Source: a virus. Taken from it: 64,000 nt of DNA. Below are positions 1 to 64,000 of this stretch, piece after piece (positions within the stretch are counted from its first letter, which is position 1; every line of letters begins with the position of its first letter). Where the stretch lies: IMG/VR virus record IMGVR_UViG_3300045988_060114. The stretch is one strand, 5' to 3'. Below the pieces are notes generated by a model. That model was given only the letters and a program-made list of their open reading frames with translations. It made no database searches and was not told the DNA's origin. Position numbers and translations under genes: made by a program.

Positions 1-951
1 GTCTTTATCATTTAGTTCAGGTACAACGTATTTGGCTGCTGCTGATTCTAAATTAACGAATGATTCGGCTTTGCTTAAAAAAATATCAATGCCTTGTATA
101 AGATTTGATATTTTATCAAGGTTATCTATGTTTGCGCTAATAGTCCAAGTTGCTATTGCTGGTCCAATCGACCAAAATCTCTTGTTATAAGGGTCAACAC
201 TAACAGAAGCTAAAGTTGCACTATTCCAGTCAAGTTTAAAAATATTGGAAATGCTGTAGTAAGTTCCATCGTATAATCTGATGGCTGCTACTCCAAACAC
301 AAAATACTTTTGCCATTGTTTTCCTTTGTCGGACAAAGTCTTATTAATTACAGCGTCAAACATGTTGAAAACTTTTGAGACTTGGTTTACATTCATTCCA
401 GTTATCTTTCTACCAGAAGAACTGCTTTCATAAGTAACATAGTCCCAAAATTCATCACCTAGCGAGATTTCTGCTGAACCACCTTGATAATCAAATTCTT
501 TAAAACCGATTTTGATTCCATAGTTAAAGTTATCTCTATCAAATAGCTGATAATTATCGTCAATCCAATATAAGTATTTGATAGATATTTCTCCAACAAA
601 ATTAACTATATTGCCTACTGCTGTGACGGCATTGACGTGGAATCCGTTCAAGTCGATAGGGTTCTTGGTTCCGTCTCCACCTTTTTCCATCCAGTACCAA
701 GTATCATCTGATTTTCGGATGATGTAGTGGGAGTGAATCGCTTCATCGTGTGTTACCTTATGCACCAGTTCAATGGTATCTCCTACATCCAGCGTGATGT
801 TCGGTTCAGCTACTACTGGCTGGTGGATAGGGTGGAGTGCCCCATCCTCATTGATGAGGTTGAGGCAGGTTGCCAACTCACCATCCTGACAATTATAGTC
901 GGATGGTGAGTGTGTCAAGCCTTGAAATATTACATCTTGTCTTGTTGCCAT
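1..951 (-). CDS. hypothetical protein, 5' part only (continues past left edge of window)
   Basis: Manual translation of the minus strand from ATG at 951 (MATRQDVIFQGLTHSPSDYNCQDGELATC...) stays open to position 1. It is absent from the ORF track because no stop lies in the window. The start overlaps the stop of the upstream ORF (930). Confidence 0.6.
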   Translation of the reverse strand, partial: MATRQDVIFQGLTHSPSDYNCQDGELATCLNLINEDGALHPIHQPVVAEPNITLDVGDTIELVHKVTHDEAIHSHYIIRKSDDTWYWMEKGGDGTKNPIDLNGFHVNAVTAVGNIVNFVGEISIKYLYWIDDNYQLFDRDNFNYGIKIGFKEFDYQGGSAEISLGDEFWDYVTYESSSSGRKITGMNVNQVSKVFNMFDAVINKTLSDKGKQWQKYFVFGVAAIRLYDGTYYSISNIFKLDWNSATLASVSVDPYNKRFWSIGPAIATWTISANIDNLDKISNLIQGIDIFLSKAESFVNLESAAAKYVVPELNDKD

Positions 952-1373
952 GTGCTTAAATTTGAGTTTGGTCGCATGATTTCGTAATAAGGTTCTCCTT
1001 TTTGTGACTTGCGTGGGATGCAAGTAAGGCGAACCATTCTGTTGAGTGGAAGGTTGTACTCATCAAGGATGGCGGTGATGGAAGGGTAGTCACTTCTGAA
1101 TCCTACCTTCTTATACTTCTGATTGAATTGAAGCTGAGTGAAGTGGGTGCTGGATTTGCGAAGGACTTCCCAGTCTTCACGCATGCAGAATGCGTATGTA
1201 CCTCGGTCAGACAATCTGAATACGAAGACAGAATGGTCTGTGCGCTCTTTCTGAATGATGTGGTCATAGATACCCTTGGAGAGCGTGACCGAGTTGGCTC
1301 TTCCGTCCAGTACCACAAAATCGTTGCGGTGTCGGAAACCATTGATTTTATCTATTAAATACTTGAATTTCAT
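930..1373 (-). CDS. hypothetical protein (147 aa)
   Basis: Long ORF in a co-oriented, tightly packed minus-strand gene chain. No recognisable motif. Confidence 0.6.
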   Translation of the reverse strand: MKFKYLIDKINGFRHRNDFVVLDGRANSVTLSKGIYDHIIQKERTDHSVFVFRLSDRGTYAFCMREDWEVLRKSSTHFTQLQFNQKYKKVGFRSDYPSITAILDEYNLPLNRMVRLTCIPRKSQKGEPYYEIMRPNSNLSTWQQDKM

Positions 1374-1393
1374 TTTGCAAATATACTATGAAT

Positions 1394-1669
1394 TTATGAA
1401 ATGCTTATTTTATCTGTTAATGATTCACGTCTTTTTCTGTTGACGGCTTGCATCAGGCGGACGGTTCTCTTTGCATTCTCGCTACGGAGACAACCGCAAG
1501 AACGTGTGAATCCTGAGAGCAGGGCAGAACTGAGAATTCTCTTTCCTCTACCACAATCACACTTGCATATCCAATATACTCCGTTCCTTGCTCCCTTTTC
1601 AGAAGGGGCACGGCGGCAGACAACCAGTCTGCCAAACCTTTGCCCAGTGAGGTCTTTAATCTTTGCCAT
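1394..1669 (-). CDS. Cys-rich zinc-ribbon protein (LTGQRFGRL...WICKCDCG...SCGC pattern)
   Basis: 91-aa ORF with CxCxC...CxC cysteine clusters after a GQRFGRL motif, a pattern common in small phage proteins. It abuts the next ORF. Confidence 0.6.
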   Translation of the reverse strand: MAKIKDLTGQRFGRLVVCRRAPSEKGARNGVYWICKCDCGRGKRILSSALLSGFTRSCGCLRSENAKRTVRLMQAVNRKRRESLTDKISIS

Positions 1670-1965
1670 TACTTTTCTGCCAGTTTCTTAGCCTCTTCTA
1701 CTGATACTGGCTTTCCGCTAAGAGGAATACGGAAGTCGAACTTTGAACGGAAACTATAATAACCTACGAAATCGAAGCTCTGTTTCATACGCTCGTCTGT
1801 GGTGATGTACTTCTTGTAAGCCTTCACCTCCTTCTCAGAGCGGTAGATGGTAGAGTTGACGAAATAGGAACTGGTTCCCTTGTTGGCGATAACTGCAATA
1901 AAGAACTGCTTGCCAAGGAATTTTTCCTTGATACGCTGGATAATTGAGATTTTCTTTGTATTCAT
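1669..1965 (-). CDS. hypothetical protein (98 aa)
   Basis: ORF whose stop overlaps the start of 1394..1669. Confidence 0.55.
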   Translation of the reverse strand: MNTKKISIIQRIKEKFLGKQFFIAVIANKGTSSYFVNSTIYRSEKEVKAYKKYITTDERMKQSFDFVGYYSFRSKFDFRIPLSGKPVSVEEAKKLAEK

Positions 1966-2019
1966 ATATTAAATTTGATTAATTATTAAGAAGAATGCAG
2001 ATAGGCTGCACTCTTATAA

Positions 2020-2211
2020 CTATTCGATTCCACAATATACGATACCATCTTCTTTGTTGATTCCTCGGAAGTGTTCGCATCGCTGGCAAGCAAGGCTACC
2101 TACCATCAGGTTTTCCTTTGTGTACTTGCCTTTAATGCCGAATGGGCAGGGAGTGGTGTACTCGAAGTGCCCACCGACAAACTCATTGAGGTTATATTTT
2201 GGGTATTTCAT
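2020..2211 (-). CDS. small Cys4 protein (start trimmed to MKYPKYNLNEF)
   Basis: The internal ATG at 2211 forms an ATGA overlap with the stop of 2208..2780. Contains CP...CQRC...C. Confidence 0.5.
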   Translation of the reverse strand: MKYPKYNLNEFVGGHFEYTTPCPFGIKGKYTKENLMVGSLACQRCEHFRGINKEDGIVYCGIE

Positions 2212-2780
2212 TGGATATATTGGTATAATTGAAGATATTTGTAGAAATTTCTTGTGATAAAAAATGTACTGCTTTCTGCTCTTCCACAAGATTTCGGCTC
2301 AGGGCAGAATCCTCTATATACACATTGAGGAACGCAAGCGGACGCAAGCAAAGGTTCAATGCGGGCTAACTTATCAAGTACCTTATACCACACCTCTCTT
2401 GTCTCCTTTGATGCCTTACTGCATAATCTCAGTTTGGAGATATTGATAATCTCCTGAGCGTTGAGGGATAGCTGCAAGTTGACCAAATCATCCTGACGCA
2501 TATCGTGACGTGACACCTTGGAGCCAGTAATATCTGGTCGTGATGTGGAGACGAATGGCTGAGCATGAACATGGCGAACAAAATGGTTGCTCACCCAGTA
2601 TGGTATGCCATACATTTTAATATCGAACTCCAATTCTCTGAGCGGTGAATGCTCGCTGAGAATCATCTGTTTCTTGAACTCATCGCTAGGCTCATGTCCC
2701 AGCGGTTCTTTACCTTGTGTGAACCGAGCAGCATCCACTACACGCTGCCAGTCCGTTACTCTTTTAATTTCTAATTTCAT
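2208..2780 (-). CDS. ThyX-like (flavin-dependent thymidylate synthase fold) protein, short form
   Basis: HFVRHVHAQPFVSTSRP resembles the ThyX RHRx7-8SxR signature. At 190 aa it is shorter than canonical ThyX. Confidence 0.4.
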   Translation of the reverse strand: MKLEIKRVTDWQRVVDAARFTQGKEPLGHEPSDEFKKQMILSEHSPLRELEFDIKMYGIPYWVSNHFVRHVHAQPFVSTSRPDITGSKVSRHDMRQDDLVNLQLSLNAQEIINISKLRLCSKASKETREVWYKVLDKLARIEPLLASACVPQCVYRGFCPEPKSCGRAESSTFFITRNFYKYLQLYQYIQ

Positions 2781-2782
2781 AA

Positions 2783-2905
2783 CTAATGATTATTATAACC
2801 TAACAAACATGATAAAATATACTCAGCATCTTGTCTGTTCCAAGCAAAAACAAAATGCTCTTTCCCTTTTTTGTCTTTTATAAGATATACTCCTCTTAGT
2901 CTCAT
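2783..2905 (-). CDS. small hypothetical protein (40 aa, below ORF-track cutoff)
   Basis: Manual translation MRLRGVYLIKDKKGKEHFVFAWNRQDAEYILSCLLGYNNH. Its ATG forms an ATGA overlap with the stop of 2902..3129, and it fills an otherwise empty gap. Confidence 0.4.
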   Translation of the reverse strand: MRLRGVYLIKDKKGKEHFVFAWNRQDAEYILSCLLGYNNH

Positions 2906-3129
2906 ACCCATATTTCTAAACCTTTAATATTCTTTTCAACAGGTTCATCCTTCCATGTTAGAGAGTGACCTATTAATTGCTTTATTCGTCCTTTGGGCAG
3001 TTCACACCAATAGTCAACTGCGTCCATTTCCCAATAAGGCTTACCATCGCCAATGTCTTCACGATAAGGCTTTTGAGCAAAGACGAACTCTTTTCCATCT
3101 GGATTACAACAAAGAAATGCCATATTCAA
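2902..3129 (-). CDS. hypothetical protein (75 aa)
   Basis: ORF in an overlap-coupled chain. Confidence 0.55.
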   Translation of the reverse strand: MNMAFLCCNPDGKEFVFAQKPYREDIGDGKPYWEMDAVDYWCELPKGRIKQLIGHSLTWKDEPVEKNIKGLEIWV

Positions 3130-3347
3130 TCTCCCACTTCTATTTTATATTCCAACTCATCAGTCAAATCGCTTATTAGCTTAACGGCATCCTTTAAAGC
3201 ATCATACATGTTATCTCCTTCTGATACAAGTTCATCAAGAGTGCTACTCTCACTCATATCCTCTGGAAAATCATTTGGCTTCCAAGTGATTCTTTCATTT
3301 TTCTTCTCAAACTCTCTAGCCTTTTCTAAAAGTTTTTCTCTTGTCAT
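3126..3347 (-). CDS. hypothetical acidic protein (73 aa)
   Basis: ORF with 4-nt overlaps to both neighbours. Confidence 0.55.
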   Translation of the reverse strand: MTREKLLEKAREFEKKNERITWKPNDFPEDMSESSTLDELVSEGDNMYDALKDAVKLISDLTDELEYKIEVGD

Positions 3348-3682
3348 ACTTCTAATTCCTTTAAAATCAATTTTACTTGTTCACATATAGGTGCATCCCA
3401 ACCTTCATCGAACTCTTCGCCATCAGAAGATGTATGATGTTTATTAACATAATCAAAGATAGCGTTATGAAAGAAGTCATCATCTGTTCCGTAATCGTCT
3501 TCATTATAAAAGCCTTCGTGACTTAGGAGTTCTTCACATTCCTTGTGCATACAGATTGCAGACCTATATTCAGTATTAAACTGCCTGGTATATTTGGTTC
3601 CTGCTTCTATCGTACAACCACACATATAACATTTGTGAGGTTTGCGTGCCTTACGTTCTGTATCTATCCAATTCATAATCAT
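3344..3682 (-). CDS. Cys/His-rich putative zinc-binding protein (112 aa)
   Basis: HKCYMCGC...CMHKEC cluster. Overlap-coupled. Confidence 0.6.
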   Translation of the reverse strand: MIMNWIDTERKARKPHKCYMCGCTIEAGTKYTRQFNTEYRSAICMHKECEELLSHEGFYNEDDYGTDDDFFHNAIFDYVNKHHTSSDGEEFDEGWDAPICEQVKLILKELEV

Positions 3683-4047
3683 TTATCTTTTGGGTCAACG
3701 AATGGTAGCCAGTACTCTACATTAGGAATATTCCATCCATTGTAGTCTTTGGCAATCTTTTTATCTACTATATGTCCAAAGCATATTTCTCCATCTGTAG
3801 TGAGGACAACAGCTTCTTTATCTACTGGTGGAAGTCTATCCTTGACAGAAACCCATATAGGTGAAACTAGCTTTGGTTTACGATTTTGTAGAGTAGCAAT
3901 ATATTCAAAGGTAGGAAAAAATACAGGATATTTCTGCCAATTGTCTTCTTCTATTGCCTTGTTAATTGTTTCTTCTTTTGAGTTTGCTTCAACCATAACA
4001 AACTTAGGGTTAGACGATTTGAAAGAATCAACTCTATATATTGCCAT
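3679..4047 (-). CDS. DUF551-like phage protein
   Basis: WVSVKDRLPPVDKEAVVL...EYWLPF resembles the DUF551 'W.sv.d.LP' pattern seen in prophages. Confidence 0.5.
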   Translation of the reverse strand: MAIYRVDSFKSSNPKFVMVEANSKEETINKAIEEDNWQKYPVFFPTFEYIATLQNRKPKLVSPIWVSVKDRLPPVDKEAVVLTTDGEICFGHIVDKKIAKDYNGWNIPNVEYWLPFVDPKDK

Positions 4048-4059
4048 TGCTTAATCCTC

Positions 4060-4347
4060 CTATAAATATCTTATCATTGTTTCATAATCTTGTAAACATT
4101 CAGAAGGAATACTTTTAAAATATTCTTCTATTACAGACTTAGCATCATCACCCATATCTTTCAACATGGTAACGAGTGCTTCTTTTTTATCAGTATCATA
4201 CATAACCTTAAACATTTCTGTTATAAGACTTATATGAGATTCATCACCTACTCTATCACGGAATGTTTCAATCATGAAATCATATAATTCTTTATTAGAC
4301 AGCTTGCACATCAATCTATCCAAGTCTATTGTTACATATACGCTCAT
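4060..4347 (-). CDS. hypothetical protein (95 aa)
   Basis: ORF in the chain. Confidence 0.55.
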   Translation of the reverse strand: MSVYVTIDLDRLMCKLSNKELYDFMIETFRDRVGDESHISLITEMFKVMYDTDKKEALVTMLKDMGDDAKSVIEEYFKSIPSECLQDYETMIRYL

Positions 4348-4487
4348 TGCTTACTCTCCAACTCTTTAAGTGCATCCTCGATATTGCCCATAGCCTTCCA
4401 AAGAAGGTTATGCTGAGTAGCACCACCTTTGTTATACTCATCAAGTTGATTATATGCTTGACTTAACAATTCCTTAGCTTTATTCAT
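4344..4487 (-). CDS. small hypothetical protein (47 aa)
   Basis: Manual translation MNKAKELLSQAYNQLDEYNKGGATQHNLLWKAMGNIEDALKELESKQ. Its stop forms an ATGA overlap with the start of 4060..4347. Confidence 0.4.
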   Translation of the reverse strand: MNKAKELLSQAYNQLDEYNKGGATQHNLLWKAMGNIEDALKELESKQ

Positions 4488-4572
4488 TTTAATTCTCCTT
4501 TTATTTTATTTTGACACGTCATTTGCTGTATGCAAAATGGTAATATTGCCACAAAATTTAATACGTATTAAT

Positions 4573-4692
4573 ATGTCAAAAACAAAATCAACACCACTTT
4601 GCCGTAGTGCAAAAACAGGTCGTTTTGTTACAGAAAAGTATGCTGACACACATAAGGCTACTACTGTGAAGGAAACTCGCAAGAAGGGTTAA
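4573..4692 (+). CDS. small basic protein (39 aa) with a TGRFVTEKYA...TTVKE motif
   Basis: Manual translation MSKTKSTPLCRSAKTGRFVTEKYADTHKATTVKETRKKG. I recall this motif from a widespread family of tiny bacterial/phage proteins. It lies on the opposite strand to its neighbours and converges on 4661..5047. Confidence 0.3.
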   Translation: MSKTKSTPLCRSAKTGRFVTEKYADTHKATTVKETRKKG

Positions 4693-5047
4693 GTGCATCA
4701 TTCACCTTATTGGTGATGAATCCAATTAGGTAGGCATAGGCTTCGTCACTTTCGTGGCATAGGCAGATGCCTACCTTTTCCATTATGAAGCACACACAAT
4801 GGAATATCTCATGTGCCAATGTCCCTTTGTCGTTTGCATCAGAAACCCATAAGGCAACCTGACCACTACTAAGCAAGGCTGACCGTCCAATACTTCCTTC
4901 GTCAATATCCTTCCCTATTTCGTTATATGCTTCATTCGCATCATCATTGCTCAGATACTCTTCCAACGATGACTTCAATTCTTCTTTCTCACCTACCACG
5001 AAAAGCATATCTATGTTATAGATGTCTATTGATATTACTTTGTTCAT
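4661..5047 (-). CDS. small HExxH (zincin-like) protein, paralog of 45264..45659
   Basis: TLAHEIFHCVCFIMEKVGI...ESDEAYAYLIGF. Same architecture as IGHELLHVVAHICEQDGI...EEPCYMMGSL in 45264..45659. Confidence 0.6.
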   Translation of the reverse strand: MNKVISIDIYNIDMLFVVGEKEELKSSLEEYLSNDDANEAYNEIGKDIDEGSIGRSALLSSGQVALWVSDANDKGTLAHEIFHCVCFIMEKVGICLCHESDEAYAYLIGFITNKVNDALNPSCEFPSQ

Positions 5048-5050
5048 TGC

Positions 5051-5173
5051 TTATCCTCCTTTTCTGTTTCTTTCTATATGCTTTAGTTGTGCAATACTTA
5101 TATTGCCATATCGTTTATACATACCTTTGAGATATGCAATATAGGCAGCTAATGTTATTTTATCAGCATCCAT
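5051..5173 (-). CDS. small hypothetical protein (40 aa)
   Basis: Manual codon-by-codon translation MDADKITLAAYIAYLKGMYKRYGNISIAQLKHIERNRKGG. It ends 3 nt before the next start. Confidence 0.35.
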   Translation of the reverse strand: MDADKITLAAYIAYLKGMYKRYGNISIAQLKHIERNRKGG

Positions 5174-5222
5174 ATTCTCTTCTTTTTACCTCTCCCTGCT
5201 GTCAAGGAGAGGGTGATTGGTA

Positions 5223-5438
5223 CTAAAGCTCATCAAACTCTTTCTGCCACTTCTTCTTAGTTTCTAAAAGAAGTTTCTTGAATTTAGCTTTGAACTCTTC
5301 ATCACACTCTGATAATTCCCAAATACTGTCCGCAAGTTTGCTACGGTGTGATTTTGAAGACATATTTAATAGTTCATCTATTTTAGGAAGCAAACCCTTT
5401 GCTAAGAAGTTTGCTCTTTCTAATTTATCTATATTCAT
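5223..5438 (-). CDS. hypothetical coiled-coil protein (71 aa)
   Basis: ORF rich in K/E/L. Confidence 0.55.
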   Translation of the reverse strand: MNIDKLERANFLAKGLLPKIDELLNMSSKSHRSKLADSIWELSECDEEFKAKFKKLLLETKKKWQKEFDEL

Positions 5439-5523
5439 ATTACTATTTTTTATATCCTTTGCAAGATGGTTAAATGAGAAGCAAGCGATGATAAAATAAA
5501 GTGCTTAATTTTAAAAATATCAT

Positions 5524-5561
5524 TTTGTTTGCTTGCTTCTCGAAAATTATTGTTATCTTTG
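5524..5561 (+). promoter_or_regulatory. Bacteroides-type promoter (TTTG -33 / TATCTTTG -7)
   Basis: TTTG at 5524-5531 and TATCTTTG at 5554-5561, about 30 nt upstream of the ATG at 5591. Confidence 0.5.
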
Positions 5562-5590
5562 TACCGCTTAATTTTAAAAATATAAACGAT

Positions 5591-5770
5591 ATGAAAAATT
5601 TTATTGAATTAAAAGACAGTGATGATAAATCTGTCTTGGTTAATGTGAATCAGATTGTAGCTATCCAGAATACAGAGGAAGGCATCATTATGCACATGGT
5701 TGGTGGATATGATGTATTTCCTAAGTATGATAACTGGCTACAACTAAAACACATGATTGAAGAGAGTTAA
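5591..5770 (+). CDS. hypothetical protein (59 aa; start trimmed to MKNFIELK)
   Basis: The track ORF 5501..5770 begins inside the promoter, so the internal ATG at 5591 downstream of the -7 box is preferred. Confidence 0.5.
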   Translation: MKNFIELKDSDDKSVLVNVNQIVAIQNTEEGIIMHMVGGYDVFPKYDNWLQLKHMIEES

Positions 5771-5988
5771 TTGTAAAGGTACTCTTCCAAGACTTTATCA
5801 AGCAAATCAATCCCTGCTATAGTCTTATAGTGTTGCTTGACTACCCAAATTCTATCTCTCCATTGGCGAAGAGGTGAATCGTAAACCCATTTAAATCGTG
5901 CTACGTTGGTGCTTGTTAAAGAATTGCTATTATATAGTTTCTTCTTTAGCCACTTACGTAGCATCTTTTTTATTATGTTCTGTATCAT
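5767..5988 (-). CDS. hypothetical basic protein (73 aa)
   Basis: ORF. Confidence 0.5.
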   Translation of the reverse strand: MIQNIIKKMLRKWLKKKLYNSNSLTSTNVARFKWVYDSPLRQWRDRIWVVKQHYKTIAGIDLLDKVLEEYLYN

Positions 5989-5999
5989 ATAACTACTAT

Positions 6000-6140
6000 T
6001 TATGCCCGAAGGCGGTAAATTTTTCTGTCTTGACGAGTTATTATCTCACATTCATTTCCTATACGATTCCAATAACCGCATTGGTAACATTTTCTTCCGT
6101 AGAAAGGGCAATGGTGGTTTACTTGTGTTGCTATACTCAT
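6000..6140 (-). CDS. small Cys-rich protein (start trimmed to MSIATQVNHHCPFYGRKCYQCGYW)
   Basis: CP...CxxC...C pattern. The internal ATG at 6140 lies just after the stop of 6143..6529. Confidence 0.45.
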   Translation of the reverse strand: MSIATQVNHHCPFYGRKCYQCGYWNRIGNECEIITRQDRKIYRLRA

Positions 6141-6142
6141 AC

Positions 6143-6529
6143 CTACACCTCCATTTCTGAGTTCAGTCCTAGACCGAAGAGAAGGTGCTGGAGTTGATGA
6201 ACCCACTTAACATCGGGCAAAGTTTCTTCTCCACAAATGAAGACAGAGAAATCTTCTTCAGCAGGATAATAGTACAAGTCAGGAAATACATCATCTTTGC
6301 TATATACATGCCATTCAAATCCATCTTCATCCTTGTGGCATTCTGCAAACTCCCATCCGTTCTTCTCTAGGATGGCTGGTGTGAGGCCAATCGGTTCTAG
6401 GTCACTATTCTTACAAGCAACATCAACACCATCAATCTCTACTCTTGGATAGGAAGCTCCAATCCATGTTACCTTTCTTGGTTGATTATCAACCATAAAG
6501 ATGTCACCAACTAAATATTTCTGTGCCAT
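6143..6529 (-). CDS. hypothetical protein (128 aa)
   Basis: ORF. Confidence 0.6.
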   Translation of the reverse strand: MAQKYLVGDIFMVDNQPRKVTWIGASYPRVEIDGVDVACKNSDLEPIGLTPAILEKNGWEFAECHKDEDGFEWHVYSKDDVFPDLYYYPAEEDFSVFICGEETLPDVKWVHQLQHLLFGLGLNSEMEV

Positions 6530-6534
6530 ACGCT

Positions 6535-6684
6535 TTACTTTTTAAGTTTCTTATATCTTTTATACCAATCTGGTGAGAAATAACCACATAGATATGCTGC
6601 TATAACGCCACATATTAAAAAATGAACCACCAAAAATATCCATAGAGCAAGTGCTAGGATGTCGTTTTTTACTTCGCCTGTCAT
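6535..6684 (-). CDS. small membrane protein (49 aa)
   Basis: Manual translation MTGEVKNDILALALWIFLVVHFLICGVIAAYLCGYFSPDWYKRYKKLKK. One long hydrophobic stretch. Confidence 0.4.
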   Translation of the reverse strand: MTGEVKNDILALALWIFLVVHFLICGVIAAYLCGYFSPDWYKRYKKLKK

Positions 6685-6689
6685 ACGCT

Positions 6690-6890
6690 TTAATTTCTCA
6701 TGATGTGACACTTAACAACCTTGTTTGCTAGATGAGGTTGCGAATTATTGAAATTCTCTATAAACTGACGTTCCATCTGTTCAGGGAAGATGGGCTTGGT
6801 GGGCTTTGGGATGGTGATGGTAGCTTGGATTTTGCTACCATCACTCAACGTCATTAAGCATCTTCTTGATATTTCTTCTATTCCAAACAT
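6690..6890 (-). CDS. hypothetical protein (66 aa)
   Basis: ORF. Confidence 0.5.
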   Translation of the reverse strand: MFGIEEISRRCLMTLSDGSKIQATITIPKPTKPIFPEQMERQFIENFNNSQPHLANKVVKCHIMRN

Positions 6891-6902
6891 ATTGCTGTCC
6901 TC

Positions 6903-7508
6903 CTAATATAAGCATCCGTGAAGGTACGGACGAGATTCGTTATACTGCATTTTCAACTTGATGTGCTCAACTAGGTCTATGCCTTCTATGTGGGCTAGGG
7001 CGAAGACCTGAACCAGAATATCCTGCAAGCGCAAGGTGTTCATCCATGCTGGTGAGCAGGAGAAAGGGAAGTAGGTCATGCGAGTGATGATGAGGTACAT
7101 GGCATCAGGAAGGGAATAGGTTCCGTGCTCGAACTCTACCTTGTGATACTCCTCTGTCTTTTTGAGTTCAATATCATTCATCAGGCATATTATCTTCTGA
7201 GAGTTGTAGAATCCTAAAAGCGACATGATGCGGATGGCGATGTCTGCAAACTCAGATTGTACGGTTCCTTCCAAGGATTCCTCGTAGGCTTGCTCCTCAG
7301 ATACTCCCAGCCACTTGTTGTAGTCTTCAATGCTTCCGTTGCGGCTGTGGCGTTGGGCTTGGATGGTCTCGCTCATTTCTGTGATGATGAGCATTAACTC
7401 TTGGTTGATGTCCAAATCAGGCTTTAACAAGCCTTTGACTTTGGCATTATCGTATGCCTTGGTCATAAACTGCTTTAGCAGTTGTTGTGTTAATGGTGTT
7501 GTTTCCAT
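6903..7508 (-). CDS. MazG-like all-alpha NTP pyrophosphohydrolase
   Basis: ITEMSETIQAQR (ExxE) and EFADIAIRIMSLLG (ExxD) match the MazG/dimeric-dUTPase metal-binding pattern. Confidence 0.55.
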   Translation of the reverse strand: METTPLTQQLLKQFMTKAYDNAKVKGLLKPDLDINQELMLIITEMSETIQAQRHSRNGSIEDYNKWLGVSEEQAYEESLEGTVQSEFADIAIRIMSLLGFYNSQKIICLMNDIELKKTEEYHKVEFEHGTYSLPDAMYLIITRMTYFPFSCSPAWMNTLRLQDILVQVFALAHIEGIDLVEHIKLKMQYNESRPYLHGCLY

Positions 7509-7521
7509 ATTGTTTTTGAAT

Positions 7522-7737
7522 TTATTGTTTTCTGATAGTGAATGCCATATCGTTGAGGGTTCTGCACCAGTTTACCTTGCCTTCTGCGCATAATTCATTG
7601 ATGGCTTGATAAGGCTGATGGCATCCTCTGTTGATAATTTCGGCTGTGAGTACGTGAGGTGGCACGATGTGTGCAGCTTCACGCTCTGCCTGAATCTCAG
7701 CGATGATGGCTAGGATTTTTTCTTTCTCTGTCTTCAT
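7522..7737 (-). CDS. hypothetical protein (71 aa)
   Basis: ORF. Confidence 0.5.
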   Translation of the reverse strand: MKTEKEKILAIIAEIQAEREAAHIVPPHVLTAEIINRGCHQPYQAINELCAEGKVNWCRTLNDMAFTIRKQ

Positions 7738-7984
7738 GAGGTGAAGGTAAGAATGAAACTTGGGTGACTAAAGACTGATACATAAGAATTTCCTTGTTTC
7801 CGTTTATGTCCATGCAGCACCATTTTCCATCTATCATGGTTCCGATGATAGGCTTGTCTTTGTACCACATGATAAGGGTCTTGCCTTCAAAGAGAAGGCG
7901 GTGGGCTTTGCTTACTCGCTTGCCTACCTTGATATATCCGAATATGTTCATGTTAGAAGAGGGATAACTGACCAGTCTTGTCAT
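7697..7984 (-). CDS. hypothetical protein (95 aa)
   Basis: ORF overlapping both neighbours. Confidence 0.5.
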   Translation of the reverse strand: MTRLVSYPSSNMNIFGYIKVGKRVSKAHRLLFEGKTLIMWYKDKPIIGTMIDGKWCCMDINGNKEILMYQSLVTQVSFLPSPHEDRERKNPSHHR

Positions 7985-8285
7985 GGTAGTGATTCCCTGA
8001 AGGGAATATCAGTTCCTCGAACATGGCGGTCAGGCAGTTGGTTACTATTGAGTTTCCTGCCAGTGCATAGAGTTTGCTTTTGCAGATGATGAGTTGACCA
8101 GACTTCTCCTTGCTCAGGAGTTTGTCTATGTCAGCTTCGTGGACTCCCATCAGTCGGAAACAATCTCTTGGAGTGTACTTCCTGATTTGGATGGAGTATC
8201 GCTTTCCGTTGGGAGCGGTGTGAATGATTTCTTTGTTCATGATGGTTACGAATGTCATTGATGATGAATCTATTGTGGTTAGCAT
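7953..8285 (-). CDS. C5-cytosine DNA methyltransferase, C-terminal fragment (motifs IX-X)
   Basis: RKYTPRDCFRLMGV (motif IX) and ALAGNSIVTNCL (motif X). The frame stays open about 24 codons upstream of the ATG. Confidence 0.75.
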   Translation of the reverse strand: MLTTIDSSSMTFVTIMNKEIIHTAPNGKRYSIQIRKYTPRDCFRLMGVHEADIDKLLSKEKSGQLIICKSKLYALAGNSIVTNCLTAMFEELIFPSGNHYHDKTGQLSLF

Positions 8286-8672
8286 GGTAGGGGCGATGCC
8301 TTGATATACTTGCTGATTATATAAGTCTAAGACTTGCCCCCCCCATATCAGGTTTCACCTTCCCCGATAGAAGCAGGGATTTCATTCTCTTACCTCCTGT
8401 TATCATATCTCCTTTACGATTAAAAATAGTGGGATGCAGTTACCTCCGTGACCCATAGCTGAATTGAGAGTAGGAGAGATTCCCTTGGTGGAATAGACTC
8501 TGGTCTGCTGCTCTATTCTGCCTTTTGTTTGGAGGTTTGCTAGCTTTATAATTTTGTCGCACATTATAATTTCTTGATGATTAAGACTCCACCCTTTGGA
8601 TAATGACCAGTGTCTAGCATATTCATTACGCTGGTCATAGAAAAACTAGAGGTGACAGCAACAGAGCAGCCA
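8286..8672 (-). other. non-coding spacer splitting the C5-MTase inside its target-recognition region (intron candidate)
   Basis: No ORF joins the two halves. It contains hairpins such as ATGACCAG-N20-CTGGTCAT (minus-strand sense). Confidence 0.4.
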
Positions 8673-9467
8673 TCAGCAGTTTTCGGTATTGAAATCTTCG
8701 GGGTAGAGTTTTTCGATTGATTCATTGATGTCTGCTTTACAGAGATACTTTTCTAGAAGTGGCTGAGACATGAAATATTCAGGAGATACATCGTCTTCCA
8801 AGACGTCCTCAACCGTAGTCTCTAACTTGATAGGCGAAGGGAAGTGATACTCAGGGTTCGGTTCGTCTTCTGTGCGTAGGATGGAAATGACAAAGATGCG
8901 CTCACGATTTTGAGGGATTCCGTAATCTTTGGCATTCAGAACCTTGTAGAAGGAGGTGTAACCGAAGTAGTCGAGGTCTTTCAGATATTGGAAGAAGTAC
9001 TTTCTCATTGACTTTGATAGAAGACCTTTCACGTTTTCGAGCATCACATATTTAGGATGCTTGGCTTCCAACATTCTCCTTTCTTGGAAAATAAGAGAAG
9101 AACGTGTGCCGCTACCTTCCTCTGCTCCCTTGCGAAGTCCTGCGTTTGAAAAGTCTTGGCAAGGAGAAGACCAACTGATGAAATCGAAGTCGGGAACCTC
9201 ATTCCAATCAAGAAGGGCGATGTTTCCGTAGTTTGGGATTTCTCTGCCATGAAGAAGTCTATAGGCTTGGATGGCGGAAGGTTCAATCTCGGAGTAGCCC
9301 ACTACCTTGAAGTCGAACTCAGGATGCTTTTCTTTGAGGTATTTGAAGGCTAGGCTCTGGCTGCCATACCCAGCGAATGCTTCAAAGACTCTGAGGGGAT
9401 GCTGCTTGTTGTACTTACTAATTTGTATCATTGTGGTAAACGGTTTCGTAGATGTTACGGATTCCAC
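8673..9467 (-). CDS. C5-cytosine DNA methyltransferase, N-terminal fragment (motifs I-VIII)
   Basis: FAGYGSQ (motif I), SSPCQDFSNAG (motif IV, PC), ENVKGL (motif VI), QNRERIF (motif VIII). Confidence 0.85.
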   Translation of the reverse strand: MESVTSTKPFTTMIQISKYNKQHPLRVFEAFAGYGSQSLAFKYLKEKHPEFDFKVVGYSEIEPSAIQAYRLLHGREIPNYGNIALLDWNEVPDFDFISWSSPCQDFSNAGLRKGAEEGSGTRSSLIFQERRMLEAKHPKYVMLENVKGLLSKSMRKYFFQYLKDLDYFGYTSFYKVLNAKDYGIPQNRERIFVISILRTEDEPNPEYHFPSPIKLETTVEDVLEDDVSPEYFMSQPLLEKYLCKADINESIEKLYPEDFNTENC

Positions 9468-10024
9468 TGGATGCCCAAATGTTCCATTGTTCCGTTGTCA
9501 CGATATATCTCCAATGGGATTCTACATGAACTTTGTGGGTCGTTCTTTAGGACTTCAATCATTCCGCATATTCGCTTGCGAAGTTTATTGTCCTGTGCTT
9601 CTTCTGTAAGATTCTGCAATTCGGCTTTTGTTCTAGCGATGAGCTGACTCATTTCAGAAGGCTTTTCATTTATGGCTGCTGGCGGTGGTGTTGCTCCGAT
9701 AAGTTCGTCTTCCCATCCTCGCTGGTTAAGGAAGGTTTGGAAGTTCTTTCTGTACTGCTTGTCGGGTTGGGATATTACATAGAGAGGAATATACTCTATA
9801 GCTGCCTTGCGGTCTTTCTGGCTCATAGAGTTCCACTTCTTTTCGAGTTTGGCTTTGCAGCCAACCTTCTTTTCGTAAAGGTTCCATGCTCGTTCAAAGG
9901 TATATTCGTCTTTGACTTGCTTTGGTGGAGCGGTTACCTTGTAGCCATTCTCTTCTAGAAGCTGGATGGCTTCGTTTAGTTTGGCTATGAAATCCTTTCC
10001 GTTCATGATAATTACATCATTCAT
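9455..10024 (-). CDS. hypothetical protein (189 aa)
   Basis: ORF, overlap-coupled. Confidence 0.6.
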   Translation of the reverse strand: MNDVIIMNGKDFIAKLNEAIQLLEENGYKVTAPPKQVKDEYTFERAWNLYEKKVGCKAKLEKKWNSMSQKDRKAAIEYIPLYVISQPDKQYRKNFQTFLNQRGWEDELIGATPPPAAINEKPSEMSQLIARTKAELQNLTEEAQDNKLRKRICGMIEVLKNDPQSSCRIPLEIYRDNGTMEHLGIQWNP

Positions 10025-10440
10025 AGTTCACCATTTAAATAATTGTCGATTGCTTGGATAAATTCATCTATAGAGCGGACGATGATATACTTGCCACCAT
10101 GTCGTTCTACTTCGTATTGGAATACCTTCTGTTCGGGTTCCTGCTGTCCTTTGGGTGTCTTGTTTTCTATGCAGAGGAAACCGTACTGAGAGGTGCGCTT
10201 CAGGAGCAGCATATCAGATACTCCTGCCTTCATGCCTTCTTCTTTGAGCCATGCGGCTTGTTGAGAAGTTCGCTTGCCACCGTTAGGAACGGCAAAGAAG
10301 ACACCTTCAAGGTCAGGATATACCCCACGGATATACCTGACCTCTGCGGCTTGCAAGTTGTGCTCATCATAAGATGAACGCTTGCGTATCTTCTTGCCTT
10401 CCTGCTGTAGCTTTGCCTTGATTTCAGCGTAGCTTGCCAT
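10021..10440 (-). CDS. VRR-NUC family nuclease
   Basis: GVSDMLLL...CIENKTPKG...Q fits the VRR-NUC D...ExK core. Confidence 0.7.
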   Translation of the reverse strand: MASYAEIKAKLQQEGKKIRKRSSYDEHNLQAAEVRYIRGVYPDLEGVFFAVPNGGKRTSQQAAWLKEEGMKAGVSDMLLLKRTSQYGFLCIENKTPKGQQEPEQKVFQYEVERHGGKYIIVRSIDEFIQAIDNYLNGEL

Positions 10441-11219
10441 TACCAGTCTGTTGAGAAAAGGTCGTTGAGAGAATCTTCACCCATCAGGCGAATGGCTTCG
10501 TTGGCATGGTCAGATGATAAAAAATATATCTGTGCAGTATTAGTGCTCGTTACATATTTAACCGTATATCCCGAACCTTTCTTTACGATAACGTATTTGG
10601 ATTCTGTTTCATCATCGAAATTTGGTTCCCAATCTAATTTGGAATTGATATACTTGGCAATATTCTGCAACTTGTTAAATGCAATCATGCGCTTTGCCTG
10701 AGCAATAGATGTGCAGTTGTCGAAGTCGTTGTAATTTGAAGAAGTCATTACCCATGATGAAACCTTGTTACTTTCATCAAGGTAGTACGCATCCTTGTTA
10801 TAGAACAAATCCTTGCAAATATCATCATAAGTGATAGGCTTGCCTTCCTTATCATCAGGAGTCTTCTTCTCTTCTCCTTCAATCTTCTTGCGAATCATCG
10901 GCTTGCCATCCTCGCTGATGAAGACTTGAAGGTTGTCTGGAATAGGAAGTTCTACGGCAGTACCATCCGTCGGGATAGTGCATTTGGTGAGACTCGCCTT
11001 TCCGTTATTGATGTTGGTAACGTCCTGATTACTGATGCCTTCTGCATGAATATCAGGAGTCTCTTCCTCGGCATTCTCTGCCATCTTCTTGGCAATCATA
11101 TCTACTCCTTTGCCAAGGAGTGCTCCGAAAAGCATTGATGCAAACTCTGGTAACTCTGGGTTGTTGTTGCGCTGACGGTTACGTCTGTTGTTGCGCTTGT
11201 CGTTTCTACGTGTCATACT
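10440..11219 (-). CDS. hypothetical protein (start trimmed to MTRRNDKRNNRR)
   Basis: The internal ATG at 11219 abuts the stop of 11218..11655. Basic N-terminus. Confidence 0.55.
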   Translation of the reverse strand, partial: SMTRRNDKRNNRRNRQRNNNPELPEFASMLFGALLGKGVDMIAKKMAENAEEETPDIHAEGISNQDVTNINNGKASLTKCTIPTDGTAVELPIPDNLQVFISEDGKPMIRKKIEGEEKKTPDDKEGKPITYDDICKDLFYNKDAYYLDESNKVSSWVMTSSNYNDFDNCTSIAQAKRMIAFNKLQNIAKYINSKLDWEPNFDDETESKYVIVKKGSGYTVKYVTSTNTAQIYFLSSDHANEAIRLMGEDSLNDLFSTDW

Positions 11220-11655
11220 AACTATAATTTTGTAAAATGTTATTAAACTCGTCTTCTGTAATACCATTAGCCATGAGAATGGTTAGGATGGTATCAAGAC
11301 ATCTACTATATACTTCATTGAAGGCTGGCTCATCCATCTTGGCGAAGGAGATAGACTTGGCTCTTTCTAGGAACTTCTGTCCGTTGAGGTCGTAGAGCGG
11401 TTCGCTGAATCCTGATGTTATCAGAAGCTGCTCACGGAATGTGTCTATTGAGCGGAGATTGATGCGCTGCTGCTCTGTGAGACTATCCCATGCTGCTCTG
11501 ATAAGGGCGAAGAACTTACGATGGAACTTTACGTTGCGTGGTCGGACGATATTCGCCTTGACGATGGAACCAACCTTTATCTTTTTCATTTCCTCGTAAT
11601 CATCATCCGTGTATGGGCGAAGACCAGTGGAGGTTCTTACTAGATGGATTTCCAT
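11218..11655 (-). CDS. hypothetical phage protein (possibly DUF1367-like)
   Basis: RPRNVKFHRKFFALIRAAW motif recalled from lambdoid DUF1367 proteins. Weak assignment. Confidence 0.5.
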   Translation of the reverse strand: MEIHLVRTSTGLRPYTDDDYEEMKKIKVGSIVKANIVRPRNVKFHRKFFALIRAAWDSLTEQQRINLRSIDTFREQLLITSGFSEPLYDLNGQKFLERAKSISFAKMDEPAFNEVYSRCLDTILTILMANGITEDEFNNILQNYS

Positions 11656-11672
11656 ACCTTATATATTAATGT

Positions 11673-12152
11673 TTAGAATGGGAGACCACTTTTCTGCTGA
11701 CCACCTGCATATTGAGCATTTTGCTGAATAGGTTGACCGCTTGCATTAACCTGAGGAGGAAAAGTCTGCATCTGCTGCTGAATAGGTGCTGGCTGCGGTG
11801 GATAGTTGGCTGCTTGCTGCTGAGGAACCTGACCTATTTGGCTCTGCATCATCTGACCCTGCTGCTGGGCATTTGGTCGCTCCACCTTCCAGCAGTCCAA
11901 CTGGTTGAACCAACGTCCGTCTCTAGACTGATGTGCCTTCAATCCGATGTTTGCGGTGATGATTTCACCAATCTGAATGCCGAACTGCTGAATCTTGTCA
12001 GAACCGTAAACTTGGATAACGGCTCTTGAAGGGTACTGCTGATTCAGTTCCTCAATAACATACTCTTGGGAACTCCATTGGGTTCCGTTTTGGGAAGTTC
12101 CCATTTGAACTTGCCCTGCTGCAATAATCTTGCCTGTAAACTTTACATTCAT
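11673..12152 (-). CDS. ssb: single-stranded DNA-binding protein
   Basis: N-terminal OB-fold-like region, long Q/P-rich linker and C-terminal ...GLPF tip typical of SSB. Confidence 0.75.
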   Translation of the reverse strand: MNVKFTGKIIAAGQVQMGTSQNGTQWSSQEYVIEELNQQYPSRAVIQVYGSDKIQQFGIQIGEIITANIGLKAHQSRDGRWFNQLDCWKVERPNAQQQGQMMQSQIGQVPQQQAANYPPQPAPIQQQMQTFPPQVNASGQPIQQNAQYAGGQQKSGLPF

Positions 12153-12160
12153 ATTGTTAC

Positions 12161-13084
12161 TTAATTAAGTTTGATTCTTATTGACGGCTTGGAGATACTG
12201 ACTTTTGTTAATTTCTCGTAAGCATTTGGATATTTCTCTTTGAAGAGTTTCATGTCGAGCGTTCTCTTAGTGGTGCTATCAACATAAGAGTAAGAACCGA
12301 TATTGGTCTTGATGGATTTCTGTTTGTTGGCTTCCATCATCTTCATCATCTGCTCCTTCAAATCATCCTGCTTAATCTTTAGGGCATCCATACGAGCGGA
12401 AACTAGTCTGTACTCCTGCTCTAGTGCTGAAAACTGCTCAGGAACCTCTACCTTATATTGATAGTCGGTATCATCAGCGAGATAAGCGTTGATTAAATCG
12501 TCAATCTGGTAATCAGCTACCCTAGGTAGTGGCTGGAACTTGCTCTGTCCGTTCTTGAACCACATACAAACAATCTCCTTCACCTTCAAGTCTGGATTTT
12601 GCTCCTCGAACCATTTGGCATAGATGGAAAGTTGGAGCGATACATTGTCGTAGTGGAGGGTGGCTGTGGTCTTGTAATCTACCAGATAGATGTTTCCTTC
12701 CTTGTCGGCAAAGATTCCATCAATGGCAGAAGCGAAGTTCTCGCCATCTGTAACAAGATACTCGGATGCTACATAGTGTAAATCGTATGCGACTAACATA
12801 CTATGGAAGGCAAGAAGCTCTTCCGTAGGGTTCGGGTATTGTTTGAGGTCTGCATCGAAGATGGAACAGAAGGTTTCAAACGTATTGTGGATAAGACCTC
12901 CTCGCTCTGCTGCCTTCATCAATACCGATTCAGGAATGTTCTTGTAGGTGTCGGGGAATGCTTTCTTGATGAGCGTTCCAGTTACACCTTTCAGTTCCTT
13001 CTTGCCAATGAAGTACTGATGAGACTCCTCAATGAATGTGACCTTTGGCACATTCAGGGTTATTTTCTTTGTTTCTGCTGTCAT
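12161..13084 (-). CDS. PD-(D/E)XK (RecB/Cas4-like) recombination exonuclease
   Basis: IDGIFADKEGNIYLVDYKT (D...D/E-x-K). Adjacent to an annealase gene. Confidence 0.7.
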   Translation of the reverse strand: MTAETKKITLNVPKVTFIEESHQYFIGKKELKGVTGTLIKKAFPDTYKNIPESVLMKAAERGGLIHNTFETFCSIFDADLKQYPNPTEELLAFHSMLVAYDLHYVASEYLVTDGENFASAIDGIFADKEGNIYLVDYKTTATLHYDNVSLQLSIYAKWFEEQNPDLKVKEIVCMWFKNGQSKFQPLPRVADYQIDDLINAYLADDTDYQYKVEVPEQFSALEQEYRLVSARMDALKIKQDDLKEQMMKMMEANKQKSIKTNIGSYSYVDSTTKRTLDMKLFKEKYPNAYEKLTKVSISKPSIRIKLN

Positions 13085-13085
13085 A

Positions 13086-13781
13086 TTATTGTAATCCTAA
13101 TTCTTTCTTCTTAGCTGATACTGCTTGCATGAACTGAGGGCTGGCGGTGAGCGGCTTGTATGTCTGAACAACCCATACCAGATTATCCTTGTTGACACAT
13201 CTGCTAAGGTATGCCAATCCTTCGTTCAAGTCATTGGTGTGATACTGGGGTGTTGCTGGCTGCTGGGCGGCTTGTGCTGTCTGAGCGGTTGGATGCTGAG
13301 TCTGTGTCTGCTGCTGCGCTGCTCTACTATCCTGAGCACCATACTTACTATCAATGTCTATGATGTCCTTTCCTGCCTCGAAATAAACGTCTGCTGCTAC
13401 ACCAAGTGCCTTCATTGCAACCGACAAGGCATCTGTGAGTGCCATCTTGTAGCATTCATCAGATACGTATGCACCCTTGCTTTCCATTGATACTTCTGAC
13501 GAACCTCCTGTTCCTTGGATGGCATCTGACCATTCTCCGTTCACCTTGATAAAGAGGTCGATGTTGCAATAGGCTTTTACCTCACTTCCGAAAGTCTCTG
13601 TCCACTGCTTGGTGATTACGTACTTCCAACCGATTCCGCACACACCAAACTGCTCTGTCATAGCCTTGATGCGCCACATTGGGTTGATGTCGTGTTTTCC
13701 TCTAAGTCTTCCTGACTGAATTTGTCTGAGTGCCTGTTGAGGAACGACTTTGAGTTTGTTGTAATAATCTAAATTACCCAT
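13086..13781 (-). CDS. Rad52/Sak-like single-strand annealing protein
   Basis: GIGW...GGSS...YKMALTDALSVAMKALGVAADVY followed by a Q-rich tail. Pairs with the exonuclease and SSB. Confidence 0.65.
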   Translation of the reverse strand: MGNLDYYNKLKVVPQQALRQIQSGRLRGKHDINPMWRIKAMTEQFGVCGIGWKYVITKQWTETFGSEVKAYCNIDLFIKVNGEWSDAIQGTGGSSEVSMESKGAYVSDECYKMALTDALSVAMKALGVAADVYFEAGKDIIDIDSKYGAQDSRAAQQQTQTQHPTAQTAQAAQQPATPQYHTNDLNEGLAYLSRCVNKDNLVWVVQTYKPLTASPQFMQAVSAKKKELGLQ

Positions 13782-13802
13782 ATCTTTTATGTATTTAAGT
13801 TG

Positions 13803-13919
13803 TTATTGATACTTCCATTCATAGTGGCTACATCGGTAGCCACCATCTGGGTTACGTTTCGGATTGTCACACATGGTCAAGAAGAGACAATCGTGACAAC
13901 TGCTTGCTTTATATCTCAT
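13803..13919 (-). CDS. small Cys/His protein (38 aa)
   Basis: Manual translation MRYKASSCHDCLFLTMCDNPKRNPDGGYRCSHYEWKYQ. Directly upstream of the annealase gene. Confidence 0.35.
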   Translation of the reverse strand: MRYKASSCHDCLFLTMCDNPKRNPDGGYRCSHYEWKYQ

Positions 13920-13944
13920 ATTGTATAGTTTAAATGTTCAAATT

Positions 13945-13975
13945 AAAAACCCCACGATTCTCACGAATGGTGGGG
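13945..13975 (-). terminator. rho-independent terminator (minus strand)
   Basis: Minus-strand CCCCACCATTC-GTGA-GAATCGTGGGG hairpin (10 of 11 pairs) followed by TTTTT. Confidence 0.6.
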
Positions 13976-14541
13976 GCGAGTGTTCGTTATTTTAATATAA
14001 CCTGAGCGGTCGCTACCGTCTCACAATGTAATTTGTATGGTAAATTTCAACATGTCAATATTTGCAATTTCCTTTAGAAAAGGAGGGGCTGCTAAATGTA
14101 ATGAGAAAACAGCCACCTCCGTGGAGCGACATCTATACAATCTTGCCGGATGCTGACTCGCTCCTTGGTTCTCTTCTGCATTTATGGAGGCTTAGAACTC
14201 CCAGCACTAGTAATCGCACATATTGTGATATATTTACTTTATGAATCAGAACTATTTATCAACTATTAAAAAAAGAAATTCAACTTGCTGGCTGCATTAG
14301 AACCGATTTGTAGTTGTGCGCTTCTACCTTTCTGCTACCTTATCTTTAAGGGTCACGGCATGAGGTCTGCATCTTCACAAGTGAACTCCAAGCGTTCCAA
14401 ATTCCACCCAGTGGGTGTATGTATTAGCTTGCCACTTCCACGTCTAAGCATCATCTGTGGTTAATGATGCTCCTTTTGGGTACGTGTACCTCTCTAGGAA
14501 GGTTTATCCTATCCGATATAAAGCCTTGGAATCGGGCTATA

Positions 14542-14619
14542 TGGGGCGCAAGGTGGGACTCGAACCAACGACCTCGAAGGGGATGAACCTTCATACTCTA
14601 CCAACTGAGTTACTTGCGC
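14542..14619 (-). tRNA. tRNA-like gene, anticodon CAU (Met or Ile2), non-canonical anticodon arm, CCA encoded
   Basis: Reverse complement is GCGCAAG-TA-ACTC-AGTTGGTA-GAGT-A-TGAAGG-TTCATCC-CCTTCG-AGGTC-GTTGG-TTCGAGT-CCCAC-CTTGCGC-C-CCA. It has perfect 7-bp acceptor and 4-bp D stems and a canonical T-loop. It also has a 6-bp anticodon stem (or an extra nucleotide at position 26), a pyrimidine at position 37 and one T-stem mismatch. Confidence 0.6.
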
Positions 14620-14923
14620 TGGCTAATCAACAATTTATACTAACTTAAAAACATGAGTAAAAAATGACTATATTTATCACTTGTGGAGACTGGGAGTAGC
14701 AAACTCCAAAAAACCTCTGCTATTTACGAATGAAAATTCGATGGCTGAAACATTACAAGACTTAACAAATTAATAATTTAATACTAAATTCAACTTGTGA
14801 GGTTCAATCTCCTTATATCTACTTGCCTACCTCCTTGAAGTAGGAGCGCATTTCCTTTATTAAGAGGACAAACATGGCTATAGATGCCACGAACATAATA
14901 TCTGCGAACATAAGTTTATCTGT

Positions 14924-15265
14924 TTAATGGGTTACACAATAGGCTGCTGCCTCTGATTCTATCTCTGCCATGCTCTTGCTGCGGTTCTGCATCATCCAGT
15001 CTTCCAACTCACTCTTCTTGAAGTAGAGTAGGTTGATATTTGGCTTGTAGCAGGGGAGTATGTGCTTTCTGACGTTTTCCCTTACTCCTCGAACCGTCAT
15101 GCCTAGTATGATTGCAGCTTCCTTGATGTTGAGCACATTTTTTGCTGCTATCAGCGAATACTGCTCGATGCGGTCTAGCTGCTCCTTAATCTCTGGGTCT
15201 ATCATATCAGTCGAATTTGAGGGTTTGTTGACTGGCACTAGCTGCCTTGGCTGGCTCTGTTCCAC
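14924..15265 (-). CDS. excisionase/AlpA-like helix-turn-helix DNA-binding protein
   Basis: LNIKEAAIILGMTVRGVRENVRKHILPCYK...YFKKSELEDWM resembles the MerR-like excisionase HTH. Confidence 0.55.
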   Translation of the reverse strand: MEQSQPRQLVPVNKPSNSTDMIDPEIKEQLDRIEQYSLIAAKNVLNIKEAAIILGMTVRGVRENVRKHILPCYKPNINLLYFKKSELEDWMMQNRSKSMAEIESEAAAYCVTH

Positions 15266-16079
15266 CAGTGCCCTTATCGCTGGGAGTGTTCTCCTGCTCT
15301 ATTAAGGGGAGAATGCCCTTCGCTTTGAGTGATTCATATAGGAAGATTCTTCCTTTCGTTGTCCACTCGGTGTTGTACTTCACATCGTGCCGACCATCAC
15401 TTCTTAGTATATCTACCGCTCTGCTGTGAACGTAACCACCAGTGAGGAACTTTCCGTACAATATCCACTGACCTCGAACCTTATGCTGAATCTTCATCGT
15501 TTCCAGTTCCTTATTCAGCTTCATGGCACTCATTCCGTAGTCTTGTGCTATCTGGGTGACGGTCATGGTGGCATTACTCTGCAAGATTTTATCGTAGTAG
15601 CTGACCTTCGGCAGCATTTCGGTAATCTTGTTGCCCAGTTCCATGTTCTCTTTGCTGATAGTGACGATGGTTGCTTGCTGCTGCTTGTTCTCCAAAGCTA
15701 GCTGCTGTTTCTCCTCCTCAGCCTTGACCAGAGATTTGAGGGCTTCGAGATAGTTCTGAGGGACGGATGGCATTTGATGCTGCTCCTCCAGTTCCTTCCA
15801 TCGTTTAATCAACTTGGCTCTCGCTTCATCGTTGAACTTGGTGGCGATGTAGAGACACTCTTCCTTGTTGAGGGAGTAGTAAGGTCTCATCTTGTGACCT
15901 CCGTTGTTTATCTCAACCTCTTCCTGCATCAGGGAAAAATTTCCCCCTTGCACTTTTTGCCATGCTGGCTCCATCTTTCGGATGGCTTTCATCACATCAT
16001 TGTGTGGCTTGCCAGTAATCTCTGCAATCTGTAGTGATGTCATTCTGTCACCATCTACAATAGTTGAAATTTCATTCAT
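15207..16079 (-). CDS. phage antirepressor (Rha-like N-terminus, KilAC/ANT-like C-terminus)
   Basis: TSLQIAEITGKPHNDVMKAIRKM (Rha-type) and YYDKILQSNATMTVTQIAQDYGMSAMKLNK (KilAC-type). Confidence 0.7.
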   Translation of the reverse strand: MNEISTIVDGDRMTSLQIAEITGKPHNDVMKAIRKMEPAWQKVQGGNFSLMQEEVEINNGGHKMRPYYSLNKEECLYIATKFNDEARAKLIKRWKELEEQHQMPSVPQNYLEALKSLVKAEEEKQQLALENKQQQATIVTISKENMELGNKITEMLPKVSYYDKILQSNATMTVTQIAQDYGMSAMKLNKELETMKIQHKVRGQWILYGKFLTGGYVHSRAVDILRSDGRHDVKYNTEWTTKGRIFLYESLKAKGILPLIEQENTPSDKGTGGTEPAKAASASQQTLKFD

Positions 16080-16100
16080 AGGATTCCTCCTTCTTTATTA

Positions 16101-16298
16101 TTAGTAGAACACTACCTTATCGTCTTCTATACCTCCGAACTCATTCAAGGCATCCTGCCTGATGCTTTCGGCTTGCCTGCTCTGACTTCTAAAACCTAGA
16201 GCGTTGTAGATTGTTTGCTTTCTGCAACCATACCGCTCAGCAAGTTTTTTTCGTCCTTCAGGCGAAACTTTGATAATTTTTATCTTTTTTACTTGCAT
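16101..16298 (-). CDS. small HTH protein (Cro-like side of the switch)
   Basis: KLAERYGCRKQTIYNALGF. Divergent from the CI-like gene. Confidence 0.5.
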   Translation of the reverse strand: MQVKKIKIIKVSPEGRKKLAERYGCRKQTIYNALGFRSQSRQAESIRQDALNEFGGIEDDKVVFY

Positions 16299-16358
16299 AT
16301 CTTAATTTTTTGTTGTAATTTTGCTTTTAATATATAGCAACTTACTTGTTTACGGTTG

Positions 16359-16390
16359 CAAAGGTACTCTTTTCCGAGTAAACTACCAAA
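16359..16390 (-). promoter_or_regulatory. Bacteroides-type promoter (TTTG-N20-TACCTTTG) for 16101..16298
   Basis: Reverse complement of caaaggta at 16359-16366 and of caaa at 16387-16390. Confidence 0.45.
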
Positions 16391-16432
16391 CAATTTCTCG
16401 AAAAAGATTAGTCCTTTAAGATTAATTAGTTA

Positions 16433-16855
16433 ATGTTTATAAATGTAAATTGTATGGAAACAACTATTTATCAGAGAGTTAAGCTAGTTTTAGAGGATAA
16501 ATCTATTTCCGTTAACGCTCTCTCTAAACAGATTAATGTAGCGCAAGCTACCCTGAATCCTCAGTTAAGAGGTGATAGAACTTTAGCAGCCAATATCGTA
16601 GCGAAGATACTGGATGCCTTTCCTGATGTGTCTGCTGAGTGGTTGATGCGTGGTGTTGGTACTATGTATAGTAATCAAGATGCGGATGATTCATCTTATA
16701 TGGTGGCTGAGACTCCTCATCGTGAAGAACCTAAGATAGAAGAGTCTCATCAGGATGATTCTGTCTGGAAGGCAAAGTACGAGGAGTTGGAGAAACGCTA
16801 CGACCAGCTACTATCTATCTTAGGTGGTGGCATGAGAAAAGCAAATGTCGGTTAA
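16433..16855 (+). CDS. XRE/CI-like HTH repressor (alternative start 16454)
   Basis: VNALSKQINVAQATLNPQLRGDRTLAANIVAKILDAFPDVSAEWLMRGVG. Divergent arrangement with the small HTH gene. Confidence 0.7.
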   Translation: MFINVNCMETTIYQRVKLVLEDKSISVNALSKQINVAQATLNPQLRGDRTLAANIVAKILDAFPDVSAEWLMRGVGTMYSNQDADDSSYMVAETPHREEPKIEESHQDDSVWKAKYEELEKRYDQLLSILGGGMRKANVG

Positions 16856-16860
16856 CATTA

Positions 16861-17289
16861 ATGTTTAATTATAAAAATGTGGTAGATATGAAACTGATTA
16901 TAACAAATTTATATACGTTGTTCATTTTAGCGGTGTGTGATGCGATAGTCCTCTTGTCTGTGAAGTGGGCTATTAACATTGATGTTATTTATATAGTGTT
17001 GTTGATGATAGGAACATTACCATTTATGGTGGTATCTAACTTATTTGATAAGTCGATAACGTTCTTCCCATATTATTTCATCAGATTAAGACAGGTTGAT
17101 GTTTATAGTTCCTTTTTCCTATATATGCTTGGCTTTGCTTTCGGAACGTTCTATTTATGGCATACGTTTTGGCAGCATGATGGTCATTGGATATTAGGAT
17201 GTATCTTTGGTACAATACTGAACTGGATATTGGTGGCTATGAAAGGAAATGATTTGGTGTTGGTTCATAAAAGAATGGGGGTGATGTGA
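16861..17289 (+). CDS. polytopic membrane protein (about 4 TM)
   Basis: Multiple long hydrophobic segments. Immediately downstream of the repressor. Confidence 0.55.
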   Translation: MFNYKNVVDMKLIITNLYTLFILAVCDAIVLLSVKWAINIDVIYIVLLMIGTLPFMVVSNLFDKSITFFPYYFIRLRQVDVYSSFFLYMLGFAFGTFYLWHTFWQHDGHWILGCIFGTILNWILVAMKGNDLVLVHKRMGVM

Positions 17290-17732
17290 TGGAAGTATTT
17301 ATAGGTATAATGTTGCTTTTGGCTATTATTGCTGTAATATTTATCCAGAGAATAATAAGTGTGAATCGTGAGTTAAGCGATAAGAAAGCAAAGGAAATGA
17401 TGGAAAGGCTGAGGAAAGATTGCTCTGAGCACCATTCAATATGTGTTACTATTGATGGGTGTAAAATTATGCTAAGAGAAGACTTCATAAAGAAGGAATG
17501 GAATAAGACTGGAGAAGGAGGAATGCCTATCCGTGGTCAATATGAACCAGCAGCGCATTTTTTGAGACGTGTTGACGAATATCGCAAAATGAAGGCTGAG
17601 CAGAAAAGACGTTATGATGAGGAGATGGCACGAAAGAAACAGAGTATCTTAGGTAGATGCGAAAAGGCTCCTTTATCAAAGTCCGAGTATGAAGCTGACG
17701 AAATATTAAAGAACTACAATGGAAAATTGTAA
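17286..17732 (+). CDS. N-terminally anchored membrane protein with a charged C-terminal domain
   Basis: MMEVFIGIMLLLAIIAVIFI followed by K/E/R-rich sequence. 4-nt overlap with the upstream ORF. Confidence 0.55.
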   Translation: MMEVFIGIMLLLAIIAVIFIQRIISVNRELSDKKAKEMMERLRKDCSEHHSICVTIDGCKIMLREDFIKKEWNKTGEGGMPIRGQYEPAAHFLRRVDEYRKMKAEQKRRYDEEMARKKQSILGRCEKAPLSKSEYEADEILKNYNGKL

Positions 17733-17770
17733 CTTTCAGTACTCGTGTTATTGATTTAAATGTGTGAGAT

Positions 17771-18214
17771 ATGAAAAGATTATTTTTATTATTGCTGACA
17801 CTCTTTATGATAATTGGAGTGCAGGCACAGAGACCGAGTGTTAAGGAACAAATGGAGATTAAGCAGAATTACATGAATTTCTGTAAGGACTTGAATCAAC
17901 AGTTGCCAATACAGGTGGATGATTACACAAGGTTCTATGCTGTAAGTTTCGTTAATTGGACTCTGACTGCGTATTATCAGCTTGATGTAGATTCTGATGA
18001 TTTTTCAGAGAATGAACTGATAGAACTTCATGGCGAGTTGCGTTCTGCATTCAAGGAGTCTGCTAGAAGAATGTTCGCTAGTGGCAATTATGATTTGAAA
18101 CGTGATGAATGGAAATGGTTTATGAGGGGCACAGGAATGAAGTTTAGGGCAAATTATAAAGATGCTTACGACAGACCGATGCTTAATATTACTTTAGATT
18201 ATTCTGATTTCTAA
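17771..18214 (+). CDS. secreted protein (signal peptide)
   Basis: MKRLFLLLLTLFMIIGVQAQ is a signal-peptide-like N-terminus. Confidence 0.6.
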   Translation: MKRLFLLLLTLFMIIGVQAQRPSVKEQMEIKQNYMNFCKDLNQQLPIQVDDYTRFYAVSFVNWTLTAYYQLDVDSDDFSENELIELHGELRSAFKESARRMFASGNYDLKRDEWKWFMRGTGMKFRANYKDAYDRPMLNITLDYSDF

Positions 18215-18266
18215 TCATCTAAATTTCCTAACTAGGAAAAAATATTTTCCCAACTAGAAAAGAAAA

Positions 18267-18668
18267 ATGGCAGATGTAACTAACGAACAGAAGCTGTATG
18301 TGCTGCTGAAATATAAGAAAGAGCGAACAAAGAAGGAAGAGAAGATTCTTTCTATATTAAATGAGAAAGCAAATCTAGGCTCTTCTGATTTAGAGGAAGC
18401 GGACAAAGAATGCTGCAATCAAAAATGGCTGAGTCCAATTCACGTAGTAGAAGAATTGGGGTATACAACAAAGTACTCCCATAGAATAGAACTATCTGAG
18501 TCTGGTAAATCTCAGATAGAAAAGTTCTGGAGAGAATCTAAGTATAACCCTGAAAATGTTTGGAAATCTAGAGTTGTCAAATGGTCTTCTGTTGTCACAG
18601 CTATAATCACGTTAATATATTTCCTAGCGTGGTTATGCCAATTAGTACAAAAGCCAGTAGAACAATGA
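18267..18668 (+). CDS. C-terminally anchored membrane protein
   Basis: Soluble N-terminal part followed by VVTAIITLIYFLAWLCQLV. Confidence 0.55.
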   Translation: MADVTNEQKLYVLLKYKKERTKKEEKILSILNEKANLGSSDLEEADKECCNQKWLSPIHVVEELGYTTKYSHRIELSESGKSQIEKFWRESKYNPENVWKSRVVKWSSVVTAIITLIYFLAWLCQLVQKPVEQ

Positions 18669-18797
18669 TGATGTTCAATAATATCTTTATATATCTTATG
18701 TCTTCTTTCATAAGCCAATAATTTAAAAGTTTATGAGGCAAAATTACGCTTTTCTCCTGAGAATCAGAAACAAATTACATAGTTTAACTTTTAATCT

Positions 18798-18834
18798 TTG
18801 CAAAGTTTGCAGCAAACGTTGCAAACCTTGCAAA
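18798..18834. repeat. array of TTGCAAA-type sites, including the palindrome CTTTGCAAAG
   Basis: TTGCAAA at 18798, 18819 and 18828, plus TTGCA/GCAAA at 18807-18816. Confidence 0.7.
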
Positions 18835-18845
18835 GACTAAGAGTT

Positions 18846-18876
18846 GGTACGGAGAGGGTACGGAGTTGGTACGGAG
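18846..18876. repeat. 3 x GGTACGGAG direct repeats at 11-bp phasing
   Basis: Copies at 18846-18854, 18857-18865 and 18868-18876, abutting the integrase stop codon. Confidence 0.8.
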
Positions 18877-18881
18877 CGGGT

Positions 18882-20045
18882 CTAGTCCTTGTCGAAGAAC
18901 TTATCAATGAGTCCCATTGCATCATTCTTCTTCTTATCTATAATCTTGGCATAAATCTCGGTGGTGGCGATTCTTGTATGCCCCATCAACTTACTGGTGG
19001 TGTAGATGTCTGCACCCAGTGTAAGCATCATGGTTCCAAAGGTGTGCCTTGCAGTATGGAAGGTAATGTCCTTCTTGATACCAGCGTTCGCTGCCCAAAC
19101 CTTGATATGAGTGAGAACCGTCTGTTCGCATCCCGTACCATTGAAGATGAACTCGTTTCCGCCCTGCTCAGGCAACCATTCTATAGCCTTGCCTGACAGA
19201 TTGTATGAAACCATCTTGTTGGTCTTCTTCTGTATAATAGATAGATGCCATGACTTAGTTCCATCCTCATTGGTTACTTCCCTGATGTCTGACCATTTCA
19301 GTCTCCTGATGTCGGAGATACGCAAACCACAAAAGCAGGAGAACATGAATGCCTGCTTGATAACTGGAACCTTGCATTCTGTTTCAGCCAGTTTCTTCAC
19401 CTCCTCAATATCCAAGAAAACCCTGCTGGTTTCGGGTTTCTTCGGCTTCTCTCGCTTATCCACCTCGCTGAATGGATTCTTGTATATCATCCCACCTTTC
19501 ACGGCTCTGCTGAGCATTTCATTGAGGTGATTGCAATACATAATCTTGGTGTAGCTGGAAAGCGGCTCTCCATTGCTCTTCTTGGTGTTGTTCAGGAACT
19601 CAATGAATCCCACACAATACTTCTTGTCAATACTGGATAGCTTGATATTATCTCCCTTGTAGGCGATGAGTTGCTTTCGGGCGCATTCTATCTGCGCTGC
19701 AATTCTGCTTGGAGACTGCGATGTCTTCATCTTATAAGTCTTGAAGTTGTCTATCCAGTCCATGAGCTTCATCTTGCTCTTGACGGACATGATACCTGAA
19801 ATGCTGTTCTTGATGTCCAGTACTCTCTGAGCCTTGATAACATTGGCGGTAGCCATTGTTTCTGCATTCTTTCTTCTTGCCTCTGCCTTACCTCTACCCA
19901 CCTCTGGTACGATGTAGAGTTTCAGAAACTCATAGGTTCTCTTGCCATCCTTGTAGATGTCTAGATAGACACTCTTGTTTCCGTTGGCAAGTTCCTTGAA
20001 TCTGATAGTGACAGGTTCTTTTTCGATTGTTTTCTTCCTTCCCAT
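18882..20045 (-). CDS. int: tyrosine recombinase / phage integrase (start trimmed to MGRKKTIEKEPV)
   Basis: C-terminal HTARHTFGTMMLTLGADIYTTSKLMGHTRIATTEIYAKI (R..H-x-x-R...H...Y) plus CGLRISD. Bacteroides-type SAM-like N-terminal domain. Confidence 0.9.
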   Translation of the reverse strand: MGRKKTIEKEPVTIRFKELANGNKSVYLDIYKDGKRTYEFLKLYIVPEVGRGKAEARRKNAETMATANVIKAQRVLDIKNSISGIMSVKSKMKLMDWIDNFKTYKMKTSQSPSRIAAQIECARKQLIAYKGDNIKLSSIDKKYCVGFIEFLNNTKKSNGEPLSSYTKIMYCNHLNEMLSRAVKGGMIYKNPFSEVDKREKPKKPETSRVFLDIEEVKKLAETECKVPVIKQAFMFSCFCGLRISDIRRLKWSDIREVTNEDGTKSWHLSIIQKKTNKMVSYNLSGKAIEWLPEQGGNEFIFNGTGCEQTVLTHIKVWAANAGIKKDITFHTARHTFGTMMLTLGADIYTTSKLMGHTRIATTEIYAKIIDKKKNDAMGLIDKFFDKD

Positions 20046-20070
20046 AAGCCTTTCTTTTATAAATCTGCTG

Positions 20071-20078
20071 CAAAGATA
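20071..20078 (-). promoter_or_regulatory. candidate -7 box (TATCTTTG) for int
   Basis: Reverse complement of caaagata, about 25 nt upstream of the ATG at 20045. Confidence 0.4.
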
Positions 20079-20090
20079 AGCATTTTTTTT

Positions 20091-20510
20091 GTTACTCGCA
20101 AGTTTTGGGTAACAAAATAGTAACAAAACTAACACGTATCTGATGTATAGGTAATGTATATCTAGCTTTCGGAAAATTAATTTTCCGAAAAGGCAAAGTG
20201 CTGATAACTAAAAGTTTAGATATACATTTGATATACATTAGGTAACAGATGGGTTAAGGTGTGCTATTTACTATCTTTATTATTCCAATATGGTTTATTC
20301 TGTCAGTTAAATATCTGATTTGTAGGTGGTTGTGAGTTTCTTTGTTTTTAGCGAGTAACAAAATAGCAACAATGAAGTGTTAATCTTTGCAAAGTAACTA
20401 ACTTGCCCACAACAAAGATAAGAATTAAATCTTATTCACAATTAATTTTCAAAAAGACTTTAACTTAGATTAACATTGTGTTATTTCGTATATCTAATGT
20501 ATATCTATTT
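20091..20510. repeat. repeat-rich non-coding region upstream of int (attP/arm-site candidate)
   Basis: AATGTATATCTA at 20153-20164 and 20496-20507, and inverted at 20217-20228. Perfect 20-nt palindrome TCGGAAAATTAATTTTCCGA at 20169-20188. GTAACAAAATAG(T/C)AACAA at 20109-20126 and 20355-20372. GTTACTCGC (20091) is inverted relative to GCGAGTAAC (20351). The 16-mer TTAATCTTTGCAAAGT at 20380-20395 is also present at 18791-18806. Confidence 0.6.
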
Positions 20511-20552
20511 CCCTAAAAATCCAATTTCATTTACATTCAACACTTTTTAGCA

Positions 20553-20584
20553 TTTGGTGGTTTCAGAAAAAGCTTCTATCTTTG
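20553..20584 (+). promoter_or_regulatory. Bacteroides-type promoter TTTG-N20-TATCTTTG
   Basis: TTTG at 20553-20556 and TATCTTTG at 20577-20584. Confidence 0.5.
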
Positions 20585-20589
20585 CATCG

Positions 20590-20697
20590 TCAAAGTTGCG
20601 ATTGACACATACAGATTTGTCCTCCTTTAAGGCTTTAAGCCTACGAGATATGGAATCCCTTGGTTAGCGCAACATGACCTTGGGATTCCTCTTTTTT
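20590..20697 (+). ncRNA. candidate small RNA of about 100 nt (promoter to terminator, no credible ORF)
   Basis: Bounded by the promoter above and the terminator hairpin below. The only in-frame peptides are trivial (MESLG). Confidence 0.35.
20652..20697 (+). terminator. rho-independent terminator
   Basis: GGAATCCC(TT)GG-N14-CC(TT)GGGATTCC hairpin at 20652-20689, followed by TCTTTTTT. Confidence 0.55.
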
Positions 20698-21045
20698 ATC
20701 CCAGAGTTTTTGACAAGACATACGAGGTTCAATCCGTGCAGTCCTCTTCGGAGTTATCGACCGATATATAAAACTGCTCAGTCTAGTAGAATATATCCAT
20801 GTAGGTAAACCCTGCTCTGTCCCATCCATTGACAACAGGTGCCCATCTGCCGAAAGGCACTACCCCTACATAGATGAATCAAACAAAGTGGGTAACTTTG
20901 TTCTATGTAGGCTTTGGTAGGGAATAATCTACTGCTTATAGTAGTTGATAATTAAATAAAGATTTTCCTTGCTGCTGCCCTCTCCCTTTGGGGATGGGTA
21001 AAGAATGGATAGTATATATAGTTGAACAAGTAAAAATTTTGGCTT

Positions 21046-21426
21046 ATGGAACTGGATATGTTGATTAGAGATGCCCTGAGCGATGCCAAGTGGTTAATTG
21101 CGAAGGGTGGGACGGATAGGGCAGAAGTCCTGAATCGTGTGATGGGTAAGATTGATGATGTCCTGAAAGAACTGGATGGGGCAGACCTCATTGACCTCAA
21201 CAAGGTATGGCATCAAACGAAAGATGTTATGCCGACAAGTGCTTATGGCGGCAATCATGGTGGCTTGCTGTGTGTGCATCAGTTCAAGCCTAATTTCTAT
21301 CCTCACATTACTCATGAAGAGTACTGCCCTGAGTTTGAGGAGTACCTTAAAGCGAGTCCGTATGACTGGTGGTGTAGAACTGGTGATTTGTTGAAGAAGG
21401 AACATCGTGAACTTTATTGGAGATAG
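21046..21426 (+). CDS. hypothetical protein (126 aa)
   Basis: First ORF of a small plus-strand operon. Confidence 0.55.
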   Translation: MELDMLIRDALSDAKWLIAKGGTDRAEVLNRVMGKIDDVLKELDGADLIDLNKVWHQTKDVMPTSAYGGNHGGLLCVHQFKPNFYPHITHEEYCPEFEEYLKASPYDWWCRTGDLLKKEHRELYWR

Positions 21427-21448
21427 ATATTAATTTAAATTTAAGATT

Positions 21449-21820
21449 ATGAGTGAATTATATTGGTTAGGTGTTTTGGGCAACTTACATGCTTGTGGTG
21501 AAGTTGTTGTTTTTTTATCTATTTTAGTGTTACTTGGTTTTGGTATCTGGACGATTACGTTCGGTTCTGATTATGAAGAACCTTTTAAAATGATAAAAAG
21601 AAAGGTTAAGTGTTCTATATATGCTTTGGTTTTTGGTGCAACTATTTGTGTATTCATCCCTTCCACAAAGAGTCTGCTTATCATTTATGGAGTAGGTGGC
21701 ACTATTGATTATCTCAAAGAAAACAAGGATGCTAATAAGATTCCTGATAAGTGCATTAAGGCTCTTGACAAGTATCTTGATGATGCGTTGAAGGAAGATA
21801 AAAATAAGGAAAATAATTAA
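21449..21820 (+). CDS. membrane protein (2-3 TM)
   Basis: VVVFLSILVLLGFGIWTITF and IYALVFGATICVFIP hydrophobic segments. Confidence 0.55.
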   Translation: MSELYWLGVLGNLHACGEVVVFLSILVLLGFGIWTITFGSDYEEPFKMIKRKVKCSIYALVFGATICVFIPSTKSLLIIYGVGGTIDYLKENKDANKIPDKCIKALDKYLDDALKEDKNKENN

Positions 21821-21836
21821 TTTAAATTGTTTAATT

Positions 21837-22328
21837 ATGGGTGAAAATTTATGTAGTATGCCAAAATATATTGGCACGAAAGTAGTTCAGGCAAAGCCTA
21901 TGCCTTTAAAAGATGCACAGTATGTGCTAGGTAGAGAAATTAAGCCCGCAACCGATGAGGAAGATGGTTATCTTGTAGTTTATAATGATGGTTATCGCTC
22001 ATGGTCTCCTAAGAGTGTATTTGAAGAAGCTTACCATGTGCTTAGTGCTATGAACTTCGGTAATGCAATTAGTGTTTTGAAGTCTGGTTTTCCTGTAAGA
22101 AGAGCAAATTGGAGCGGAAACAAATTCCTTTACTTTGTTCCATCGGCAAGCTATTCTGCTATGACAGATATAGCAAAGTCTATAGCTGATGAAGATGGAA
22201 TGGTTCTTTACAAACCGTATATTGCCATTCGGTGCGAAGATGGCAGTGTCGGTTTCTATACTCCAACTCAATGCGATGTCTTAGCTGAGGACTGGGAGGT
22301 TGTAGAAGAAAAGTTCTATGGTAAGTAA
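21837..22328 (+). CDS. DUF2829-domain protein (family of the anti-Thoeris sponge Tad2) with an N-terminal extension
   Basis: AISVLKSGFPVRRANWSGNKFLYF...YIAIRCEDGSVGFYTPTQCDVLAEDWEVV matches the DUF2829 pattern (G..vrR..W ... p...D.lAeDWe). Confidence 0.65.
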   Translation: MGENLCSMPKYIGTKVVQAKPMPLKDAQYVLGREIKPATDEEDGYLVVYNDGYRSWSPKSVFEEAYHVLSAMNFGNAISVLKSGFPVRRANWSGNKFLYFVPSASYSAMTDIAKSIADEDGMVLYKPYIAIRCEDGSVGFYTPTQCDVLAEDWEVVEEKFYGK

Positions 22329-22596
22329 ATCTGCTGAATACTACAGAAATCATCCAGCAGCTAGGGAGCGGAAAAAGCGTTATGATACTCGCTTCGAGTC
22401 TTCCCCTGCTCAGAAGGCTAAGCGTAGGGAATTGGCTCGGCATAACGCTGCTCACGATAAAAAGTATGGGGCAGTTTCTCGCAAGGGTATGGACGCTAGC
22501 CACACGAAATCAGGAATTAGGTATAAGCCATCATCGGTGAATCGAGGTTCCAAGACGGATATGGCTGGGGATAGAAGAGCGAGAGGTGGTCGCTGA
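22318..22596 (+). CDS. hypothetical highly basic protein (92 aa)
   Basis: ORF overlapping the upstream stop. Confidence 0.5.
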   Translation: MVSKSAEYYRNHPAARERKKRYDTRFESSPAQKAKRRELARHNAAHDKKYGAVSRKGMDASHTKSGIRYKPSSVNRGSKTDMAGDRRARGGR

Positions 22597-22609
22597 TAGT
22601 GAATAAAAG

Positions 22610-22640
22610 AATAGGGAGTGCTCACGCATTCCCTATTTTG
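22610..22640 (+). terminator. rho-independent terminator (possibly bidirectional)
   Basis: AATAGGGAGTGC-TCAC-GCATTCCCTATT (14-bp stem with one G-U) followed by TTTG. Lies between convergent genes. Confidence 0.6.
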
Positions 22641-22722
22641 TTATCCTAACAATCTTAAAACCTATAAACTAAAAAAAACTATGAAAAAAACAATCGTTCT
22701 TCTTAATTATGATAAATTCAAT

Positions 22723-23031
22723 TTAACCTTCCTCTTCTGACATCTGTCTTAACTTCTCGGTGAGTGCATTGTGAACCTCACGCTTATCGTCAAGAGTGAC
22801 GGTCTGTAACTTAGGACAATTAAACTCCAGTATCTTGATAAAGGTTGATACCTTATCCTTAGGCTCGCACTTATACCAAGCTTCCATGAAATCATCCCAA
22901 GCCTCTCTGGAAAAATCGGCACAGAGTTCACGAAACTCCTTCTTGATAGGAGATTCATATCCCTTCTGCTTTCCTCCTGTTTTTGCTCGACCTTTCTCGA
23001 ACTGACCTCTAGAATTTCTTTCTGTTGCCAT
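22723..23031 (-). CDS. hypothetical protein (102 aa) with a basic N-terminus (SRGQFEKGRAKTGGKQKG)
   Basis: ORF driven by composite promoter P1. Confidence 0.6.
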   Translation of the reverse strand: MATERNSRGQFEKGRAKTGGKQKGYESPIKKEFRELCADFSREAWDDFMEAWYKCEPKDKVSTFIKILEFNCPKLQTVTLDDKREVHNALTEKLRQMSEEEG

Positions 23032-23054
23032 ATTTTTTCTGTCTATTAATGCCG

Positions 23055-23097
23055 CAAAGGTACTAATTATTATTTATATTCGAGTTTTATCCGTTAA
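23055..23097 (-). promoter_or_regulatory. phage composite promoter P1: TTAACGGATAAA-N23-TACCTTTG
   Basis: Minus-strand 12-mer at 23086-23097 and -7 box at 23055-23062, with an exact 23-nt gap. Confidence 0.65.
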
Positions 23098-23120
23098 TAA
23101 TTGAATCAGAAGCACGAGTA

Positions 23121-23163
23121 TTAACGGATAAAATATGATTTTCGGCTAGTATTATTAACTTTG
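23121..23163 (+). promoter_or_regulatory. phage composite promoter P2: TTAACGGATAAA-N23-TAACTTTG
   Basis: 12-mer at 23121-23132 and -7 box at 23156-23163, with a 23-nt gap. The ATG at 23194 is 30 nt downstream. Confidence 0.65.
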
Positions 23164-23193
23164 CCACATTATTAATAATTAAAATACATATAT

Positions 23194-23862
23194 ATGTTAG
23201 GAGCGTTAATTGGGGCAGGTCTTGGACTTGCAAGCAGTATCGCTGGTGGTGTAGCTAACCGCAAGGCGAGACGTAAGCAGGAGCAGATGATAGCCCAGCA
23301 ACAGAAAGAAAATCAGGCATGGTATGATAGAAAGTATAATGAAGACCCTACCAAACGTGCCGATACCGTTCGATTGCTCACTCAAATGCAGGAGCAAATC
23401 AAGAACAGAAACAAGGCTGCGAAGGGTAGACAAGCGGTGATGGGTGGTACAGAAGACTCCACTACTGCTGTGAAGGAGGCGAACAACAAGACTCTTGCTG
23501 ATACCACCTCACAGATTGTAGCTGCAAATGATGCCCGAAAGGATAACATCGAGCAGCAGTATATGAACAGAAAGAACCAGTTACAGAACCAGCAGATGGG
23601 TATTGAAGCTGAGAAGGCTGCTGATACTGCCAATGCGGTTGCTGGTGTGGCTGGTACTGCTGCCAATATCGCTGCAACTATTGATAGTGGTGTTGGAGCA
23701 AAGAAGGCTCCGAACATGAATGTGACTCAGGAGCAGTTGGATGGTATCGCCAAGAATCCAAATGATGTTCTTGGCTTGAAGGCTAAAACTACTAGGTTGC
23801 CATCGCAAGGTGAACTGAATAGCCTTGGAGTGAAATTGCAAGAACAGAAAGTTAAAGCATAG
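23194..23862 (+). CDS. glycine-zipper / coiled-coil protein (222 aa)
   Basis: MLGALIGAGLGLASSIAGGVA N-terminus, then Q/K/A-rich sequence. Confidence 0.65.
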   Translation: MLGALIGAGLGLASSIAGGVANRKARRKQEQMIAQQQKENQAWYDRKYNEDPTKRADTVRLLTQMQEQIKNRNKAAKGRQAVMGGTEDSTTAVKEANNKTLADTTSQIVAANDARKDNIEQQYMNRKNQLQNQQMGIEAEKAADTANAVAGVAGTAANIAATIDSGVGAKKAPNMNVTQEQLDGIAKNPNDVLGLKAKTTRLPSQGELNSLGVKLQEQKVKA

Positions 23863-23865
23863 CCT

Positions 23866-25035
23866 ATGAAAGCATCAGATATGTTACGACACAATAATGG
23901 CTTGAAGACTACACAGAGTGTTCTCAACAAGCAGCAGAGTGGTGTGGATGCGGCACAGAAGGTGGCACAGACTCAGGCTCCAGTCTTCACCCAGCAGCAA
24001 CTTGATGCGGCTGGCAAGAAGGTTGACCAGATGAATGCTGCCACTCCTCAGAATGAAACACCTACGATGAAGGCGGCTAGAGAGAAGACTATCGCTACTC
24101 AACAAGCCATCGCCAATGGTGTAGATGTGAATCAGGGTGCGCCAAGTGATGAGGAGGATAAACCATCTGTACCTATCGTGAAGAAGGAGGAACCGAAACC
24201 TCAGCCCAAGCAGCTATCTTACGCTGATATGTATAAGATGCTGAATCCTGAGCATCAGGAGACGGCTGAGCAGAGGGCTAACAGAGAGAAGAAAGAACGT
24301 ACCAAGGCTCGTATCGCTGCCTTGGGTGATGGTCTCCGTGCGCTATCCAATATCTACTTCGCTACCAAAGGTGCAAAGGTGGTACACAATCCTGAGTCGG
24401 ATATGACTAAGGCGGTGAATAAACGCAAGGCATTTATGGATGAGCAGAGGGAAAAGAATCGGGCATCATGGCTGGCTGGGTATCAGAGGGCACTTGCTCT
24501 TGATGAGGAAGCGAGAAAGAATAACCTGACTCTAGCTGAGCAGATGAGGTATCACGATATGCAGAACGACCTCAACAAGGTGAAGGCTGAACAAGGGCAG
24601 CAGAGAATTGACCAAGGAAACAGAAGACTTGACTTGTCGAAAATGAAGTATGATACTGATGCTGATTACAAAAAGTCTATATTGGCTATCAAGAAGGCTC
24701 TGGCTGATGGGCAAATCTCTCATTGGCAAGCACAGGAGGCTATCCAGCGTATCAATGCTGAGACTGGTCGAACCCGTGCCAACAAGTCGGGTAGTAGCAG
24801 TTCAAGAAAGGGTTCTTACTCTGGAGAGGTTGATGAGTATATGGATTTGATGGAGAAAGACCCTGAGGGTATGGCTGAGGCTGCAAAGGAAGTAAAGAAA
24901 ATGGGCTACTCTCCTAAGACGGCAGCAGGAAAGAAGGCTCAGAAGATTGCTTATCAGCGTAAGCATGGTAAGACTAAACAGAACCATACATCATCCAACA
25001 ATGGTGGAAAGAAGAAGACTGGTGTAAACTGGTAA
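23866..25035 (+). CDS. Q/K-rich coiled-coil protein (389 aa)
   Basis: ORF with low-complexity charged sequence. Confidence 0.65.
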   Translation: MKASDMLRHNNGLKTTQSVLNKQQSGVDAAQKVAQTQAPVFTQQQLDAAGKKVDQMNAATPQNETPTMKAAREKTIATQQAIANGVDVNQGAPSDEEDKPSVPIVKKEEPKPQPKQLSYADMYKMLNPEHQETAEQRANREKKERTKARIAALGDGLRALSNIYFATKGAKVVHNPESDMTKAVNKRKAFMDEQREKNRASWLAGYQRALALDEEARKNNLTLAEQMRYHDMQNDLNKVKAEQGQQRIDQGNRRLDLSKMKYDTDADYKKSILAIKKALADGQISHWQAQEAIQRINAETGRTRANKSGSSSSRKGSYSGEVDEYMDLMEKDPEGMAEAAKEVKKMGYSPKTAAGKKAQKIAYQRKHGKTKQNHTSSNNGGKKKTGVNW

Positions 25036-25065
25036 CAGAATTGGTAACAAACAAATATATATATT

Positions 25066-28000
25066 ATGGCAGAAAGACCATTATACACTTTATACAAGAA
25101 TCTGAAAGCACAGAACTATGATGTGCCTGATGATTACAATAAGTTTGAGAGCGCCCTGACCAGAGAAGGAAAGGGCGGTGCAGATAACAGACACGCTATC
25201 TATGAGAACTTGAAGGCTCAGAACTTTGATGTTCCTGATACTTATGAGCGTTTCTATTCTGCACTTTTTGAACCTCGTAGTAAGACTTCATCTAGAGCGA
25301 AGGGCGGTAGTGTTCCTTTGAGTGCTGCTGACCGTGCTCGTTTCAATGCTAGAACTGCGGAAATCTTGTCTAGTGCTAATAATGCGGTAAGACAAGCAAA
25401 GCGAAACATTCAGACCAAACTGGGGCAAGCAAAGAAGTTTGATGGTGGCAGGGTTACTCAACGTCTAAAGAATCCTTTGCAGAATCAGAATGTACAGAAG
25501 AATGAGTTCAACTATAATGCCACAACTGGCAAGACTGGAACCTATACAACATCTGATGGAGTGGAGTTCGATAACGAGTATGATGCTACCCAGTATCAGA
25601 ATAAGTTGGACGAGCAGGGGCAGCAGTATATCAATGCTGTAAATGCTGGTGAGATACCGTCTGCTTTAGATGTGCGTGACCAGAATGGCAACTACGACTT
25701 GCAGGAGAATATTGGTAAGAATGGAACCTATCTCACTGAGGAGGGTGCTCAAAAGCAGTTTGATAAGAAACTGGCTGATGCCTATGCTCGCAAGAAGGAG
25801 ATAGAAGCTGCTATAGCGGAAGACAATCGTCAGCATGGCAATCCTCTGCTCTCTTATGGTGCTAGTATTGGTTCAAGTAACGGAAGAAATGCTGAGCAGA
25901 GTGACTATAGAAATAAGTTGGCAACCTCTCTATCTCTTGTTACTCAGCAGATTGGTGCGCTTGAAGCGGTGAAACAATACCCTACAAGTAGCTGGGGTGA
26001 GGATGCCTTGAAGGCTCTTGACAATACTGCCTTTACTGCCAAGACTTGGGATTTCGGTCTGACTGATTTTGCTACCATGGGGCAGATGGAACGTATCAAG
26101 ACAAAGATGGATAACAACATTCCTCTCTCTGGTTCTGATAAGATGCTCTTGAAGAGTAAACTGGGTGCGGATGCTGCTGCGGCTCTCGAAGATGAGAAGA
26201 TGGGTAATATCTATCGCTGGACGAAGATTGCAGGGCAGAGTCTCCCATTTATGGCTGACTTCTTCCTGACTGGTGGCTATGGTGGTATTACCAAGGGCAT
26301 CAGTCGTGGAGCCTTGAAGATTGCTGCTAAGTCTGGAATGGGCAAGGTGAGTGCTGCAATTTTGAAGAACACTGGTATCGTGGCTGGCGATGTAATCGGC
26401 TCGTATGCGATGGCTGGAACTGAACAGGCATTGAAGACTGGTGCAGACATCATGCAGCGACATCTAGGTAATCTGTATCAGGATGAGAAGGGCGATTATA
26501 AGTTCGGTACATTTGACGAAAACGGAAACCTCCTGCATGAAGGTGGTGAGTCTATGGGTACTGCTCTCTATAAGGGGCTGACCTCTGCCATGGTGGAGAA
26601 CTACACAGAGAAGTTGTTTGGTCACAACTATGGTATCAAGAAGGGTGCTGTCAACTTCATGGAGAAACATGGTATGAATGCTTCTGCTGAGTTCTTCAAG
26701 AATATCGGCAAGAGTGGTTGGTACACCAATTCTAAGAAGTGGATGGAGAAGTTTGGCATCAATGGTTTCGCTGAGGAAGTGATGGAGGAGGAAATTGGTA
26801 TTCCTCTTCATGCACTGCTGGATGGTGATAGTAAGGTGAGCGACCTTCTTGATGCTAGACAACAACTTGACATTATTGGTGGTATGGCTATCTCTGTTGG
26901 TTCTATGTATGCGATGGGTGCTGGCTCCCGACCAGTGAAGGGTGTGTACAATCGTGCTCAGTACTACCGATTCAGACACAAGTTGAACGTGGCTGATAGT
27001 GATGCACAGAACCTTATTGGCGATAACTGGGCAGACATCAAGGATAAGATTGACAATGCAACCAACGAGCAGATGGGTAGTGTACTAGCTGGCATTCTCC
27101 GTCAGAGAGATACAATGACCAAGGAACAGATTAATGCTGCTGTTAACTATGGTGTGAACCTGATGAAGATGCGTGGCTACAATATTGCCAAGACTTCTGA
27201 AATGAATGCAAGGGAGATTACCAATGAGCCTACAACTCCTGAGGAACAGCATCAAACGGATATTGATAACGCTTACTCTGAGGGGCATGATGCTGATGAT
27301 GCAGACAAACATGATATTCAGATTCAGCAGGAAGACCAGATGAAGACTCTTGCAGCAGCATTGGGTATCTCTGAGCAGCAGCTATCTGTTATGAGTGATG
27401 AGGAGTTGGAATCCTTAACTGGAAAGGATGATAAACTTGACCAAGCTATCTATGACTACCAGTTGTCTTCTGCTCGCTACCAAGGTGTGGTTGATGATGC
27501 ACAAGACAAGGTTGACCTTGCTGCTCATCAGGCAGAACAACGTGTTGATATGTACACAGACCAGAGCCGTGGCTCAGTCCGTAACGCTACCATTAAGGCA
27601 TCTGGAGGACTGGAAGACTATGGTGTCTATATTATCAGTGGCAATATCGCTACTCATGATGATGGTACTATTGATGTAAGCAATAGTGATGATATGATTC
27701 TCTATTATGACCCGACAACGAATAGTGTAGAACACGCTGATGCATTGATGTTCGCTGAACTGGGTGAGGAACTGCCTGCTGATGATGTGAAGGCTCAGGC
27801 GGTAGCTGATGCAAAAGAGGTTGCTATCAAAGAAGTGGCTGGCATCATTGACGGAACAGTTGATGTTGGCTCCCAGTTCTTGGTGACTGATGCTGACGGA
27901 ACGGAACATACTTATGAGGTGCTTGCTGATTATGGTGATGGTACTGCTGCTATTTCTATTGATGGTAATGTGGTAGAGAATCCATATTCGCTTGCCGATT

Positions 28001-31000
28001 TGCAACAGATGAAAGACTTGGAAGACAAGAAGAGATTGGAAACTGCTAAGGCTCAGCGTGAGCAGATAGAGAAGGAACGTGCTGAGCAGCAGAATCAGGA
28101 GACAGAACAGACTCAACCTTCATTTGATTTCAATCAGATTCTTAATGACAATGGAAATGTTGTCATTGTTGATGTGCTGGATAAGGATGGCAATACTAAA
28201 TATCCTGACTCTAGATTGTTCCTTATTCGTGATACTGGTGCCAAGGCTAAGGTAGTTGAGTTGAAGAGTGATGGCACTATTGTTCCTCATGCTGTGAGCA
28301 AGAAGAATGTGAGCATAATTACTTCAATGTCGCTTGATGAGTACAAGCAGGCTATGGCTGAATCCTCAATGATAGAGGATAATAGTGGAGAGAATAGAGG
28401 TGAGATAGAGGTGGAGACTCCGACAATAGAGGGCGAGACTGCTGCTCCTGCTGAGGAGACTGCTGCTCCTGAATCTGCTGAGACTCCTGCAACTGAACAG
28501 ACTCCTGCTGCTCCTTCCATTACTCTTGAAGATGGAACCATCGTGCCTATGCTGGAGGATGGCAATCCTGACTTCACGAAGCTGACTGCCGCACAGACTG
28601 CTGAGTTGTATGACTCCCAGTTTGGTGAGGATGCAGATAGTATCGTATCTGGATATGTGTCTGATGCAAAGAAGGCACTCGACAAGGCTAGCAACATGAC
28701 CGTGAAGGGTAAGACTTTCGTGGAACAGAAGGCTGCAAAGGATGCAAAGGAGAAGGCTATTGCTGATGCTCAGGCGGCTTATGACTCTGCTATCGCTATC
28801 CGTGATGCTTACAATGAGCGACAACTTGCCAAGGTGGAAGATACTGCTGAGGGTAGAAAGGAACTCATTGAGAAGGCAAGAAGAAAGTTTGCTCGCTTGA
28901 AGAGTGCAGTGAAGAATGATGCTGAGGCTGTAGCACAACTATATAAGGAGACTGTAGGCAGCTTGCTACATCGTCTGTATGATGGCACTGGCATTGACGT
29001 GACAGATACGATTCCGCTTACTGCTGAGGAGTATGTGGCTAGTAATCTCGGTGCTCACTCTCTCAACTATGAGGGTACTGAGACAAGCAAAGGTGTTAAG
29101 CAAGAGACTGGATTGAGTAGAGAAGACTTTGCCAAGACCCAGTTGCTCGCTGCTGATGGCAAGGGTACTACTATTGACAACCTCGTACATAGCTTGTGGG
29201 AGAATCGTCCATCTAACCTTGATTCACTCGACACTCAGAATATTCGCAATGCCTTGCTCAGCATAATCACTAGCGGTTTCAAGGCATCGGAAGCAAGAAA
29301 TTACATTGAAAATCTCCGTATCGCTCAGGCTGAGAATATCCTTGAAGAGCAGAAGAAGGCGGCTGATAACGCTGCATTCGCTGAGGAGAAGACTGGGGAA
29401 GAGAACTCTGATGAGGAGAATGATGAGGAGAATGAGAAGATAAATGAGCAGACAAATGAGAATATAAATGCTCCTGAGGTTCCTGAGGATGCAACGGATG
29501 ATACTCCTTTAGGCGCACAGCGTGATGAATCAGACCTTCCTTTCTCTGCTAAGGAGAATGGCAAGCAGCAGACAACTGCCGAGCGTGCTGCTGATGTAGA
29601 GAAGAATAAGGTGGATGATATGAAGGTCGTTGACAATATCGTGGGTGAAAAGACTCGAAAGGCTTTCGAGAGACTGGCTAAGATGATGGGTGCTGCCATT
29701 CAGTGGCAGTACTCTGACAAGTTGGGTAACGGCTGGATTCAGGAGACCAAGGATGCTGATGGCAACGTTCATCGTACCATCTTCATTACTCTTGACTCTT
29801 CTATCACGGAAGGTGCTCAGTTTATCTTCGGTCATGAAATGACTCACCAAATCAAGAATCTGAACCCTGCTGCATACAATGAGTTGACTCAGCTTGTGCT
29901 TGATACCTATGGCTCTGATGCCTTCGACAAGGCGGTAGGTGAGACCATGCAAAGATATTCTGATGCTGGATTCTCTGGACGTGCTAGAGATTACTATGCT
30001 GAGGAGGTTGTTGCTGATGCGGTAGGTGAAATGATTCGTGACCTCAACTTGGCTCATACTCTCGCTATGAAGATGTCTCATCCTCTACTCGCTGCTATCC
30101 ATGAGATATTGCAGAAGATTAAGTTGGCATTCTTTGGCACTGAGTATAGCGATGTGACCAAGAACATCATCCGCTCCATTGAACAAGCCTACGTGAAGAC
30201 TGCCAATGGGGAGGTGACAAACTCCGAGACTGGTGAAGATGTTTCCTTCTCTCTCCGTCAAAAGCCTGAACCTAAGAAGAAGGGCATCGGCTACAAGGTG
30301 TTCGTATTGAAGGATGGCAAACTCTATCCACCTATGGTAGCGAACCCTAATGGTGCTGCTACTCCAGTTGGTGTGTGGCTCGATGCTGATGCGGCTCCTA
30401 TTGCAGGAGAAAGCAAGACTGGAAGACCTCAGGTTAAGCAGGGCGGCAAGGGAACACAAGGCGGTAGCGGTAAGTTAGCCTATAGACCAGGCTGGCATCT
30501 TGGTGTAGTGCCTTATGCTATCCAGTTTAACCGCAAGGATGCTGAGGGCAACAAGACTCTCTTCCCTAAGAACTTTGTCTTCGCTGAGGTGGAGTATGCT
30601 GCTGACGTTGATTATCAGGAGGAAGCTCGCCAAGAGGGTATCAATCCATCGGGCAAGTATCAGCATTCACTCGCTGGCTTGAAACATCTGCCTACTGATG
30701 GTTTCTATATGTATCGTACAAACCCGAACCCTGAGACTGACCCTTGGGTGATTACTGGTGCGATGAAGGTGAACCGTATCTTGACCAGAGCAGAGCAAGC
30801 GGAACTTGTGAAGAATGCTGGTCGTGAACCTCAGCAGATTCAGGAGGGCGATATTGTTACTGATGATGTTGTGAACAGCATCAATCAGGAGATAGCTGAT
30901 GCTCCTAAGTTCTCGTTAAAGGTATATCATGGTAGCGGTGCTGACTTTACAGAGTTTGACTTCGACCACATGGGTGAGGGTGCTGGCTCCCAAGTATTCG

Positions 31001-34000
31001 GTTGGGGTGGCTACGTTACTTCATCGGAAGAGATAGGAAAAAGCTATGCTAATCTTTCAAGAGATTATGGCAGCAGAAACATATATAAGGGCGATATTCC
31101 GTTGACCAAGTTGGAAAAGGCTGCTTTGAGTTCATTCATTGAGAACAACAAGAATCATGAAGGGACATTCAAGGAAGGTGTTGCTGGTTCTATCGAGCGA
31201 CAAAAGGCATTGATTGCTAAGCATCCGAACAATCCTCTTTCTAATAGTATCAAGAAGAGAATTGAAGTATTGGAGGGTGCTATGCCTAAACTGGATAGTA
31301 TCTCTTGGGATGATTTCGTTCCAAGTGGAAAGAACCTCTATGAGGTAGATATTCCTGAGGATAATGGCAGTAACTATCTGGAATGGGAGAAGAAACCATC
31401 TGATGAGGTTGCAACAAAGATAATTGAAGGTCTTTATGGCTTGGATGCTAAGACCCTTGATGATATGGCATCAAAGGATATTGTGTTCAGAACTCTGTTG
31501 TATGATTACATCAAGAATGCAGACAAGGAGCAGATGATTCCACTCCTTGTGAAGACTCATGCTCTAACTAGGGAAACTACCTATGACAATGGAAATGTTG
31601 AGGATGATATACGATTTGTGTACAATCGTTTATCTAGATGGATGGGCAGTCAAAAGGCTGCAAGCCAGTTCCTATCTTCTCTTGGTTTTACTGGCATCAA
31701 GTACCCTGCTGGAACAATCATGGGCGGTGTTGAAGGAGACGAAATCAACTATGTTATCTTCAAACCTGAGGATATGAAGATTACAGAACATACCAAGTTC
31801 TCCATCAAGACCTATCATGGCTCCCAAGCATCATTTGACAAGTTCGACCACTCCTTTATGGGTAGCGGTGAAGGTGCTCAGGCTTACGGCTGGGGTACTT
31901 ATGTGAGCGAAGTGGAAGGTATCGCCAAGGCTTATGCCAAGGCAAATGCAAAAAAGAATGCGCCTTCAAGACTGATGTATCAAGGTAAGCCTATGACGTA
32001 TAAAACTCCATCAATTATCTATCAAGTTGCCCTTGATATGGATAAGTTTAATATTTCCGCAAAAGAGGCTATATCAAAGATGATAGATGCTGATGAGAAG
32101 AAACTTGCATCCGTTGGCGACACCCCATTTGCGAAGATGAAAGCCAAACAAGTTCAAGATGAGTTGAAAGTTTTGAAAGATTTGAATCCTTCTGACTTCA
32201 AGATTAATGAGGACTATGATACTGTCGCACAGGATTTGATAGATACAAAGTCTGGTCTTGATTTATTGGAGGATGAGTTGAAAGATGCAAAATCCTATGT
32301 AGATTTGTACCAATCAAGACTTGATGAGGCTAAGGAAGAACTTTCAAAGGCAAAGGAAAGTGGCACTGGTTTAGGTGTTGATATGTATGAATCTGATGTT
32401 GAGTATTATAGCGAACAGGTTAAAAGATATAAGCAGAGTATAAAAACTAAGGAAAGTGACATCAAAGATGTAAAAACTAAGGTTGACGCTTTGCAGAAGA
32501 AGTTGGATTCCATGGAGAAACCACGCAACCTCTACTCTGTTGATATTCCTGATGATACTGGTCGCAACTACATCGGCTGGGATGAGCCTTTAGGTGCTGC
32601 TAAGATTATGCGTCTGCCAAAGGTATTCAAGGCTGATGGCTGGGAGTACAAGAAGGTTGGTATGTATGATACTTACAAGATTGATGGTAACGAACATGAG
32701 GTTTGGCTTGAACCAACTTTGACTACTGGCAAGGAACTTTATAGAGATTTGACGAATGCCCTAGGTAGCGACAAGGCTGCAAGCGAATTTCTCTCCAAGG
32801 CTGGCTTTGTCGGTGTGAAGGTTATCGCTCAGCGTAATACTGGCGGCAACAAGGAAGGCAAGATGAACTATGTTATCTTTGATGAGAACAATGCTCAGAT
32901 TACCAGTCATACCAAGTTCTCGTTGAAGAAAGATGGCTTGACTCCTGAGATAGCAAATACTCCTGTAAATATTGTTGATGCTGATGAGGAACATGGCTTT
33001 AAGAACTATGCTGAGGCAAGAGAATGGGCTAAGAAGAATATTGTTAGAACTTACAATGATGAAGAAACTGGTGGCAAGGGTGAGATTAATATCAGTAATA
33101 CTGCTGTTGGTAAGTATTTGTCTGAAAAGGCAGTTAAGAAGAGTGCAAACAAAGATGTACACATGAGCGTTTTGAAGGTCTTGCCTTCTATACTTCGTGA
33201 GAGTGTAGATGCTATTCAGCATGTTGACCGTAACAAGGTAGGAAATGAACGTAGTGAGGATTTTGGTGTCAATCCTGATGTTATGATACATCGTTGTTAT
33301 GGTGCGGTGAATATAGGCGATAAGGTCTATGGTGTAAAGATTACTTTGAAAGAGAATGTAAGAACACACGAAAAAACAAAGCTATATAGCTATGAAGCAA
33401 CAAAAATAGAGCTGCTGGACGGTCAAAGTGGAGACGTAGCTATGACCTCTCCCCGCAATTCCAACAACTCTATTACGGTTGCAAAGATAATAAAAGGTTT
33501 TGAAACTACCAAGAAAAATGGCGAAAAGTTTTCATTGAAGGATGAAAAAACTCTTGCAGGAGTGCATAACATTACTGAGGAGAAACTGAGAAAGGCTTTG
33601 AAGCTGGGTGGATTTGCCAATCCTTCTTTGGCTGTGATTGATACCAACAAGACTGCTCACGACAACTTTGGAGAGATTTCCTTCATCGCTCCTTCTGCCC
33701 TTTTGGATAAGCGTACTGGCAATACTGGCGGTACTTGGATAACTGATGCCTACACTCAACGTTATCCTTCCGTAGAGCGAGAAATGAGTGAAAAAGGGTA
33801 TCGGAAGTTTGAAGACTGGGTTGATAGCCTTGATTACCCAAGTGTAGCTAAGGCTGAGATTGAGAGACAGGCAAAGGATGCCCTGAGCGACAATAATGCT
33901 CCTGCTTGGGAGTTGATGTACTTGAAGGAAAAGGGTATTGATATTAAGGAGTATGATTCTAGAATTGATTATCGCTGGAAAGAGATTATCAGTGACCATC

Positions 34001-37000
34001 CTACTGCTGAGGATATTCTGAATAGTATGAAGACTGACCCTGAACTGAATAAAAAGGTTACAAGTCTGGCTAAGCATGCCATCATCCATCCTACTTGGGA
34101 AAAGGTTTCTTTGGAGGTAAGAAGAAAGATGTATAAGGAGACTGGCGTTAAGGCTAGCCCTATCAATCCACAAGTAAGAAAACAGACTAAGGAAATCTTT
34201 GAGCGTGACTATGCGCCAACCTTGCTTAACAAGGACGGCAGTCCAAGAAAAAAAGATGTGAAGAAGGTTGTTGGGGATATTGTGAAGGAGCACAACGATA
34301 CCAAGAAGTATAACTTCTATCTGTCTAAGGTGAAGGCTAGTAATTACGTCAACAAGAATGGTCTTTATGATGATTACATCAGATGGCAGGAGAACAAACT
34401 GGATGAGTTCGGAACGAAGAACCGTATCTTCCGTGGCTATACTAAGGATGGTTCCCGAAAGTATGTGCCTGAGACTCTTGAAAATGTTTCAAAGGCTATG
34501 AGGGAAGAAGCAGATGGGCAGACCAATGGAAGTGAATATACCTCGTTTGGTAGCTTTATCGCAAAGTTGGCTAGTCGTGTTGATTCTACAGACGAAATGC
34601 GTGCCAACAAGGATAAGTTGTCTTCTAATAAGGATAAGGAAGAGTTTTACGAGAAATGGAATGGGGTTTATTATGACCTTGCCAAGTTCTTGTATAATGA
34701 TGTGTTTTATGGCGAGCAGAGACTTCACGATATTGTATTGCAGTCTGACCCTAAGAAGTATGCCAAGAAAGAATATGGCATTACCCTTACTCCTACCTTT
34801 ATGAAGAAACTGGATGCCTTGAAGAATGCAGTACAGACAGAGTTGAAGAGTGCGTACTTTGAGACTAAGTACAACAGACCTCTACGCCTTAATGAGTTTG
34901 CTGCTGCTGTGGTTCCTGATAACTTGGGCGAAGATGTGCGCAAGGGTATAGAGAATGCTGGCTTACCAATGTATGACTACGACCCGAATAAGGAAGGTGA
35001 CCGCAGTCGTGCCTTCAATGAAGCTATAAATAGCAGCGACAATATCCGATTCTCTCTTGCTGGCGAGCGTGGTGCGGCTGCTGCTGACAAGGCAGAGGAG
35101 CGTACTGCTCGTATGGATAATCTCTCTGTGGCTCGCAAGATGGAAGAGGAGAAGAAGGATGCCAAGGCAATCAAGATGGCTACTGGTTGGGAGCGTGGTG
35201 CTGATGGCAAGTGGAGATACGAAATGCCTGATGCCAAGATAAAGGACACGATGGACGTAGGCGGTGGGCACATCGTTAAGCGTTACGAGGATGATATGCT
35301 CTGGAATGGTGGTAAACTATCTAATGTGATTGATGCACCTGAATTATTTAAGGCTTATCCCCAGTTGAAAGATGTGCGTATTGATACGGATGCCATTATG
35401 AACGATATGCCTTCAAATGGTGAATATAATTCAAAGACCAACACCATTACCATTCATGCTGATGAGTTGAAATATATGAATGGCATATTGAATCACGAGA
35501 TTCAGCACGTTATTCAGGATATTGAAGGCTTTGCCAAGGGCGGTAGTCCTAGATTGGTTAGAGGTGAGGTCAAGAAGAGGTTTGATGAGGTCACCAAACA
35601 GATTAAGCAGCTACGTGCAGAAGGTAAGGAAGATGAAGCAAAGACTCTGATTGAGAAGAACAGAGGTCTTTATAATGCTTATCAGAAGAATGATGATTTC
35701 AATAGTTACAAGTCTCTTGCTGGCGAGGTGGAAGCTCGTAACGTATCTGCCCGATTGAACATGACTCCTGAGGAGAGAAGAAAGACTCTCGCTGAATCTA
35801 CTGAGGACGTGGCTCGTAAAGACCAGATTTTCTTGGGCGTGGGCGATGTGTCCTTCTCTCTACGTGATATGGCTGACGGAAAGGAGAGTGGGGCGGCTGA
35901 TATGGCTGAGGATTTGAAGAGTCTGAACACTCCTGATGAGGTGGATGATGCTATCAAGACTGCCATTGATGATATGCCGAGCGGTTGGCAGATGGCTAAC
36001 AAGAAGATGATTCATATTGCTCAGGCTCTGGGCGAGAACCGCAAGGCAGAGATTTCTGGCGAGGAACCTAAGTTCTCCCTGAAGGCTGGCACTCTCATTA
36101 AGGCTGGAACCTACTTTAGTGGTGGCGGTCTTGTTGAGGAAGGCTTGAAGGGTATCATCGACCCAGTGGTGGCAGTGGAGTATGACGAGAAGATAAGCGG
36201 TGTATATCGCAACAACTTCGGGCAGCACATTGTTACTGCTGATGTTCGTGATGTAGACCCTAAGGAGTTGGTGAAGCAGATAGATGGTGAGGTGGAGTAC
36301 TTCCATGCCAGCCCAGTCTGCAAGAACTACTCTCAGGCAAAGAGTAACCACGCAGAGGTGGAACTTGACAAGGAGACTGCTGCTAGTACTGCCGAGTTTA
36401 TCAATGCCGTTAAGCCAAAGGTGGTGACTATTGAGAACGTGAAGGGGTATAAGGATTCGGAAGCGATGAAGACTATTACCGATGCTCTGGATGCCAACGG
36501 CTATACTTGGGATGCAGATGTGTATAACGCTGCTGACTATGGCGGCTACACAAACCGAGAGAGATTGATTGTCCGTGCGGTTCGTGATGGCAAACTTCCT
36601 GCCAAGCCAAAGAAGATGGCACGCAAGAGTGGATGGTATGAAGCTGTGGCTGATATTATCCCGACCCTGACCGAGAAGAAGAATGGCGTGGCTCCTTGGA
36701 TGGATATTCGCTTGAAGGCTGATGGCATTGACTGGAGAAACATTGACAAGCCATTATATGTGATGGGTAGTGCCTATGCTGACGGAAAGATTCCTCATGC
36801 CTTCGCTGACGAACTGCTGCCAACACTCCGAACCAAGAGCGGTGATGTAATTGTGATGCCTGATGGTAAGGTATATCGTGCCATGGGCAGAGTGCTCGCT
36901 AGAGTATCAGGAGTGAGCGATGATTACAAGATGCCATTCTCCGAGAATCTGAGCCATACCATCATCGGCAACGGAATACCTACCCAGTTGACCGAGCATG

Positions 37001-40000
37001 TTATTGCTCCTCTGCTTACTGGCTCTGACCCTAAGTTTAGCATCCGTACCTATCATGGTACTGGTGCTAGCTTCGACAAGTTCGATTTTAGCCACATGGG
37101 TGAAGGCGAAGGTTCACAAGCATTTGGCTGGGGTGGTTATGTTACTAACTCTAAGGAAATTGCTGAGGACTACACAAGACGTGCCAAAATGAGAAAAAAT
37201 AATGGCGGCTTTGAATTTGTGACAGATTTGTCTGACAGCAACAAAGATATGGTAAGACACTATATCTATAAATATAAAGATGTAGATAAGGGATTGGATG
37301 CTATGAGAAAAGACCTTTCTTCTGCTCTAGAAATGTTCCCTGATGATGATAATTTGAAGGAACTTAGCGATATTCTTGCAAAGAAGAATGAGGAAATAGC
37401 TGTTCCTGATGATATTGCTTATCTTTACGATGTGGATATTCCTGATGATAATGGAGATTATCTTGACTGGGAGAATAAATTGAAAAAATCTCATTTGAAC
37501 AAGGTAAATAAGGAGTTGGTTAGAATTGGCAAGGAACCTATTGAGGCCATTTATCCAAGTCGTGTTGATGGTAAGGTAAGAGGTCAAGACCTATACGATG
37601 AACTTTCCTCTATGCTTGGTTCTAAAGAAGCAGCTAGTAAGTTGTTAAGTGATGCTGGCTTTGTTGGTATTAAATACCCTGCTGGAACCATCTTTGGAGG
37701 TGCAAAGAAAGATGATTACAACTACGTGATATTCGATGAGAACAATGCCAATATCGTGGGTAATACCAGATTCTCCTTGCGCTATGACCAGTTTGAGCAT
37801 GACCTGAACCAGTGGAAGAAGGATAACAACCTGCCAAAGGATGCACAGCGACCAACCATCCCACAACGCAACGCTGGTGAGAGTGCCGTTGACTTCCTGA
37901 AGAGAGTGGACGAGTATCGCAAACAGATGGCTCTGTGGAAGACTGCTCCAACCTACGAGCAGCATCTTTTGAGTGATGATACTGCCCTTGGAGAGTTTAA
38001 CCGAGAGTTGCAGCGTGGTTCTGTACTCAAACGTATCGCCTTCCAAGATAGTATGCTGGCTATCCGCAAGGCTCAGGAAGCTATCATGAAGGAAGTGGGT
38101 GTTGACCGCCTGAATATGGCTGAGGATGCCTATACTGCCGAGAACAGAAGTCACGGCAAAGGAAAGAACGAGTTTGAGGAGTACAACAATGAGTTCTTGC
38201 AGCCATTGAGAAAGGCTTATCATCAGATGAAGAAGATACTGGGTGACAGCTATGATAATGTCCGTATCTACATGATGGCTAAGCATGGCTTGGAGCGTGA
38301 TGCTCAGATGGCTTTCAAGAAGTCACTGGATGCAGACTTTGAGGACGTGGCTCAGAGAAGTGCGGCATACAGGGCTTACAAGGGCGATATGAACCGTATT
38401 ACCAATGATAGCGATTTGGAGTTTGGCAGAGTGGATTTCAATACTTGGAGACAGAGAGATAACGCACTTAGAACGAAATACTCTCCTTCCTATATGGACT
38501 ATCGCTATGATGAGAATGGTATCGCCTACGATTACTCAGGCTTATCGGCTCTCTTCGGTGGCTCAGACTTTGAGGAAGCTGCCCACAAACTGGTAAGGGA
38601 TATTGAGAGTAGTCATGTAGCTGAGGTGCAAGACCTCTGGAATGCTACGAATGCGGCTACAAAGAAGATTCTCCGTGATGGCTATAAGGCTGGCATGATG
38701 AGCAAAGATACTTATCTGTATGTGCGTGATATGTATAGCCATTATATTCCTCTCCGTGGATGGGATGGCACTACTGCCGACCAAGTATGGGACTATGTAG
38801 GTGGTGGCAAGGGTGCGTTCAATCAGACATTGAAGACCGCACACGGACGTACCTCTATAGCTGATGACCCTATCGCTTACATCGAGAATATGGCAGAGAG
38901 TGGAATCCTGCTGAACAACAAGAACTGGGTGAAGCAACACCTGATGCTCTTGGCTCAGAATCATCCAACCTCTCTTCTCACCCTGAGCAAGGCTTGGTAC
39001 GTGAAGAGTACGGATGCCAACGGCAACGAGGAGTGGATTCCTGCTACACCTCAGATTACTTCTCAGATGAATAGCAATCAGGTGAAGGCTACCATTGATG
39101 CTTTCGAGCAGAAGATGGAGAATATGGCTCAGACTGGCGATGCTACCCAGCAGCGAGAAGGCTTGAACATAGCCTATCCTCAGACTCATAGCGAGGAGAG
39201 AGAACATGAGGTAAGAGTGATGAAGGATGGCGAGGAGTATGTTATCTATGTGAATGGTGACCCGCAGTTGGCTCAGGCGATGAACAATACTAGAGCACAC
39301 CGAGTGAGAGAGATTCAGAGCGGCAAACTGGATAGGGCTGCTGCTTGGTTGGGCAGAAAGATGGCTGCTGCCTATACCAGTCTTTCACCTCTCTTCATTC
39401 CTTCCAACTACTTCCGAGACCTGACCATGACGCTGGCATCTACCGCTATTCGTGAGGATGGCAGATACAACTATCTGCTAAGAAAGAATCTTGCTACCTC
39501 TTGGAATCTCGGTTTCATGCTGAGAGACTATCAGAACGGCAAGTTGAGAGATAAGGTAAACAACGGAAACGCTACTCCAAAGGAACAGATGTTCTATGAC
39601 TTCATGATGAATGGTGGCGAAACTGGCTTTGTCTCTTCGCTTGATGTGGAAGACTTGAAGAAGAAATTCAAGAATGACTTGAAGGATTTGGATAGATGGA
39701 AGGCGAACCCAGTAAAGGTAGGGCACACCATCATGGATAGTATCGAGTTCCTGAACAGAATGATTGAGGATAGTAACCGATTTGCGGTTTACATGACCTC
39801 TATTCAGTATGGACGTTCTATTGATGAGGCTGTGAATGATGCCAAGGACGTAACATTGAACTTCAACCGCAAGGGTACTGGCGAATATGGCTGGCAGATG
39901 ATTAGAAACCTCTATCTCTTCATCAACCCAGCAGTACAGAGTTTACAGACATTGGGTGCGCTTGCCAAACATCATCCGTTCAAGTTCACGGCTGTTACTG

Positions 40001-41361
40001 CATCGTGGTTGGCGAGTGGTGTGCTGGTTCCTATCGTCAACGCTGCCCTGATGAGTCTGTTGGGCGGTGATGATGATAAGGATAAGTACTGGCAGTTCAC
40101 CAAGTGGGATAGACGAAACAACCTGATTATGTGGGTTCCGTTTACTCATGAGTATGTGAAGATTCCGCTTGCTCAGGAGTTCCGTGCCTTCTATGGAGTA
40201 GGCGATATGATTGCATCCAAGATGATGGGTGGAGAGTTGGCTGAGGAAAGTTGGAGCCAGTATGCAGAAGACTTGCTCGGTCAGGTGGTGGATATGCTTC
40301 CGCTCGACCCTACTGGCTATGATGGCAATATTGCGGTCAGTCTGATGCCGAATGCTATTCGCCCAGTTTTTGAGTTGGCTTTCAATGTTGACTTCACTGG
40401 CAAGCCATTATTCAAGGAGACAGAGTATAACAAGTATGACCCGAACTTTACCAAGGCATACGTGGGCACTCCTGATTGGTTGGTACGTGCATCCAAGATG
40501 GTTAACTCAATCGGAAACGACTATCCTGATGTGCAGCAGAATAGCATTGATGCTTTCGGTGACCCAAGGTACAATCTGAATAACCCTGCCGTGGTTGACC
40601 ATGTATTGTCTTCTTACCTCGGTGGTGCTTACACCATGGGCAGTCAGGTGCTCGGTTTGCTTACCAAGTCACTCAATGACCGGAAGGAAATCAAGGTGGC
40701 TGATATTCCATTGGTAAGCAAGTTTGTCAGCAACCCTGATGATAGACCAGTCAGCAAAAAGCAGGGAGATGAGTTCTGGGATAAGAAGGAATACTACGAC
40801 CGTGCTTCCAACACAATTAGCAAGTTGAAGAAACAAGCTAAGATTGATGGAGATTATTCCCAGCTTGAACGTTTCTATGGCTCTGAGGAATACAAGACTT
40901 ACAAGTTGTATGAGAAAGATGTAAAAGATTACAAGGAGGCAAGAAAAAAGGAACGTGCTGAGGAGAGCGGTGATGAGTACAGACCACACCAACTTAATGC
41001 TGAGGACATCTATAATAATCATGCTACCCCTATGGATGAGTTTGAGGATATGAAACTGAAACAACTCTTTGAAAAGTTAAACTCATTTAAGACTAGATAT
41101 GATGCTATTGTAGATAATGCCCCAAATGAGAGCGATGGCTACTACAACACCAACAAGACAGCCATTGATGCCATTGACGAGATTTCCCTTGATAAGCAGG
41201 AGATTTCCGAATTGAAGAAAGGTTTCTTGGATGATGGTAAGGATGCCTACAACGCTGAGGACATGAAGCAGATTCGTGACCTGAGAAAGAAGATTCTTGC
41301 CGTGCTGGAGAAGGCTAACAAGGTGGTTGTGGCTAACCAGAAGGCGAAGACTGATAAGTAA
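25066..41361 (+). CDS. giant multidomain polyvalent protein (5,431 aa)
   Basis: Single uninterrupted 16,296-nt ORF. HEMTH at 29833-29847 and HEIQH at 35494-35508. C5-MTase motifs at 36115-37020. Three paralogous YHG[ST] modules. Hydrophobic helices near 39979-40068. Followed by a strong terminator. Confidence 0.9.
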   Translation: MAERPLYTLYKNLKAQNYDVPDDYNKFESALTREGKGGADNRHAIYENLKAQNFDVPDTYERFYSALFEPRSKTSSRAKGGSVPLSAADRARFNARTAEILSSANNAVRQAKRNIQTKLGQAKKFDGGRVTQRLKNPLQNQNVQKNEFNYNATTGKTGTYTTSDGVEFDNEYDATQYQNKLDEQGQQYINAVNAGEIPSALDVRDQNGNYDLQENIGKNGTYLTEEGAQKQFDKKLADAYARKKEIEAAIAEDNRQHGNPLLSYGASIGSSNGRNAEQSDYRNKLATSLSLVTQQIGALEAVKQYPTSSWGEDALKALDNTAFTAKTWDFGLTDFATMGQMERIKTKMDNNIPLSGSDKMLLKSKLGADAAAALEDEKMGNIYRWTKIAGQSLPFMADFFLTGGYGGITKGISRGALKIAAKSGMGKVSAAILKNTGIVAGDVIGSYAMAGTEQALKTGADIMQRHLGNLYQDEKGDYKFGTFDENGNLLHEGGESMGTALYKGLTSAMVENYTEKLFGHNYGIKKGAVNFMEKHGMNASAEFFKNIGKSGWYTNSKKWMEKFGINGFAEEVMEEEIGIPLHALLDGDSKVSDLLDARQQLDIIGGMAISVGSMYAMGAGSRPVKGVYNRAQYYRFRHKLNVADSDAQNLIGDNWADIKDKIDNATNEQMGSVLAGILRQRDTMTKEQINAAVNYGVNLMKMRGYNIAKTSEMNAREITNEPTTPEEQHQTDIDNAYSEGHDADDADKHDIQIQQEDQMKTLAAALGISEQQLSVMSDEELESLTGKDDKLDQAIYDYQLSSARYQGVVDDAQDKVDLAAHQAEQRVDMYTDQSRGSVRNATIKASGGLEDYGVYIISGNIATHDDGTIDVSNSDDMILYYDPTTNSVEHADALMFAELGEELPADDVKAQAVADAKEVAIKEVAGIIDGTVDVGSQFLVTDADGTEHTYEVLADYGDGTAAISIDGNVVENPYSLADLQQMKDLEDKKRLETAKAQREQIEKERAEQQNQETEQTQPSFDFNQILNDNGNVVIVDVLDKDGNTKYPDSRLFLIRDTGAKAKVVELKSDGTIVPHAVSKKNVSIITSMSLDEYKQAMAESSMIEDNSGENRGEIEVETPTIEGETAAPAEETAAPESAETPATEQTPAAPSITLEDGTIVPMLEDGNPDFTKLTAAQTAELYDSQFGEDADSIVSGYVSDAKKALDKASNMTVKGKTFVEQKAAKDAKEKAIADAQAAYDSAIAIRDAYNERQLAKVEDTAEGRKELIEKARRKFARLKSAVKNDAEAVAQLYKETVGSLLHRLYDGTGIDVTDTIPLTAEEYVASNLGAHSLNYEGTETSKGVKQETGLSREDFAKTQLLAADGKGTTIDNLVHSLWENRPSNLDSLDTQNIRNALLSIITSGFKASEARNYIENLRIAQAENILEEQKKAADNAAFAEEKTGEENSDEENDEENEKINEQTNENINAPEVPEDATDDTPLGAQRDESDLPFSAKENGKQQTTAERAADVEKNKVDDMKVVDNIVGEKTRKAFERLAKMMGAAIQWQYSDKLGNGWIQETKDADGNVHRTIFITLDSSITEGAQFIFGHEMTHQIKNLNPAAYNELTQLVLDTYGSDAFDKAVGETMQRYSDAGFSGRARDYYAEEVVADAVGEMIRDLNLAHTLAMKMSHPLLAAIHEILQKIKLAFFGTEYSDVTKNIIRSIEQAYVKTANGEVTNSETGEDVSFSLRQKPEPKKKGIGYKVFVLKDGKLYPPMVANPNGAATPVGVWLDADAAPIAGESKTGRPQVKQGGKGTQGGSGKLAYRPGWHLGVVPYAIQFNRKDAEGNKTLFPKNFVFAEVEYAADVDYQEEARQEGINPSGKYQHSLAGLKHLPTDGFYMYRTNPNPETDPWVITGAMKVNRILTRAEQAELVKNAGREPQQIQEGDIVTDDVVNSINQEIADAPKFSLKVYHGSGADFTEFDFDHMGEGAGSQVFGWGGYVTSSEEIGKSYANLSRDYGSRNIYKGDIPLTKLEKAALSSFIENNKNHEGTFKEGVAGSIERQKALIAKHPNNPLSNSIKKRIEVLEGAMPKLDSISWDDFVPSGKNLYEVDIPEDNGSNYLEWEKKPSDEVATKIIEGLYGLDAKTLDDMASKDIVFRTLLYDYIKNADKEQMIPLLVKTHALTRETTYDNGNVEDDIRFVYNRLSRWMGSQKAASQFLSSLGFTGIKYPAGTIMGGVEGDEINYVIFKPEDMKITEHTKFSIKTYHGSQASFDKFDHSFMGSGEGAQAYGWGTYVSEVEGIAKAYAKANAKKNAPSRLMYQGKPMTYKTPSIIYQVALDMDKFNISAKEAISKMIDADEKKLASVGDTPFAKMKAKQVQDELKVLKDLNPSDFKINEDYDTVAQDLIDTKSGLDLLEDELKDAKSYVDLYQSRLDEAKEELSKAKESGTGLGVDMYESDVEYYSEQVKRYKQSIKTKESDIKDVKTKVDALQKKLDSMEKPRNLYSVDIPDDTGRNYIGWDEPLGAAKIMRLPKVFKADGWEYKKVGMYDTYKIDGNEHEVWLEPTLTTGKELYRDLTNALGSDKAASEFLSKAGFVGVKVIAQRNTGGNKEGKMNYVIFDENNAQITSHTKFSLKKDGLTPEIANTPVNIVDADEEHGFKNYAEAREWAKKNIVRTYNDEETGGKGEINISNTAVGKYLSEKAVKKSANKDVHMSVLKVLPSILRESVDAIQHVDRNKVGNERSEDFGVNPDVMIHRCYGAVNIGDKVYGVKITLKENVRTHEKTKLYSYEATKIELLDGQSGDVAMTSPRNSNNSITVAKIIKGFETTKKNGEKFSLKDEKTLAGVHNITEEKLRKALKLGGFANPSLAVIDTNKTAHDNFGEISFIAPSALLDKRTGNTGGTWITDAYTQRYPSVEREMSEKGYRKFEDWVDSLDYPSVAKAEIERQAKDALSDNNAPAWELMYLKEKGIDIKEYDSRIDYRWKEIISDHPTAEDILNSMKTDPELNKKVTSLAKHAIIHPTWEKVSLEVRRKMYKETGVKASPINPQVRKQTKEIFERDYAPTLLNKDGSPRKKDVKKVVGDIVKEHNDTKKYNFYLSKVKASNYVNKNGLYDDYIRWQENKLDEFGTKNRIFRGYTKDGSRKYVPETLENVSKAMREEADGQTNGSEYTSFGSFIAKLASRVDSTDEMRANKDKLSSNKDKEEFYEKWNGVYYDLAKFLYNDVFYGEQRLHDIVLQSDPKKYAKKEYGITLTPTFMKKLDALKNAVQTELKSAYFETKYNRPLRLNEFAAAVVPDNLGEDVRKGIENAGLPMYDYDPNKEGDRSRAFNEAINSSDNIRFSLAGERGAAAADKAEERTARMDNLSVARKMEEEKKDAKAIKMATGWERGADGKWRYEMPDAKIKDTMDVGGGHIVKRYEDDMLWNGGKLSNVIDAPELFKAYPQLKDVRIDTDAIMNDMPSNGEYNSKTNTITIHADELKYMNGILNHEIQHVIQDIEGFAKGGSPRLVRGEVKKRFDEVTKQIKQLRAEGKEDEAKTLIEKNRGLYNAYQKNDDFNSYKSLAGEVEARNVSARLNMTPEERRKTLAESTEDVARKDQIFLGVGDVSFSLRDMADGKESGAADMAEDLKSLNTPDEVDDAIKTAIDDMPSGWQMANKKMIHIAQALGENRKAEISGEEPKFSLKAGTLIKAGTYFSGGGLVEEGLKGIIDPVVAVEYDEKISGVYRNNFGQHIVTADVRDVDPKELVKQIDGEVEYFHASPVCKNYSQAKSNHAEVELDKETAASTAEFINAVKPKVVTIENVKGYKDSEAMKTITDALDANGYTWDADVYNAADYGGYTNRERLIVRAVRDGKLPAKPKKMARKSGWYEAVADIIPTLTEKKNGVAPWMDIRLKADGIDWRNIDKPLYVMGSAYADGKIPHAFADELLPTLRTKSGDVIVMPDGKVYRAMGRVLARVSGVSDDYKMPFSENLSHTIIGNGIPTQLTEHVIAPLLTGSDPKFSIRTYHGTGASFDKFDFSHMGEGEGSQAFGWGGYVTNSKEIAEDYTRRAKMRKNNGGFEFVTDLSDSNKDMVRHYIYKYKDVDKGLDAMRKDLSSALEMFPDDDNLKELSDILAKKNEEIAVPDDIAYLYDVDIPDDNGDYLDWENKLKKSHLNKVNKELVRIGKEPIEAIYPSRVDGKVRGQDLYDELSSMLGSKEAASKLLSDAGFVGIKYPAGTIFGGAKKDDYNYVIFDENNANIVGNTRFSLRYDQFEHDLNQWKKDNNLPKDAQRPTIPQRNAGESAVDFLKRVDEYRKQMALWKTAPTYEQHLLSDDTALGEFNRELQRGSVLKRIAFQDSMLAIRKAQEAIMKEVGVDRLNMAEDAYTAENRSHGKGKNEFEEYNNEFLQPLRKAYHQMKKILGDSYDNVRIYMMAKHGLERDAQMAFKKSLDADFEDVAQRSAAYRAYKGDMNRITNDSDLEFGRVDFNTWRQRDNALRTKYSPSYMDYRYDENGIAYDYSGLSALFGGSDFEEAAHKLVRDIESSHVAEVQDLWNATNAATKKILRDGYKAGMMSKDTYLYVRDMYSHYIPLRGWDGTTADQVWDYVGGGKGAFNQTLKTAHGRTSIADDPIAYIENMAESGILLNNKNWVKQHLMLLAQNHPTSLLTLSKAWYVKSTDANGNEEWIPATPQITSQMNSNQVKATIDAFEQKMENMAQTGDATQQREGLNIAYPQTHSEEREHEVRVMKDGEEYVIYVNGDPQLAQAMNNTRAHRVREIQSGKLDRAAAWLGRKMAAAYTSLSPLFIPSNYFRDLTMTLASTAIREDGRYNYLLRKNLATSWNLGFMLRDYQNGKLRDKVNNGNATPKEQMFYDFMMNGGETGFVSSLDVEDLKKKFKNDLKDLDRWKANPVKVGHTIMDSIEFLNRMIEDSNRFAVYMTSIQYGRSIDEAVNDAKDVTLNFNRKGTGEYGWQMIRNLYLFINPAVQSLQTLGALAKHHPFKFTAVTASWLASGVLVPIVNAALMSLLGGDDDKDKYWQFTKWDRRNNLIMWVPFTHEYVKIPLAQEFRAFYGVGDMIASKMMGGELAEESWSQYAEDLLGQVVDMLPLDPTGYDGNIAVSLMPNAIRPVFELAFNVDFTGKPLFKETEYNKYDPNFTKAYVGTPDWLVRASKMVNSIGNDYPDVQQNSIDAFGDPRYNLNNPAVVDHVLSSYLGGAYTMGSQVLGLLTKSLNDRKEIKVADIPLVSKFVSNPDDRPVSKKQGDEFWDKKEYYDRASNTISKLKKQAKIDGDYSQLERFYGSEEYKTYKLYEKDVKDYKEARKKERAEESGDEYRPHQLNAEDIYNNHATPMDEFEDMKLKQLFEKLNSFKTRYDAIVDNAPNESDGYYNTNKTAIDAIDEISLDKQEISELKKGFLDDGKDAYNAEDMKQIRDLRKKILAVLEKANKVVVANQKAKTDK
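29554..30246 (+). other. domain of giant ORF: zincin-like metallopeptidase module 1
   Basis: ITEGAQFIFGHEMTHQIKNL (HExxH), bracketed by FSAK (29542) and FSLR (30247). Confidence 0.6.
30907..31794 (+). other. domain of giant ORF: HGS module copy 1 (weak ART-like signature)
   Basis: KFSLKVYHGSGADFTEFDFDHMGEGAGSQVFGWGGYV ... LYEVDIPEDNGSNYLEWE ... GFTGIKYPAG ... INYVIF. Confidence 0.5.
31795..32913 (+). other. domain of giant ORF: HGS module copy 2 (with a coiled-coil insertion)
   Basis: KFSIKTYHGSQASFDKFDHSFMGSGEGAQAYGWGTYV ... LYSVDIPDDTGRNYIGWD ... GFVGVKV ... MNYVIF. Confidence 0.5.
35062..35853 (+). other. domain of giant ORF: zincin-like module 2
   Basis: ATGWERGADGKWRYEMPD ... NGILNHEIQHVIQDIEGFAKGG ... 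LAGEVEARNV, bracketed by FSLA (35050) and FSLR (35854). Confidence 0.55.
36085..37032 (+). other. domain of giant ORF: C5-cytosine DNA methyltransferase
   Basis: YFSGGGL (motif I), HASPVCKNYS (motif IV variant, P-V-C), TIENVKG (VI), TNRERLIV (VIII), IIGNGIP (X). Confidence 0.75.
37033..37767 (+). other. domain of giant ORF: HGT module copy 3
   Basis: KFSIRTYHGTGASFDKFDFSHMGEGEGSQAFGWGGYV ... LYDVDIPDDNGDYLDWE ... GFVGIKYPAG ... YNYVIF. Confidence 0.5.
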
Positions 41362-41373
41362 TATATATATGAC

Positions 41374-41415
41374 TATCCCCTGAAAGTGTTAGGCTTTCGG
41401 GGGATATTTACTTTC
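41374..41415 (+). terminator. rho-independent terminator after the giant ORF
   Basis: TATCCCCTGAAAG-N7-CTTTCGGGGGATA (13 bp with one G-U) followed by TTTACTTTC. Confidence 0.65.
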
Positions 41416-41616
41416 AATCTGAAACTTTTTACCTCTATTTCTTGTGTAAAACTGTTAATCTGTAAGTATTTATAAAGTTTAACTATTAAAAATATCCTAA
41501 ATTATTATGTTTCCATTATTTCTTTTTATATTTGCAGCATCTAAGAATATCTGAATCTCAGGTGATTACATCAGCAAAAGATTATCCAATCATTATAAAC
41601 TTAAAAATGAAGGCTT

Positions 41617-42096
41617 ATGAAAAAAGATAAAGACGAAGACCTACGAGTCAAGAAATTAATTGGAGAGATTACGAAACTTCTCCCAGAACGTAGCAAGATT
41701 AAGACGGATTTGCTCTATTTTAAGTATGCGCCTATACTCGTCATGCTTATGCGATGGTATGGTGTATCTCAGTTCTATGACAACAAGATGGAGATAACGC
41801 TATGGTATGAAGAGAACGAGGAACCTGTCTGGTTCTTCTACTTCATCACTTACATTCTATACCCGATTTCCCTTTGGAAAGGTCAGGTATTGCACAGATT
41901 GTGTGTAGAGTGGCGCATCCCGATACTCTATATTGCAGGAGTAAATGTGATACATATCATGTACGACTCTGTTGTTATCACAAATCAGATGTACTATTGT
42001 GATATGTTCCTGATTACACTCATTTTAATTATATATGCTTATGTCGCAATTAGTAAATTACAGCATCATCGAAGCTGGACTTCGTGCTCTCGCTGA
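41617..42096 (+). CDS. polytopic membrane protein (159 aa)
   Basis: Several hydrophobic segments (VWFFYFITYILYPISLW, ILYIAGVNVIHIMY, FLITLILIIYAYVAI). Confidence 0.5.
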   Translation: MKKDKDEDLRVKKLIGEITKLLPERSKIKTDLLYFKYAPILVMLMRWYGVSQFYDNKMEITLWYEENEEPVWFFYFITYILYPISLWKGQVLHRLCVEWRIPILYIAGVNVIHIMYDSVVITNQMYYCDMFLITLILIIYAYVAISKLQHHRSWTSCSR

Positions 42097-42412
42097 TAAG
42101 GCTCACGAATCAGCAGTAGCCCAAGCGGAAGGCAAGCCTATCCCTTGCGGTTTATCAGAGAATGATATGGAACTGGTGGCACTCCTTACTGCCATGATGA
42201 ATGACACCCAAGCCAACAAGGGCTGGTGTGCCAACGAAATGGGGAAGTCTATATCTTCCTTTGAAAAGTATGTTCATGATGGTAAGATACCAGAAGGCAT
42301 CCATGACCAGTTTGGGCATGAAAAGAAGTGGAATAAGTCGCTCATCCGATACTTTGCCAACAAGAAGGCTTTCTTCCGCAAGCTATCACGAAAATATGGC
42401 TTGAACCTCTAG
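42035..42412 (+). CDS. hypothetical protein (125 aa)
   Basis: ORF overlapping the end of 41617..42096. Exact start uncertain. Confidence 0.5.
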   Translation: MLMSQLVNYSIIEAGLRALADKAHESAVAQAEGKPIPCGLSENDMELVALLTAMMNDTQANKGWCANEMGKSISSFEKYVHDGKIPEGIHDQFGHEKKWNKSLIRYFANKKAFFRKLSRKYGLNL

Positions 42413-42524
42413 CAGTCGCTACACATTATATATATAGGAGAGACCCAATCGCCCCCTCCTGTATATTTACGACCTTTTCCGTAACCATAAAACTTTGCTA
42501 GTCACACACTTATACAATCTTTTA

Positions 42525-42563
42525 CGAGTTTATCAATCTCTATTCATATTATTCGTATCTTTG
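42525..42563 (+). promoter_or_regulatory. second-class phage promoter: CGAGTTTAT-N22/23-TATCTTTG
   Basis: CGAGTTTA at 42525-42532 and the -7 box at 42556-42563, with a 23-nt gap. Same 9-mer and spacing as at 62880. Confidence 0.5.
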
Positions 42564-42628
42564 TGCTCGTAACGTTACAAAGTGAGAATCATAATTTAGT
42601 GTTTAACAAAAAAAGATTTCAGGATAAT

Positions 42629-43576
42629 ATGGAAAGTAAAACGTATGTATTCGGAAACGAAGGCTCAACATCTAGCAATGGGATGCTCGGTCTTCTTGCG
42701 CCTCTGCTCCAGAAGCAGGGTGTTGACCCAAATGTCCTCCTTGCCATGAAGGGTAACAATGGTTTCGGTGGCGAAGGTGGATGGTTCATGTGGGTAATCT
42801 TCCTTTTCTTCCTCATGGGTTGGGGAGGTAACGGCTGGGGAGGTTTCGGCAATAATGGTCGTGGAGGTCTCGCAAACGAGATTAACAATGACTATGGTCG
42901 TGGTCTCCTGATGGATGCCATCGGTGGAAATCGCAATGCGCTCAGTAACCTTGCCACCCAGTTGAACTGCACCGAAGGTCAGATTCAGAGTGCCATTTCT
43001 GCTTTGACCTCTCAGGTACAGAGTGTAGGTAATCAGGTTGGTATGAGCGGTATGCAGACCATCAATGCCTTGCAGCAGGGTAATATGCAGATTGCTCAGC
43101 AGATTGCCAACTGCTGCTGCGAGAACCGCTTGGCTATCTGCCAGCAGACTGGAACCTTGCAGAATGCCATCAACAATGTAGCTACTGGTCAGGAGCGTGG
43201 TTTCGCCAACGTAGCTTACGAGACTCAGAGACAGACTTGTGACTTGCACAACGCTATCAAGGAGAGTACTCAGACCATCGTTGACGGTCAGAAGCAAGCT
43301 GAAATGAGAGAGTTACAGAACAAGATTGATGCTCTTCGTGAAGAGAATAGCACCTTCAAGTCTTCTGCAATGACCTCTCAGATTGTTGGTCAGGCTGTGG
43401 CTCCTATCAATCAGGTATTGGCTGGTTTGCAGAACGAGGTGGCTGGCATCAAGTGCAAGTTGCCTGAGACCGTGACTACTCCTTACAGCCCATTTACTGC
43501 GGTTCCCAACTGCGTGGCTTATCAGGCTGGTTTGTATGGACTGAATGCTGCAAACAATGCAGGATTCTGGGGTTAA
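42629..43576 (+). CDS. Gly-rich membrane/coiled-coil protein (start trimmed to MESKTYVFG)
   Basis: The track start 42563 lies inside the -7 box. Contains the WFMWVIFLFFLMGW TM segment, GNGWGGFGNNGRGG, and Q/N-rich helices. Confidence 0.6.
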   Translation: MESKTYVFGNEGSTSSNGMLGLLAPLLQKQGVDPNVLLAMKGNNGFGGEGGWFMWVIFLFFLMGWGGNGWGGFGNNGRGGLANEINNDYGRGLLMDAIGGNRNALSNLATQLNCTEGQIQSAISALTSQVQSVGNQVGMSGMQTINALQQGNMQIAQQIANCCCENRLAICQQTGTLQNAINNVATGQERGFANVAYETQRQTCDLHNAIKESTQTIVDGQKQAEMRELQNKIDALREENSTFKSSAMTSQIVGQAVAPINQVLAGLQNEVAGIKCKLPETVTTPYSPFTAVPNCVAYQAGLYGLNAANNAGFWG

Positions 43577-43594
43577 TAAGGAAAGGAGGCTGCT

Positions 43595-43939
43595 ATGTTT
43601 TGGTTAAGACCATTTACAAGGGTGAATCGTAATGGTTCGGCAGCTATCGCTTCTACGGGCGTGGTGGTGAATACCGCCAATGTGGTGTTCACCTTTAAAA
43701 ACCACGCCTTCCTGAATGCCAGCTACAGAGGAACGATTTTCGTGAACCTGATGCAGGCTATTCCGACTGGAACGACTGGTACGCTGCCTATCCTTTTCGA
43801 GACCAACGGAGCGACACAGGCTGTGACCAAGTATAATGGCGCACCATTGACGGTTGCAGACGTGCAGGGAACTGGTGTTTATCAGTTTTGGTACGAGAGA
43901 GATACTAACACCCTACAGATGATGTCGGGTATTGTTTAA
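43595..43939 (+). CDS. hypothetical structural-operon protein (114 aa)
   Basis: ORF. Confidence 0.6.
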   Translation: MFWLRPFTRVNRNGSAAIASTGVVVNTANVVFTFKNHAFLNASYRGTIFVNLMQAIPTGTTGTLPILFETNGATQAVTKYNGAPLTVADVQGTGVYQFWYERDTNTLQMMSGIV

Positions 43940-43966
43940 CAAGAATAGATAATAGGAGATTATATT

Positions 43967-44467
43967 ATGTTTCAAGGTTTAAGAACTAATTCTTTATTCT
44001 ATGTGCTCGATAAGGGTGAAAACCCGAACTTGCGAATCGGTCAGGTGGTTTCAGTAAGCAATCCTCAGACGAAATACCCTACCTTTAATAACGGCTTTAC
44101 TCCTCAGCCTATGGAGACCGTAGTGGACGTGAAGGTGAAGCTGGGTGACGAGGAAGTGGATTTCAAGCAACTGCCAGCAAACGGACAGATAGCTAACGAC
44201 AAGAACCTTGTTGTTAGCGACAACAAGGATGCCATGAGTGCAGAGGTGGATGCCATGCTGAGACAATCCAAGGCGATACTGGAGAGCGTAGATTACAACA
44301 AGAGGGTAGTAGAATCTTGTGAGGGAATGCTACAGCAACTCAACCCCCAGATAGCCAAGGAGAAGGAACAGACCGAGAAAATCAATAAACTGGAAGGTAA
44401 GGTTTCAGGTATTGAGGGAAAGATTGACAAGATGATGGGATGGCTCCAGCAGACCATGAGCAAGTAA
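43967..44467 (+). CDS. hypothetical protein (166 aa)
   Basis: ORF. Confidence 0.6.
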   Translation: MFQGLRTNSLFYVLDKGENPNLRIGQVVSVSNPQTKYPTFNNGFTPQPMETVVDVKVKLGDEEVDFKQLPANGQIANDKNLVVSDNKDAMSAEVDAMLRQSKAILESVDYNKRVVESCEGMLQQLNPQIAKEKEQTEKINKLEGKVSGIEGKIDKMMGWLQQTMSK

Positions 44468-44498
44468 TCTCCTATCTATCTATTCATTTTAATATCTT

Positions 44499-44786
44499 AT
44501 GATTATGGTAATGATTGAGATTACAGAAGATAAGTTCGATGATTTGTATGACAACATCGAATCCATGCTTGGTTTTGGCAGCAAGGCTATGTCTTGTCTG
44601 AAAAAGATGAAGCAGGAGCGTATGGGTGAGCGTATGCCTGATTATCGTGACGATTGGAGAAGAGAGCGTGAGGAACGTGAAGAGCGTGAGAACAGACGTA
44701 GATTCAACAACGTGAACGATGATTGGAACTACCCGAACCGCTATGGTGAAAGAGGTGGTGGCGGCTACAATGGTGGCGGTCGCTAG
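44499..44786 (+). CDS. R/E-rich, Gly-tailed small protein (95 aa)
   Basis: ORF with RREREEREERENRRR low complexity. Confidence 0.5.
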   Translation: MIMVMIEITEDKFDDLYDNIESMLGFGSKAMSCLKKMKQERMGERMPDYRDDWRREREEREERENRRRFNNVNDDWNYPNRYGERGGGGYNGGGR

Positions 44787-44802
44787 TGTTTAACTTGGGA
44801 GT

Positions 44803-45282
44803 TTGGGTAGTGACATTTATGTCGGAACCAGACTCCCTTTAATATTCAGCAATATGGGAAAATGCAGAATGCCATTGGATATGTATGACCTCAAACCTGA
44901 GGGAATGGTTTCTTATCTCAGATACAATGGCTATCATTTCAGCAAGAAGATGTGCGAGTGGGCGGTGAGCCTGATGTACAAGTATGACCCTTCCTCCAAG
45001 CGTGATGTAAGTGTTTCGTTTTGGGATAAGGAGAAGGTGGATGCCTTGCTGCTTGGTCAGGGAATTGAGGTAAAGAATAAGATAGGCTACGACCATGTAT
45101 ATGTGGCGAATATGGCGAGGGCAGACTTCTACAAGTCTTCCATCAAGGATGAGGAGCAGCTAGCCCAGTTTATCAAGGATATGGTGGATGATGCCGACCA
45201 GAAGGATGGCTTTATCTTCAACCGATTCTATGCCGACTGCTGCCATAATGGTGTGCCTATTCCTTGGGAAGATGTGTTATGA
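44803..45282 (+). CDS. hypothetical protein (159 aa; start uncertain)
   Basis: ORF. Confidence 0.55.
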   Translation: MGSDIYVGTRLPLIFSNMGKCRMPLDMYDLKPEGMVSYLRYNGYHFSKKMCEWAVSLMYKYDPSSKRDVSVSFWDKEKVDALLLGQGIEVKNKIGYDHVYVANMARADFYKSSIKDEEQLAQFIKDMVDDADQKDGFIFNRFYADCCHNGVPIPWEDVL

Positions 45283-45659
45283 TGAGAAGAGTGATTAAAC
45301 TCCCGAAGTACGATTGGAGCATAGTATGTTTCATAGGTTATCAGCAACCTGATGCCGATGAGATATGCCATGCTCTTTCGGATATTGGCTGCAACGGAAA
45401 TCCTTTGTCGGAAGCCTATAAACATCTGTCTTTATCGAGTGGAGATAGGGGACTTACCTATTCCAACCTAGCTGAAAGAAGGAGTGTGCTTGCCATTGGT
45501 GAGTGTGAATCTGATGGCAGCATCATCAATACAATAGGTCATGAGCTTCTTCATGTTGTAGCGCATATCTGTGAGCAGGATGGAATTGATATGCTGAGCG
45601 AGGAACCATGTTATATGATGGGGAGTTTGTGCGAGAAGTTCTTTGATGTTTACTATTAA
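45264..45659 (+). CDS. small HExxH (zincin-like) protein, paralog of 4661..5047
   Basis: TIGHELLHVVAHICEQDGIDMLSEEPCYMMGSL. Confidence 0.6.
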   Translation: MGRCVMMRRVIKLPKYDWSIVCFIGYQQPDADEICHALSDIGCNGNPLSEAYKHLSLSSGDRGLTYSNLAERRSVLAIGECESDGSIINTIGHELLHVVAHICEQDGIDMLSEEPCYMMGSLCEKFFDVYY

Positions 45660-45706
45660 TATTTGATACATTGAAGTTACCTTTTCTATACAAGAATAGG
45701 GTGAGT

Positions 45707-45733
45707 TTATCCTCACCCTATTTAATGTTTGCA
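45707..45733. terminator. bidirectional terminator hairpin
   Basis: TAGGGTGAG-TTTATC-CTCACCCTA followed by TTT. Lies between convergent genes. Confidence 0.6.
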
Positions 45734-45735
45734 TA

Positions 45736-46791
45736 TTAATCTAAGTCATCAAATCCAATAAACAATTCTTCATTAACTCTGGGATATACTTTATTTAAAG
45801 TATTTTTAAATTTAACCCAATCATAATCTGATGCAACAACTAAAGCATGAATCGAGAAAAGATATTCTTTAAGTTTTGGAAGACCTTCATCACGGCTAAG
45901 AAATTGATGGAATTTCTTAGAACGATTACCATTGGCATTTTTTGGATTTAACCTTTCCAATTCTGGCATGATAGGAGCAATTCTGTCATAAACAATATCT
46001 CTTATCCATTGACCTATTACTCCAGGTCTTTTTGAAGTATCTTGCCAACTCCATCCTCTCATTTTGTAGATGTCCTCAAAGAATCTATCGTCAAAGGTTT
46101 TTACCCATTTCGCAGCTTCCTGCTGCAAGAAATTATTCAAGAACTTTTGAAGTTCATCCTTTGCTCTATCCTTTGCTTTATCATATCCTGTTGCTGCATC
46201 AACCAAAGCTATAATACCAACTCTAGCAAATGCACGCATAAGAATTTCACATTGTGCAGCAATAATCTCTTGTCTTGAAGATAAAGTTATATGCTTACGA
46301 GCTTCAAGAAAAGCATCACAAATATCAGCCAAAGCATCTGCCTTATAACCATTAATTACAGCATTTCCATCTGTACATTTTATAGGGTCTAGTTGGCCTC
46401 CATCTAAATACCTGTCAATGAATGGTTTAAGTGTTTTTTGAGTAAGGTATCTGGTCAGTCTTGTTCCTGATGGATTAACTTCGTTTTCATCAATCATCTT
46501 TAATGACCTTTGCATTTCAGAACCAGAAATTACTCTAGTTCCATCTTCTAAAACATAACATGGTATTTTGAGACCATTCAAATCTAATTCACCACGATAT
46601 TTTACAGTTCTATCCTTATAGTAAAGGTCACAAACCTGAACATCTAATATCTTCGCTATTTTTTGCATTGTTGTTTTTGATGTCGTTCCATTTACTATTT
46701 TACTAACTGCAACGTCAGTCATACCAAGTTTATCAGCCAATTCTTTTTGACTCATACCCTTCTCCTTTAATAATTCTTTAATTCTATTCAT
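45736..46791 (-). CDS. XRE-type HTH fused to a P63C domain
   Basis: N-terminal MSQKELADKLGMTDVAVSKIVNG. The C-terminal DAATGYDKAKDRAKDELQKFLNNFLQQEAAKWVKTFDDRFFEDIYKMRGW is typical of P63C. Confidence 0.7.
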   Translation of the reverse strand: MNRIKELLKEKGMSQKELADKLGMTDVAVSKIVNGTTSKTTMQKIAKILDVQVCDLYYKDRTVKYRGELDLNGLKIPCYVLEDGTRVISGSEMQRSLKMIDENEVNPSGTRLTRYLTQKTLKPFIDRYLDGGQLDPIKCTDGNAVINGYKADALADICDAFLEARKHITLSSRQEIIAAQCEILMRAFARVGIIALVDAATGYDKAKDRAKDELQKFLNNFLQQEAAKWVKTFDDRFFEDIYKMRGWSWQDTSKRPGVIGQWIRDIVYDRIAPIMPELERLNPKNANGNRSKKFHQFLSRDEGLPKLKEYLFSIHALVVASDYDWVKFKNTLNKVYPRVNEELFIGFDDLD

Positions 46792-46879
46792 ATTATAGAT
46801 AATTTAATTTTTGATGCAAATATACTGCAAATATTTTAATTTTCATACTTTATATTAAAATTTTAAATTAAATTAACCA

Positions 46880-46915
46880 TAAACAAATAAAGGGTGAATC
46901 ATTTGACTCACCCTT
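46880..46915 (-). terminator. rho-independent terminator (minus strand)
   Basis: AAGGGTGA-N10-TCACCCTT stem at 46890-46915. On the minus strand it is followed by a T-rich tract. Confidence 0.5.
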
Positions 46916-46933
46916 CTTCTTTATCTATATGGT

Positions 46934-47131
46934 TTACTCCCCAAACTTTGGCTCCTCATACACCAAGTTGTGCTCATCTACGTAAGCCTTAGCTTCTTGG
47001 TATGTGTCAAACTCTACTGCGGTGGCATTAACTGCTGGGAATACCTCAGCATTATCACCTTCTTCTGTGAGAGGGAACACCATCTTGGTTCCCTCATGTA
47101 CTACCTTATACTTCTTTGTTAACTTATTCAT
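46934..47131 (-). CDS. hypothetical protein (65 aa)
   Basis: ORF at the end of the fibre operon. Confidence 0.5.
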   Translation of the reverse strand: MNKLTKKYKVVHEGTKMVFPLTEEGDNAEVFPAVNATAVEFDTYQEAKAYVDEHNLVYEEPKFGE

Positions 47132-47171
47132 ATCTTGTTTCCTTTCTTTTTAATGTTAAACTTACAATATC

Positions 47172-48182
47172 TTATGCAGAAATAATTGAGACAGTGTAAC
47201 CCTTGGACTGCAATGTTGATACAGCTGCATCAGATGCAGAAGTGCGGTTTCCTGCAACCGAGATAGTTTTGTACCATGTTGAATCATTTAATTTGAAGCC
47301 AACCTGACACTGTGCTTGGTCTTGCAACATCTTATCAATGTTGGTTACACTTGCATTTCCTTCGATTGCAATGATTTTAGCAGTAGATAGACGATTACTC
47401 CATGTAAATACTGAACCTTTGCCTGTACCAAATGAAGCAAATCGGCAGGAAGCAGGAAGAGTTGCAAGGTCTCCAATCAGTTTACTGTACTTAAAGTTCA
47501 TTTCAGTACACTTTGACAGAGTACTTAATTCACTTATGTTTCCAGTCAGAGGTATTTTAGCATTATACAAATTCAGATAGGTCAAAGCGGTTAATGTCTT
47601 CAATTCACTGATATTACCACTTATTTGAGTATTATACAAACTCAGATTAGTCAAAGCGGTTAATGTCTTTAAATCACCAATATTACCGCTTACTTGAGTG
47701 TTAGCCAAACTCAGATTAGTCAAAGCGGTTAATGTCTTTAAATCACCAATATTACCGCTTACTTGAGTGTTAGCCAAATTCAAGTCGGTCAGAGCAGCAG
47801 AGTATTTTAAATCTGAAATATTTAATTTTATATTATTCCCATATACGTCAGATGCTTCTCCTTGATAAGAACTTGTTATAGCGGTTAAACTATATTTGTT
47901 TAATATAGCAATTTCAATATCTTTATCACCATTTACCCAAACACTGTTAATTCCAGCGTTTAAAGTAATTCTCTTACCTTTATTTTCTGAAAGTGTTTTG
48001 TCGGTGAAATATCCATCACTTACAATTTCCAAAGTTACAGGTTTATTACTCCCCAGTGAAAAACCTTGCGTATGGTCAGTAGGGTTTTGTACCTTTAGAA
48101 TTTTCATACGCATTTCACCCAATCTCAGTAGCTCTGAATTATTAGAGCTACCATTAAGTTTTGTTACCAAACATTTGTTCAT
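47172..48182 (-). CDS. leucine-rich-repeat (BspA-like, 23-residue LRR) tail-associated protein
   Basis: LTALTNLSLANTQVSGNIGDLKT repeated, with degenerate flanking LRRs. Confidence 0.75.
   Translation of the reverse strand: MNKCLVTKLNGSSNNSELLRLGEMRMKILKVQNPTDHTQGFSLGSNKPVTLEIVSDGYFTDKTLSENKGKRITLNAGINSVWVNGDKDIEIAILNKYSLTAITSSYQGEASDVYGNNIKLNISDLKYSAALTDLNLANTQVSGNIGDLKTLTALTNLSLANTQVSGNIGDLKTLTALTNLSLYNTQISGNISELKTLTALTYLNLYNAKIPLTGNISELSTLSKCTEMNFKYSKLIGDLATLPASCRFASFGTGKGSVFTWSNRLSTAKIIAIEGNASVTNIDKMLQDQAQCQVGFKLNDSTWYKTISVAGNRTSASDAAVSTLQSKGYTVSIISA
47581..47787 (-). repeat. 3 x 69-bp tandem repeats (coding LRR units); copies 2 and 3 nearly identical
   Basis: Units start at 47581, 47650 and 47719. 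Copies 2 and 3 are identical over about the first 58 nt. Confidence 0.85.
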
Positions 48183-48205
48183 AATTTATAATATTTATAT
48201 TGTTA

Positions 48206-51200
48206 TTAATTGTTTCTTGTATAGCTATATACTTTATCCATGTTGGCAGTATTCTGCTCTATCCATTTCTGCACTCTATATATATTATCACAGTGTTTAA
48301 ATTCACTGATAGGAGAATAGGCACTAACAGTATGTGGAGTATTTGCAGATAAAGCAGATGTTGCTTTTATACACTTGTACTTGAAATAACCCATCTGTTC
48401 ATTAAGACCAAATGAAACTACATCACCTACGTTGTATGCATGTGCTGCATCGAATGTCTCTGATGTATCTGTCTGAGGATTTCCACTATCATCAAAAACA
48501 GATTCCCAATATTCACTTCGCACAATGCTATCTTCAATACATGGAGAATCAGACCATTTCTTGTATTCCTCTTTGAAGAAGTCTGTACCAATACGCATAC
48601 ACCAATCTTGGAGATGAGAGAAAATGTTATCAGCAGATGCAATGCCTAAATCTGCAAGATACTTGTAGCGAGCATTAAGTTCTGTGGTATAATACTTCAC
48701 GATATATCCGTTAGGCATGTAAGTAGAAGTACTTAAATGATTACTAAGTACATCTGTTATCTGATTACCTTTGAAATGACCACCAAATGACACATCACAA
48801 TCATAGATACCTACCCACCATTTTACTCCATCATAAGTGAACCATTGCCAGTTTTTGGAGAAGCCATCAGCGTTTTTAATCAGGTCTGATACTATGATAT
48901 AATCAATAAGATTTTCTGCGTCATAGTACTTTTCAAACACTGCCTTGAATGCTTTCAAATCCTCCTCTGTTTTGCTCGATGACTCATAAGTAGATGCAGC
49001 AGTCTTAATGATATTAATAGTATTTGCGAAGTCTTGAATATACTTTTTGACCTTGGCAGTAATTTGCAAGTTCTTTTTAATCTTTGAAGAAATGGCAGTG
49101 CCATCAGGAAGTTGTCCTGCTGTTATCCAAGTATTTACTTCATCTTCGCCTGCAATCTCCTCTTGCTTAATATCTGCATCATATTTATTACCACCTATGG
49201 CATAGAGATTTTTAGGATTGCGTACCTCAAATCCATTATCACCAGTACCCCATACTATAGTACCATTCCAAAGAATGTTATAATTTATAGTGCCATCAAG
49301 ATGAACATGTTCTGCGGTTGATTTATCCATGTGGTAATTATCACGATGTTTCTTTAACTGAAATGAGAAGATACCATAGAACTCTCCATTAAGATATACT
49401 GCAACTGGGAAGCCATCAGGAAAACAACGTGCTCCTGTATCTGTAAGGAGTTCATAATCTCCTACATACGGATTGCCAAGGCTCTTTGTTGTAGTTCCTA
49501 TTTTTGACATATTAAGTAATGCCTTCTTCCAAGGTCTATCATACATATTTCCCCTTGTACGTACAATCTGGTCATATAACTTGTAAGACACAGCACAAAC
49601 ACCACGGAAGAAGTCAGTATAATATGCCTTCATGTGAAAACTGTCTTGTGGAACCCAATTTCCAATTCTTACCTTTGGAGTATCATCACCAACCCATTCA
49701 TCGTCACAAAAATCAATAGCTACATTCTTTTTTACAAACGACATAGACGAGTTTCCTTGTGCATTAAGGATAGCATGTTTCTTGAAATAATTACCTTGCA
49801 TATCCCAAAACTCCAAGAATGCCTTCTTGTTCTGAGTCTTGGTGGTAGGCATGGAATCAATATTAGAGACATTAATGATAGCAAAGCGAGGCTCTGGTAT
49901 CTGGATGAAACTGCTTTCACTCCAATCAATAGGCGTTTTAACATCAAAACCATTTGCTTTCAAAGCATCTTGGATATTGTTCACACTATTACCTTGGAGA
50001 TTGAGATTTGACACATCAAGGTTTGTAATTTCCATATCGTGCTCATGCTTTTTTCCATCAGCATCACGATATGACATGACTTTATCCTCTCCATCAGTTG
50101 TAATTTCCGTTCTACCCTCAGGGTCTTCAATATGCTCAAACTCTGTAGGAATAGTCTCAGACTTGGCATTATGAATATAGTGACTACCATCATTATAAGT
50201 AGCAGAAAGAACCCTTCCATCTGCATCTTTCTCTACTGCAAGATATTCAGGATTCTCATGCAAAGAGAAAACGTCAAGAAGTTCTTTGAGGTTGGTATCT
50301 ATTGTACCTACCTTCTCCTGCAACGATGCAAGGTCTGATTGAAGCTGAGAGATAACTTGCTTCAAGGCATTGACAGCATGGATTTCACCAATGATTTCTC
50401 CGTCTCTTCTAAGACCAAGAACTACCTTATCATCAGTATCAAGCCAAGCAGCAAAGTATTCCTCATTCTGAATGACATGATACATTTCATTGAGAGGATA
50501 ATATGGCTCACCAGATTCTCTGTAGAAACCAAACAGAACCTTATCATTAGAATCCACTATAGCTTTAAGGAACTCTTCGTTCTCAATTACTCTAAAGCAT
50601 TCCTTTACTTCATCTTCAATGAGAGACTTGCCTTCCTCTTTATCTACCTTACCTTCCTGCAATGCTGTGATGCTTGCAGATAATTCTCCCTTGACAGCAT
50701 TAATAGCTTCAAGAACATCTGTCTTATCCTGCTGGCACTGGTTAATAATTTCCTGCAATTTGGCTCTGATTGGTGCAGGAATACCCTTGCCCCACTCAAT
50801 GGAACCATCAAGCTGAATGCCTAATAAGAAGTGGTCTTCTGCATCTACTATTGCCTTGATGAACTCAGGAGACTCAATTTCACGGAATGGAAGGGAAAAC
50901 TGGGAGACTACCTTGTCCTTTGAATCACCGAACTCATGGGCAATATTATCCTTGTCGAACTTCTTATCAAGTTCTGTAGCTACCTCTGACTTCTCTGCCT
51001 TGGCTTCAATGATAGCATCTTGCGCCTTGTTTTTAGCAGCAAGTTCATCAATGGCTCCTTGGGCAGTGATTGCGGTCATACCACTAGTCTCATTATTATA
51101 AGAGACAGCATTGGCTGTAGATGCTCCACCTGAGACGGTGATGTCTTTGATAGCATCCTCCAACTGATGTGTTTTTTCACCTATCTGTTGCAAGTTCTCT

Positions 51201-51289
51201 TGGTCTCCATCAAGAAACACTTGCTTAGCAGAGGCAATCTTACCCTTCTTGGTTTTGGCTAGAAGCTCGTCTGTTAAATTTATACTCAT
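48206..51289 (-). CDS. large tail fibre/spike protein with a CotH-like C-terminal region
   Basis: N-terminal coiled coil. Five repeats of an E[FY].KAIVD..DK[VL]L.G...DG motif. AILNAQGNSSMSFVKKNVAIDF resembles the CotH RGNSS..F.KKS motif. Confidence 0.65.
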   Translation of the reverse strand: MSINLTDELLAKTKKGKIASAKQVFLDGDQENLQQIGEKTHQLEDAIKDITVSGGASTANAVSYNNETSGMTAITAQGAIDELAAKNKAQDAIIEAKAEKSEVATELDKKFDKDNIAHEFGDSKDKVVSQFSLPFREIESPEFIKAIVDAEDHFLLGIQLDGSIEWGKGIPAPIRAKLQEIINQCQQDKTDVLEAINAVKGELSASITALQEGKVDKEEGKSLIEDEVKECFRVIENEEFLKAIVDSNDKVLFGFYRESGEPYYPLNEMYHVIQNEEYFAAWLDTDDKVVLGLRRDGEIIGEIHAVNALKQVISQLQSDLASLQEKVGTIDTNLKELLDVFSLHENPEYLAVEKDADGRVLSATYNDGSHYIHNAKSETIPTEFEHIEDPEGRTEITTDGEDKVMSYRDADGKKHEHDMEITNLDVSNLNLQGNSVNNIQDALKANGFDVKTPIDWSESSFIQIPEPRFAIINVSNIDSMPTTKTQNKKAFLEFWDMQGNYFKKHAILNAQGNSSMSFVKKNVAIDFCDDEWVGDDTPKVRIGNWVPQDSFHMKAYYTDFFRGVCAVSYKLYDQIVRTRGNMYDRPWKKALLNMSKIGTTTKSLGNPYVGDYELLTDTGARCFPDGFPVAVYLNGEFYGIFSFQLKKHRDNYHMDKSTAEHVHLDGTINYNILWNGTIVWGTGDNGFEVRNPKNLYAIGGNKYDADIKQEEIAGEDEVNTWITAGQLPDGTAISSKIKKNLQITAKVKKYIQDFANTINIIKTAASTYESSSKTEEDLKAFKAVFEKYYDAENLIDYIIVSDLIKNADGFSKNWQWFTYDGVKWWVGIYDCDVSFGGHFKGNQITDVLSNHLSTSTYMPNGYIVKYYTTELNARYKYLADLGIASADNIFSHLQDWCMRIGTDFFKEEYKKWSDSPCIEDSIVRSEYWESVFDDSGNPQTDTSETFDAAHAYNVGDVVSFGLNEQMGYFKYKCIKATSALSANTPHTVSAYSPISEFKHCDNIYRVQKWIEQNTANMDKVYSYTRNN

Positions 51290-51309
51290 ATTATATAATC
51301 TTTATACGT

Positions 51310-52470
51310 TTATGATATTACTAAATTCCATGTAGCTGCGGTGAGAGGATTGGCTGTTCTGTATGCCTTGAAACTGCCTAGATTATTTGTGATAGTCTGA
51401 GGAGCAGCAAGAGTTACATCGAATCCTGCACTGGTTACACGGGTGATTGAGAGATAACTAGGTACTACTAGCCAGATGTAATCATTATCCTTGGTAGTTA
51501 CTTTTGGGTTGAATGATTCTCCTGTAGCTGATACCTTGTTGAGCGTATTGAGGATTTCTGCGGTCATGGTGGATGCTGGGTTCCCTCCAAAGTAGCAGAT
51601 ATAGCGAGTCTGTGATGTACTCTTGCCAGTTCTGCCTTTCTTGGTTACTGCAAACTTGAAGATTTCTCTTGCTCCTTCGATTGGGGTGGATAGGGTTCCA
51701 CCTGATGATGGAGTGGTTGAGATATTCTTTGCGGCATTGTCGTTAATCTGCTTACTGATGATGGAAGTATCAGGTACAAGGGGCTTGTTGTCGCTTGAAA
51801 CAGAATAGCGAACCTCTGTCTGCATCGTACCTACATTCGGGGTGATGGTGAAGCCTAAGATGATTGGATATACCGTATCATTCAGCTTGGCTAGATTCTC
51901 GTCAACGTTCTGAATCATTTCTACAAGTTCATCAGGAAGACCAGTTGCAGATTCTATAGTCTTACGAAGTTCAGGGTCTAGTTTGTCCTTTTTCAACGTA
52001 CCATCTGCAATCTTATCGTTGGTGATAGACTTTCTTGCAATCTTTTCTGTTGTTACAGACTCGTTGGCAAAATGCTTTGATTCCAAGGATTTCTCACGAA
52101 CCACTCTACCATCAACTGACTGGTCACCAAGTTTCTGGTTAGTGACAGCCTTTTCCTCAACCTTCTCGGTAGTTACGGCTCCATTCTGAATCTTTTCTGT
52201 GATAACAGCATCGTTCTGAATCTTGTCGTAAGAAACCGAATCCTGAGATAGTTTGGAATTATCTACAGAGTGTTCAGCCAACTTCTCTGTAGTAACGGCT
52301 TTGTCGGCAATCTGCGTAGTTCCGAGTTGGTCTGTCTTGTTAACCTTCTCGTCAAGAAGCTCCTTGGTGGATTTGCCTGAACCTTCATCCTTGATATATC
52401 TAGTATATGTCAAGGTCTCATCGGCAGTTCCGCTTACGAGCGTGTTGTTGTATATTACTTCTTTTGCCAT
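51310..52470 (-). CDS. tail fibre protein with 11-residue repeats
   Basis: DKAVTTEKLAEHSVDNSKLSQDSVSYDKIQNDAVITEKIQNGAVTTEKVEEKAVTNQKL... is a fibre-repeat pattern. Confidence 0.7.
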   Translation of the reverse strand: MAKEVIYNNTLVSGTADETLTYTRYIKDEGSGKSTKELLDEKVNKTDQLGTTQIADKAVTTEKLAEHSVDNSKLSQDSVSYDKIQNDAVITEKIQNGAVTTEKVEEKAVTNQKLGDQSVDGRVVREKSLESKHFANESVTTEKIARKSITNDKIADGTLKKDKLDPELRKTIESATGLPDELVEMIQNVDENLAKLNDTVYPIILGFTITPNVGTMQTEVRYSVSSDNKPLVPDTSIISKQINDNAAKNISTTPSSGGTLSTPIEGAREIFKFAVTKKGRTGKSTSQTRYICYFGGNPASTMTAEILNTLNKVSATGESFNPKVTTKDNDYIWLVVPSYLSITRVTSAGFDVTLAAPQTITNNLGSFKAYRTANPLTAATWNLVIS

Positions 52471-52471
52471 A

Positions 52472-53386
52472 TTATTTTAATTTAGCGTTATATGTATACT
52501 CTCCTGCTTTCAACTCATCTGTCCAATAAAAGTATATGTCTCCTACCTTGGTGGAGTAGAGGGATGCGATGAGTCCTGACTGATAGAACTCTACTGGCAC
52601 ACGGCTGGCAAACCAGATGTATGGTTTTTCTTTGGTGGTGGTGATGGTTATAGACTTACCTACTATGTCACCAACTACCTTGGCAAGGTCTTCCATGTTG
52701 AACTGGCACATATTCTTGGCAGCGGTGGCTCCATAATAATAGATGTTATCATCGCCATTTGCCATGATGCTTACGTAGCCTGATACGGCTGGAATCTCTA
52801 TCTTGCCATCCTTGTAGGTTTCTCTTGTGATGTCGGTTCCGTCCATGACTACCTTCACCAAACCGAGATTGAAACCTTCGGCTGGAGTCAGCGTTGCTTC
52901 ATACTTCTCGCCCAGCTTCAATGTAGCAGGAGTAGAGGAGAGGGTAACATCATCCAATGAGTAGACAAAGGTGCAGTCAGACTGGTTTTTGGTGACCATA
53001 TAGTATCGAAGGTCGAACATTCCAACCGTCTCGCCTTGGAAGACTCCACAAGGAACCTTCACCCTATTGTTGGTCTCAATAATCTGCAAGATGTTTCGCT
53101 CCACACTCTTCATGGCATAACCATCGTAGTTCCATGATACGGCTACATTGTAGTTGCCGATGTCTAGGGTGGATGGGATATTGCACACCAGTACATTATG
53201 CTCTATGCCACCGATGGACGTGGGAACGATGATGGAATCATCGAAACAGCATTGCAGTTCCACCTTGATGTCGGACGCCTGAGTCATATCGAAGTCAACC
53301 AAGCGGTTGAACTCCTTAGACATATCCATCTTTCTGACCAAGATGTGGAGTTTGAAAGCGTTGCCTTGTACAATTTTATAAATCAT
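52472..53386 (-). CDS. structural protein, probably Ig-like/fibre-associated (304 aa)
   Basis: First ORF downstream of composite promoter P3. Beta-rich sequence. Confidence 0.6.
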   Translation of the reverse strand: MIYKIVQGNAFKLHILVRKMDMSKEFNRLVDFDMTQASDIKVELQCCFDDSIIVPTSIGGIEHNVLVCNIPSTLDIGNYNVAVSWNYDGYAMKSVERNILQIIETNNRVKVPCGVFQGETVGMFDLRYYMVTKNQSDCTFVYSLDDVTLSSTPATLKLGEKYEATLTPAEGFNLGLVKVVMDGTDITRETYKDGKIEIPAVSGYVSIMANGDDNIYYYGATAAKNMCQFNMEDLAKVVGDIVGKSITITTTKEKPYIWFASRVPVEFYQSGLIASLYSTKVGDIYFYWTDELKAGEYTYNAKLK

Positions 53387-53412
53387 ATTTGATACACATT
53401 ATTAATAATACG

Positions 53413-53455
53413 CAAAGATAGACAGAATTTTCTCTACCTATCCTTTATCCGTTAA
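53413..53455 (-). promoter_or_regulatory. phage composite promoter P3: TTAACGGATAAA-N23-TATCTTTG
   Basis: Minus-strand 12-mer at 53444-53455 and -7 box at 53413-53420, with a 23-nt gap. Confidence 0.65.
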
Positions 53456-53473
53456 CACTTGAATAGAAAAACT

Positions 53474-53779
53474 TTAGATTAAGCCTTTCCAGCGTAGGAA
53501 TTTGCGTTTTCGGCTGAGTTTTCCCTTCTTACTCTTGCAGTTGGTATGATAGACACAATCACGGAAGAGGTCTCTAACCTTCATGTCTTTATCTACCAGC
53601 TTTGTCTTCTTGAACGCTTCAAAATAGGAGCGGTTCATAATCATCAAGTTGCCCTTCTGCGTAGGGAGGACATAGAAGATGTCACCGTGGTTCTTCTTTG
53701 CTGCGAGGTCTGCCTTAGCCGTAGCTTGGCGGTACATGATTTCGCACTTGATGCGCTTGATAATGTTTTTTACTTTCAT
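53474..53779 (-). CDS. small basic protein (101 aa)
   Basis: ORF downstream of terL. Confidence 0.5.
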   Translation of the reverse strand: MKVKNIIKRIKCEIMYRQATAKADLAAKKNHGDIFYVLPTQKGNLMIMNRSYFEAFKKTKLVDKDMKVRDLFRDCVYHTNCKSKKGKLSRKRKFLRWKGLI

Positions 53780-53803
53780 AATGGTAATTATTAATTATTG
53801 ATA

Positions 53804-55984
53804 TTATATGATGGTTGCTGCCGAAACAGAAACCTTTCTTCTCATTACTCTTGCCTGATATTGAATCATCTTTGGCATTTCCATTTCATTGAAACAGATG
53901 TGAAGTCCGATGGCTCTGGTCATGAGCAAATCATCGTGCTTTCCGTCGATGGCTCCGTATGCTCCGTTCTTCTTACGCTCGTAGGTAAGGAACTCATTCA
54001 GGCATCGTTGGTCACGCTCAACGTATAGATGCTCTCTGACTACCTGAACCAAAACAGAGATAACCATTGGCTTGGTTGCCACATTGGTATGGAATCCGTA
54101 CTTGCGTGGAAGACCTTCCTTGATGTCAGCTTCGCTCTGCTTGCGTGCATAGAGATTATCGTACTCATCCTTTATTTGATTCAGGATGAACTCAGACTGG
54201 TCACCACCTTCCAAGATGTGCTCCTTGTCTTTCGTCTCCAAGGTGTTGGATTCAATCACCAATAGGGCATTGTCGTAGTACTTGGCTATCTGAGCTGCCT
54301 TCCATGCCAGCAAGTCCATATCTATGTGCCCGTACCATTGGGCTACCACGTATGGTTTGCCGCCTTCTATCATCCAATATCGGTCGAAGACACAGATAAC
54401 AGACCAGTCTGCCTTACTACCTCTACCGCCAATATCCACGACAACCAGATAGCGGTTTGTGACCTTGCAATCGTCAAAGTACTCTGGCTTGCTCCATATC
54501 CACAACTGCCCAGTCTTGTCTTCTGTGAATCGAACATTCTGTAGGCACTTCTTGCCCTTATATCCGTCTCCATACACATCACCGATGAACTTAGGTGCTC
54601 GGCAACCTTTCTTGAACTGGTCAACCTTCTCTTCTGCAAATACCTTGGCTCCTGAGTGCTTAAAGGCCTCTACTGGGTCAGAAGGGAATCCGCTAGCCAT
54701 ATCGCCATGGTCAGTGAACTTCTTGCGCTCCATGATATACCAGTTGAGAGCTTCCAAAGGTGCTCCCATCTGCCACAACTTCCAAAGGTAGGTAACTGGC
54801 TCCTCACGATTAGACATCGTGTTGGTGTTGTTGCGGTTGTCGTACAACCATTTTGCGAACTCCTCTTTCTGTTTCTTACTCTCGAAGTCAAGATGGTATA
54901 GGTCGTAAATCTCGAACCAAGGTACGAAGAACGGCTCAAATACCGATTCTCCTGCTTCTGCTGCCAACCACTCCTGATGGAAGAAGTTTCCAGTACCATT
55001 TGCGGTTGATTCATATACTATCATCGTGTATGGTCTGTAGAGTACACCATTGGTCGCATTCTGTACAACTTCCTCAGGAGACTTGCCTTCCGTCTTCTCC
55101 CACAATCCCACCTCGGAACAATGGATAAGGTTGTAGTCTTCACCATTGGCAGAAGTTGGTTTCTGCATGGAACCCACCTTGATTTTGCAGAATCTCTGAG
55201 GAACCTTCTTGACGTTACCTGATGTTCCGAATCCTACAAACTTAGGCTCGTTCTCGGTATATGCTTCTCCCATTTCATGCAGGAACTTGACTGGGAACAT
55301 CTTCAATGCTTCATCAAACATTCCTCGGATGGTTTCTGCGGTGTCCTTGACCTGAGCCACGATGAGCGAATTGAGTCCCTTCTGCCACATGAGTTGCAGC
55401 CAAAGGAAGTACATCTGAATAACCGTTGAACCTCCCCATTGTCGGGCTTTCAGCAGGATGAGACGGATAGGGCGATTCTTCTTTCTACGCTCCTCCAGCC
55501 ACCTGAGCAATCTACGCTGCGGTCTTCTGAGCACAAAGCGGAAGGGGAGACCTCCACCTTTCGGCTTGATATAAATGAATACGGCAAAGAAAAAGAATGG
55601 GTCATGTTTCATTCTGATGCGAGTAAACTGCTCCACCAGTTGTTCCATTTCCTCCTCCTCGTTGTACGGCTCGTCTATATCTTTGTGCAGTTCCTCGATT
55701 ACTGCCTTGCAGCTACCCAATTCAATGAGCATCTTCACGAGCGGAATCTTCTTCATTGATATAGGAAGGTTCTGTTTCTGAATCGGGTAATCGGGCAGGA
55801 AGAGCTGGAACCGCTTATCTCCACAACCTTCACCCTTGACGGGATTGAAGGGCGTGTTGATTTCCTTGATGCGTTTCTCGTTCTCCTGAAGGATGGATTT
55901 ATAGTGCTTGGCTAGTGCATCGGTTACTGGCGGCTTGGTGGCGGTTACTTGTCTTGGCATAGCGGTGCGTTTAGATAACCCCAC
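53804..55984 (-). CDS. terL: terminase large subunit
   Basis: LLKARQWGGSTVIQMY (Walker-A-like ATPase motif) and VVVDIGGRGSKADWSVICVFD (RNase-H-like nuclease). Confidence 0.85.
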   Translation of the reverse strand: MGLSKRTAMPRQVTATKPPVTDALAKHYKSILQENEKRIKEINTPFNPVKGEGCGDKRFQLFLPDYPIQKQNLPISMKKIPLVKMLIELGSCKAVIEELHKDIDEPYNEEEEMEQLVEQFTRIRMKHDPFFFFAVFIYIKPKGGGLPFRFVLRRPQRRLLRWLEERRKKNRPIRLILLKARQWGGSTVIQMYFLWLQLMWQKGLNSLIVAQVKDTAETIRGMFDEALKMFPVKFLHEMGEAYTENEPKFVGFGTSGNVKKVPQRFCKIKVGSMQKPTSANGEDYNLIHCSEVGLWEKTEGKSPEEVVQNATNGVLYRPYTMIVYESTANGTGNFFHQEWLAAEAGESVFEPFFVPWFEIYDLYHLDFESKKQKEEFAKWLYDNRNNTNTMSNREEPVTYLWKLWQMGAPLEALNWYIMERKKFTDHGDMASGFPSDPVEAFKHSGAKVFAEEKVDQFKKGCRAPKFIGDVYGDGYKGKKCLQNVRFTEDKTGQLWIWSKPEYFDDCKVTNRYLVVVDIGGRGSKADWSVICVFDRYWMIEGGKPYVVAQWYGHIDMDLLAWKAAQIAKYYDNALLVIESNTLETKDKEHILEGGDQSEFILNQIKDEYDNLYARKQSEADIKEGLPRKYGFHTNVATKPMVISVLVQVVREHLYVERDQRCLNEFLTYERKKNGAYGAIDGKHDDLLMTRAIGLHICFNEMEMPKMIQYQARVMRRKVSVSAATII

Positions 55985-56424
55985 AACAGACCAAGTACAT
56001 AGCAGTAGATGTGGACTCCAACTGCCATGCAGGGAATGAAGATTCCGATACTGATATAGATTAAGATAATTGTATTGTACCTTATCTTATTATTAACGTA
56101 AGGGGCAATAAAGCCCATGTAGGCATAGATAAAACCGCTGAGACCAATGATTGGTACGGAGGATTGGTAAGGATAGCTGATAGCGATGAGATAGAATGCG
56201 ACCATGTGACCGATGCCACAAGGTATGGCTCGATAACACTGATGGAAAACATATAAGTTGATGGCGGCATGGAAGACGTTCTGATGAAAGAACGGATAAC
56301 TGATGCGCTGCCAAAGAGTGCAGCCATCTGACAAGCCCATGCCGTCATAGCCCATAAAAGTGATACACATTATTATAATGTACCCTGCATAAAGCGCAAT
56401 CTTCTCTTTCGCTCCTCGTAGCAT
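55945..56424 (-). CDS. rhomboid-family intramembrane serine protease (minimal core; alternative start 56370)
   Basis: FFHQNVFHAAINL (H..(x)..HxxxN), IIGLSGFIYAYMGF (GxSGxxxxxxG) and GVHIYCYVLGLLWG (H...GxxxG). These align with E. coli GlpG HILFN, GLSGVVYALMGY and HIAGLAVGLAMA. Confidence 0.75.
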   Translation of the reverse strand: MLRGAKEKIALYAGYIIIMCITFMGYDGMGLSDGCTLWQRISYPFFHQNVFHAAINLYVFHQCYRAIPCGIGHMVAFYLIAISYPYQSSVPIIGLSGFIYAYMGFIAPYVNNKIRYNTIILIYISIGIFIPCMAVGVHIYCYVLGLLWGYLNAPLCQDK

Positions 56425-56828
56425 CTTTTCTTCTCCTCCTTTCTCACCCTATAAAGTATGACGTGCATGGTTTGCGGAGTAAGATAGAAGCTGGGTGCTG
56501 GCTCGTAGCATACACGTTTGATAATATCCATCTTGGATAAGTGTGGATATTGCTTTCTATAATTCTTGAATCTTCTGAAAATCTCCTGATACATTGCCCT
56601 TCTGGTTGGTATCATATAATCAATGGATTTTCCCAACAATAAGTCTAATATGACTATATAAGCACGGTCTTCTGAGACCCAAAATCTACAGCTCGGAGAC
56701 TGGGATAGTTTTTCCTCAATCTCTGAGAGTGTTATATTGTCTCCTGTCGTAAGTATCTCACGATAAGCCCTCAATATATCAGCATCACGTTCTTCTTTAA
56801 AATCACATCGTGAATCCTTATATTTCAT
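56373..56828 (-). CDS. hypothetical protein, first gene of the packaging operon (possible small terminase; start trimmed to MKYKDSR)
   Basis: The ATG at 56828 lies 11 nt downstream of a minus-strand TATATTTG box (56840-56847). Function inferred from position only. Confidence 0.5.
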   Translation of the reverse strand: MKYKDSRCDFKEERDADILRAYREILTTGDNITLSEIEEKLSQSPSCRFWVSEDRAYIVILDLLLGKSIDYMIPTRRAMYQEIFRRFKNYRKQYPHLSKMDIIKRVCYEPAPSFYLTPQTMHVILYRVRKEEKKRCYEERKRRLRFMQGTL

Positions 56829-56839
56829 ATCTGACCCTG

Positions 56840-56847
56840 CAAATATA
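56840..56847 (-). promoter_or_regulatory. -7 box TATATTTG for the packaging operon
   Basis: Reverse complement of caaatata. Confidence 0.45.
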
Positions 56848-56886
56848 CAAAAAATAATTGAATTAGTCGTATTAGAATAACGATAA

Positions 56887-56929
56887 TTAACGGATAAAGT
56901 AGAAATTAGCCGAAAAAGCATTAATTTTG
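56887..56929 (+). promoter_or_regulatory. phage composite promoter P4: TTAACGGATAAA-N23-TAATTTTG
   Basis: 12-mer at 56887-56898 and -7 box at 56922-56929, with a 23-nt gap. Confidence 0.65.
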
Positions 56930-56960
56930 GGCATTGATTTATAAATTAATACATATATAT

Positions 56961-57776
56961 ATGCCAGATAATACAAATATTGAACAGAATGCTGGTGCTG
57001 CCAAGCAGCAGGAAACAAAGACCAAGAGAGACTTGGCTTTGGAGCGTTTGAAGACCCGACACCCCGACACAGAGTATGCGGATGATGAAGCTATGTATGG
57101 CGCAATCAATGATGATTATGATGCAGACCAGAAGGCTTTGCAGGGTTATAAGGATAATGAGAAGGCGATGGGTGACTGGTTGGGCAGTGACCCTGAGGCA
57201 GCTACCTTCCTACAAGCAATGAAGGCAGGTAAGAGTCCTTACGCTGAGTTGATTCGTACACATGGCGAGGATGCCATTGACTACTACTCTGACCCTGACA
57301 ATGCGGATGAGATTGCATCGGCTCAGTCGGAGTTCTTGCAGAATGCTGCCAACGGCAAGAAATTGCAGGAGGAGTATGACAAGAACATGCCATCCAGCTA
57401 TGAAGTATTCGACAAGTTGGAGGAGAAATATGGCGAGGAAGCGGTGAATGAAGCCATCGACCAATGCTTTCAGACTATGCGTAATGTGGTGACTGGCAAG
57501 TTTACAGAGGAAATGATTACTGCTTTCATCAAGGCTAAGAACCATGATACCGATGTGGCTGATGCAGCCCATGAAGGTGAGGTTCGTGGCAAGAACAGCA
57601 AGCACGTCAAGAACTTGCAGCTACGCAAGAAGGGTGATGGTACTGCCGACCTTGATTCTGCCAATGCGGAGACCAAACAGACAGATAACCAGCCAAACCT
57701 TGGTGCGCTTGGTAGGGCATCACGTAGGGGAAATATCTGGGAGCGTGGCAATGAGAAGAGAACACGCATTCGATAA
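56961..57776 (+). CDS. acidic alpha-helical protein, scaffold-like (start trimmed to MPDNTNIEQ)
   Basis: The track start 56934 is only 4 nt from the -7 box, whereas the ATG at 56961 is 31 nt downstream as at the other promoters. Lies upstream of the capsid gene. Confidence 0.55.
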   Translation: MPDNTNIEQNAGAAKQQETKTKRDLALERLKTRHPDTEYADDEAMYGAINDDYDADQKALQGYKDNEKAMGDWLGSDPEAATFLQAMKAGKSPYAELIRTHGEDAIDYYSDPDNADEIASAQSEFLQNAANGKKLQEEYDKNMPSSYEVFDKLEEKYGEEAVNEAIDQCFQTMRNVVTGKFTEEMITAFIKAKNHDTDVADAAHEGEVRGKNSKHVKNLQLRKKGDGTADLDSANAETKQTDNQPNLGALGRASRRGNIWERGNEKRTRIR

Positions 57777-57821
57777 GGTGAAAAGATAATATATAATGTT
57801 TAATTAATATTTTGGATAACA

Positions 57822-59363
57822 ATGAAGAAAAGTAACAAATTTAATCGGCTGCTTTCTATCTTTATGATGGTTATGGCAGTTATTTTTGGAGTGAATGGTC
57901 AGGTTATCATGGCTGAGGCGGCTCTGCCTGATGGCGGTAGTACCGAGAGTGGTCACGCTGCGGAGGCTGGTGGTGCTACTGCTGCCGATGATGCTGGCAA
58001 TGGCGGTGCTGCTCGTCAGGATGATGGTATTGCTACCGAAACCAAGGGTCGTGAGCATTATAACGAGAATGGCACGGAGTTCTATGAGAACGACATCAAC
58101 GATAAGATTACCAAGATTCGTCCGATGGCTACGCCAGTTGACCAGATTTCACGCTATGCTACAACTAAGTCTGCTGGCTCGTTTGTAGTTGAGTATTGGA
58201 GTATTGGTACACGTCCTATCAAGACTACCGTCAAGGAGACTACATTGGAAAGTACTGGTACATCTATGGTATTGAAGGTAGAAGACCCTGAAATGTTTAC
58301 GCTGGATGATACCATCCGAGTGGTAGGTGTTAAGGCGATTACCAACTACAAGAATCAGGCTTATGCAGACCTTACCGATGAACCTACTCCTGATTTGGAA
58401 CTTTGTGTGTGCGGTAAGGATAATGAGGGTTATCCTATTGTGTTTGCGGTAAATGGCAAATTGGTTAAGAAGCAGCCTATTGGTATTCCAGCCTTACAGA
58501 AGGGTCAGAAACTTATCCGTATGGCTAAGAGTTGCGGTGAGTTGGACGTACAGACGGGTCGTTTCAACAACCTTCCTGATTCTGATGTTCAGTACTGCCA
58601 GAACTTCATGATTCAGGTTGAGGAGAGCACCTTCAATAAGATTGCTGCTAAGCGAGTAGATTGGGACTTCTCTGACATCGAGGAGGATAGTATCTACGAT
58701 ATGCGTCTTGCTATGGAGGGTACTTATCTCTTCGGTGATATGGCTTGTATCAAGCATACTACCAAAAACAACTCTACTCAGTGGTTTACAAAGGGTATCT
58801 GGTGGATGGCTGGTAAGGACATTGAGGTAGGTCATGTTGCTACTGCTGACGATATAAAGAAGGGCTATGGTAAGAATGAGCGAGTGATTACAGACTTGGA
58901 GTTGGTTGACATTTCCAAGGACTTGTTTGTTGGTACTGGTATCGGCAACAAGCGCAAGGTGATTATCGCTGGCTCTGCCTTTGTGAGTGCATTCAGTAAG
59001 ATTGACTCTGACAAGTTCCGCTTGAAGGACACCGTAGAGGTTTGGGACTTGAAGTTCAAGAGTTGGGAGACCGACTTCGGTGAGGTGCTGATGATTCACT
59101 CTGAGTTGTTTGACCTCTTCGATATGAGTGACTGCGGCTTTGCCCTTGACCCTGAGTTCTTGGTTAAGCGAGTACACTTGTCTTGGACACGTAACGTGCT
59201 CGACTTGAAGAAGGCTGGCATCCGTAACACCGATGCAGTAGTTATTCAGGAGGTAGCTTGTCTGTACTTGAAGTACCCTAAGGCACACGCTCGTATGCGC
59301 CTTGCTGCGGTTCCTGCAACAGAAAGTGCAACTGATACAGAAGAGACCAAGGCTGCTGCCTAA
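57822..59363 (+). CDS. putative major capsid protein (alternative start 57909)
   Basis: Large ORF between the scaffold-like gene and a strong terminator. The hydrophobic N-terminus of the long form is atypical. Confidence 0.55.
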   Translation: MKKSNKFNRLLSIFMMVMAVIFGVNGQVIMAEAALPDGGSTESGHAAEAGGATAADDAGNGGAARQDDGIATETKGREHYNENGTEFYENDINDKITKIRPMATPVDQISRYATTKSAGSFVVEYWSIGTRPIKTTVKETTLESTGTSMVLKVEDPEMFTLDDTIRVVGVKAITNYKNQAYADLTDEPTPDLELCVCGKDNEGYPIVFAVNGKLVKKQPIGIPALQKGQKLIRMAKSCGELDVQTGRFNNLPDSDVQYCQNFMIQVEESTFNKIAAKRVDWDFSDIEEDSIYDMRLAMEGTYLFGDMACIKHTTKNNSTQWFTKGIWWMAGKDIEVGHVATADDIKKGYGKNERVITDLELVDISKDLFVGTGIGNKRKVIIAGSAFVSAFSKIDSDKFRLKDTVEVWDLKFKSWETDFGEVLMIHSELFDLFDMSDCGFALDPEFLVKRVHLSWTRNVLDLKKAGIRNTDAVVIQEVACLYLKYPKAHARMRLAAVPATESATDTEETKAAA

Positions 59364-59398
59364 AAGCAAGTAGATTTGTAAATTATTCATTAAATAGT

Positions 59399-59431
59399 GA
59401 GGGGTGTGGGCACTAGCCCCATCCCTTTTTT
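59399..59431 (+). terminator. rho-independent terminator after the capsid gene
   Basis: GC-rich imperfect hairpin GGGGTGTGGGC-ACTA-GCCCCATCCC followed by TTTTTT. Confidence 0.55.
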
Positions 59432-59459
59432 AGTAACACATATATAATAAGGTATAATC

Positions 59460-59867
59460 ATGTTTAAGAAATATCAAGCTGGTTCGGATTTAGCATTCAG
59501 CGTTATGGTAGGTAACGAGCGAATGCGTATTGTTTTTGAGGGTAAGACCATGGGAAGTAGTATCTATATGACAAGAGACCCTAAGGTACAGAAGGCTATC
59601 GAGTCTCATTATTGGTTCAACGACAAATTCTTCTTGGTGGAGAGTATTGACGAGAAGAAGGAAGCTGCGGAAGCCAAGAAGAAGGCTGCTGCCAAGGCAA
59701 AGAAGAAGGTGGCTGACGAGAAGAAGACTCACATTGTGACAGATGTTGAGGATGCCAAGGAATATCTGGCAGAGACCTTCGGTGTGAGTCGTTCCAAGAT
59801 GAAGACCAAGGACGATATTTTGGCGATTGCCAAAGAGAAGGGTGTTGAACTAGAAGGATTGGAATAA
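59460..59867 (+). CDS. hypothetical protein with an AKK-rich linker and an HeH/SAP-like C-terminus
   Basis: EAAEAKKKAAAKAKKKVADEKK followed by DAKEYLAETFGVSRSKMKTKDDILAIAKEKGV. Confidence 0.5.
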   Translation: MFKKYQAGSDLAFSVMVGNERMRIVFEGKTMGSSIYMTRDPKVQKAIESHYWFNDKFFLVESIDEKKEAAEAKKKAAAKAKKKVADEKKTHIVTDVEDAKEYLAETFGVSRSKMKTKDDILAIAKEKGVELEGLE

Positions 59868-60523
59868 TGAGTACGTATGCTGTATCTGAACTGGTGAAAG
59901 AAGTGAAGGTGCTCTTGGACAGGAACCAAGAGACTTCGGGCTTGCTGACTCCTACCGATACTGATACCTTGTCACAAGGCGAGTTGATTCAGAGTAAGAT
60001 AGTAGATGCAGCAAGAATCATATTGAAGGATGCTCCTGCCAGTATGCTGGATGGTAAGACTTTCAATGAATTGAATACTGCTTGGGCTGAATCAAATGGT
60101 GCTTATGTGGGAACCGTCTATCTGCCTTCCGACATGATTAGACTCCTTAACGTGAAGGCTAGTGACTGGAACCGCTCGGCTGAGATAATAACAGAAGAGG
60201 ATGATGCCTACAAGATTCAGTGTAACCGATTCGGAGTAAGGGGAAATCCTGAGCGACCTATCGCTGCACTCATTCATAATAGCGGTAATCGGTACTTGGA
60301 ACTTTTCACAAGCAAGAGTAATACGGCTACCGTATCGCTTACCTATGTGGGTATGCCTTCTATTAGTGAAGGTAATATTGATTTGCCTGAAACATTGAAG
60401 GATTCCATCGTGTATATGGCTGGCTACCTCACTTGCATCAGTCTTGGCGATACCGATACCGCAAGCGGATTGCTTGGGGTGGCTCGGAAGCTGGCACATA
60501 TTGTTGAACCTACAACATCATAA
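59867..60523 (+). CDS. hypothetical head-associated protein (218 aa)
   Basis: ORF with an ATGA-type overlap to the upstream gene. Confidence 0.55.
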   Translation: MSTYAVSELVKEVKVLLDRNQETSGLLTPTDTDTLSQGELIQSKIVDAARIILKDAPASMLDGKTFNELNTAWAESNGAYVGTVYLPSDMIRLLNVKASDWNRSAEIITEEDDAYKIQCNRFGVRGNPERPIAALIHNSGNRYLELFTSKSNTATVSLTYVGMPSISEGNIDLPETLKDSIVYMAGYLTCISLGDTDTASGLLGVARKLAHIVEPTTS

Positions 60524-60526
60524 ATT

Positions 60527-62563
60527 ATGGCAAAGAAGAAAGAAGAAACAAAACTGCTATCGTTGAGCAGGGTGCTTGACAAGGAAGAACTGGATAGCGT
60601 GAAGGCATCCAAGAACCGATTTGACAAGCCATACGAGCGTGCCTTCTCTATCTTGCTGGAGGCTCAGCGATATTACAATAACATGGATAACTTCCGAAAG
60701 CGAAGACTGAGAAACAAGCGATATTGCTATGGAGACCAATGGGGAGATACCATTGAGTTCAAAAGCAAGTGTGGCTTTACTAAGCGTATCAGGGAGGAAG
60801 ACTATATCCGTGAGCAGGGTAGCGAACCATTGAAGAACAACCTTATCCGTAGGTTGGTGAAGAATGTGCTGGGTGTATATCGCTCTCAGAGCAAGGAGCC
60901 AACATGTAACGCAAGAGATAAGGATGAGAAGCGATATGGTGAGACCATGAGCGTGGTGCTGCAATGTAACCGACAACTGAACCGAGAGACGGAACTGGAT
61001 GCACGAACCATGGAAGAGTTCATGATAAGCGGTGCTGCTATCTATAAGAAGAAGTATGGATGGCGAAGAGGTAGGTTGGATTGCTGGACAGACTACGTGA
61101 ACCCGAACAATTTCTTCATAGACAACAATATGAGGGATTTCCGTGGTTGGGACGTGAGTTGTTTGGGTGAGGTGCATGATATTACCATTGGCAACGTACT
61201 GAGAGAGTTTGCCAAGTCTCCTGCTGAGGCTCGTAAGTTGAAGGAGATATACAGACTGGCAGCTAATAGAGATTTTGTGATTGCTGACTGCACTCAGCGA
61301 TTTGGTGAGTTCGACCCTAAGACTATCGACTTTATGAATCCTGCCAATCCTTCGCTCTGCCGAGTGATTGAGGTTTGGCGAAAGGAGAGTAAACCGAGAT
61401 ACCGATGCCATGATTACAACAATGGTGACGATTTCAAGATTGATATTGAGGATAAGGCTGATATTGTAGATGCAGAGAACAGAAACCGAATCAGGAGAGG
61501 TCTGGCTGCTGGCATGCTGGAAGAGGATATTCCTCTGATTGATGCCGAGTGGTTTATGGATGATTACTGGCATTTCTATTATCTTTCTCCTTTCGGTGAT
61601 ATTCTGAGAGAAGGCGAGACCCCTTATGCTCATGGTGAGCATCCATATTGTTTCAAGTTCTATCCATTCATTGATGGCGAGATTCACAGCTTCGTGGAAG
61701 ATGTGATAGACCAGCAGAGATACGTGAACCGACTTATTACGATGTATGACTTCATCATGCGTGCGAGTGCCAAGGGTGTGCTGCTCTGTCCTGAGGATTG
61801 TCTTCCTGATGATATGAGTTGGGATGATTTCTGCGATGAGTGGAGTAGATTTAATGGTGTGGTGAGATACAAGCCAAACAAGAGTGGTCAGGTTCCTCAG
61901 CAAGTTGCCAACAACTCTACGAATATCGGTATCGGTGACTTGCTCAGTTATCAGTTGAAGTTCTTCGAGGATATATCAGGAGTGAATGGTGCGCTGCAAG
62001 GGAAACAAGGAGTATCGGGTACGAGCGGTTCGCTCTATGCACAGCAGACACAGAATGCTACCATGTCGCTGCTTGATATTTTGGAGAGTTTCAGCCAGTT
62101 TATCATTGATGGTGCTTACAAGACCGTTAAGAATATGCAGCAGTACTATGATGTGGCTCGCAACTTCAATATTGTGGGTAGGGCAGGACAGATAGTGCGC
62201 TATGACCCTAAGAAGATTAGAGACGTGGAGTTTGACATCAACATCACGGAAAGTACGGCTACTCCTGTATACAGACAGATGGCAAATGAGTTCCTTATGA
62301 CCTTGTGGCAGAATCAGGCTATCACGCTGGAGCAGTTGCTGCAAGTAGGAGATTTCCCATTTGGAGAGGAGTTGCTGCAATCGGTTGCTTCCAACCAGCA
62401 AGCCATTCAGAATGGTGAGACTCCACAAGGATTCTCTCCTCAGCTTCAAGCCCAAGTGGCTCAGGCATCACAGAGCAATCCGAAGGCTCAGGCGATGTTG
62501 CAGCAGATGATGAGCGGTCAGGGAGTTAGTCCTGACGGACAGAATCCACCATTGGCGGCTTAG
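60527..62563 (+). CDS. putative portal protein (678 aa)
   Basis: Size, position in the head module and Q-rich C-terminal tail. No diagnostic motif recognised. Confidence 0.5.
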   Translation: MAKKKEETKLLSLSRVLDKEELDSVKASKNRFDKPYERAFSILLEAQRYYNNMDNFRKRRLRNKRYCYGDQWGDTIEFKSKCGFTKRIREEDYIREQGSEPLKNNLIRRLVKNVLGVYRSQSKEPTCNARDKDEKRYGETMSVVLQCNRQLNRETELDARTMEEFMISGAAIYKKKYGWRRGRLDCWTDYVNPNNFFIDNNMRDFRGWDVSCLGEVHDITIGNVLREFAKSPAEARKLKEIYRLAANRDFVIADCTQRFGEFDPKTIDFMNPANPSLCRVIEVWRKESKPRYRCHDYNNGDDFKIDIEDKADIVDAENRNRIRRGLAAGMLEEDIPLIDAEWFMDDYWHFYYLSPFGDILREGETPYAHGEHPYCFKFYPFIDGEIHSFVEDVIDQQRYVNRLITMYDFIMRASAKGVLLCPEDCLPDDMSWDDFCDEWSRFNGVVRYKPNKSGQVPQQVANNSTNIGIGDLLSYQLKFFEDISGVNGALQGKQGVSGTSGSLYAQQTQNATMSLLDILESFSQFIIDGAYKTVKNMQQYYDVARNFNIVGRAGQIVRYDPKKIRDVEFDINITESTATPVYRQMANEFLMTLWQNQAITLEQLLQVGDFPFGEELLQSVASNQQAIQNGETPQGFSPQLQAQVAQASQSNPKAQAMLQQMMSGQGVSPDGQNPPLAA

Positions 62564-62595
62564 TTTATAGTTTATAGTTAATAGTTTATAGTTAT
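62561..62595 (+). repeat. 5 x heptamer tandem repeat TAGTTTA (variants TAGTTAA, TAGTTAT)
   Basis: Spans from the portal stop codon to the ATG of the next ORF. Confidence 0.85.
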
Positions 62596-62815
62596 GATTG
62601 CAGACAAACCAAACGACAAGAAATGGTATGGCAATGGGAAACCTGATGCCAGCCAAAGTGGCAATGCCAGCAAGGGTATTGCTACGGAGACCCAAGGGAG
62701 GGAAGACAAGCCCGAACTTTACGAGAATGACGTTATCGGAAAGGTGGCGAAACGGAAGAAAAACGACATCTGGACGAGGGGTAGAGAGAAGAGAACCAGA
62801 TTTAAGGACGAATAA
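62594..62815 (+). CDS. small protein sharing peptide motifs with the capsid N-terminus and the scaffold C-terminus
   Basis: GIATETQGRE..LYENDV matches GIATETKGRE..FYENDI in 57822..59363. NDIWTRGREKRTR matches GNIWERGNEKRTR at the end of 56961..57776. Confidence 0.5.
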   Translation: MIADKPNDKKWYGNGKPDASQSGNASKGIATETQGREDKPELYENDVIGKVAKRKKNDIWTRGREKRTRFKDE

Positions 62816-62879
62816 AGAAAGGAGGTGTTTTTATCGTAACTGTATTTGTCTGATATTCAGATAGCTACAGAAATATCTG

Positions 62880-62918
62880 CGAGTTTATGGTGCTGCGTTT
62901 AAGATATTGGTATCTTTG
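62880..62918 (+). promoter_or_regulatory. second-class phage promoter: CGAGTTTAT-N22/23-TATCTTTG
   Basis: CGAGTTTA at 62880-62887 and the -7 box at 62911-62918, with a 23-nt gap. The ATG at 62948 is 29 nt downstream. Confidence 0.5.
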
Positions 62919-62947
62919 CAACATCATAAACTTTTAATTTTTATATT

Positions 62948-63433
62948 ATGGATTTTGTAGATTTCGTAGAAAAGTATCAGCAGGAGTTGACTCCTGAACA
63001 GATGTTGGCAGTAGCTAAGGCAGTCGGCAAGTATCTCTCATGCAAGTTGAGCGATGTGGAGGAGCATCATCTTTGTGCGATGGTGTATGGAGTGTTGAGT
63101 GAAGAACATTTCGACAAGCACTTTGCCGATGATGCTATCAACAAGATGTGGTATGAGGATGCTGACGGAACTAAGCACATGGCTCCCTTCTTCTCGGATG
63201 ATGAGATAAGAGAAGCCTTTGACAAGCATCAGGATGATATTTCTGATTACACCATTTATGACTTGGCGGTAACTATGAATCTGTTGAGGAGTGACCATCA
63301 TCTGCTGCTGGAGAGATTCAGTAAGGATGCAGATGAAATGAAGGAAATGGTGGTTCTGATGGCTATAGAGTATCTGCAAGACCCTGATTGCTTGCATCCG
63401 ACAAGCAAAATATGGCATACTATTAACGGATAA
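62948..63433 (+). CDS. hypothetical acidic protein (161 aa)
   Basis: ORF. Its last codons overlap the P5 12-mer. Confidence 0.55.
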   Translation: MDFVDFVEKYQQELTPEQMLAVAKAVGKYLSCKLSDVEEHHLCAMVYGVLSEEHFDKHFADDAINKMWYEDADGTKHMAPFFSDDEIREAFDKHQDDISDYTIYDLAVTMNLLRSDHHLLLERFSKDADEMKEMVVLMAIEYLQDPDCLHPTSKIWHTING

Positions 63434-63465
63434 AGTGACTATTTGGGAATCATTTCTTATCTTTG
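63423..63465 (+). promoter_or_regulatory. phage composite promoter P5: TTAACGGATAAA-N23-TATCTTTG (lysis genes)
   Basis: 12-mer at 63423-63434 and -7 box at 63458-63465, with a 23-nt gap. The ATG at 63496 is 30 nt downstream. Confidence 0.65.
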
Positions 63466-63495
63466 CATATTATTAATAATATATAAAGATAAGAT

Positions 63496-63759
63496 ATGAC
63501 TCCAAACGTACGTGAAGGATTGCAATATGGCACAGCTATTGGAATGGTGGTGAGCGGCATCGTCCTTGCCTTCCTATCATTCTTCTTGAACAACTATGTG
63601 ATTTCGGATGGTGTGCTCTGGTACATCAGCCAAGCACTTGTTTACTCTGGAGCAATATTCGGAGTAAACGTTTATTTTAAGACCAAGTTGGGTAATTTCG
63701 AGAGTAAGGTGAAGGACGAACTCGCAAGTATGTTGAAACAAGTAAAGGAAAGTAAATAA
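63496..63759 (+). CDS. holin-like protein (2 TM)
   Basis: GTAIGMVVSGIVLAFLSFFL and VLWYISQALVYSGAIFGVNVYF with a charged C-terminus. Directly upstream of the endolysin. Confidence 0.6.
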   Translation: MTPNVREGLQYGTAIGMVVSGIVLAFLSFFLNNYVISDGVLWYISQALVYSGAIFGVNVYFKTKLGNFESKVKDELASMLKQVKESK

Positions 63760-63760
63760 T

Positions 63761-64000
63761 ATGAAGGTAACAAGAGAACAGATTTTGGATATTATGCCGA
63801 ATGCGAAGGCTAAGGTGGATGCTTTTCTGCCTTATATCAATGGTTATGCTGAGGCTTTCAACATTGATACACCTAAGCGTATGGCTCATTTCTTGGCTCA
63901 GATAGCGCATGAAAGTGGTGAACTGAGATATACCAAGGAACTCGGCAACAAGAACTATTTCCACAAGTATGATGTGGGTAAGTTGAAGAACATGCTCGGC
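63761..64000 (+). CDS. endolysin, GH19/COG3179 'putative chitinase' type (partial; runs off the right edge)
   Basis: Manual translation MKVTREQILDIMPNAKAKVDAFLPYINGYAEAFNIDTPKRMAHFLAQIAHESGELRYTKELG... The FLAQIAHESG motif is characteristic. Confidence 0.7.
   Translation, partial: MKVTREQILDIMPNAKAKVDAFLPYINGYAEAFNIDTPKRMAHFLAQIAHESGELRYTKELGNKNYFHKYDVGKLKNMLG

Follow-up and report, generated by a model that had tools for sequence, protein, structure and literature searches.

A fixed-distance upstream box defines a putative activator-dependent late promoter class in phages of Prevotella and Bacteroides

Results

The window, a stretch of 64,000 nucleotides, is from a temperate podovirus-like gut phage of Prevotella/Bacteroides. 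A 12-mer, TTAACGGATAAA, occurs five times in it as an exact match, against 0.01 expected from shuffled sequences, and all five copies are followed at a spacing of 23 nt (N23) by a Bacteroidota -7 box. The initial annotation had given these sites with their correct coordinates, strands, sequences and spacing and had excluded chance, as do the present numbers. Its count of five, however, should be six, because a site with one mismatch (P0; TTAACAGATAAA-N23-TATATTTG, 1378-1420, minus strand) had been missed. When up to three mismatches were allowed, the full 12-mer-N23-TAnnTTTG arrangement was represented by the five exact sites and the one-mismatch site, compared with 0.09 expected. Every site has the orientation of the operon that it heads; these operons encode internal virion and giant proteins, a small conserved protein, tail fibers, scaffold/capsid/portal, lysis and a large structural protein. 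The terminase operon is without the box. Within the genome, the 23-nt spacers are mutually unrelated and the box is identical.

At P0 the upstream box (1409-1420, minus strand), which is conserved in relatives, lies within the final codons of the early-operon gene that precedes it, and 4 nt separate the -7 box (1378-1385) from the start codon, ATG, of gene B (930-1373), consistent with a leaderless start. P1, on the minus strand, consists of TTAACGGATAAA at 23086-23097 and TACCTTTG at 23055-23062 and heads a small conserved gene (22723-23031). The divergent P2, on the plus strand (23121-23132, with TAACTTTG at 23156-23163), heads an operon in which a T7 gp14-like internal virion protein (23194-23862), a second gene (23866-25035) and a giant protein of 5431 aa (25066-41361) are followed by further plus-strand genes. 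A 15-nt inverted repeat between P1 and P2 had been pointed out before and is present; it is simply two sites in opposite orientation, and in the isolated phage BKO1-TP3 two divergent promoters stand face to face instead, each with its own N23. P3 (minus strand, 53444-53455, with TATCTTTG at 53413-53420) heads the gene at 52472-53386, the tail fiber gene at 51310-52470 and the gene at 48206-51289.

The remaining two sites are on the plus strand. P4 (56887-56898, with TAATTTTG at 56922-56929) precedes a scaffold-like gene (its ATG probably at 56961), the genes for the major capsid protein (57822-59363) and a P22-like portal (60527-62563). The upstream box of P5 (63423-63434) overlaps the end of the gene at 62948-63433, and its -7 box, again TATCTTTG (63458-63465), heads a gene for a small membrane-type protein (63496-63759), which is probably the start of the lysis cassette; the isolated phage BS-TP4 has an equivalent site before its lysis genes. 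Three of the promoters share a palindrome, ATTATTAATAAT, near the start site: at 23168-23179 (about +1 to +12 of P2), at 53398-53409 (about -1 to +11 of P3) and at 63469-63480 (about -1 to +11 of P5).

The Bacteroidota -7 element has been defined as TAnnTTTG, or strictly TAHHTTTG, and is numbered from T-12 to G-5 with the start site 4-5 nt downstream (PMC6847099). The strict form fits all six -7 boxes (TATATTTG, TACCTTTG, TAACTTTG, TATCTTTG, TAATTTTG and TATCTTTG for P0 to P5). Gene B was used to select 80 loci, and in all 80 its ATG follows the -7 box after 4 nt, which implies a leaderless mRNA; combined with the published numbering, this gap fixes +1 and sets the center of the 12-mer at -41.5. 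Judged on these letters and distances, the 12-mer would span -47 to -36, the classical position of a class II activator, and transcription at the other box promoters would start at the corresponding positions. A -33 TTTG would occupy -36 to -33, and the 12-mer adjoins that position from upstream; the earlier statement that it stands in the place of the -33 TTTG is thus to be corrected. A scan of the window for TTTG at 17-21 nt upstream of the -7 box was negative at all six box sites, and P5 has a TTTG at 12 nt. Promoters of the ordinary kind do occur elsewhere, as previously described: TTTG-N20-TAnnTTTG is found at 16390 (minus strand) and 20553 (plus strand) and a TTTG-N22 version at 5524-5561, so that the phage's own early promoters have the -33 TTTG and lack the box. 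Since the -33 element is weak across Bacteroidota promoters generally (PMC6847099), the lack of it says less for activator dependence than the initial annotation assumed and is no proof of it.

A megablast search of the structural region against GenBank phages gave no match, and relatives were therefore found at the protein level, being picked by protein homology and not by the motif. In the capsid-operon (P4) loci, TTAACGGATAA[A/G]-N23-TAnnTTTG was present in 80/80 of those selected in this way; across their 58 distinct orthologous sequences the box is invariant and most spacer columns vary. The 80 loci selected through gene B have N23 in 79 cases and N22 in one. Here the 5' half of the box differs by clade (TTAAC[GA], TAAAAA or TTAAAA) and G[AT]TAAA is kept, with the additional 5'-half variants TAAAAT and GAGAAA at two loci, one in an Alistipes MAG and one in a second MAG of uncertain classification. 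The two main box types match the host genera, Prevotella and Bacteroides; CGG is invariant in the Prevotella-phage box, and the Bacteroides-phage version is A-rich. Counted over the fetched loci, N23 was found at 84/84 distinct copies of the 12-mer, with 50 distinct spacers. An ORF begins within 70 nt downstream of 69 of the 70 distinct box sites, compared with 179 of 473 (38%) other -7 boxes.

Orthologous operons of the isolated phages BKO1-TP3 and BS-TP4 (capsid 59% identical), namely those of the scaffold/capsid, giant protein, portal and gene B, are headed by GTAAA[AT]AG[AT]TAAA-N23-TAnnTT[TC]G. With the box at matching positions in relatives, N23 and orientation kept and the spacer drifting, the proposal of a phage-specific late/structural promoter class has gained support. 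BF1-TP2, the most distant relative examined, showed neither the N23 architecture nor a consistent box, and words like CATAACGATAAA lie in its matching intergenic regions at 25-nt or other spacing. In 596 Gb of genomes (185,579 species genomes), the 12-mer-N23 architecture was found in related prophages and otherwise only in scattered singletons at about the level of chance, and it is therefore not a host regulon motif. Searches of published papers retrieved nothing on transcripts, binding or reporters in this phage family and no description of a late-promoter element in these phages; the word of the box itself returned unrelated primer matches only.

Two small genes flanking P0 are the leading candidates for the putative factor. 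Gene A (1669-1965, minus strand) encodes a basic protein of 98 aa and is the last conserved gene of a leftward early operon of about 15 kb. Gene B (930-1373, minus strand; 147 aa) is the first gene of the P0 operon and is kept in all cases where the box system was found. In the window a gene C (1394-1669, minus strand), for a 91-aa zinc-ribbon protein (GQRFGRL...CxCDCG...SCGC), is situated between A and P0, and in relatives without gene C, A is directly upstream of P0. Sequence searches of the PDB with A and B gave no match. The structure model of A (pLDDT 81) had no Foldseek match at E<0.1 and displayed no recognizable DNA-binding fold. The model of B (pLDDT 77) weakly matched plant B3 DNA-binding domains (TM 0.33-0.48, E 0.25-0.7), and as modeled B thus resembles B3-type DNA-binding pseudobarrels, below significance; in BFVD its only matches were uncharacterized phage proteins. 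An hhalign comparison of B with the AbrB-like gp33 of BKO1-TP3 was negative.

Known regulator families (Mor/C, Ogr, RinA/ArpU, MotA and sigma) were absent from the window ORFs scanned with Pfam, about 3.5 kb of the genome being outside the window, and the annotations of the complete BKO1-TP3 and BS-TP4 genomes list no sigma, MotA or AsiA protein. Three other ideas were set aside. Gene C, at P0 and specific to the CGG-box clade, was rejected on the evidence of Prevotella prophage L347, where the box is kept without such a gene between A and B (8-kb locus). The small gene at 22723-23031, the product of P1 and likewise kept in relatives, cannot start the cascade as primary activator because its sole promoter within the window is a box promoter. 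The idea of a DnaA box was based on the reverse complement of the box, TTATCCGTT, which approximates TTATCCACA, and on DnaA-like proteins annotated in relatives; a C-terminal domain of DnaA was not found in the window.

Discussion

The reading that we prefer, with a probability of about 0.6, is a phage-specific class of activator-dependent late promoters in which the 12-mer would be the binding site of a putative phage-encoded late-gene activator and activation would be of the class II type. The 12-mer is oriented, ends 23 bp upstream of TAHHTTTG and would face roughly the same side of the helix as the -7 box. Bound at -47 to -36, a protein would be within reach of the alpha subunit or of region 4 of the primary sigma factor of the host, and such contact would bring the host RNA polymerase to promoters with a good -7 box and no -33 TTTG. 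Six such promoters would drive the virion, ejection-protein, tail-fiber and lysis operons, and the early and lysogeny promoters have ordinary -33/-7 pairs. The factor most probably comes from the long leftward early operon, the distal end of which runs straight into P0; with P0 as the first late promoter, a delay would be built in. We infer where transcription starts, that the box promoters are late in timing, that the bound factor activates rather than represses, and what its identity and origin would be.

One alternative is that a re-programmed polymerase reads the box, either through a phage sigma-like or sigma-appropriating factor in the style of T4 MotA/AsiA or gp55/gp33, or through a phage subunit giving the holoenzyme a new upstream specificity. 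Strict orientation and a rigid distance (N23 in 79/80) are how a bipartite promoter element behaves, the -33 TTTG is missing, and no classical activator family was found in the ORFs scanned. However, the -7 box is of the unmodified host type TAHHTTTG, and the 23-29 bp between the conserved words exceed any known contact distance from sigma region 4 to region 2. The box is also centered at -41.5 and not at -30, and neither the window ORFs scanned nor the annotations of the two isolated phages contain sigma, MotA or AsiA. We consider this alternative unlikely.

Upstream of the core promoter, a site that is non-palindromic, strictly oriented and fixed in its helical position is typical of activation and not of steric repression, and a repressor site would need no invariant 23-bp spacing across clades at 35-59% protein identity. 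These observations argue against the box as an operator, where a phage or prophage repressor at -47 to -36 would silence the structural operons in the lysogen or early in infection and the promoters would be constitutive. Bacteroidota promoters need hardly more than a -7 box to work (PMC6847099), so that an activator may be unneeded, and the palindrome over the start site of three promoters is operator-like; even so, we regard repression as improbable.

Our estimate is equally low for recognition by a host protein, through an UP-element-like contact of the alpha subunit or an exploited host transcription factor, in which case the sequence would follow the host genus. The coincidence of box types with Prevotella and Bacteroides hosts fits such recognition, and the Bacteroides-phage version, TAAAAAGAT at -47 to -39, resembles the proximal UP subsite of E. 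coli, which is reportedly AAAAAARNR at -46 to -38. UP elements are A/T-rich tracts at -40 to -60 that tolerate sequence change. The window-clade box, in contrast, contains an invariant CGG and is identical at five sites and in 80/80 relatives, and such base-for-base conservation of the Prevotella-phage box is unlike the A-tract contacts of the alpha subunit. In addition, early promoters of the same phage lack the box, and among the 185,579 species genomes the architecture does not extend beyond related prophages, bar the chance-level singletons. That the repeats are a functionless by-product of promoter-cassette duplication or gene conversion, as the ATTATTAATAAT shared downstream by three promoters could suggest, is very improbable given unrelated spacers beside an identical box within the genome, an invariant box but not spacer in the 58 distinct orthologous P4 sequences, and a 5' half that diverged between clades with its position kept.

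For the preferred activator-dependent class, the closest parallels are the Mor/C-dependent promoters of phage Mu and class II promoters. The Mu Mor/C site is centered near -43.5. As in Mu, there is an acceptable downstream core element and no -35-type element, the site adjoins that position from upstream, and one word serves several late operons; the layout here can also be likened to the supply of the Mu activator from the preceding temporal class. The differences are that Mor/C sites are imperfect dyads bound by dimers whereas the box is asymmetric and oriented, that the ORFs scanned with Pfam contain no Mor/C-family domain, and that the host polymerase is of the Bacteroidota type with a -7 element. 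Regarding symmetry, TTAAC-G-GATAA pairs at 4/5 positions in the window clade, and only the outer TTA/TAA pair in other clades. Class II sites such as those of CRP and FNR, and that of lambda cI at PRM, share the probable center at -41.5, the placement next to sigma region 4 and the rigid spacing; CRP/FNR and cI, however, are symmetric dimers on palindromes of 16-22 bp, and no such protein was found here.

The T4 MotA box is centered at -30, and AsiA is needed there to remodel sigma region 4. T4 middle promoters resemble the present ones in that a phage-specific word replaces the upstream core element and a host-type downstream element is kept, but the box would be centered about 11 bp further upstream than the MotA box and no MotA/AsiA homolog was detected in the ORFs scanned. 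The analogy to MotA drawn in the initial annotation is accordingly less apt than one to Mor/C-type or class II activators. In phage P2, the Ogr site is TGT-N12-ACA, centered near -55. The P2/P4 activators (Ogr, Delta and Pag) are likewise small phage proteins acting on a few late operons through one conserved upstream word; in contrast, no TGT-N12-ACA dyad is found upstream here, and the zinc-ribbon gene at 1394-1669 is dispensable for the box. Canonical sigma-A promoters of Bacteroidota share the strict TAHHTTTG at all six sites and differ by the 12-bp phage-specific word at -47 to -36 and the lack of a -33 TTTG. Promoters of phage sigma factors differ in that the downstream element here is the host -7 box and no sigma domain occurs in the ORFs scanned.

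As a tentative extension, held with less confidence than the promoter class itself, A or B, two small genes of unassigned fold that border the first late promoter in every clade, could encode a new family of late activators for the unusual Bacteroidota RNA polymerase. If B is the factor, it might be a single-chain, pseudobarrel-like DNA binder that is supplied first by early-operon read-through and later by a leaderless transcript of its own that depends on the box, in a positive-feedback late switch. Co-evolution of the protein with the 5' half of the box would in that case give orthogonal specificities in Prevotella, Bacteroides and Alistipes phages.

Late promoters with conserved activator boxes are well known in phages, and the present case adds an instance from a new host phylum without being new in principle. 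Promoter grammar in Bacteroidota differs from that of E. coli. What is defined by sequence here is a putative late regulon of six operons, recognizable in hundreds of gut phage genomes and prophages; the box marks transcription units and their probable start sites and points to two small conserved genes as the place to look for the switch protein. Two phages offer culturable systems, BKO1-TP3 with Bacteroides koreensis as host and BS-TP4 with B. salyersiae. Identification of the factor could turn the box variants into orthogonal phage-inducible promoters for engineering Bacteroidota. The palindrome downstream of P2, P3 and P5 may represent a second control element or a conserved mRNA 5' end.

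Box promoters in the window

The initial annotation had described five copies of a 12-mer, each ending 23 nt (N23) before a Bacteroidota -7 box (TAnnTTTG; strict form TAHHTTTG), and had proposed that they define a late-promoter class. The coordinates and strands of these sites were reproduced exactly: P1 at 23055-23097(-), P2 at 23121-23163(+), P3 at 53413-53455(-), P4 at 56887-56929(+) and P5 at 63423-63465(+). The 12-mer, TTAACGGATAAA (hereafter the box), occurs five times in the 64-kb window against 0.01 occurrences expected from dinucleotide-preserving shuffles, and an exact search of the window for the full architecture (12-mer, 23 nt, TAnnTTTG) returned the same five sites. The total of five had to be revised, as a search permitting ≤3 mismatches to the whole architecture, a threshold at which 0.09 matches are expected, recovered a sixth site, TTAACAGATAAA-N23-TATATTTG, at 1378-1420(-), designated P0. 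Aligned with one another, the six regions had nothing in common beyond the box and the A/G-T before it, the -7 element and some neighbouring A/T positions; the 23-nt spacers were mutually unrelated.

The six promoters head the following operons: (i) P0, gene B (930-1373(-), encoding the 147-aa protein B) together with a large structural protein truncated by the left window edge, (ii) P1, a small conserved gene at 22723-23031, (iii) P2, the internal-virion and giant-protein operon, (iv) P3, the tail-fibre operon, (v) P4, the scaffold-like protein, capsid and portal, and (vi) P5, a small membrane-type protein encoded where the lysis cassette begins in relatives. No box precedes the terminase operon, and its counterpart in relatives is preceded by an ordinary TTTG-N20-TATCTTTG promoter. 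The promoters at 16390(-), an early one, and at 20553(+) are canonical -33/-7 pairs, as the initial annotation had indicated.

Two sets of imperfect box copies were also observed. One, TTAATAGATAAA at 1347-1358(-), falls within the opening codons of gene B, some 20 nt downstream from the P0 -7 box. Kept in the clade, this copy might serve in autoregulation or reflect mere coding constraint. The other is an adjoining, inverted pair of 2-mismatch copies, TTAGAGGATAAA / TTAACGGAAATA, inside the cI-like repressor gene (5' part, 16490-16515); it may be a coincidence given that approximately five chance matches are expected in the window at 2 mismatches.

Conservation of the box in related phages

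The box and its N23 spacing were kept at the corresponding positions in related phages, the comparative test that the initial annotation had suggested, and we regard this conservation as the decisive evidence from sequence. Among 80 loci picked by capsid homology alone, all 80 carried TTAACGGATAA[A/G], 23 nt and TAnnTTTG upstream of the scaffold gene, with two quite different spacer sequences represented; alignment of the 58 distinct sequences of this promoter showed an invariant box within a region where most of the spacer was variable. Selection by gene B, which reaches much more distant phages, gave a box-like word upstream in 80/80 loci, located N23 before the -7 box in 79 and N22 in one. 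The word differs by clade (TTAACGGATAAA versus GTAAAAAGATAAA): at the gene B loci it reads TTAAC[GA]GATAA[AT] in the clade of the window, TAAAAAGTTAAA in that of the isolated Bacteroides phages BKO1-TP3 and BS-TP4, and TTAAAAGATAAA in a third, while two further loci, in an Alistipes MAG and a second, uncertainly classified MAG, have GTAAAATGATAAA and GAGAAAGTTAAA, both at N23. In BKO1-TP3 and BS-TP4, GTAAA[AT]AG[AT]TAAA-N23-TAnnTT[TC]G precedes the orthologous scaffold/capsid, giant-protein, portal and gene B operons, and in BS-TP4 the same arrangement also stands before the lysis genes. For the family as a whole, these comparisons give a word that ends in ...G(A/T)TAAA, varies in its 5' half with the lineage, and stops exactly 23 nt short of TAHHTTTG.

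Broader scans gave the same picture. More than 113 stretches with 50 distinct spacers were obtained by exact scan of IMG/VR; in the fetched DNA a -7 box was present at N23 in 84/84 distinct copies of the 12-mer, and an ORF started within 70 nt (mostly 17-36 nt) downstream of 69 of the 70 distinct sites, compared with 179 of 473 other -7 boxes in the same DNA. An exact scan of 596 Gb of genomes located the architecture at 17 loci in related prophages, mostly of Prevotella MAGs and also in Phocaeicola, Muribaculaceae and an unclassified bacterium; unrelated taxa contributed 55 singletons, roughly as many as chance predicts for 18 specified bases. Since the architecture is confined to related prophages and chance-level singletons, the box is a phage feature and not a motif of a host regulon. 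A further box promoter type was seen in relatives (fetched loci L007-L119; 22 distinct sequences), with the spacer GTTTCCGTTTGCC... followed by CACCAAAATAGTTAAG..ATGGC; it has no counterpart in the window, hence the regulon varies among close relatives.

Taken together, these comparisons show the box to be real, conserved and specific to phages, as the upstream element of a class of late promoters whose mechanism and late timing we infer. The box could instead be read by a re-programmed polymerase, act as the operator of a repressor, or serve as an UP-element-like or host-factor site, but each of these readings accounts less well for the combination of a strictly kept orientation, a spacing that stays rigid between deeply diverged phages, and base-for-base conservation, G/C positions included. 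A functionless duplication is weaker on the same features.

Position of the box relative to the predicted transcription start

Exactly 4 nt separate the -7 box from the ATG of gene B (1371-1385(-) in the window) in 80/80 loci (L200-L279) of all clades. In Flavobacterium johnsoniae the -7 element spans T-12 to G-5 and transcription starts 4-5 nt beyond it (PMC6847099). By this numbering, the gene B mRNA is almost certainly leaderless, with the A of its ATG as +1, which would place the 12-mer at -47 to -36 with its center at -41.5, the classical position of a class II activator. The box would thus abut the would-be -33 TTTG (-36 to -33); the earlier proposal that it occupies the place of the -33 element was therefore close, though not exact. 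Because the -33 element is weak in Bacteroidota (PMC6847099), the absence of TTTG is only modest evidence of activator dependence. The analogy drawn with the T4 MotA box, which is centered at -30 rather than -41.5, is looser than one with Mu Mor/C or class II activators.

A perfect palindrome, ATTATTAATAAT, is present at 23168-23179 (P2), 53398-53409 (P3) and 63469-63480 (P5), three copies versus 0.37 expected at ≤1 mismatch. Each begins 3-4 nt past the -7 box, that is, at the predicted transcription start, and is retained at the same promoters in relatives. It could serve as the operator of a second regulator, or represent a conserved 5' end shared by the late mRNAs. A near copy was observed at 53787-53798.

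Candidate factors

Domains of the sigma, Mor/C, Ogr, RinA/ArpU or MotA type were not detected among the ORFs covered by the Pfam scans. The window and the BKO1-TP3 clade have few small non-enzymatic proteins in common, and two of these, A and B, flank P0 in every clade. Protein A (98 aa, basic; 1669-1965(-)) is the product of the last conserved gene of the early operon, and hhalign supports its homology to BKO1-TP3 gp31 (probability 91%, E = 1e-6); its AlphaFold model (pLDDT 81) had no significant structural neighbor. Protein B is encoded by the first gene past P0, and its model (pLDDT 77, pTM 0.73) consists of two beta-hairpin/helix repeats. Its highest TM-scores against solved structures were to plant B3 DNA-binding pseudobarrels, at non-significant values (TM 0.33-0.48, E 0.25-0.7), and in a viral structure library it matched uncharacterized proteins only. 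Between the early operon and P0 there is no space for a terminator, so read-through would make B ahead of the late switch. We consider A and B roughly equal candidates, each of low probability individually.

A host factor reading the box would be in keeping with the coincidence of the two main box types with different host genera; it fits less well than reading by an activator. The zinc-ribbon gene C (1394-1669(-)) was rejected as the source of such an activator since one prophage has the same box without it, which makes the gene dispensable. The match of its 91-aa product (GQRFGRL...CxCDCG...SCGC) covers part of a PHROG whose annotation is HNH endonuclease. Some clade members carry the gene between A and P0, in one of two sequence versions, and others lack it.

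The principle is already known from other phages; what is new, as judged from the literature searched, is the element itself, the rule for its placement on a -7-type promoter, and that no known activator family accompanies it. The phages that carry the box are very abundant gut Bacteroidota phages.

Genome content and relatives

The phage is temperate and podovirus-like, and the window covers its genome apart from about 3.5 kb between the two ends. Lysogeny and early genes include a tyrosine integrase (18882-20135), a Rha/KilAC anti-repressor and cI-like and cro-like genes flanking a canonical promoter pair; the leftward early operon of about 15 kb contains recombination, replication, methylase and nucleotide-metabolism genes. 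The structural genes encode a P22-like portal, the major capsid protein, tail fibre proteins and a T7 gp14-like internal virion protein, the last followed in the P2 operon by a 389-aa protein and a single 5431-aa ORF (25066-41361). This ORF probably encodes an ejected giant protein, and its relatives in BKO1-TP3 (annotated DarB-like antirestriction), BS-TP4 and BF1-TP2 are 3600-5550 aa in length. The nearest isolated relatives are the Bacteroides phages BKO1-TP3, BS-TP4 (capsid 59% identical) and BF1-TP2 (46%), and promoters are not discussed in the paper describing them. The clade of the window is very common in IMG/VR (499 capsid relatives) and is present as prophages in Prevotella MAGs, with one homologue recorded from Prevotella hominis.

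Several other features were noted. The rightward operon of the canonical promoter 20553 encodes a 163-aa protein (21837-22328) with a Tad2-like (Thoeris anti-defence 2) domain (E = 1e-17). The fibre operon ends in a region of low GC (34-36%; 45736-48182) with genes for a leucine-rich-repeat protein and an HTH_3 plus P63C-domain protein; the Bacteroides relatives lack this region, which resembles an acquired accessory module. Rather than at an end of the prophage, the tRNA-Met (CAT) gene at 14542-14619(-) is located in the early region, with the excisionase-like gene on one side and the recombination genes on the other. Short direct repeats, TTCCGAAGAAA and related sequences in up to 9 copies, are clustered near the integrase end of BS-TP4 (63031-63431; L003/L004). 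The BF1-TP2 record (L005/L006; 1-380 and 68070-68180) has 27-nt tandem repeats at both ends and opens with a run of >70 C, which looks like an assembly or library artefact.

Follow-up and report, generated by a model that had tools for sequence, protein, structure and literature searches.

Joint-punctuated, exchangeable cassettes between constant ends in a predicted giant polyvalent protein of a phage

Introduction

A single reading frame of 5,431 codons in a phage genome raises two questions: whether it is a real gene and what so large a protein might do. The frame lies in a 64,000-nucleotide stretch of DNA (IMG/VR virus record IMGVR_UViG_3300045988_060114), referred to here as the window. 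A sequence-only reading of the window had interpreted the product as a multi-enzyme polyvalent protein and had suggested that its size and domain order might be undescribed. Polyvalent proteins, as presented by Iyer, Burroughs, Anand, de Souza, and Aravind in 2017, are predicted to be packaged, delivered, and processed into separate units (PMC5512222). Other genes of the window encode an integrase, a repressor/Ant, TerL, a portal protein, an SU10-type capsid protein, a T7-gp14-like protein, and a RecE-like exonuclease. The phage is temperate, with human-gut Prevotella/Segatella as the host, and is probably podovirus-like.

Results

The reading frame is a genuine gene. Complete, uninterrupted orthologues (3,738 to 5,624 amino acids [aa]; median, 5,253 aa) were found in 45 independent IMG/VR contigs, and all 45 have the start (MAERPLYTLYKN) and the end in common. 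At approximately 75 of 83 loci, the frame was open across the whole 10 kb upstream. Several features might have suggested a pseudogene in decay, a chimera created during assembly, or repeated modules strung together: short-read assemblies often break within the gene, with contig ends and N gaps that give rise to database fragments of no more than 2,090 aa; paralogous ADP-ribosyltransferase (ART) cassettes lie inside the gene; and one cultured strain has a truncated copy. However, the identical ends of the 45 genes and the open loci argue against such an artifact, as do methyltransferase catalytic motifs that are invariant in 68 distinct sequences, abundant full-length representatives of 4,000 to 7,236 aa, and homologues of 5,391 and 5,553 aa in the genomes of the cultured Bacteroides phages BS-TP4 and BKO1-TP3. 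The artifact reading is effectively refuted, and we consider its chance to be negligible. We concluded that the single uninterrupted frame is confirmed as a gene and that its size is ordinary within the family; the suggestion of an undescribed size did not hold, since representatives reach 7,236 aa.

Two shorter genes upstream (Table 1) had been described as Q/K-rich and coiled coil. Both are present, but the first is not merely a coiled-coil gene. Its 222-aa product matched the T7_gp14 profile (E = 2e-6; 28.3 bits, with a cutoff of 27; residues 4 to 174 covered) and has a Gly-zipper/transmembrane (TM)-like segment at its N terminus. BKO1-TP3 gp57 shares 53% identity with it. In BS-TP4, BF1-TP2, and a P. 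distasonis prophage, the product of the gene that precedes the giant ORF is also related to it. The 389-aa product of the second gene had no match among Pfam and PHROG profiles and is homologous to BKO1-TP3 gp56 and BS-TP4 gp2 (E of ~6e-15), each encoded directly 5' of a giant ORF. This three-gene module (gp14-like, 389-aa, and giant) is conserved in four Bacteroidales phages or prophages. The strong terminator proposed to follow the ORF was found as a hairpin with a T tail. Judged by homology and gene order, the giant protein is the large member of this conserved, predicted internal-virion module.

We considered two other roles: a tail protein of structural or tape-measure-like type and a late-expressed cytoplasmic anti-defense protein that is not packaged. 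A tape measure would suit its great length, its two largely helical ends, the location of its gene among morphogenesis genes, and its Gly-rich hydrophobic stretches (aa 390 to 470 and 601 to 621). However, at 5,431 aa, a tape measure would correspond to a tail of ~0.8 µm, and relatives of the protein occur in short-tailed phages (phi24B and the Bcep22 group), where they are located inside virions. The T7-gp14-type internal protein encoded upstream and the SU10-type capsid protein also argue against this role, and the ORFs of the window that were scanned included neither a sheath gene nor a tape-measure gene. We regard these alternatives as very improbable.

Table 1. Coordinates of the giant gene, its modules and joints, and its neighbors in the window
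Feature	Coordinates	Strand	Residues (aa)	Match or remark
T7-gp14-like internal virion protein gene	23194..23862	+	222 (length)	Pfam PF24072 T7_gp14
Q/K-rich protein gene	23866..25035	+	389 (length)	Middle of three-gene module
Giant polyvalent protein gene	25066..41361	+	1-5431	5,431 codons plus stop, one uninterrupted frame
Constant N-terminal part	25066..30246	+	1-1727	82-93% identity across 45 sister genes
Duplicated 25-aa unit	25081-25158 and 25195-25272	+	6-31 and 44-69	14/25 identical
LPD14	26689-26937	+	542-624	Pfam profile
PT/E-rich linker	28414-28518	+	1117-1151	
Acidic low-complexity stretch	29386-29502	+	1441-1479	
HEMTH module	29563..30246	+	1500-1727	Last constant module before joint 1; putative zincin-like motif at 29833-29847
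Joint 1	30244..30258	+		SFSLR
Module 3 cassette	30247..30909	+	1728-1948	Beta-rich; PHROG 30118, E 7.6e-34
Two tandem ART-PolyVal cassettes	30910..32916	+	1949-2244 (ART1) and 2245-2617 (ART2)	Pfam PF18760, E 2.6e-12, two stretches
LPD3 cassette	32917..33528	+	2618-2821	Pfam PF18798, E 3.6e-13
PBECR5 cassette	33529..35049	+	2822-3328	Pfam PF18814, E 2.9e-19; predicted BECR-fold RNase plus ~360 aa unassigned
LPD23 plus HEIQH cassette	35050..35853	+	3329-3596	Pfam PF18838, E 2.2e-12; HEIQH at 35494-35508
Mini-cassette	35854..36072	+	3597-3669	73 aa
C5-cytosine methyltransferase cassette	36073..37035	+	3670-3990	Pfam PF00145, E 8.7e-31 (aa 3684-3980); S-P-V-C at 36310-36321
Third ART-PolyVal cassette	37036..37770	+	3991-4235	Pfam PF18760, E 7.9e-5 (N-terminal part)
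Joints 2-6	30907-30921, 31795-31809, 32914-32928, 33526-33540, 35047-35061	+		
Joints 7-10	35851-35865, 36070-36084, 37033-37047, 37768-37782	+		
Constant C-terminal chassis	37771..41358	+	4236-5431	Pfam PF18857, E 1.1e-23; PHROG 14770, E 2e-142
IPLRGW motif	38746-38763	+		Chassis landmark
TM-like helix	39979-40068	+		Chassis landmark
LPD38 core	40081-40716	+	5006-5217	Chassis landmark
Intrinsic-terminator-like hairpin	41374..41406	+		14-bp stem, T tail; just 3' of stop codon

In the sister genes, constant N- and C-terminal parts flank a variable array of cassettes. The 46 complete genes contain 45 different cassette orders built from approximately 30 cassette families. Homology between phages switches exactly at a short joint, so that breakpoints coincide with joints, and cutting the sequences at the joints yields tight cassette families. 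We concluded, with near certainty, that the gene consists of a constant chassis and swappable cassettes. Exchange at the joints gives each phage a nearly unique set of enzymes, and the domain order that had been thought possibly undescribed is one of at least 45 in the sister phages. The HEMTH-type module and the C-terminal chassis enclose the array; in distant relatives, the two are directly adjacent, and a degenerate joint (DNELR/YIL) sits at the same boundary.

The constant N-terminal part is 24 to 26% identical to the Bacteroides phage giants over aa 242 to 1287, and 15 of 18 relatives also have its LPD14 domain, with a best E of 5.9e-14. The duplicated N-terminal unit reported previously is real but shorter than the 40 aa proposed; a PT/E-rich linker was found as described, together with an acidic low-complexity stretch. 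The HEMTH module is similar to the module directly 5' of the LPD38 region in distant relatives (hhalign probability, 77%; E = 2.1e-5; 113 columns), in which HEAVAH replaces HExxH. Compared with a genuine MuF_C cassette, it gave an hhalign probability of 0.3%, and its similarity to the HEIQH region is weak (E = 0.0026; probability, 11%). The sequence-only reading had called these a zincin module and a zincin-like module. The two motifs lie where it placed them, but neither module matched a peptidase profile in Pfam.

Module 3, a domain with no recorded Pfam family, is present in 42 of the 46 genes and has 407 homologues. Its AlphaFold model was confident (pLDDT, 85 to 95) and had no fold match in the PDB. 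Three modules previously noted only for their HGS or HGT motifs proved to be real and, by profile and alignment, are predicted ART-PolyVal ADP-ribosyltransferase modules; the third aligns with ART1 and with ART2, the latter of which has a coiled-coil insert. In a MAFFT alignment, all three keep the H (YHG[ST]) and the Y (G.G.YV) of the H-Y-D triad of the ART-PolyVal/Tox-ART-HYD2 clade and have N where a full-length ART-PolyVal cassette has D. The PBECR5 cassette is 34% identical to aa 1753 to 2286 of BF1-TP2 gp68. The 73-aa mini-cassette, or a 32-aa variant of it, is nearly always directly 5' of the methyltransferase cassette in sister genes. Found in 45 of the 46 genes, the methyltransferase cassette contains, by profile, the C5-cytosine methyltransferase domain that had been claimed, with PDB sequence matches to M.HhaI and M.HaeIII. 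Motifs I (FSGGGL; FxGxG in the family), VI (IENVKG; ENV), VIII (TNRERL; RxR), and X (GNGIP; GN) are all present, and motif IV keeps its catalytic Cys in S-P-V-C-K instead of P-C-Q; these are the five motifs that are invariant across the 68 distinct cassette sequences. Because the ARTs have N for D and the methyltransferase has P-V-C for P-C, the catalytic competence of these enzymes is not assured.

Polyvalent-protein families matched by profile were LPD14, ART-PolyVal (three times), LPD3, PBECR5, LPD23, and LPD38, and cassettes of sister genes matched the InPase, LPD13, PBECR1, and MuF_C profiles. About half of the protein had been left without a named domain. Much of it can be named: LPD14, PHROG 30118 (module 3), LPD3 plus PBECR5 (aa 2649 to 2968), and the LPD38 chassis all fall within the regions concerned. 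The polyvalent Pfam families and the C5-methyltransferase match, in a phage gene context, therefore support the original interpretation of a phage polyvalent protein.

The constant C-terminal chassis is mostly alpha-helical and ends in a K/E-rich helical tail. Its hydrophobic helix is at the position first reported, its IPLRGW motif was confirmed, and Kyte-Doolittle hydrophobicity peaks (1.89) at aa 4982 to 5000. The AlphaFold model (pLDDT, 74.7) had no fold match in the PDB. A Foldseek comparison with BFVD gave E values down to 2.8e-47 and TM-scores up to 0.6 to 0.74; the matches are terminal chunks of phage polyvalent proteins and include the PTXU04 protein (E = 5e-20). The chassis has 5,315 representative relatives, in proteins of up to 7,236 aa, and the match is at the C-terminal end in the best 150 of the 5,315. 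Matches by tblastn covered 47 to 80% of the 1,192-aa query and came from Bacteroides, Stx-converting, Vibrio, Ralstonia, and Burkholderia phages; Bcep22 gp75 aligned with E = 6e-27. Given the C-terminal LPD38 domain and homology across the whole ~1,000-aa terminal region, beyond the Pfam core, the giant is by sequence an LPD38-type phage polyvalent protein.

Nine cassettes and the chassis each begin with the joint [KR]-F-S-[LI]-[KR], giving 10 joints in total. The pattern FS[LI][KRA] occurs 10 times versus 0.28 expected, with no more than 3 copies in any of 2,000 shuffles; an unbiased k-mer scan put the joint at the top, and no other real ORF in the window contains it. Position -1 is K or R in 128 of 135 junction types. 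At positions -1 and +3, K/R is kept through nonsynonymous alternatives (AAG, CGT, CGA, and others), and the wobble bases of the joint codons vary. The joint Ser is encoded by TCN in 132 of the 135 junction types (p = 7.5e-41 relative to codon usage across the gene); TTC and TTG are likewise overused. The joints therefore share descent, and a role as DNA microhomology is possible. In keeping with linkers, the flanks of the joints are hydrophilic, and the three joints covered by an AlphaFold model are segments with pLDDT of <50 between confident domains. A point against the polyprotein proposal below is that, in the ART cassettes, the joint leads straight into the first beta-strand (FSLKVYHGS). 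The motif is retained in chassis relatives down to ~62% identity. When module 3 stands at the N terminus of other proteins, where cleavage would not be needed, it still has a joint-like segment (GSIRTKK).

Discussion

We propose that the giant is a polyprotein that is packaged to deliver effectors and into which cassettes can be plugged; as a whole, this is the best explanation, with a probability of approximately 0.6. Analogy with relatives makes it very likely that the protein is packaged or ejected. JC1 gp69 (4,515 aa, with LPD38), a close homologue of Bcep22 gp75, yielded 51 peptides from CsCl-purified virions (PMC9144972), phi24B gp47 was found in virions by mass spectrometry and has been suggested to act as an ejection protein (10.64898/2026.04.10.717836), and PTXU04_00025 is required for efficient infection (10.1101/2023.09.18.558157). 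The giant would be packaged inside the capsid and ejected together with the DNA, its constant ends serving for capsid incorporation and/or as a trans-envelope conduit. Inside the cell, the cassettes would then act right at the onset of infection: ARTs may modify host proteins, PBECR may cut RNA, and the C5-methyltransferase may methylate DNA against restriction. The joints would be exposed linkers that preserve cassette interchangeability.

We suggest only tentatively that the joints are proteolytic sites. A cut between [KR] and F would free the enzymes; the constant part itself might supply the protease, or it might come from the host or the phage. In a more specific version, which we hold about as tentatively, the joints are dedicated processing sites, and one 600-kDa precursor would be packaged via its constant ends and then divided, while in the capsid or once ejected, into ~10 free enzymes. 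A uniform joint would make any cassette plug-compatible, which would explain why the anti-host toolkit differs in nearly every phage of the clade. If true, this would give polyvalent proteins their first defined cleavage code and would constitute a natural plug-and-play scaffold for protein delivery. A protein of the same identity might instead be packaged and active as intact "beads on a string," and the joint could be an inherited boundary segment spread by cassette duplication or a DNA microhomology (AAG TTC TCN TTG AAG) used for exchange, for example by RecE-like recombination, and kept as a neutral flexible boundary. The TCN, TTC, and TTG bias and the RecE-like exonuclease of the phage are consistent with microhomology, but 15 nucleotides with variable wobble bases are very short for homologous recombination. 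An uncut protein would also fit with the lack of profile support for a protease domain in the giant, with the joint-like segment at the N terminus of proteins that start with module 3, and with N4 vRNAP, ArdC, and TraC1, which are delivered unprocessed (PMC5512222). However, the retention of K/R through nonsynonymous codons points to selection on the peptide, five conserved residues of such character are not needed in a mere flexible linker, and the motif persists in diverged chassis relatives. We consider the unprocessed protein rather unlikely.

P1 DarB is the source of another comparison. It is large, is head packaged, and carries a DNA methyltransferase acting on incoming DNA, for which reasons homologues of the giant (BKO1-TP3 gp55, Bcep22 gp75, and JC1 gp69) are annotated as "DarB-like antirestriction" proteins. 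A DarB-type protein would have a single relevant job, methylating or protecting incoming DNA against restriction, and the near-universal methyltransferase cassette of the sister genes is in keeping with this. However, DarB consists of LPD36, an EcoKI/TaqI-type N6-adenine methyltransferase, and an SF2 helicase, none of which had a Pfam match in any tile at E of ≤0.1. The methyltransferase here is a predicted C5-cytosine enzyme, the cargo is mostly ARTs, RNase-like modules, and unknown modules, and P1 is a myovirus with another packaging system (DarA, Hdf, and others). A purely DarB-type role is improbable.

The three-gene module resembles T7 genes 14, 15, and 16: each gene in the row is larger than the one before, the product of the first matches the gp14 family above the Pfam threshold, and that of the last and largest has a membrane-type helix. 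The giant and the 389-aa protein had no Pfam, PDB-sequence, or Foldseek-PDB match to T7 gp15 or gp16, and no fold similarity to any solved ejection protein was found. A transglycosylase is the only known enzymatic domain of T7 gp16.

MARTX toxins of Vibrio are ~5,000-aa proteins that offer an analogy, not homology. Their cysteine protease domain cleaves between effectors. Conserved ends are thought to translocate a central modular effector array, autoprocessing releases the effector domains, and repertoires vary between strains (PMC5218395, PMC4453568). MARTX toxins differ from the giant in being secreted by bacteria against eukaryotic cells, in their repeat-region ends, and in their defined cysteine protease domain, whereas neither HExxH module here matched a peptidase profile; the two have no sequence or fold relationship.

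With the proteins treated by Iyer et al., the giant shares the domain vocabulary, the joining of many effector domains (2 to 15) in one phage polypeptide encoded beside packaging and structural genes, and mosaicism among orthologues, of which up to 50 combinations were reported for Helicobacter prophage jhp1044-type proteins (PMC5512222). It differs in its regularly punctuated cassettes and in its C5-cytosine methyltransferase, the methyltransferases of polyvalent proteins having been described as mostly adenine-N6; in that study, we found neither a cleavage motif nor a consensus between domains (PMC5512222).

The LPD38 giants of podoviruses (Burkholderia phages Bcep22 gp75, 4,602 aa, and JC1 gp69, 4,515 aa; Stx phage phi24B gp47, 2,811 aa; Escherichia phage PTXU04_00025, 2,198 aa) are, like the protein here, encoded by a single huge ORF in the morphogenesis region, with LPD38 and mixed enzymatic cargo upstream of it. 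JC1 gp69 also has LPD3, and a terminator is annotated directly after the Bcep22 gene. However, their hosts are Proteobacteria, their N-terminal parts are unlike that of the giant, and their cargo differs (lytic transglycosylase and an N6-methyltransferase/helicase dyad in the Bcep22 group; LPD5, LPD1, and MuF-C in phi24B). Bcep22 gp75 lacks a punctuating joint motif.

The giants of cultured temperate Bacteroidales phages, BKO1-TP3 gp55 (5,553 aa), BS-TP4 gp3 (5,391 aa), and BF1-TP2 gp68 (3,633 aa), together with a 4,970-aa protein from a P. distasonis prophage, are similar in size and are encoded in this three-gene module, frequently with an integrase nearby; the isolation paper of their phages does not discuss these ORFs. 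All four share the chassis (31 to 33% identity), BKO1-TP3 gp55 and BS-TP4 gp3 share the N-terminal region of aa 242 to 1287, and BF1-TP2 and the P. distasonis protein have the duplicated N-terminal unit. In contrast, their middle regions are unrelated to the array here, except for the one PBECR5 cassette in BF1-TP2, and they lack the FS[LI][KR] joint; BF1-TP2 has [IV]RFRE three times, once at a position equivalent to a joint in the window. Compared with these systems, what appears to be new in the giant is its internal organization, in which joint-punctuated, exchangeable cassettes lie between constant ends.

Results

The reading frame under study is a single unbroken ORF of 5,431 codons followed by a terminator-like hairpin (14-bp stem, T tail), and every sequence feature listed for it by the sequence-only reading was found where it had been placed. 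The N-terminal duplication is real, but the repeated unit is ~25 aa and not 40 aa long. By matching N- and C-terminal loci that share a contig, we reconstructed 45 complete sister genes, all of them uninterrupted and encoding 3,738 to 5,624 aa (median, 5,253 aa). Since these lie on 45 independent contigs, an assembly artefact is excluded. Products in protein databases are all ≤2,090 aa long; we rejected these as a sign of real stops, since it is contig ends and N gaps that truncate them.

Homology searches were run with the giant protein in three parts. With the chassis, our name for the constant C-terminal part (the last 1,196 aa), an exhaustive search retrieved 5,315 representative clusters (1,396 at E ≤ 1e-30), and among the matches listed the chassis match lay at the C-terminal end of the protein. 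Among the 145 best of these 5,315 representatives, the median length is 4,328 aa and the longest protein has 7,236 aa. Of the 145, 25 exceed the window protein in length, so the suggestion that its size might be undescribed was not borne out. Megablast of the giant ORF against phage and plasmid collections gave no match. We concluded that, within a very big polyvalent family, the giant protein is large but otherwise unremarkable.

We scanned tiles of the giant protein with Pfam and PHROG profiles, and the matches (see the table) support its interpretation as a polyvalent protein. The modules earlier recognized by their HGS and HGT motifs are real and were identified by Pfam as ART-PolyVal. All three (ART1 to ART3) keep the His and Tyr motifs, with Asn where a full-length ART-PolyVal sister cassette has Asp; the ART-PolyVal ARTs belong to the H-Y-D clade according to Iyer et al. 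(PMC5512222). Also confirmed was the C5-cytosine methyltransferase with an unusual motif IV (S-P-V-C-K). Motif IV is invariant in 68 distinct sister sequences, as are motifs I, VI, VIII, and X, which have the canonical form. It is the sole module with sequence relatives in the PDB (M.HhaI and M.HaeIII); querying PDB sequences with each half of the protein and with a profile of each constant end found nothing beyond it. The proposal of two zincin or zincin-like modules was not confirmed: neither HExxH module (HEMTH or HEIQH) has a peptidase profile match. Assignment of the HEMTH module to MuF_C was also rejected (hhalign probability of 0.3% against true MuF_C cassettes). Cysteine occurs only twice in the 5,431 residues of the giant protein, as C2744 in the LPD3 cassette and as C3752, the catalytic residue of the methyltransferase. 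A separate C5-cytosine methyltransferase gene in the window has a canonical motif IV (S-P-C-Q) and stops shortly past motif VIII, without the target-recognition domain and motifs IX and X; it may be truncated or split. The two methyltransferases have only the ENV-to-RxR region in common (41% over 64 aa).

Features of the window and of the giant protein
Feature	Nucleotides (strand)	Residues of giant protein	E value or remark
C5-cytosine methyltransferase gene	8673-9467 (-)		264 aa
tRNA-Met (CAT)	14542-14619 (-)		early/regulatory region
Integrase	18882-20135 (-)		mid-window
T7_gp14-like gene	23194-23862
Second upstream gene	23866-25035
Giant ORF	25066-41361 (+)	1-5431
Constant N-terminal part		1-1727	ends in HEMTH module
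N-terminal repeat		6-31 and 44-69	14/25 identical
LPD14		542-624	weak in window protein; in 15/18 relatives, best E 5.9e-14
Module 3	30247-30909	1728-1948
PHROG 30118 (module 3)		1743-1917	7.6e-34
ART-PolyVal (ART1, ART2, ART3)		from 1949 and 2245; third matches from 3994	2.6e-12 and 7.9e-5
LPD3		2649-2767	3.6e-13
PBECR5		2826-2968	2.9e-19
LPD23		3339-3392	2.2e-12
C5-cytosine DNA methylase		3684-3980	8.7e-31
Chassis		4236-5431
PHROG 14770		4326-5299	2e-142
LPD38		5006-5217	1.1e-23
Terminator-like hairpin	41374-41406
PHROG 16490 gene	42563-43576 (+)		337 aa
Leucine-rich-repeat protein	47172-48182 (-)		336 aa
Protein with CotH match	48206-51289 (-)		1,027 aa; weak CotH-kinase match
Tail-fibre-like gene	51310-52470

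On reading the translation, we spotted the pattern F-S-[LI]-[KRA] at module boundaries. It occurs there in 10 copies, against 0.28 expected and at most 3 in 2,000 shuffles, and the motif ranks first in an unbiased k-mer scan. K or R precedes F-S-[LI] in 128 of 135 junction types, at a residue outside the original pattern. We refer to the five-residue peptide [KR]-F-S-[LI]-[KR], which stands at the start of each cassette and of the chassis, as the joint. Joint positions and profile-defined module limits coincide exactly. Splitting 80 related proteins at the joint yielded 48 clusters of very uniform length, of which ~30 recur; cassette families beyond those of the window are InPase, LPD13, PBECR1, MuF_C, further ART, LPD3, and PBECR5 types, and several unknowns. 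The 46 complete genes display 45 different cassette orders, and their constant parts are 82 to 93% (N-terminal) and 89 to 99% (C-terminal) identical to those of the window. Homology between phages changes over exactly at the joint: where the downstream cassettes are unlike, identity drops from 0.73-0.79 at positions +2/+3 to 0.27 at +4 and ~0.2 further on, and where the upstream cassettes are unlike, it rises from ~0.3-0.5 to 0.84-1.0 at positions -1/0. We concluded that these proteins combine constant ends with swappable cassettes that meet at a conserved peptide joint.

The AlphaFold model of aa 1700 to 2260 (pLDDT, 73) covers three joints, each in a segment of pLDDT <50 flanked by confident domains. 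Our hypothesis is that a cut between K/R and F at the joints frees the enzymes, and we assign this a probability of roughly 0.35 to 0.4. The main rival, which we rate as slightly less probable, holds that the joint goes uncut, as an inherited flexible boundary or a recombination microhomology. Microhomology would fit the codons in that Ser is TCN in 132 of 135 junction types and TTC and TTG are over-used, yet the wobble bases at the joint vary. From this codon pattern we infer that the joints are of common descent and conserved as a peptide. A capsid-maturation protease site common to other virion proteins was rejected, since no other real ORF of the window has the motif. Our literature search found no description of the joint, and Iyer et al., who predicted processing of polyvalent proteins into separate units, give no processing site (PMC5512222). 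As far as we could find, no earlier work describes this Prevotella-phage clade's regularly punctuated array of combinatorially shuffled cassettes.

Strict joints number 4 to 10 per protein in 10 of the 11 chassis representatives that are ≥62% identical, and the eleventh has 1 strict and 5 generalised joints. They fade in chassis relatives of 53 to 58% identity. The joint is not a universal feature of LPD38 proteins, being absent at ≤40% chassis identity, from the giant proteins of Bacteroides phages, and from the LPD38-bearing Bcep22 gp75. The boundary before the chassis keeps a degenerate joint much further (R/FSLRY, [KR]/YSLRV, R/FSLNY, and DNELR/YILWRSY, with a slash at the boundary). In distant relatives, the segment directly 5′ of the chassis is homologous to the HEMTH module (hhalign, 77%; E 2e-5). 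Because a HEMTH-type segment there adjoins the chassis, the array looks, from these alignments, to have been inserted in the Prevotella-phage clade between two modules that are adjacent elsewhere. Other clades may use their own punctuation, since [IV]RFRE recurs in gp68 of Bacteroides phage BF1-TP2 (aa 1548, 1754, and 2480) and one copy aligns with a window joint. The same motif occurs at aa 3817 of the giant protein of a Parabacteroides distasonis prophage.

Only for module 3 does a joint-like prefix extend over many taxa: IRFSIRT, VRYRIRE, or GSIRTKK precedes it in hundreds of proteins drawn from several orders of bacteria. We found 407 homologues of this very widespread ~220-aa module, most of them 52 to 81% identical among the matches listed, where the source names include Bacteroidales, Muribaculaceae, Oscillospiraceae, and Eubacteriales. 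They occur as short proteins of ~310 to 350 aa and as fusions with MuF_C, DUF4406, or GNAT. Module 3 is beta-rich, with a confident AlphaFold model and no Pfam family recorded; a Foldseek search of the PDB with a model of module 3 plus ART1 gave no match (best E, 0.14).

The AlphaFold model of the chassis is mostly helical (pLDDT, 74.7; pTM, 0.60), with one strongly hydrophobic helix. Foldseek found no counterpart in the PDB (best E, 0.7) and no link there to T7 gp15/gp16 or other solved ejection proteins. The model matches terminal pieces of many phage polyvalent proteins with other cargo (lytic transglycosylase, RelA/SpoT, and type I methylase), among them proteins of a Ralstonia phage and Escherichia phage PTXU04. 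The Pfam LPD38 model spans ~190 of the ~1,000 conserved terminal residues. Among LPD38-bearing relatives, JC1 gp69 (4,515 aa; LPD38 and LPD3) was the second-best-scoring protein of CsCl-purified virions (PMC9144972). phi24B gp47, a proposed ejection protein, is abundant in virions but does not show in the cryo-EM reconstruction (10.64898/2026.04.10.717836), and PTXU04_00025 is needed for efficient infection (10.1101/2023.09.18.558157). The name "DarB-like" is a misnomer for these proteins; in the giant protein, the DarB-defining features were looked for and not found.

The window is a temperate tailed phage, encoding an anti-repressor, a repressor-like protein, an integrase, TerL, a portal, a RecE-like exonuclease, and an SU10-type capsid protein. 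Related IMG/VR contigs are ~65 to 68.5 kb long, so the window covers most of a genome that is circularly permuted or excised. The first of the two genes ahead of the giant ORF has a nearly full-length Pfam T7_gp14 match above the curated threshold. Because both have homologues preceding the giant ORFs of Bacteroides phages BKO1-TP3, BS-TP4, and BF1-TP2 and of the P. distasonis prophage, the three genes form a conserved module. The giant ORFs are not taken up in the paper on the Bacteroides phages. In BKO1-TP3 (39649-41139) and BS-TP4 (35987-37477), a reverse transcriptase adjoins a ~2,640-aa ORF, which in BS-TP4 (gp14) is the target of a diversity-generating retroelement according to the isolation paper; no reverse transcriptase was seen among the window ORFs scanned.

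Close relatives occur on >200 IMG/VR contigs, and relatives in genomes point to Prevotella/Segatella as the host. The chromosome of Segatella copri HDE04 (NZ_CP152346.1; 572-10600 of the locus) carries a truncated giant gene of 3,342 aa with an unchanged start and seven joints. It breaks off 200 aa into the chassis, and an opposite-strand 1,340-aa ORF without Pfam matches spans the truncation point; this copy is probably a decayed or interrupted prophage. As the copy is truncated, we rejected HDE04 as a cultured experimental host.

Elsewhere in the window, the integrase gene lies in a region of low GC content (0.36 to 0.41 over 16000-22000). About 1.2 kb 3′ of the giant gene, the PHROG 16490 protein, of unknown function, combines a CCC motif with an unusual N-terminal stretch rich in Gly, Trp, and Phe (GGWFMWVIFLFFLMGWGGNGWGGFGNNGRGG). 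The gene for the leucine-rich-repeat protein and that for the protein with the weak CotH-kinase match adjoin each other and the tail-fibre-like gene. On a near-identical contig, the products of this pair differ in size (383 and 1,055 aa), and the region may be a variable host-recognition module.

Discussion

To judge from its homologues, the giant protein would be packaged in the head together with the gp14-like protein and the 389-aa product of the second upstream gene, and ejected with the DNA, the constant ends providing incorporation and/or conduit functions. The cassettes would then act at once in the cell, by ADP-ribosylation, RNA cleavage, and DNA cytosine methylation.

Polyvalent proteins are predicted to be the phage's first weapons into the cell. 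Whether and how they are split into working enzymes has been a prediction since 2017, and the array makes the question directly testable: in this clade a joint marks every module boundary, and at least 45 combinations of cassettes on a single constant scaffold amount to a natural library. The library can tie cassette content to host defence repertoires in Prevotella/Segatella, a dominant human-gut genus. Should the joints prove to be cleavage sites, an adapted scaffold could bring proteins of choice into cells along with phage DNA. By analogy of logic only, the giant protein resembles the MARTX toxins, which undergo autoprocessing and which, like it, combine conserved ends with a modular effector array (PMC5218395, PMC4453568).

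What the first reader, a model, noticed from the sequence alone, without database searches (positions are those of the whole stretch)
29542..37782. Recurrent [KR]FS[LI][KR] junction motif brackets every recognisable module of the giant protein
- Eleven copies of F-S-[L/I/A]-[K/R/A] occur between aa 1493 and 4239:
  - FSAK 29542
  - FSLR 30247
  - FSLK 30910
  - FSIK 31798
  - FSLK 32917
  - FSLK 33529
  - FSLA 35050
  - FSLR 35854
  - FSLK 36073
  - FSIR 37036
  - FSLR 37771
- Seven are preceded by K or R, and two share the context DVSFSLR.
- I found none in the first roughly 1,490 or last roughly 1,190 residues.
- They fall at the boundaries of zincin 1, an unknown 218-aa module, HGS copies 1 and 2, a 204-aa module, a 507-aa module, zincin 2, a 73-aa segment, the MTase domain and HGT copy 3.
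- A four-residue pattern recurring only at domain junctions is not explained by composition.
- It could be a proteolytic processing signal, with the polyprotein cut by the embedded zincins or a host or phage protease. It could instead be a conserved inter-domain beta-strand or docking element.
Basis: seen in the sequence. Interest (0 to 1): 0.75.

Follow-up and report, generated by a model that had tools for sequence, protein, structure and literature searches.

The report
Junction peptide in giant phage polyprotein
A 5,431-residue injected "polyvalent" protein of a Prevotella prophage is built from swappable effector cassettes, each starting with the same short peptide [KR]-[FY]-S-[LI]-[KR], which is probably where a built-in zinc protease cuts the chain, although no cutting has been shown.

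Summary
All 11 F-S-[LIA]-[KRA] sites lie at the stated coordinates in one ORF (25066-41361, 5,431 aa). Shuffling expects 0.5.

The protein is a phage polyvalent protein (Iyer et al. 2017) in a Prevotella/Segatella copri prophage. All seven Pfam-recognised domains in the array start 2-31 aa after a motif.

- **Conservation:** Codons vary freely while the peptide does not, so selection acts on the peptide.
- **Cassette structure:** In 80 related phage genomes the same motif delimits about 25 cassette families. These are present, absent or replaced in a colinear array.
- **Breakpoints:** DNA homology breakpoints fall on the motif in about 80% of informative comparisons.
- **Spread:** Twenty divergent giants that share the first cassette, a conserved gluzincin (FGHExxH…EExxAD), carry 3-14 copies each. 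Four cultured-phage giants that share only the C-terminal region have no zincin and at most one copy.
- **Structure:** AlphaFold places the motifs in low-confidence linkers at the N-terminal edge of folded domains. Homologous domains elsewhere lack the motif, so it is not intrinsic to the folds.

Best explanation (about 45%): it is a MARTX-like inter-effector processing site cut by the embedded zincin, and it also marks where cassettes are exchanged. Cleavage is inferred, not shown. I rate it a new variant of a known kind.

The parts
25066..41361 (+). Giant polyvalent-protein gene (5,431 aa)
   Evidence: ORF list. Pfam hits: LPD14 (weak), three ART-PolyVal, LPD3, PBECR5, LPD23, DNA_methylase, LPD38.
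25066..29541 (+). Motif-free N-terminal region (aa 1-1492). It ends in an acidic low-complexity linker.
   Evidence: No FS motif. Only a weak LPD14 hit. One weak YSLA at aa 974.
29542..29553 (+). Junction motif 1, LP-FSAK (aa 1493)
   Evidence: Lies in a pLDDT<50 segment of the AF2 model. Conserved as LPFSA[KR] in relatives.
29542..30246 (+). Cassette E: zincin 1, a gluzincin-like metallopeptidase (HEMTH at 29833-29847). It is the first cassette in nearly all relatives.
   Evidence: AF2 gives a 3-strand sheet followed by the HExxH helix. FGHExxH and EExxAD are invariant in 31 homologs. Present in most of the 81 arrays. No Pfam or PDB sequence hit.
30247..30258 (+). Junction motif 2, VS-FSLR (aa 1728)
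   Evidence: Follows the disordered linker 236-248 of the model, and S-L form a short bridge at the edge of folded cassette C.
30247..30909 (+). Cassette C: a 221-aa domain of unknown function (GYKVF…RPGWH), phrog_30118
   Evidence: AF2 pLDDT is about 90.
30910..30921 (+). Junction motif 3, PK-FSLK (aa 1949)
30910..31797 (+). Cassette A: ART-PolyVal copy 1
   Evidence: Pfam PF18760 starting at aa 1951
31798..31809 (+). Junction motif 4, TK-FSIK (aa 2245)
31798..32916 (+). Cassette A: ART-PolyVal copy 2
   Evidence: cassette clustering
32917..32928 (+). Junction motif 5, TK-FSLK (aa 2618)
   Evidence: Lies in a low-pLDDT zone just before the well-folded LPD3 domain.
32917..33528 (+). Cassette U: LPD3 module (204 aa)
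   Evidence: Pfam PF18798. AF2 pLDDT >85 for model residues 41-200.
33529..33540 (+). Junction motif 6, EK-FSLK (aa 2822)
   Evidence: pLDDT about 50.
33529..35049 (+). Cassette D: PBECR5 predicted RNase plus about 300 aa more (507 aa in all)
   Evidence: Pfam PF18814
35050..35061 (+). Junction motif 7, IR-FSLA (aa 3329)
35050..35853 (+). Cassette G: LPD23 plus zincin 2 (HEIQH at 35494-35508)
   Evidence: Pfam PF18838 and a weak DUF6782 metallopeptidase hit
35854..35865 (+). Junction motif 8, VS-FSLR (aa 3597)
35854..36072 (+). Cassette F: 73-aa segment
36073..36084 (+). Junction motif 9, PK-FSLK (aa 3670)
36073..37035 (+). Cassette B: C5 cytosine DNA methylase
   Evidence: Pfam PF00145, E=3.6e-28
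37036..37047 (+). Junction motif 10, PK-FSIR (aa 3991)
37036..37770 (+). Cassette A: ART-PolyVal copy 3
37771..37782 (+). Junction motif 11, TR-FSLR (aa 4236), the last motif
   Evidence: In relatives the last motif always lies 1,190-1,377 aa before the C-terminus.
37771..41358 (+). Constant C-terminal region (about 1,195 aa, LPD38, hydrophobic segments). It is shared with giant proteins of many phages.
   Evidence: Pfam LPD38; phrog_14770 and phrog_616; 338 phage records

Best explanation
**Shown.** The giant ORF encodes a phage polyvalent protein. It has a motif-free N-terminal part (about 1,490 aa), a central array of ten effector or enzyme cassettes, and a constant C-terminal part (about 1,195 aa).
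- Every cassette begins with the peptide [DEN]-x-[TPIV]-[KR]-[FY]-S-[LI]-[KR].
- The peptide is under strong purifying selection at the amino-acid level.
- It lies at the C-terminal end of flexible linkers, immediately before the next folded domain.
- It is the point at which cassettes are gained, lost, duplicated and replaced among related Prevotella phages.

**Inferred.** The peptide is an inter-effector processing site.
- After the polyprotein is made, packaged or injected, the conserved gluzincin of the first cassette (E; FGHExxH…EExxAD), possibly helped by zincin 2, binds each junction as an extended strand and cuts there.
- The cut is most plausibly just before the invariant Phe/Tyr, which would then be the P1' residue. 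This is what thermolysin-type zincins prefer (my own knowledge).
- Cutting would free the ADP-ribosyltransferases, RNase, DNA methylase and other modules from the N- and C-terminal parts.
- Because every cassette carries the same short signal at its start, any cassette dropped between two junctions stays processable. That would explain why exchange boundaries coincide with the motif.

In operation this resembles a MARTX toxin, with conserved ends, a swappable effector array and an embedded autoprocessing protease. It also resembles a eukaryotic-virus polyprotein.
For: - **Enrichment:** 11 observed against 0.48 expected, and 7 against 0.02 for the strict form. It is the top de novo k-mer.
- **Position:** 7 of 7 Pfam domain starts lie 2-31 aa after a motif, against 0 of 200,000 random placements.
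- **Peptide-level selection:** In the window the Ser codons are TCT/TCG/TCC/TCA/AGC and Leu uses six codons. Over 100 junction types the third positions of S, L and K carry 0.2-0.7 bit, while Ser is invariant and the first position is only F or Y.
- **Conservation across relatives:**
  - Eighty viral loci carry 4-13 motifs (one short fragment has a single copy), and the final motif is 1,195-1,210 aa from the end wherever the gene's 3' end is held.
  - A 70%-identity Prevotella lineage has 15, mostly EK[FY]SLK.
  - Twenty divergent giants have 3-14 each, against 0.3-0.8 expected.
- **Cassette boundaries equal the motif:**
  - The same upstream flank is joined to at least seven different downstream cassettes, and the reverse also holds.
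  - DNA homology ends within -1..+13 nt of the Phe codon in about 83% of pairs that share upstream DNA. It starts within -12..+6 nt in about 80% of pairs that share downstream DNA.
- **Not part of the folds:**
  - Homologous ART, LPD3 and zincin-2 domains elsewhere have VREHR, MSFGEP or VRRQII at these positions.
  - Standalone or DUF4406-fused module-C proteins lack the motif.
  - AF2 gives low confidence at motifs 1, 3, 5 and 6 next to well-folded domains.
- **Candidate protease:**
  - Cassette E has zincin topology.
  - Its catalytic motifs are invariant in 31 homologs down to about 26% identity.
  - It occupies the first slot in almost all arrays.
  - It occurs almost only in giant proteins.
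- **Co-occurrence:** Twenty of 20 giants with a close E zincin have at least 3 motifs. Four of 4 cultured-phage giants that share only the C-terminal region have no HExxH zincin and at most one motif.
- **Other proteases:** I found no prohead protease in the parts examined around the capsid and portal genes, and the motif is absent from other window ORFs.
- **Literature:** Iyer et al. 2017 independently proposed that zincin MPTases process polyvalent proteins into functional units (PMC5512222).
Against: - No cleavage has been observed. Everything about proteolysis is inference.
- The co-occurrence of zincin and motif is confounded by shared ancestry.
- Many giants with a remote E-like zincin (for example P0258, P0274, P0276) have no such motif and no other recurrent motif. 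A zincin therefore does not imply this site.
- The zincin might instead attack host proteins.
- At cassette C the S-L of the motif is predicted to form a short beta-bridge with the domain. Some standalone C homologs keep 'GSIR' there. A small structural contribution is therefore possible.
- In some lineages an FSLR also occurs inside the zincin E domain itself.
- Cutting at every site would also release 32-73-aa fragments of no obvious use.
- The alternating pattern K-F-S-L-K is also what an amphipathic edge strand or a chaperone-binding site looks like.
Confidence: 0.45

Rival explanations
1. Processing site, but cut by a different protease. This could be a host cytoplasmic or envelope protease, or a phage protease encoded outside the window. 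The embedded zincins would then be effectors aimed at host proteins.
For: - All evidence that the peptide is a junction-specific signal under peptide-level selection applies equally.
- Iyer et al. note that MPTases could also act as effectors.
- Remote E-like zincins occur in giants without the motif.
Against: - I found no prohead or other protease gene in the parts examined around the capsid and portal genes, and no other window ORF carries the motif.
- The four zincin-less giants lack the motif.
- I know of no host protease with this specificity.
Confidence: 0.12
2. Uncleaved structural element. The peptide is an amphipathic beta-strand that caps the start of each cassette or docks it to its neighbour. 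It would keep a 600-kDa beads-on-a-string protein ordered for packaging.
For: - The alternating basic-aromatic-polar-aliphatic-basic pattern fits an edge strand.
- The S-L of motif 2 forms a short bridge at the edge of cassette C, and strands are predicted at motifs 5 and 6 with low confidence.
- In ART cassettes the motif directly precedes the V-Y-H-G-S strand.
Against: - Four of five modelled motifs have pLDDT of about 50 or lower.
- More than 25 unrelated cassette families carry the same peptide, while the same domain families in other lineages have unrelated residues there.
- The motif is not found between domains inside the N- or C-terminal parts or inside the multi-domain cassette D.
Confidence: 0.18
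3. Binding site for a common trans-acting factor that does not cut. One candidate is a host Hsp70/DnaK-type chaperone, whose sites are a hydrophobic core flanked by basic residues (my own knowledge). It would grip the chain at each cassette start, ratchet it out of the tail and refold the cassettes. Another candidate is a capsid or portal component that organises packaging.
For: - The sites are periodic, linker-located, basic-flanked and hydrophobic, one at the start of every cassette.
- The protein has only 2 Cys in 5,431 residues. This is consistent with a chain that must unfold and refold.
Against: - Invariant Ser and near-invariant Phe/Tyr are far more specific than promiscuous chaperone sites need.
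- Zincin-less giants that face the same ejection problem have no such motif.
- No partner has been identified.
Confidence: 0.1
4. Recombination joint only. The motif is a DNA microhomology (consensus AAG TTC TCN TTG AAG) that mediates in-frame cassette swapping, and the peptide itself has no function.
For: - Homology breakpoints pile up on the motif.
- TTC is used at 78% of junction types, and Ser is TCN in 97 of 100 types against about 55% gene-wide.
- The arrays are highly mosaic.
Against: - Third codon positions of Ser, Leu/Ile and Lys/Arg are almost free (0.2-0.7 bit), yet non-synonymous changes are nearly absent. A neutral peptide would drift.
- The TCN bias is explained by common ancestry, because a TCN-to-AGY switch needs two changes through a non-Ser codon.
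- Eight or so conserved bases are a weak recombination substrate.
- Some rearrangements use other microhomologies (cassette I).
Confidence: 0.07

Closest known systems
Polyvalent proteins of phages and conjugative elements (Iyer, Burroughs, Anand, de Souza, Aravind 2017, PMC5512222)
   Same: - It is a multi-domain injected protein with ART-PolyVal, PBECR, LPD3/14/23/38, a DNA methylase and zincin metallopeptidases.
- It sits in a phage context.
- Processing into functional units by the zincin was predicted for the class, and mosaicism was noted for Helicobacter prophage proteins.
   Different: - The paper names no junction or cleavage motif and does not discuss boundaries.
- Here a specific peptide marks every cassette start and the exchange points.
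- The first-slot zincin (cassette E) matches no Pfam model.
MARTX toxins of Vibrio (multifunctional autoprocessing repeats-in-toxin)
   Same: - Size is about 5,000 aa.
- Conserved N- and C-terminal regions flank a central array of modular effector domains that differ between strains through recombination.
- An embedded protease processes the toxin at multiple sites, with Leu at P1 (PMC5218395 abstract; PMC2900308; PMC6315884 reference list).
   Different: - The MARTX protease is an InsP6-activated cysteine protease, and the site is little more than a Leu.
- The toxin is secreted by a bacterium into eukaryotic cells.
- Here the candidate protease is a gluzincin, the site is a 5-8-residue motif, the carrier is a phage and the target is a bacterium.
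- There is no sequence homology, and cleavage is not shown here.
Demarcation motifs of polymorphic toxins (VENN in CdiA, PxxxxDPxGL in Rhs; from my own knowledge)
   Same: A short conserved peptide marks the boundary at which variable toxin cassettes are recombined onto a constant scaffold. In Rhs it is also an autoproteolytic site.
   Different: - Those systems have one junction per protein (constant part, then one variable tip) and orphan cassettes downstream.
- Here there are 3-15 junctions per protein in a colinear array.
- No orphan cassettes carrying the motif lie next to the gene.
Viral polyproteins with consensus protease sites (picornavirus 3C, potyvirus NIa, coronavirus Mpro; from my own knowledge)
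   Same: One ORF encodes several enzymes separated by a short consensus site, and the protease is embedded in the same chain.
   Different: - Those are eukaryotic RNA viruses with fixed gene order and essential replication proteins.
- Here the units are optional, swappable accessory effectors of a tailed dsDNA phage.
Nup98/Nup145 H-F|S autoproteolysis (from my own knowledge)
   Same: An invariant Phe-Ser dipeptide, with Ser as a possible nucleophile.
   Different: Nup98 cleavage needs a specific folded domain upstream of the site. Here the upstream domains are unrelated to each other, so domain-driven self-cleavage is unlikely. I considered this and set it aside.

Membership tests
Polyvalent proteins (Iyer et al. 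2017) | Many (2-15 or more) unrelated effector, enzymatic and LPD domains in one polypeptide | tested here: met
   Pfam finds three ART-PolyVal, LPD3, PBECR5, LPD23, DNA_methylase, LPD38 and a weak LPD14. There are also two HExxH zincins.
Polyvalent proteins (Iyer et al. 2017) | Encoded by a phage or a conjugative element | tested here: met
   Integrase, large terminase, portal, tail fibre and SU10-like capsid protein are present. Relatives are IMG/VR viral contigs and Prevotella/Segatella prophages.
Polyvalent proteins (Iyer et al. 2017) | Delivered into the recipient cell with the DNA (packaged in the virion) | not testable with these tools
   Indirect only. [quoted passage not shown] In cultured Bacteroides phages the homologous giant gene sits next to the portal gene.
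Polyvalent proteins (Iyer et al. 2017) | Processing by an embedded zincin MPTase (predicted for the class) | not testable with these tools
   The catalytic motifs are conserved, but no cleavage data exist.
Autoprocessing multi-effector toxins (MARTX-like), functional analogy only | Conserved terminal regions flanking a variable effector array | tested here: met
Autoprocessing multi-effector toxins (MARTX-like), functional analogy only | Embedded protease domain conserved in all members | tested here: met
   Zincin E occupies the first slot and its active-site motifs are invariant. It is not a CPD cysteine protease, so there is no homology.
Autoprocessing multi-effector toxins (MARTX-like), functional analogy only | Cleavage between effectors at defined sites | not testable with these tools
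   A conserved inter-cassette motif lies in predicted linkers. Cleavage has not been observed.
Polymorphic-toxin demarcation motif (VENN/Rhs type), analogy | The conserved peptide coincides with recombination boundaries of variable cassettes | tested here: met
Polymorphic-toxin demarcation motif (VENN/Rhs type), analogy | Orphan cassettes downstream that carry the motif | tested here: not met
   No FS[LIV][KR] occurs in any ORF flanking the giant gene.
Prohead-protease maturation sites | The same site occurs in capsid, scaffold or portal proteins, and a prohead protease gene is present | tested here: not met
   The motif is absent from the capsid protein, portal and other ORFs. No protease was found in the ORFs examined next to the capsid gene and downstream of the portal.

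The most novel reading that the evidence does not exclude
A tailed phage uses a true polyprotein strategy.
- A ~600-kDa virion-delivered precursor is cut by its own gluzincin at a dedicated consensus site ([KR]|[FY]-S-[LI]-[KR]) into ten or more separate anti-host effectors.
- The same short site acts as a universal plug-and-play joint, so any effector cassette can be recombined into the array and still be released.
- Cutting before Phe/Tyr would also give each released effector a destabilising N-terminal residue (bacterial N-degron). This would set a built-in timer on the effectors.
Probability: 0.35. Interest if true: 0.85.

Novelty: new variant of a known kind. Interest (0 to 1): 0.66.

Why it matters
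**A testable version of an old prediction.** Polyvalent proteins are a large, almost wholly uncharacterised arsenal that phages and conjugative elements inject into bacteria. Whether and how they are cut into working units has stood as an untested prediction since 2017. A defined consensus site next to a conserved candidate protease turns that into a simple experiment, using a peptide or a two-cassette substrate with and without the HExxH mutation.

**Practical uses if confirmed:**
- It would give a rule for parsing these giant ORFs into functional effectors. Unknown cassettes such as C, U, J, K and L become discrete candidates for anti-defence functions.
- It would be an example of polyprotein logic in a dsDNA phage.
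- It could supply a compact, orthogonal protease-and-site pair for engineering.

**Value even without cleavage.** The motif-delimited cassette array documents rapid effector turnover in abundant prophages of the human-gut bacterium Segatella/Prevotella copri.

Tried and rejected
- **DNA- or RNA-level signal:** Rejected as the main cause. Synonymous positions vary.
- **Prohead-protease site:** No protease gene in the ORFs examined next to the capsid gene and downstream of the portal, and no motif in other ORFs.
- **Motif as part of the ART-PolyVal fold only:** Rejected. It also precedes LPD3, PBECR5, LPD23, the methylase, module C and many unknown cassettes. Distant ART domains have VREHR instead.
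- **Homolog searches that failed:** The 3,000-aa query timed out.
- **Alignment A2:** Built from full-length homologs, it was too poorly aligned to use. It was replaced by the trimmed fragments in A3.
- **Structure comparisons:** Sequence search of PDB for cassettes E and C found nothing useful. Fold search of the E+C model gave only weak zincin-like hits, the best being 4l7a at E=0.04.
- **Known phages:** There is no near-identical DNA in known phages. Cultured relatives share only the C-terminal region, so no published proteomics could be tied to this family.
- **Literature:** Searches found no description of the motif.
- **A second junction motif in distant clades:** I looked for one ([IV]R[EF]x[RK], for example VREHR, VRFFR, TRFLR). 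It recurs at ART starts and ends, but it was too degenerate to establish. The de novo k-mer scan found no strong recurrent motif in remote giants.
- **Nup98-like F|S self-cleavage:** Considered and set aside because the flanking domains are unrelated to each other.

Full report
**1.

The window holds one ORF of 5,431 codons (25066-41361, + strand).
- Shuffling the protein gives 0.48 such sites on average, and none of 5,000 shuffles reaches 11.
- The strict [KR]FS[LI][KR] occurs 7 times against 0.02 expected.
- The whole protein has only 15 FS dipeptides. All lie between aa 1493 and 4236.

**2. What the protein is**

Pfam identifies a polyvalent protein in the sense of Iyer et al. 2017 (PMC5512222). 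It also has two HExxH zincins.

The surroundings are a temperate tailed phage, with integrase, large terminase, portal, tail fibre and an SU10-type major capsid protein. Relatives are IMG/VR viral contigs of 35-68 kb and prophages in Prevotella/Segatella copri genomes.

The seven domain envelopes that Pfam recognises in the central region start 2, 2, 31, 4, 10, 14 and 2 residues after a motif. None of 200,000 random placements of eleven sites achieves that.

**3. Selection acts on the peptide, not the DNA**

At the eleven sites Ser is encoded by TCT, TCG, TCC, TCA and AGC, and Leu by six codons. Over 100 distinct junction types from 88 genes:
- The third positions of the Ser, Leu/Ile and Lys/Arg codons carry only 0.2-0.7 bit.
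- Ser is invariant, and the preceding residue is only Phe or Tyr.

The consensus DNA is AAG TTC TCN TTG AAG. The near-exclusive use of TCN for Ser (97 of 100) fits common descent of the junctions, because switching to AGY needs two substitutions through a non-Ser codon. No other real ORF of the window carries the motif.

**4. The motif delimits exchangeable cassettes**

A scan of viral contigs with the start of the C-terminal region returned 80 loci that are 92-100% identical there.
- In every locus that holds the 3' end of the gene, the last motif lies 1,195-1,210 residues before the stop.
- Upstream there is an array of motif-delimited segments of discrete lengths.
- Cutting at the motif and clustering the 698 segments gives about 25 families in a colinear order. 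Families are present, absent, duplicated or replaced: E(zincin 1) - C - A(ART)×0-2 - [J/L/K/Q/U/R/S/P] - [H/N] - D(PBECR5) - [M/O] - G(zincin 2) - [F/I] - B(methylase) - [A/T].
- Among 277 unique junction 28-mers, one upstream flank (for example NSINQEIADAPK) is joined to at least seven different downstream cassettes. One downstream flank (for example SKPVRFEAGKKL) follows at least five different upstream cassettes.

At the DNA level I compared pairs of junctions:
- Pairs that share upstream but not downstream sequence stop matching within -1..+13 nt of the Phe codon in about 83% of cases.
- Pairs that share only downstream sequence start matching within -12..+6 nt in about 80%.

These pairs are not independent events, so the figures describe where homology ends rather than a count of crossovers. 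Segments that looked 'merged' mostly contain Tyr or near variants such as YSLR, FSFK and LSLR.

**5. How far the motif extends**

- A Prevotella lineage only 70% identical in the C-terminal region has 15 motifs, mostly EK[FY]SLK. Four or five of them head tandem ~190-aa cassettes.
- A full scan of 1.8 billion representative proteins with zincin E found 188 relatives. Nearly all are giants of 2,000-6,200 aa with the zincin at about residue 1,400-2,000.
- The twenty giants with the closest zincin (37-95% identity) all have 3-14 motifs against 0.3-0.8 expected. They share the architecture: a motif-free N-part, an array, and a last motif usually 1,190-1,377 residues from the end.
- Their pooled logo is [DEN]-[DNHG]-[TPIV]-[KR]-[FY]-S-[LI]-[KR].
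- Module C, a widespread unknown domain, is preceded 14 residues upstream by [FY]S[ILV][KR] in many other multi-domain proteins (80 sites against 6.9 expected). Standalone and DUF4406-fused versions lack it.
- Giants with only a remote E-like zincin have no comparable recurrent motif.
- Four giants of cultured phages share only the C-terminal region: Bacteroides phages BKO1-TP3, BS-TP4 and BF1-TP2, and Vibrio phage 252E42.2. They have no HExxH zincin, no E, C or G cassette and at most one motif.

**6. Is it part of the folds?**

I ran two AlphaFold models with alignments of homologs.

*aa 1480-1960 (mean pLDDT 81)*
- Motif 1 lies in a segment with pLDDT below 50.
- Motif 2 comes directly after a disordered linker. 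Its S-L form a short bridge at the edge of the well-folded cassette C.
- Motif 3 is in a low-confidence tail at the end of the fragment.

*aa 2590-3040 (mean pLDDT 69)*
- Motif 5 lies in a low-confidence zone just before the confidently folded LPD3 domain.
- Motif 6 has pLDDT of about 50. The PBECR5 part was poorly modelled, so that junction is uninformative.

Independent of the models, the same domain families in other lineages carry unrelated residues at the motif position:
- ART starts with VREHR-V-YHGS instead of KFSLK-V-YHGS.
- The zincin-2 cassette starts VRRQIIGERG instead of IRFSLAGERG.
- LPD3 starts MSFGEPYDYEKYP.

The motif is therefore a lineage-specific signature laid over the N-termini of many unrelated domains. 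It is not a structural requirement of any of them. It is also absent between the domains of the N- and C-terminal parts and inside the multi-domain cassette D. It marks functional units, not every domain boundary.

**7. The candidate protease**

- Cassette E has the zincin layout, a three-stranded sheet followed by the helix that carries HEMTH.
- Fold search gives only weak zincin-like matches, the best being 4l7a at E=0.04. Neither Pfam nor PDB sequence search recognises it.
- In 31 homologs down to about 26% identity, FGHExxH and a downstream EExxAD are invariant. This is the pattern of an active gluzincin.
- E is the first cassette in almost every array.
- I found no prohead protease in the parts examined around the capsid and portal genes.

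**8. Interpretation**

*Shown:* a peptide under strong purifying selection marks the start of every exchangeable cassette, sits at the end of flexible linkers, and coincides with the homology boundaries of cassette exchange.

*Inferred:* it is the site at which the polyprotein is cut into its effectors, most likely by zincin E.
- Iyer et al. proposed such processing for the class but named no site.
- Thermolysin-type zincins select mainly the residue after the cut, usually a bulky hydrophobic one (my own knowledge). That would fit a cut before the invariant Phe/Tyr, with a tolerant preceding position (K/R about 80%, also P or S).
- The closest working analogy is a MARTX toxin: about 5,000 aa, conserved ends, a recombining effector array, and an embedded protease with multiple processing sites and Leu at P1. 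The protease class, site and biology differ.
- The coincidence of a demarcation peptide with recombination boundaries also recalls VENN in CdiA and the Rhs motif (my own knowledge).

I put about 45% on the zincin-processing reading and about 12% on processing by another protease. The remaining estimates are:
- about 18% on an uncleaved structural or docking strand;
- about 10% on a non-cutting binding site, such as a chaperone ratchet;
- about 7% on a pure DNA joint.

**9. Limits**

- No cleavage data exist.
- The zincin-motif co-occurrence is confounded by ancestry.
- Remote E-like zincins occur without the motif.
- The AlphaFold confidence at junctions may be lowered by shallow alignments and fragment ends.

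**10. Novelty**

The class (polyvalent proteins) and the idea of zincin processing are known. A defined junction peptide that delimits and joins cassettes, tied to a conserved and previously unmodelled zincin, was not found in the literature I could search. I rate it a new variant of a known kind, with moderately high interest because it makes a long-standing prediction directly testable.

Noticed in passing
window 1-64000 (integrase 18882-20135 -, TerL 53804-55984 -, capsid protein 57822-59363 +, portal 60527-62563 +): The window is most of a temperate phage of about 65-68 kb that infects Prevotella/Segatella copri. A 98%-identical copy lies in an uncultured Prevotella assembly and a 95% copy in the S. 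copri HDE04 chromosome. The major capsid protein is of the SU10 type. There is no near-identical DNA among 50,697 deposited phage genomes.
   Followed up: partly
window 30247-30909 (cassette C, aa 1728-1948): This 221-aa domain of unknown function has a very conserved core (GYKVF…YPPM…RPGWHLG…YRTNP). It is widespread as a standalone ~300-aa protein and as fusions to DUF4406 (PF14359) or an XkdF-like protease domain (PF14550). It matches phrog_30118 and has no PDB relative. AF2 models it confidently as a mainly beta fold.
   Followed up: partly
window 25066-41361: The 5,431-residue protein has only two cysteines. They are the catalytic PC-motif Cys of the methylase at aa 3752 and one in LPD3 at aa 2744. 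This is an extreme depletion, and it might relate to passage through the tail or envelope.
   Followed up: no
L164 (Prevotella sp. UBA746), giant ORF aa ~1109-2010: There are four or five tandem ~185-200-aa cassettes, each beginning KENGEKYSLKEVND. This looks like a recent tandem amplification of one cassette bounded by the motif.
   Followed up: no
related loci, e.g. L001, L010, L016 (cassette 'I', 32 aa); compare window 35050-36072: The 32-aa cassette I starts FSLA-GERGAADMAEDL. It looks like a hybrid of the start of cassette G (FSLA-GERGAAAADKAE) and the interior of cassette F (…ESGAADMAEDL). That would be a deletion of zincin 2 through a different microhomology, so not all rearrangements use the motif.
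   Followed up: partly
window 37783-41358 (C-terminal ~1,190 aa): This region has homologs (23-33% identity) in giant proteins of 338 deposited phages. They include Stx-converting phages of E. coli, Vibrio and Ralstonia phages, a Methanosarcina virus, and cultured Bacteroides phages where the giant gene lies just upstream of the portal gene. It is probably the conserved virion or ejection part of the protein.
   Followed up: partly
window 27985-27996 (aa 974, VENP-YSLA-DL): A weak Tyr/Ala variant of the motif sits in the otherwise motif-free N-terminal region. It is conserved in two relatives (P0232, P0234). It is probably not a junction, but I did not examine it further.
   Followed up: no
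relatives P0248, L007, L016, L020, L034, L038 (61 aa before the end of zincin E): In one sub-lineage an FSLR (DLAQK-FSLR-LNHP) occurs inside the helical part of zincin E itself. This is a non-junction occurrence. If the site is cleavable it would be a self-inactivating cut.
   Followed up: no
distant homologs P0028-P0120 (ART-PolyVal flanks): Polyvalent proteins of another clade have [IV]RE[HQ]R just before V-YHGS, and [IVT]RF[FL][RK]T right after the ART domain and before a HEYxHLW zincin. This may be an analogous basic-x-x-basic junction signature, but it is too degenerate to establish here.
   Followed up: partly
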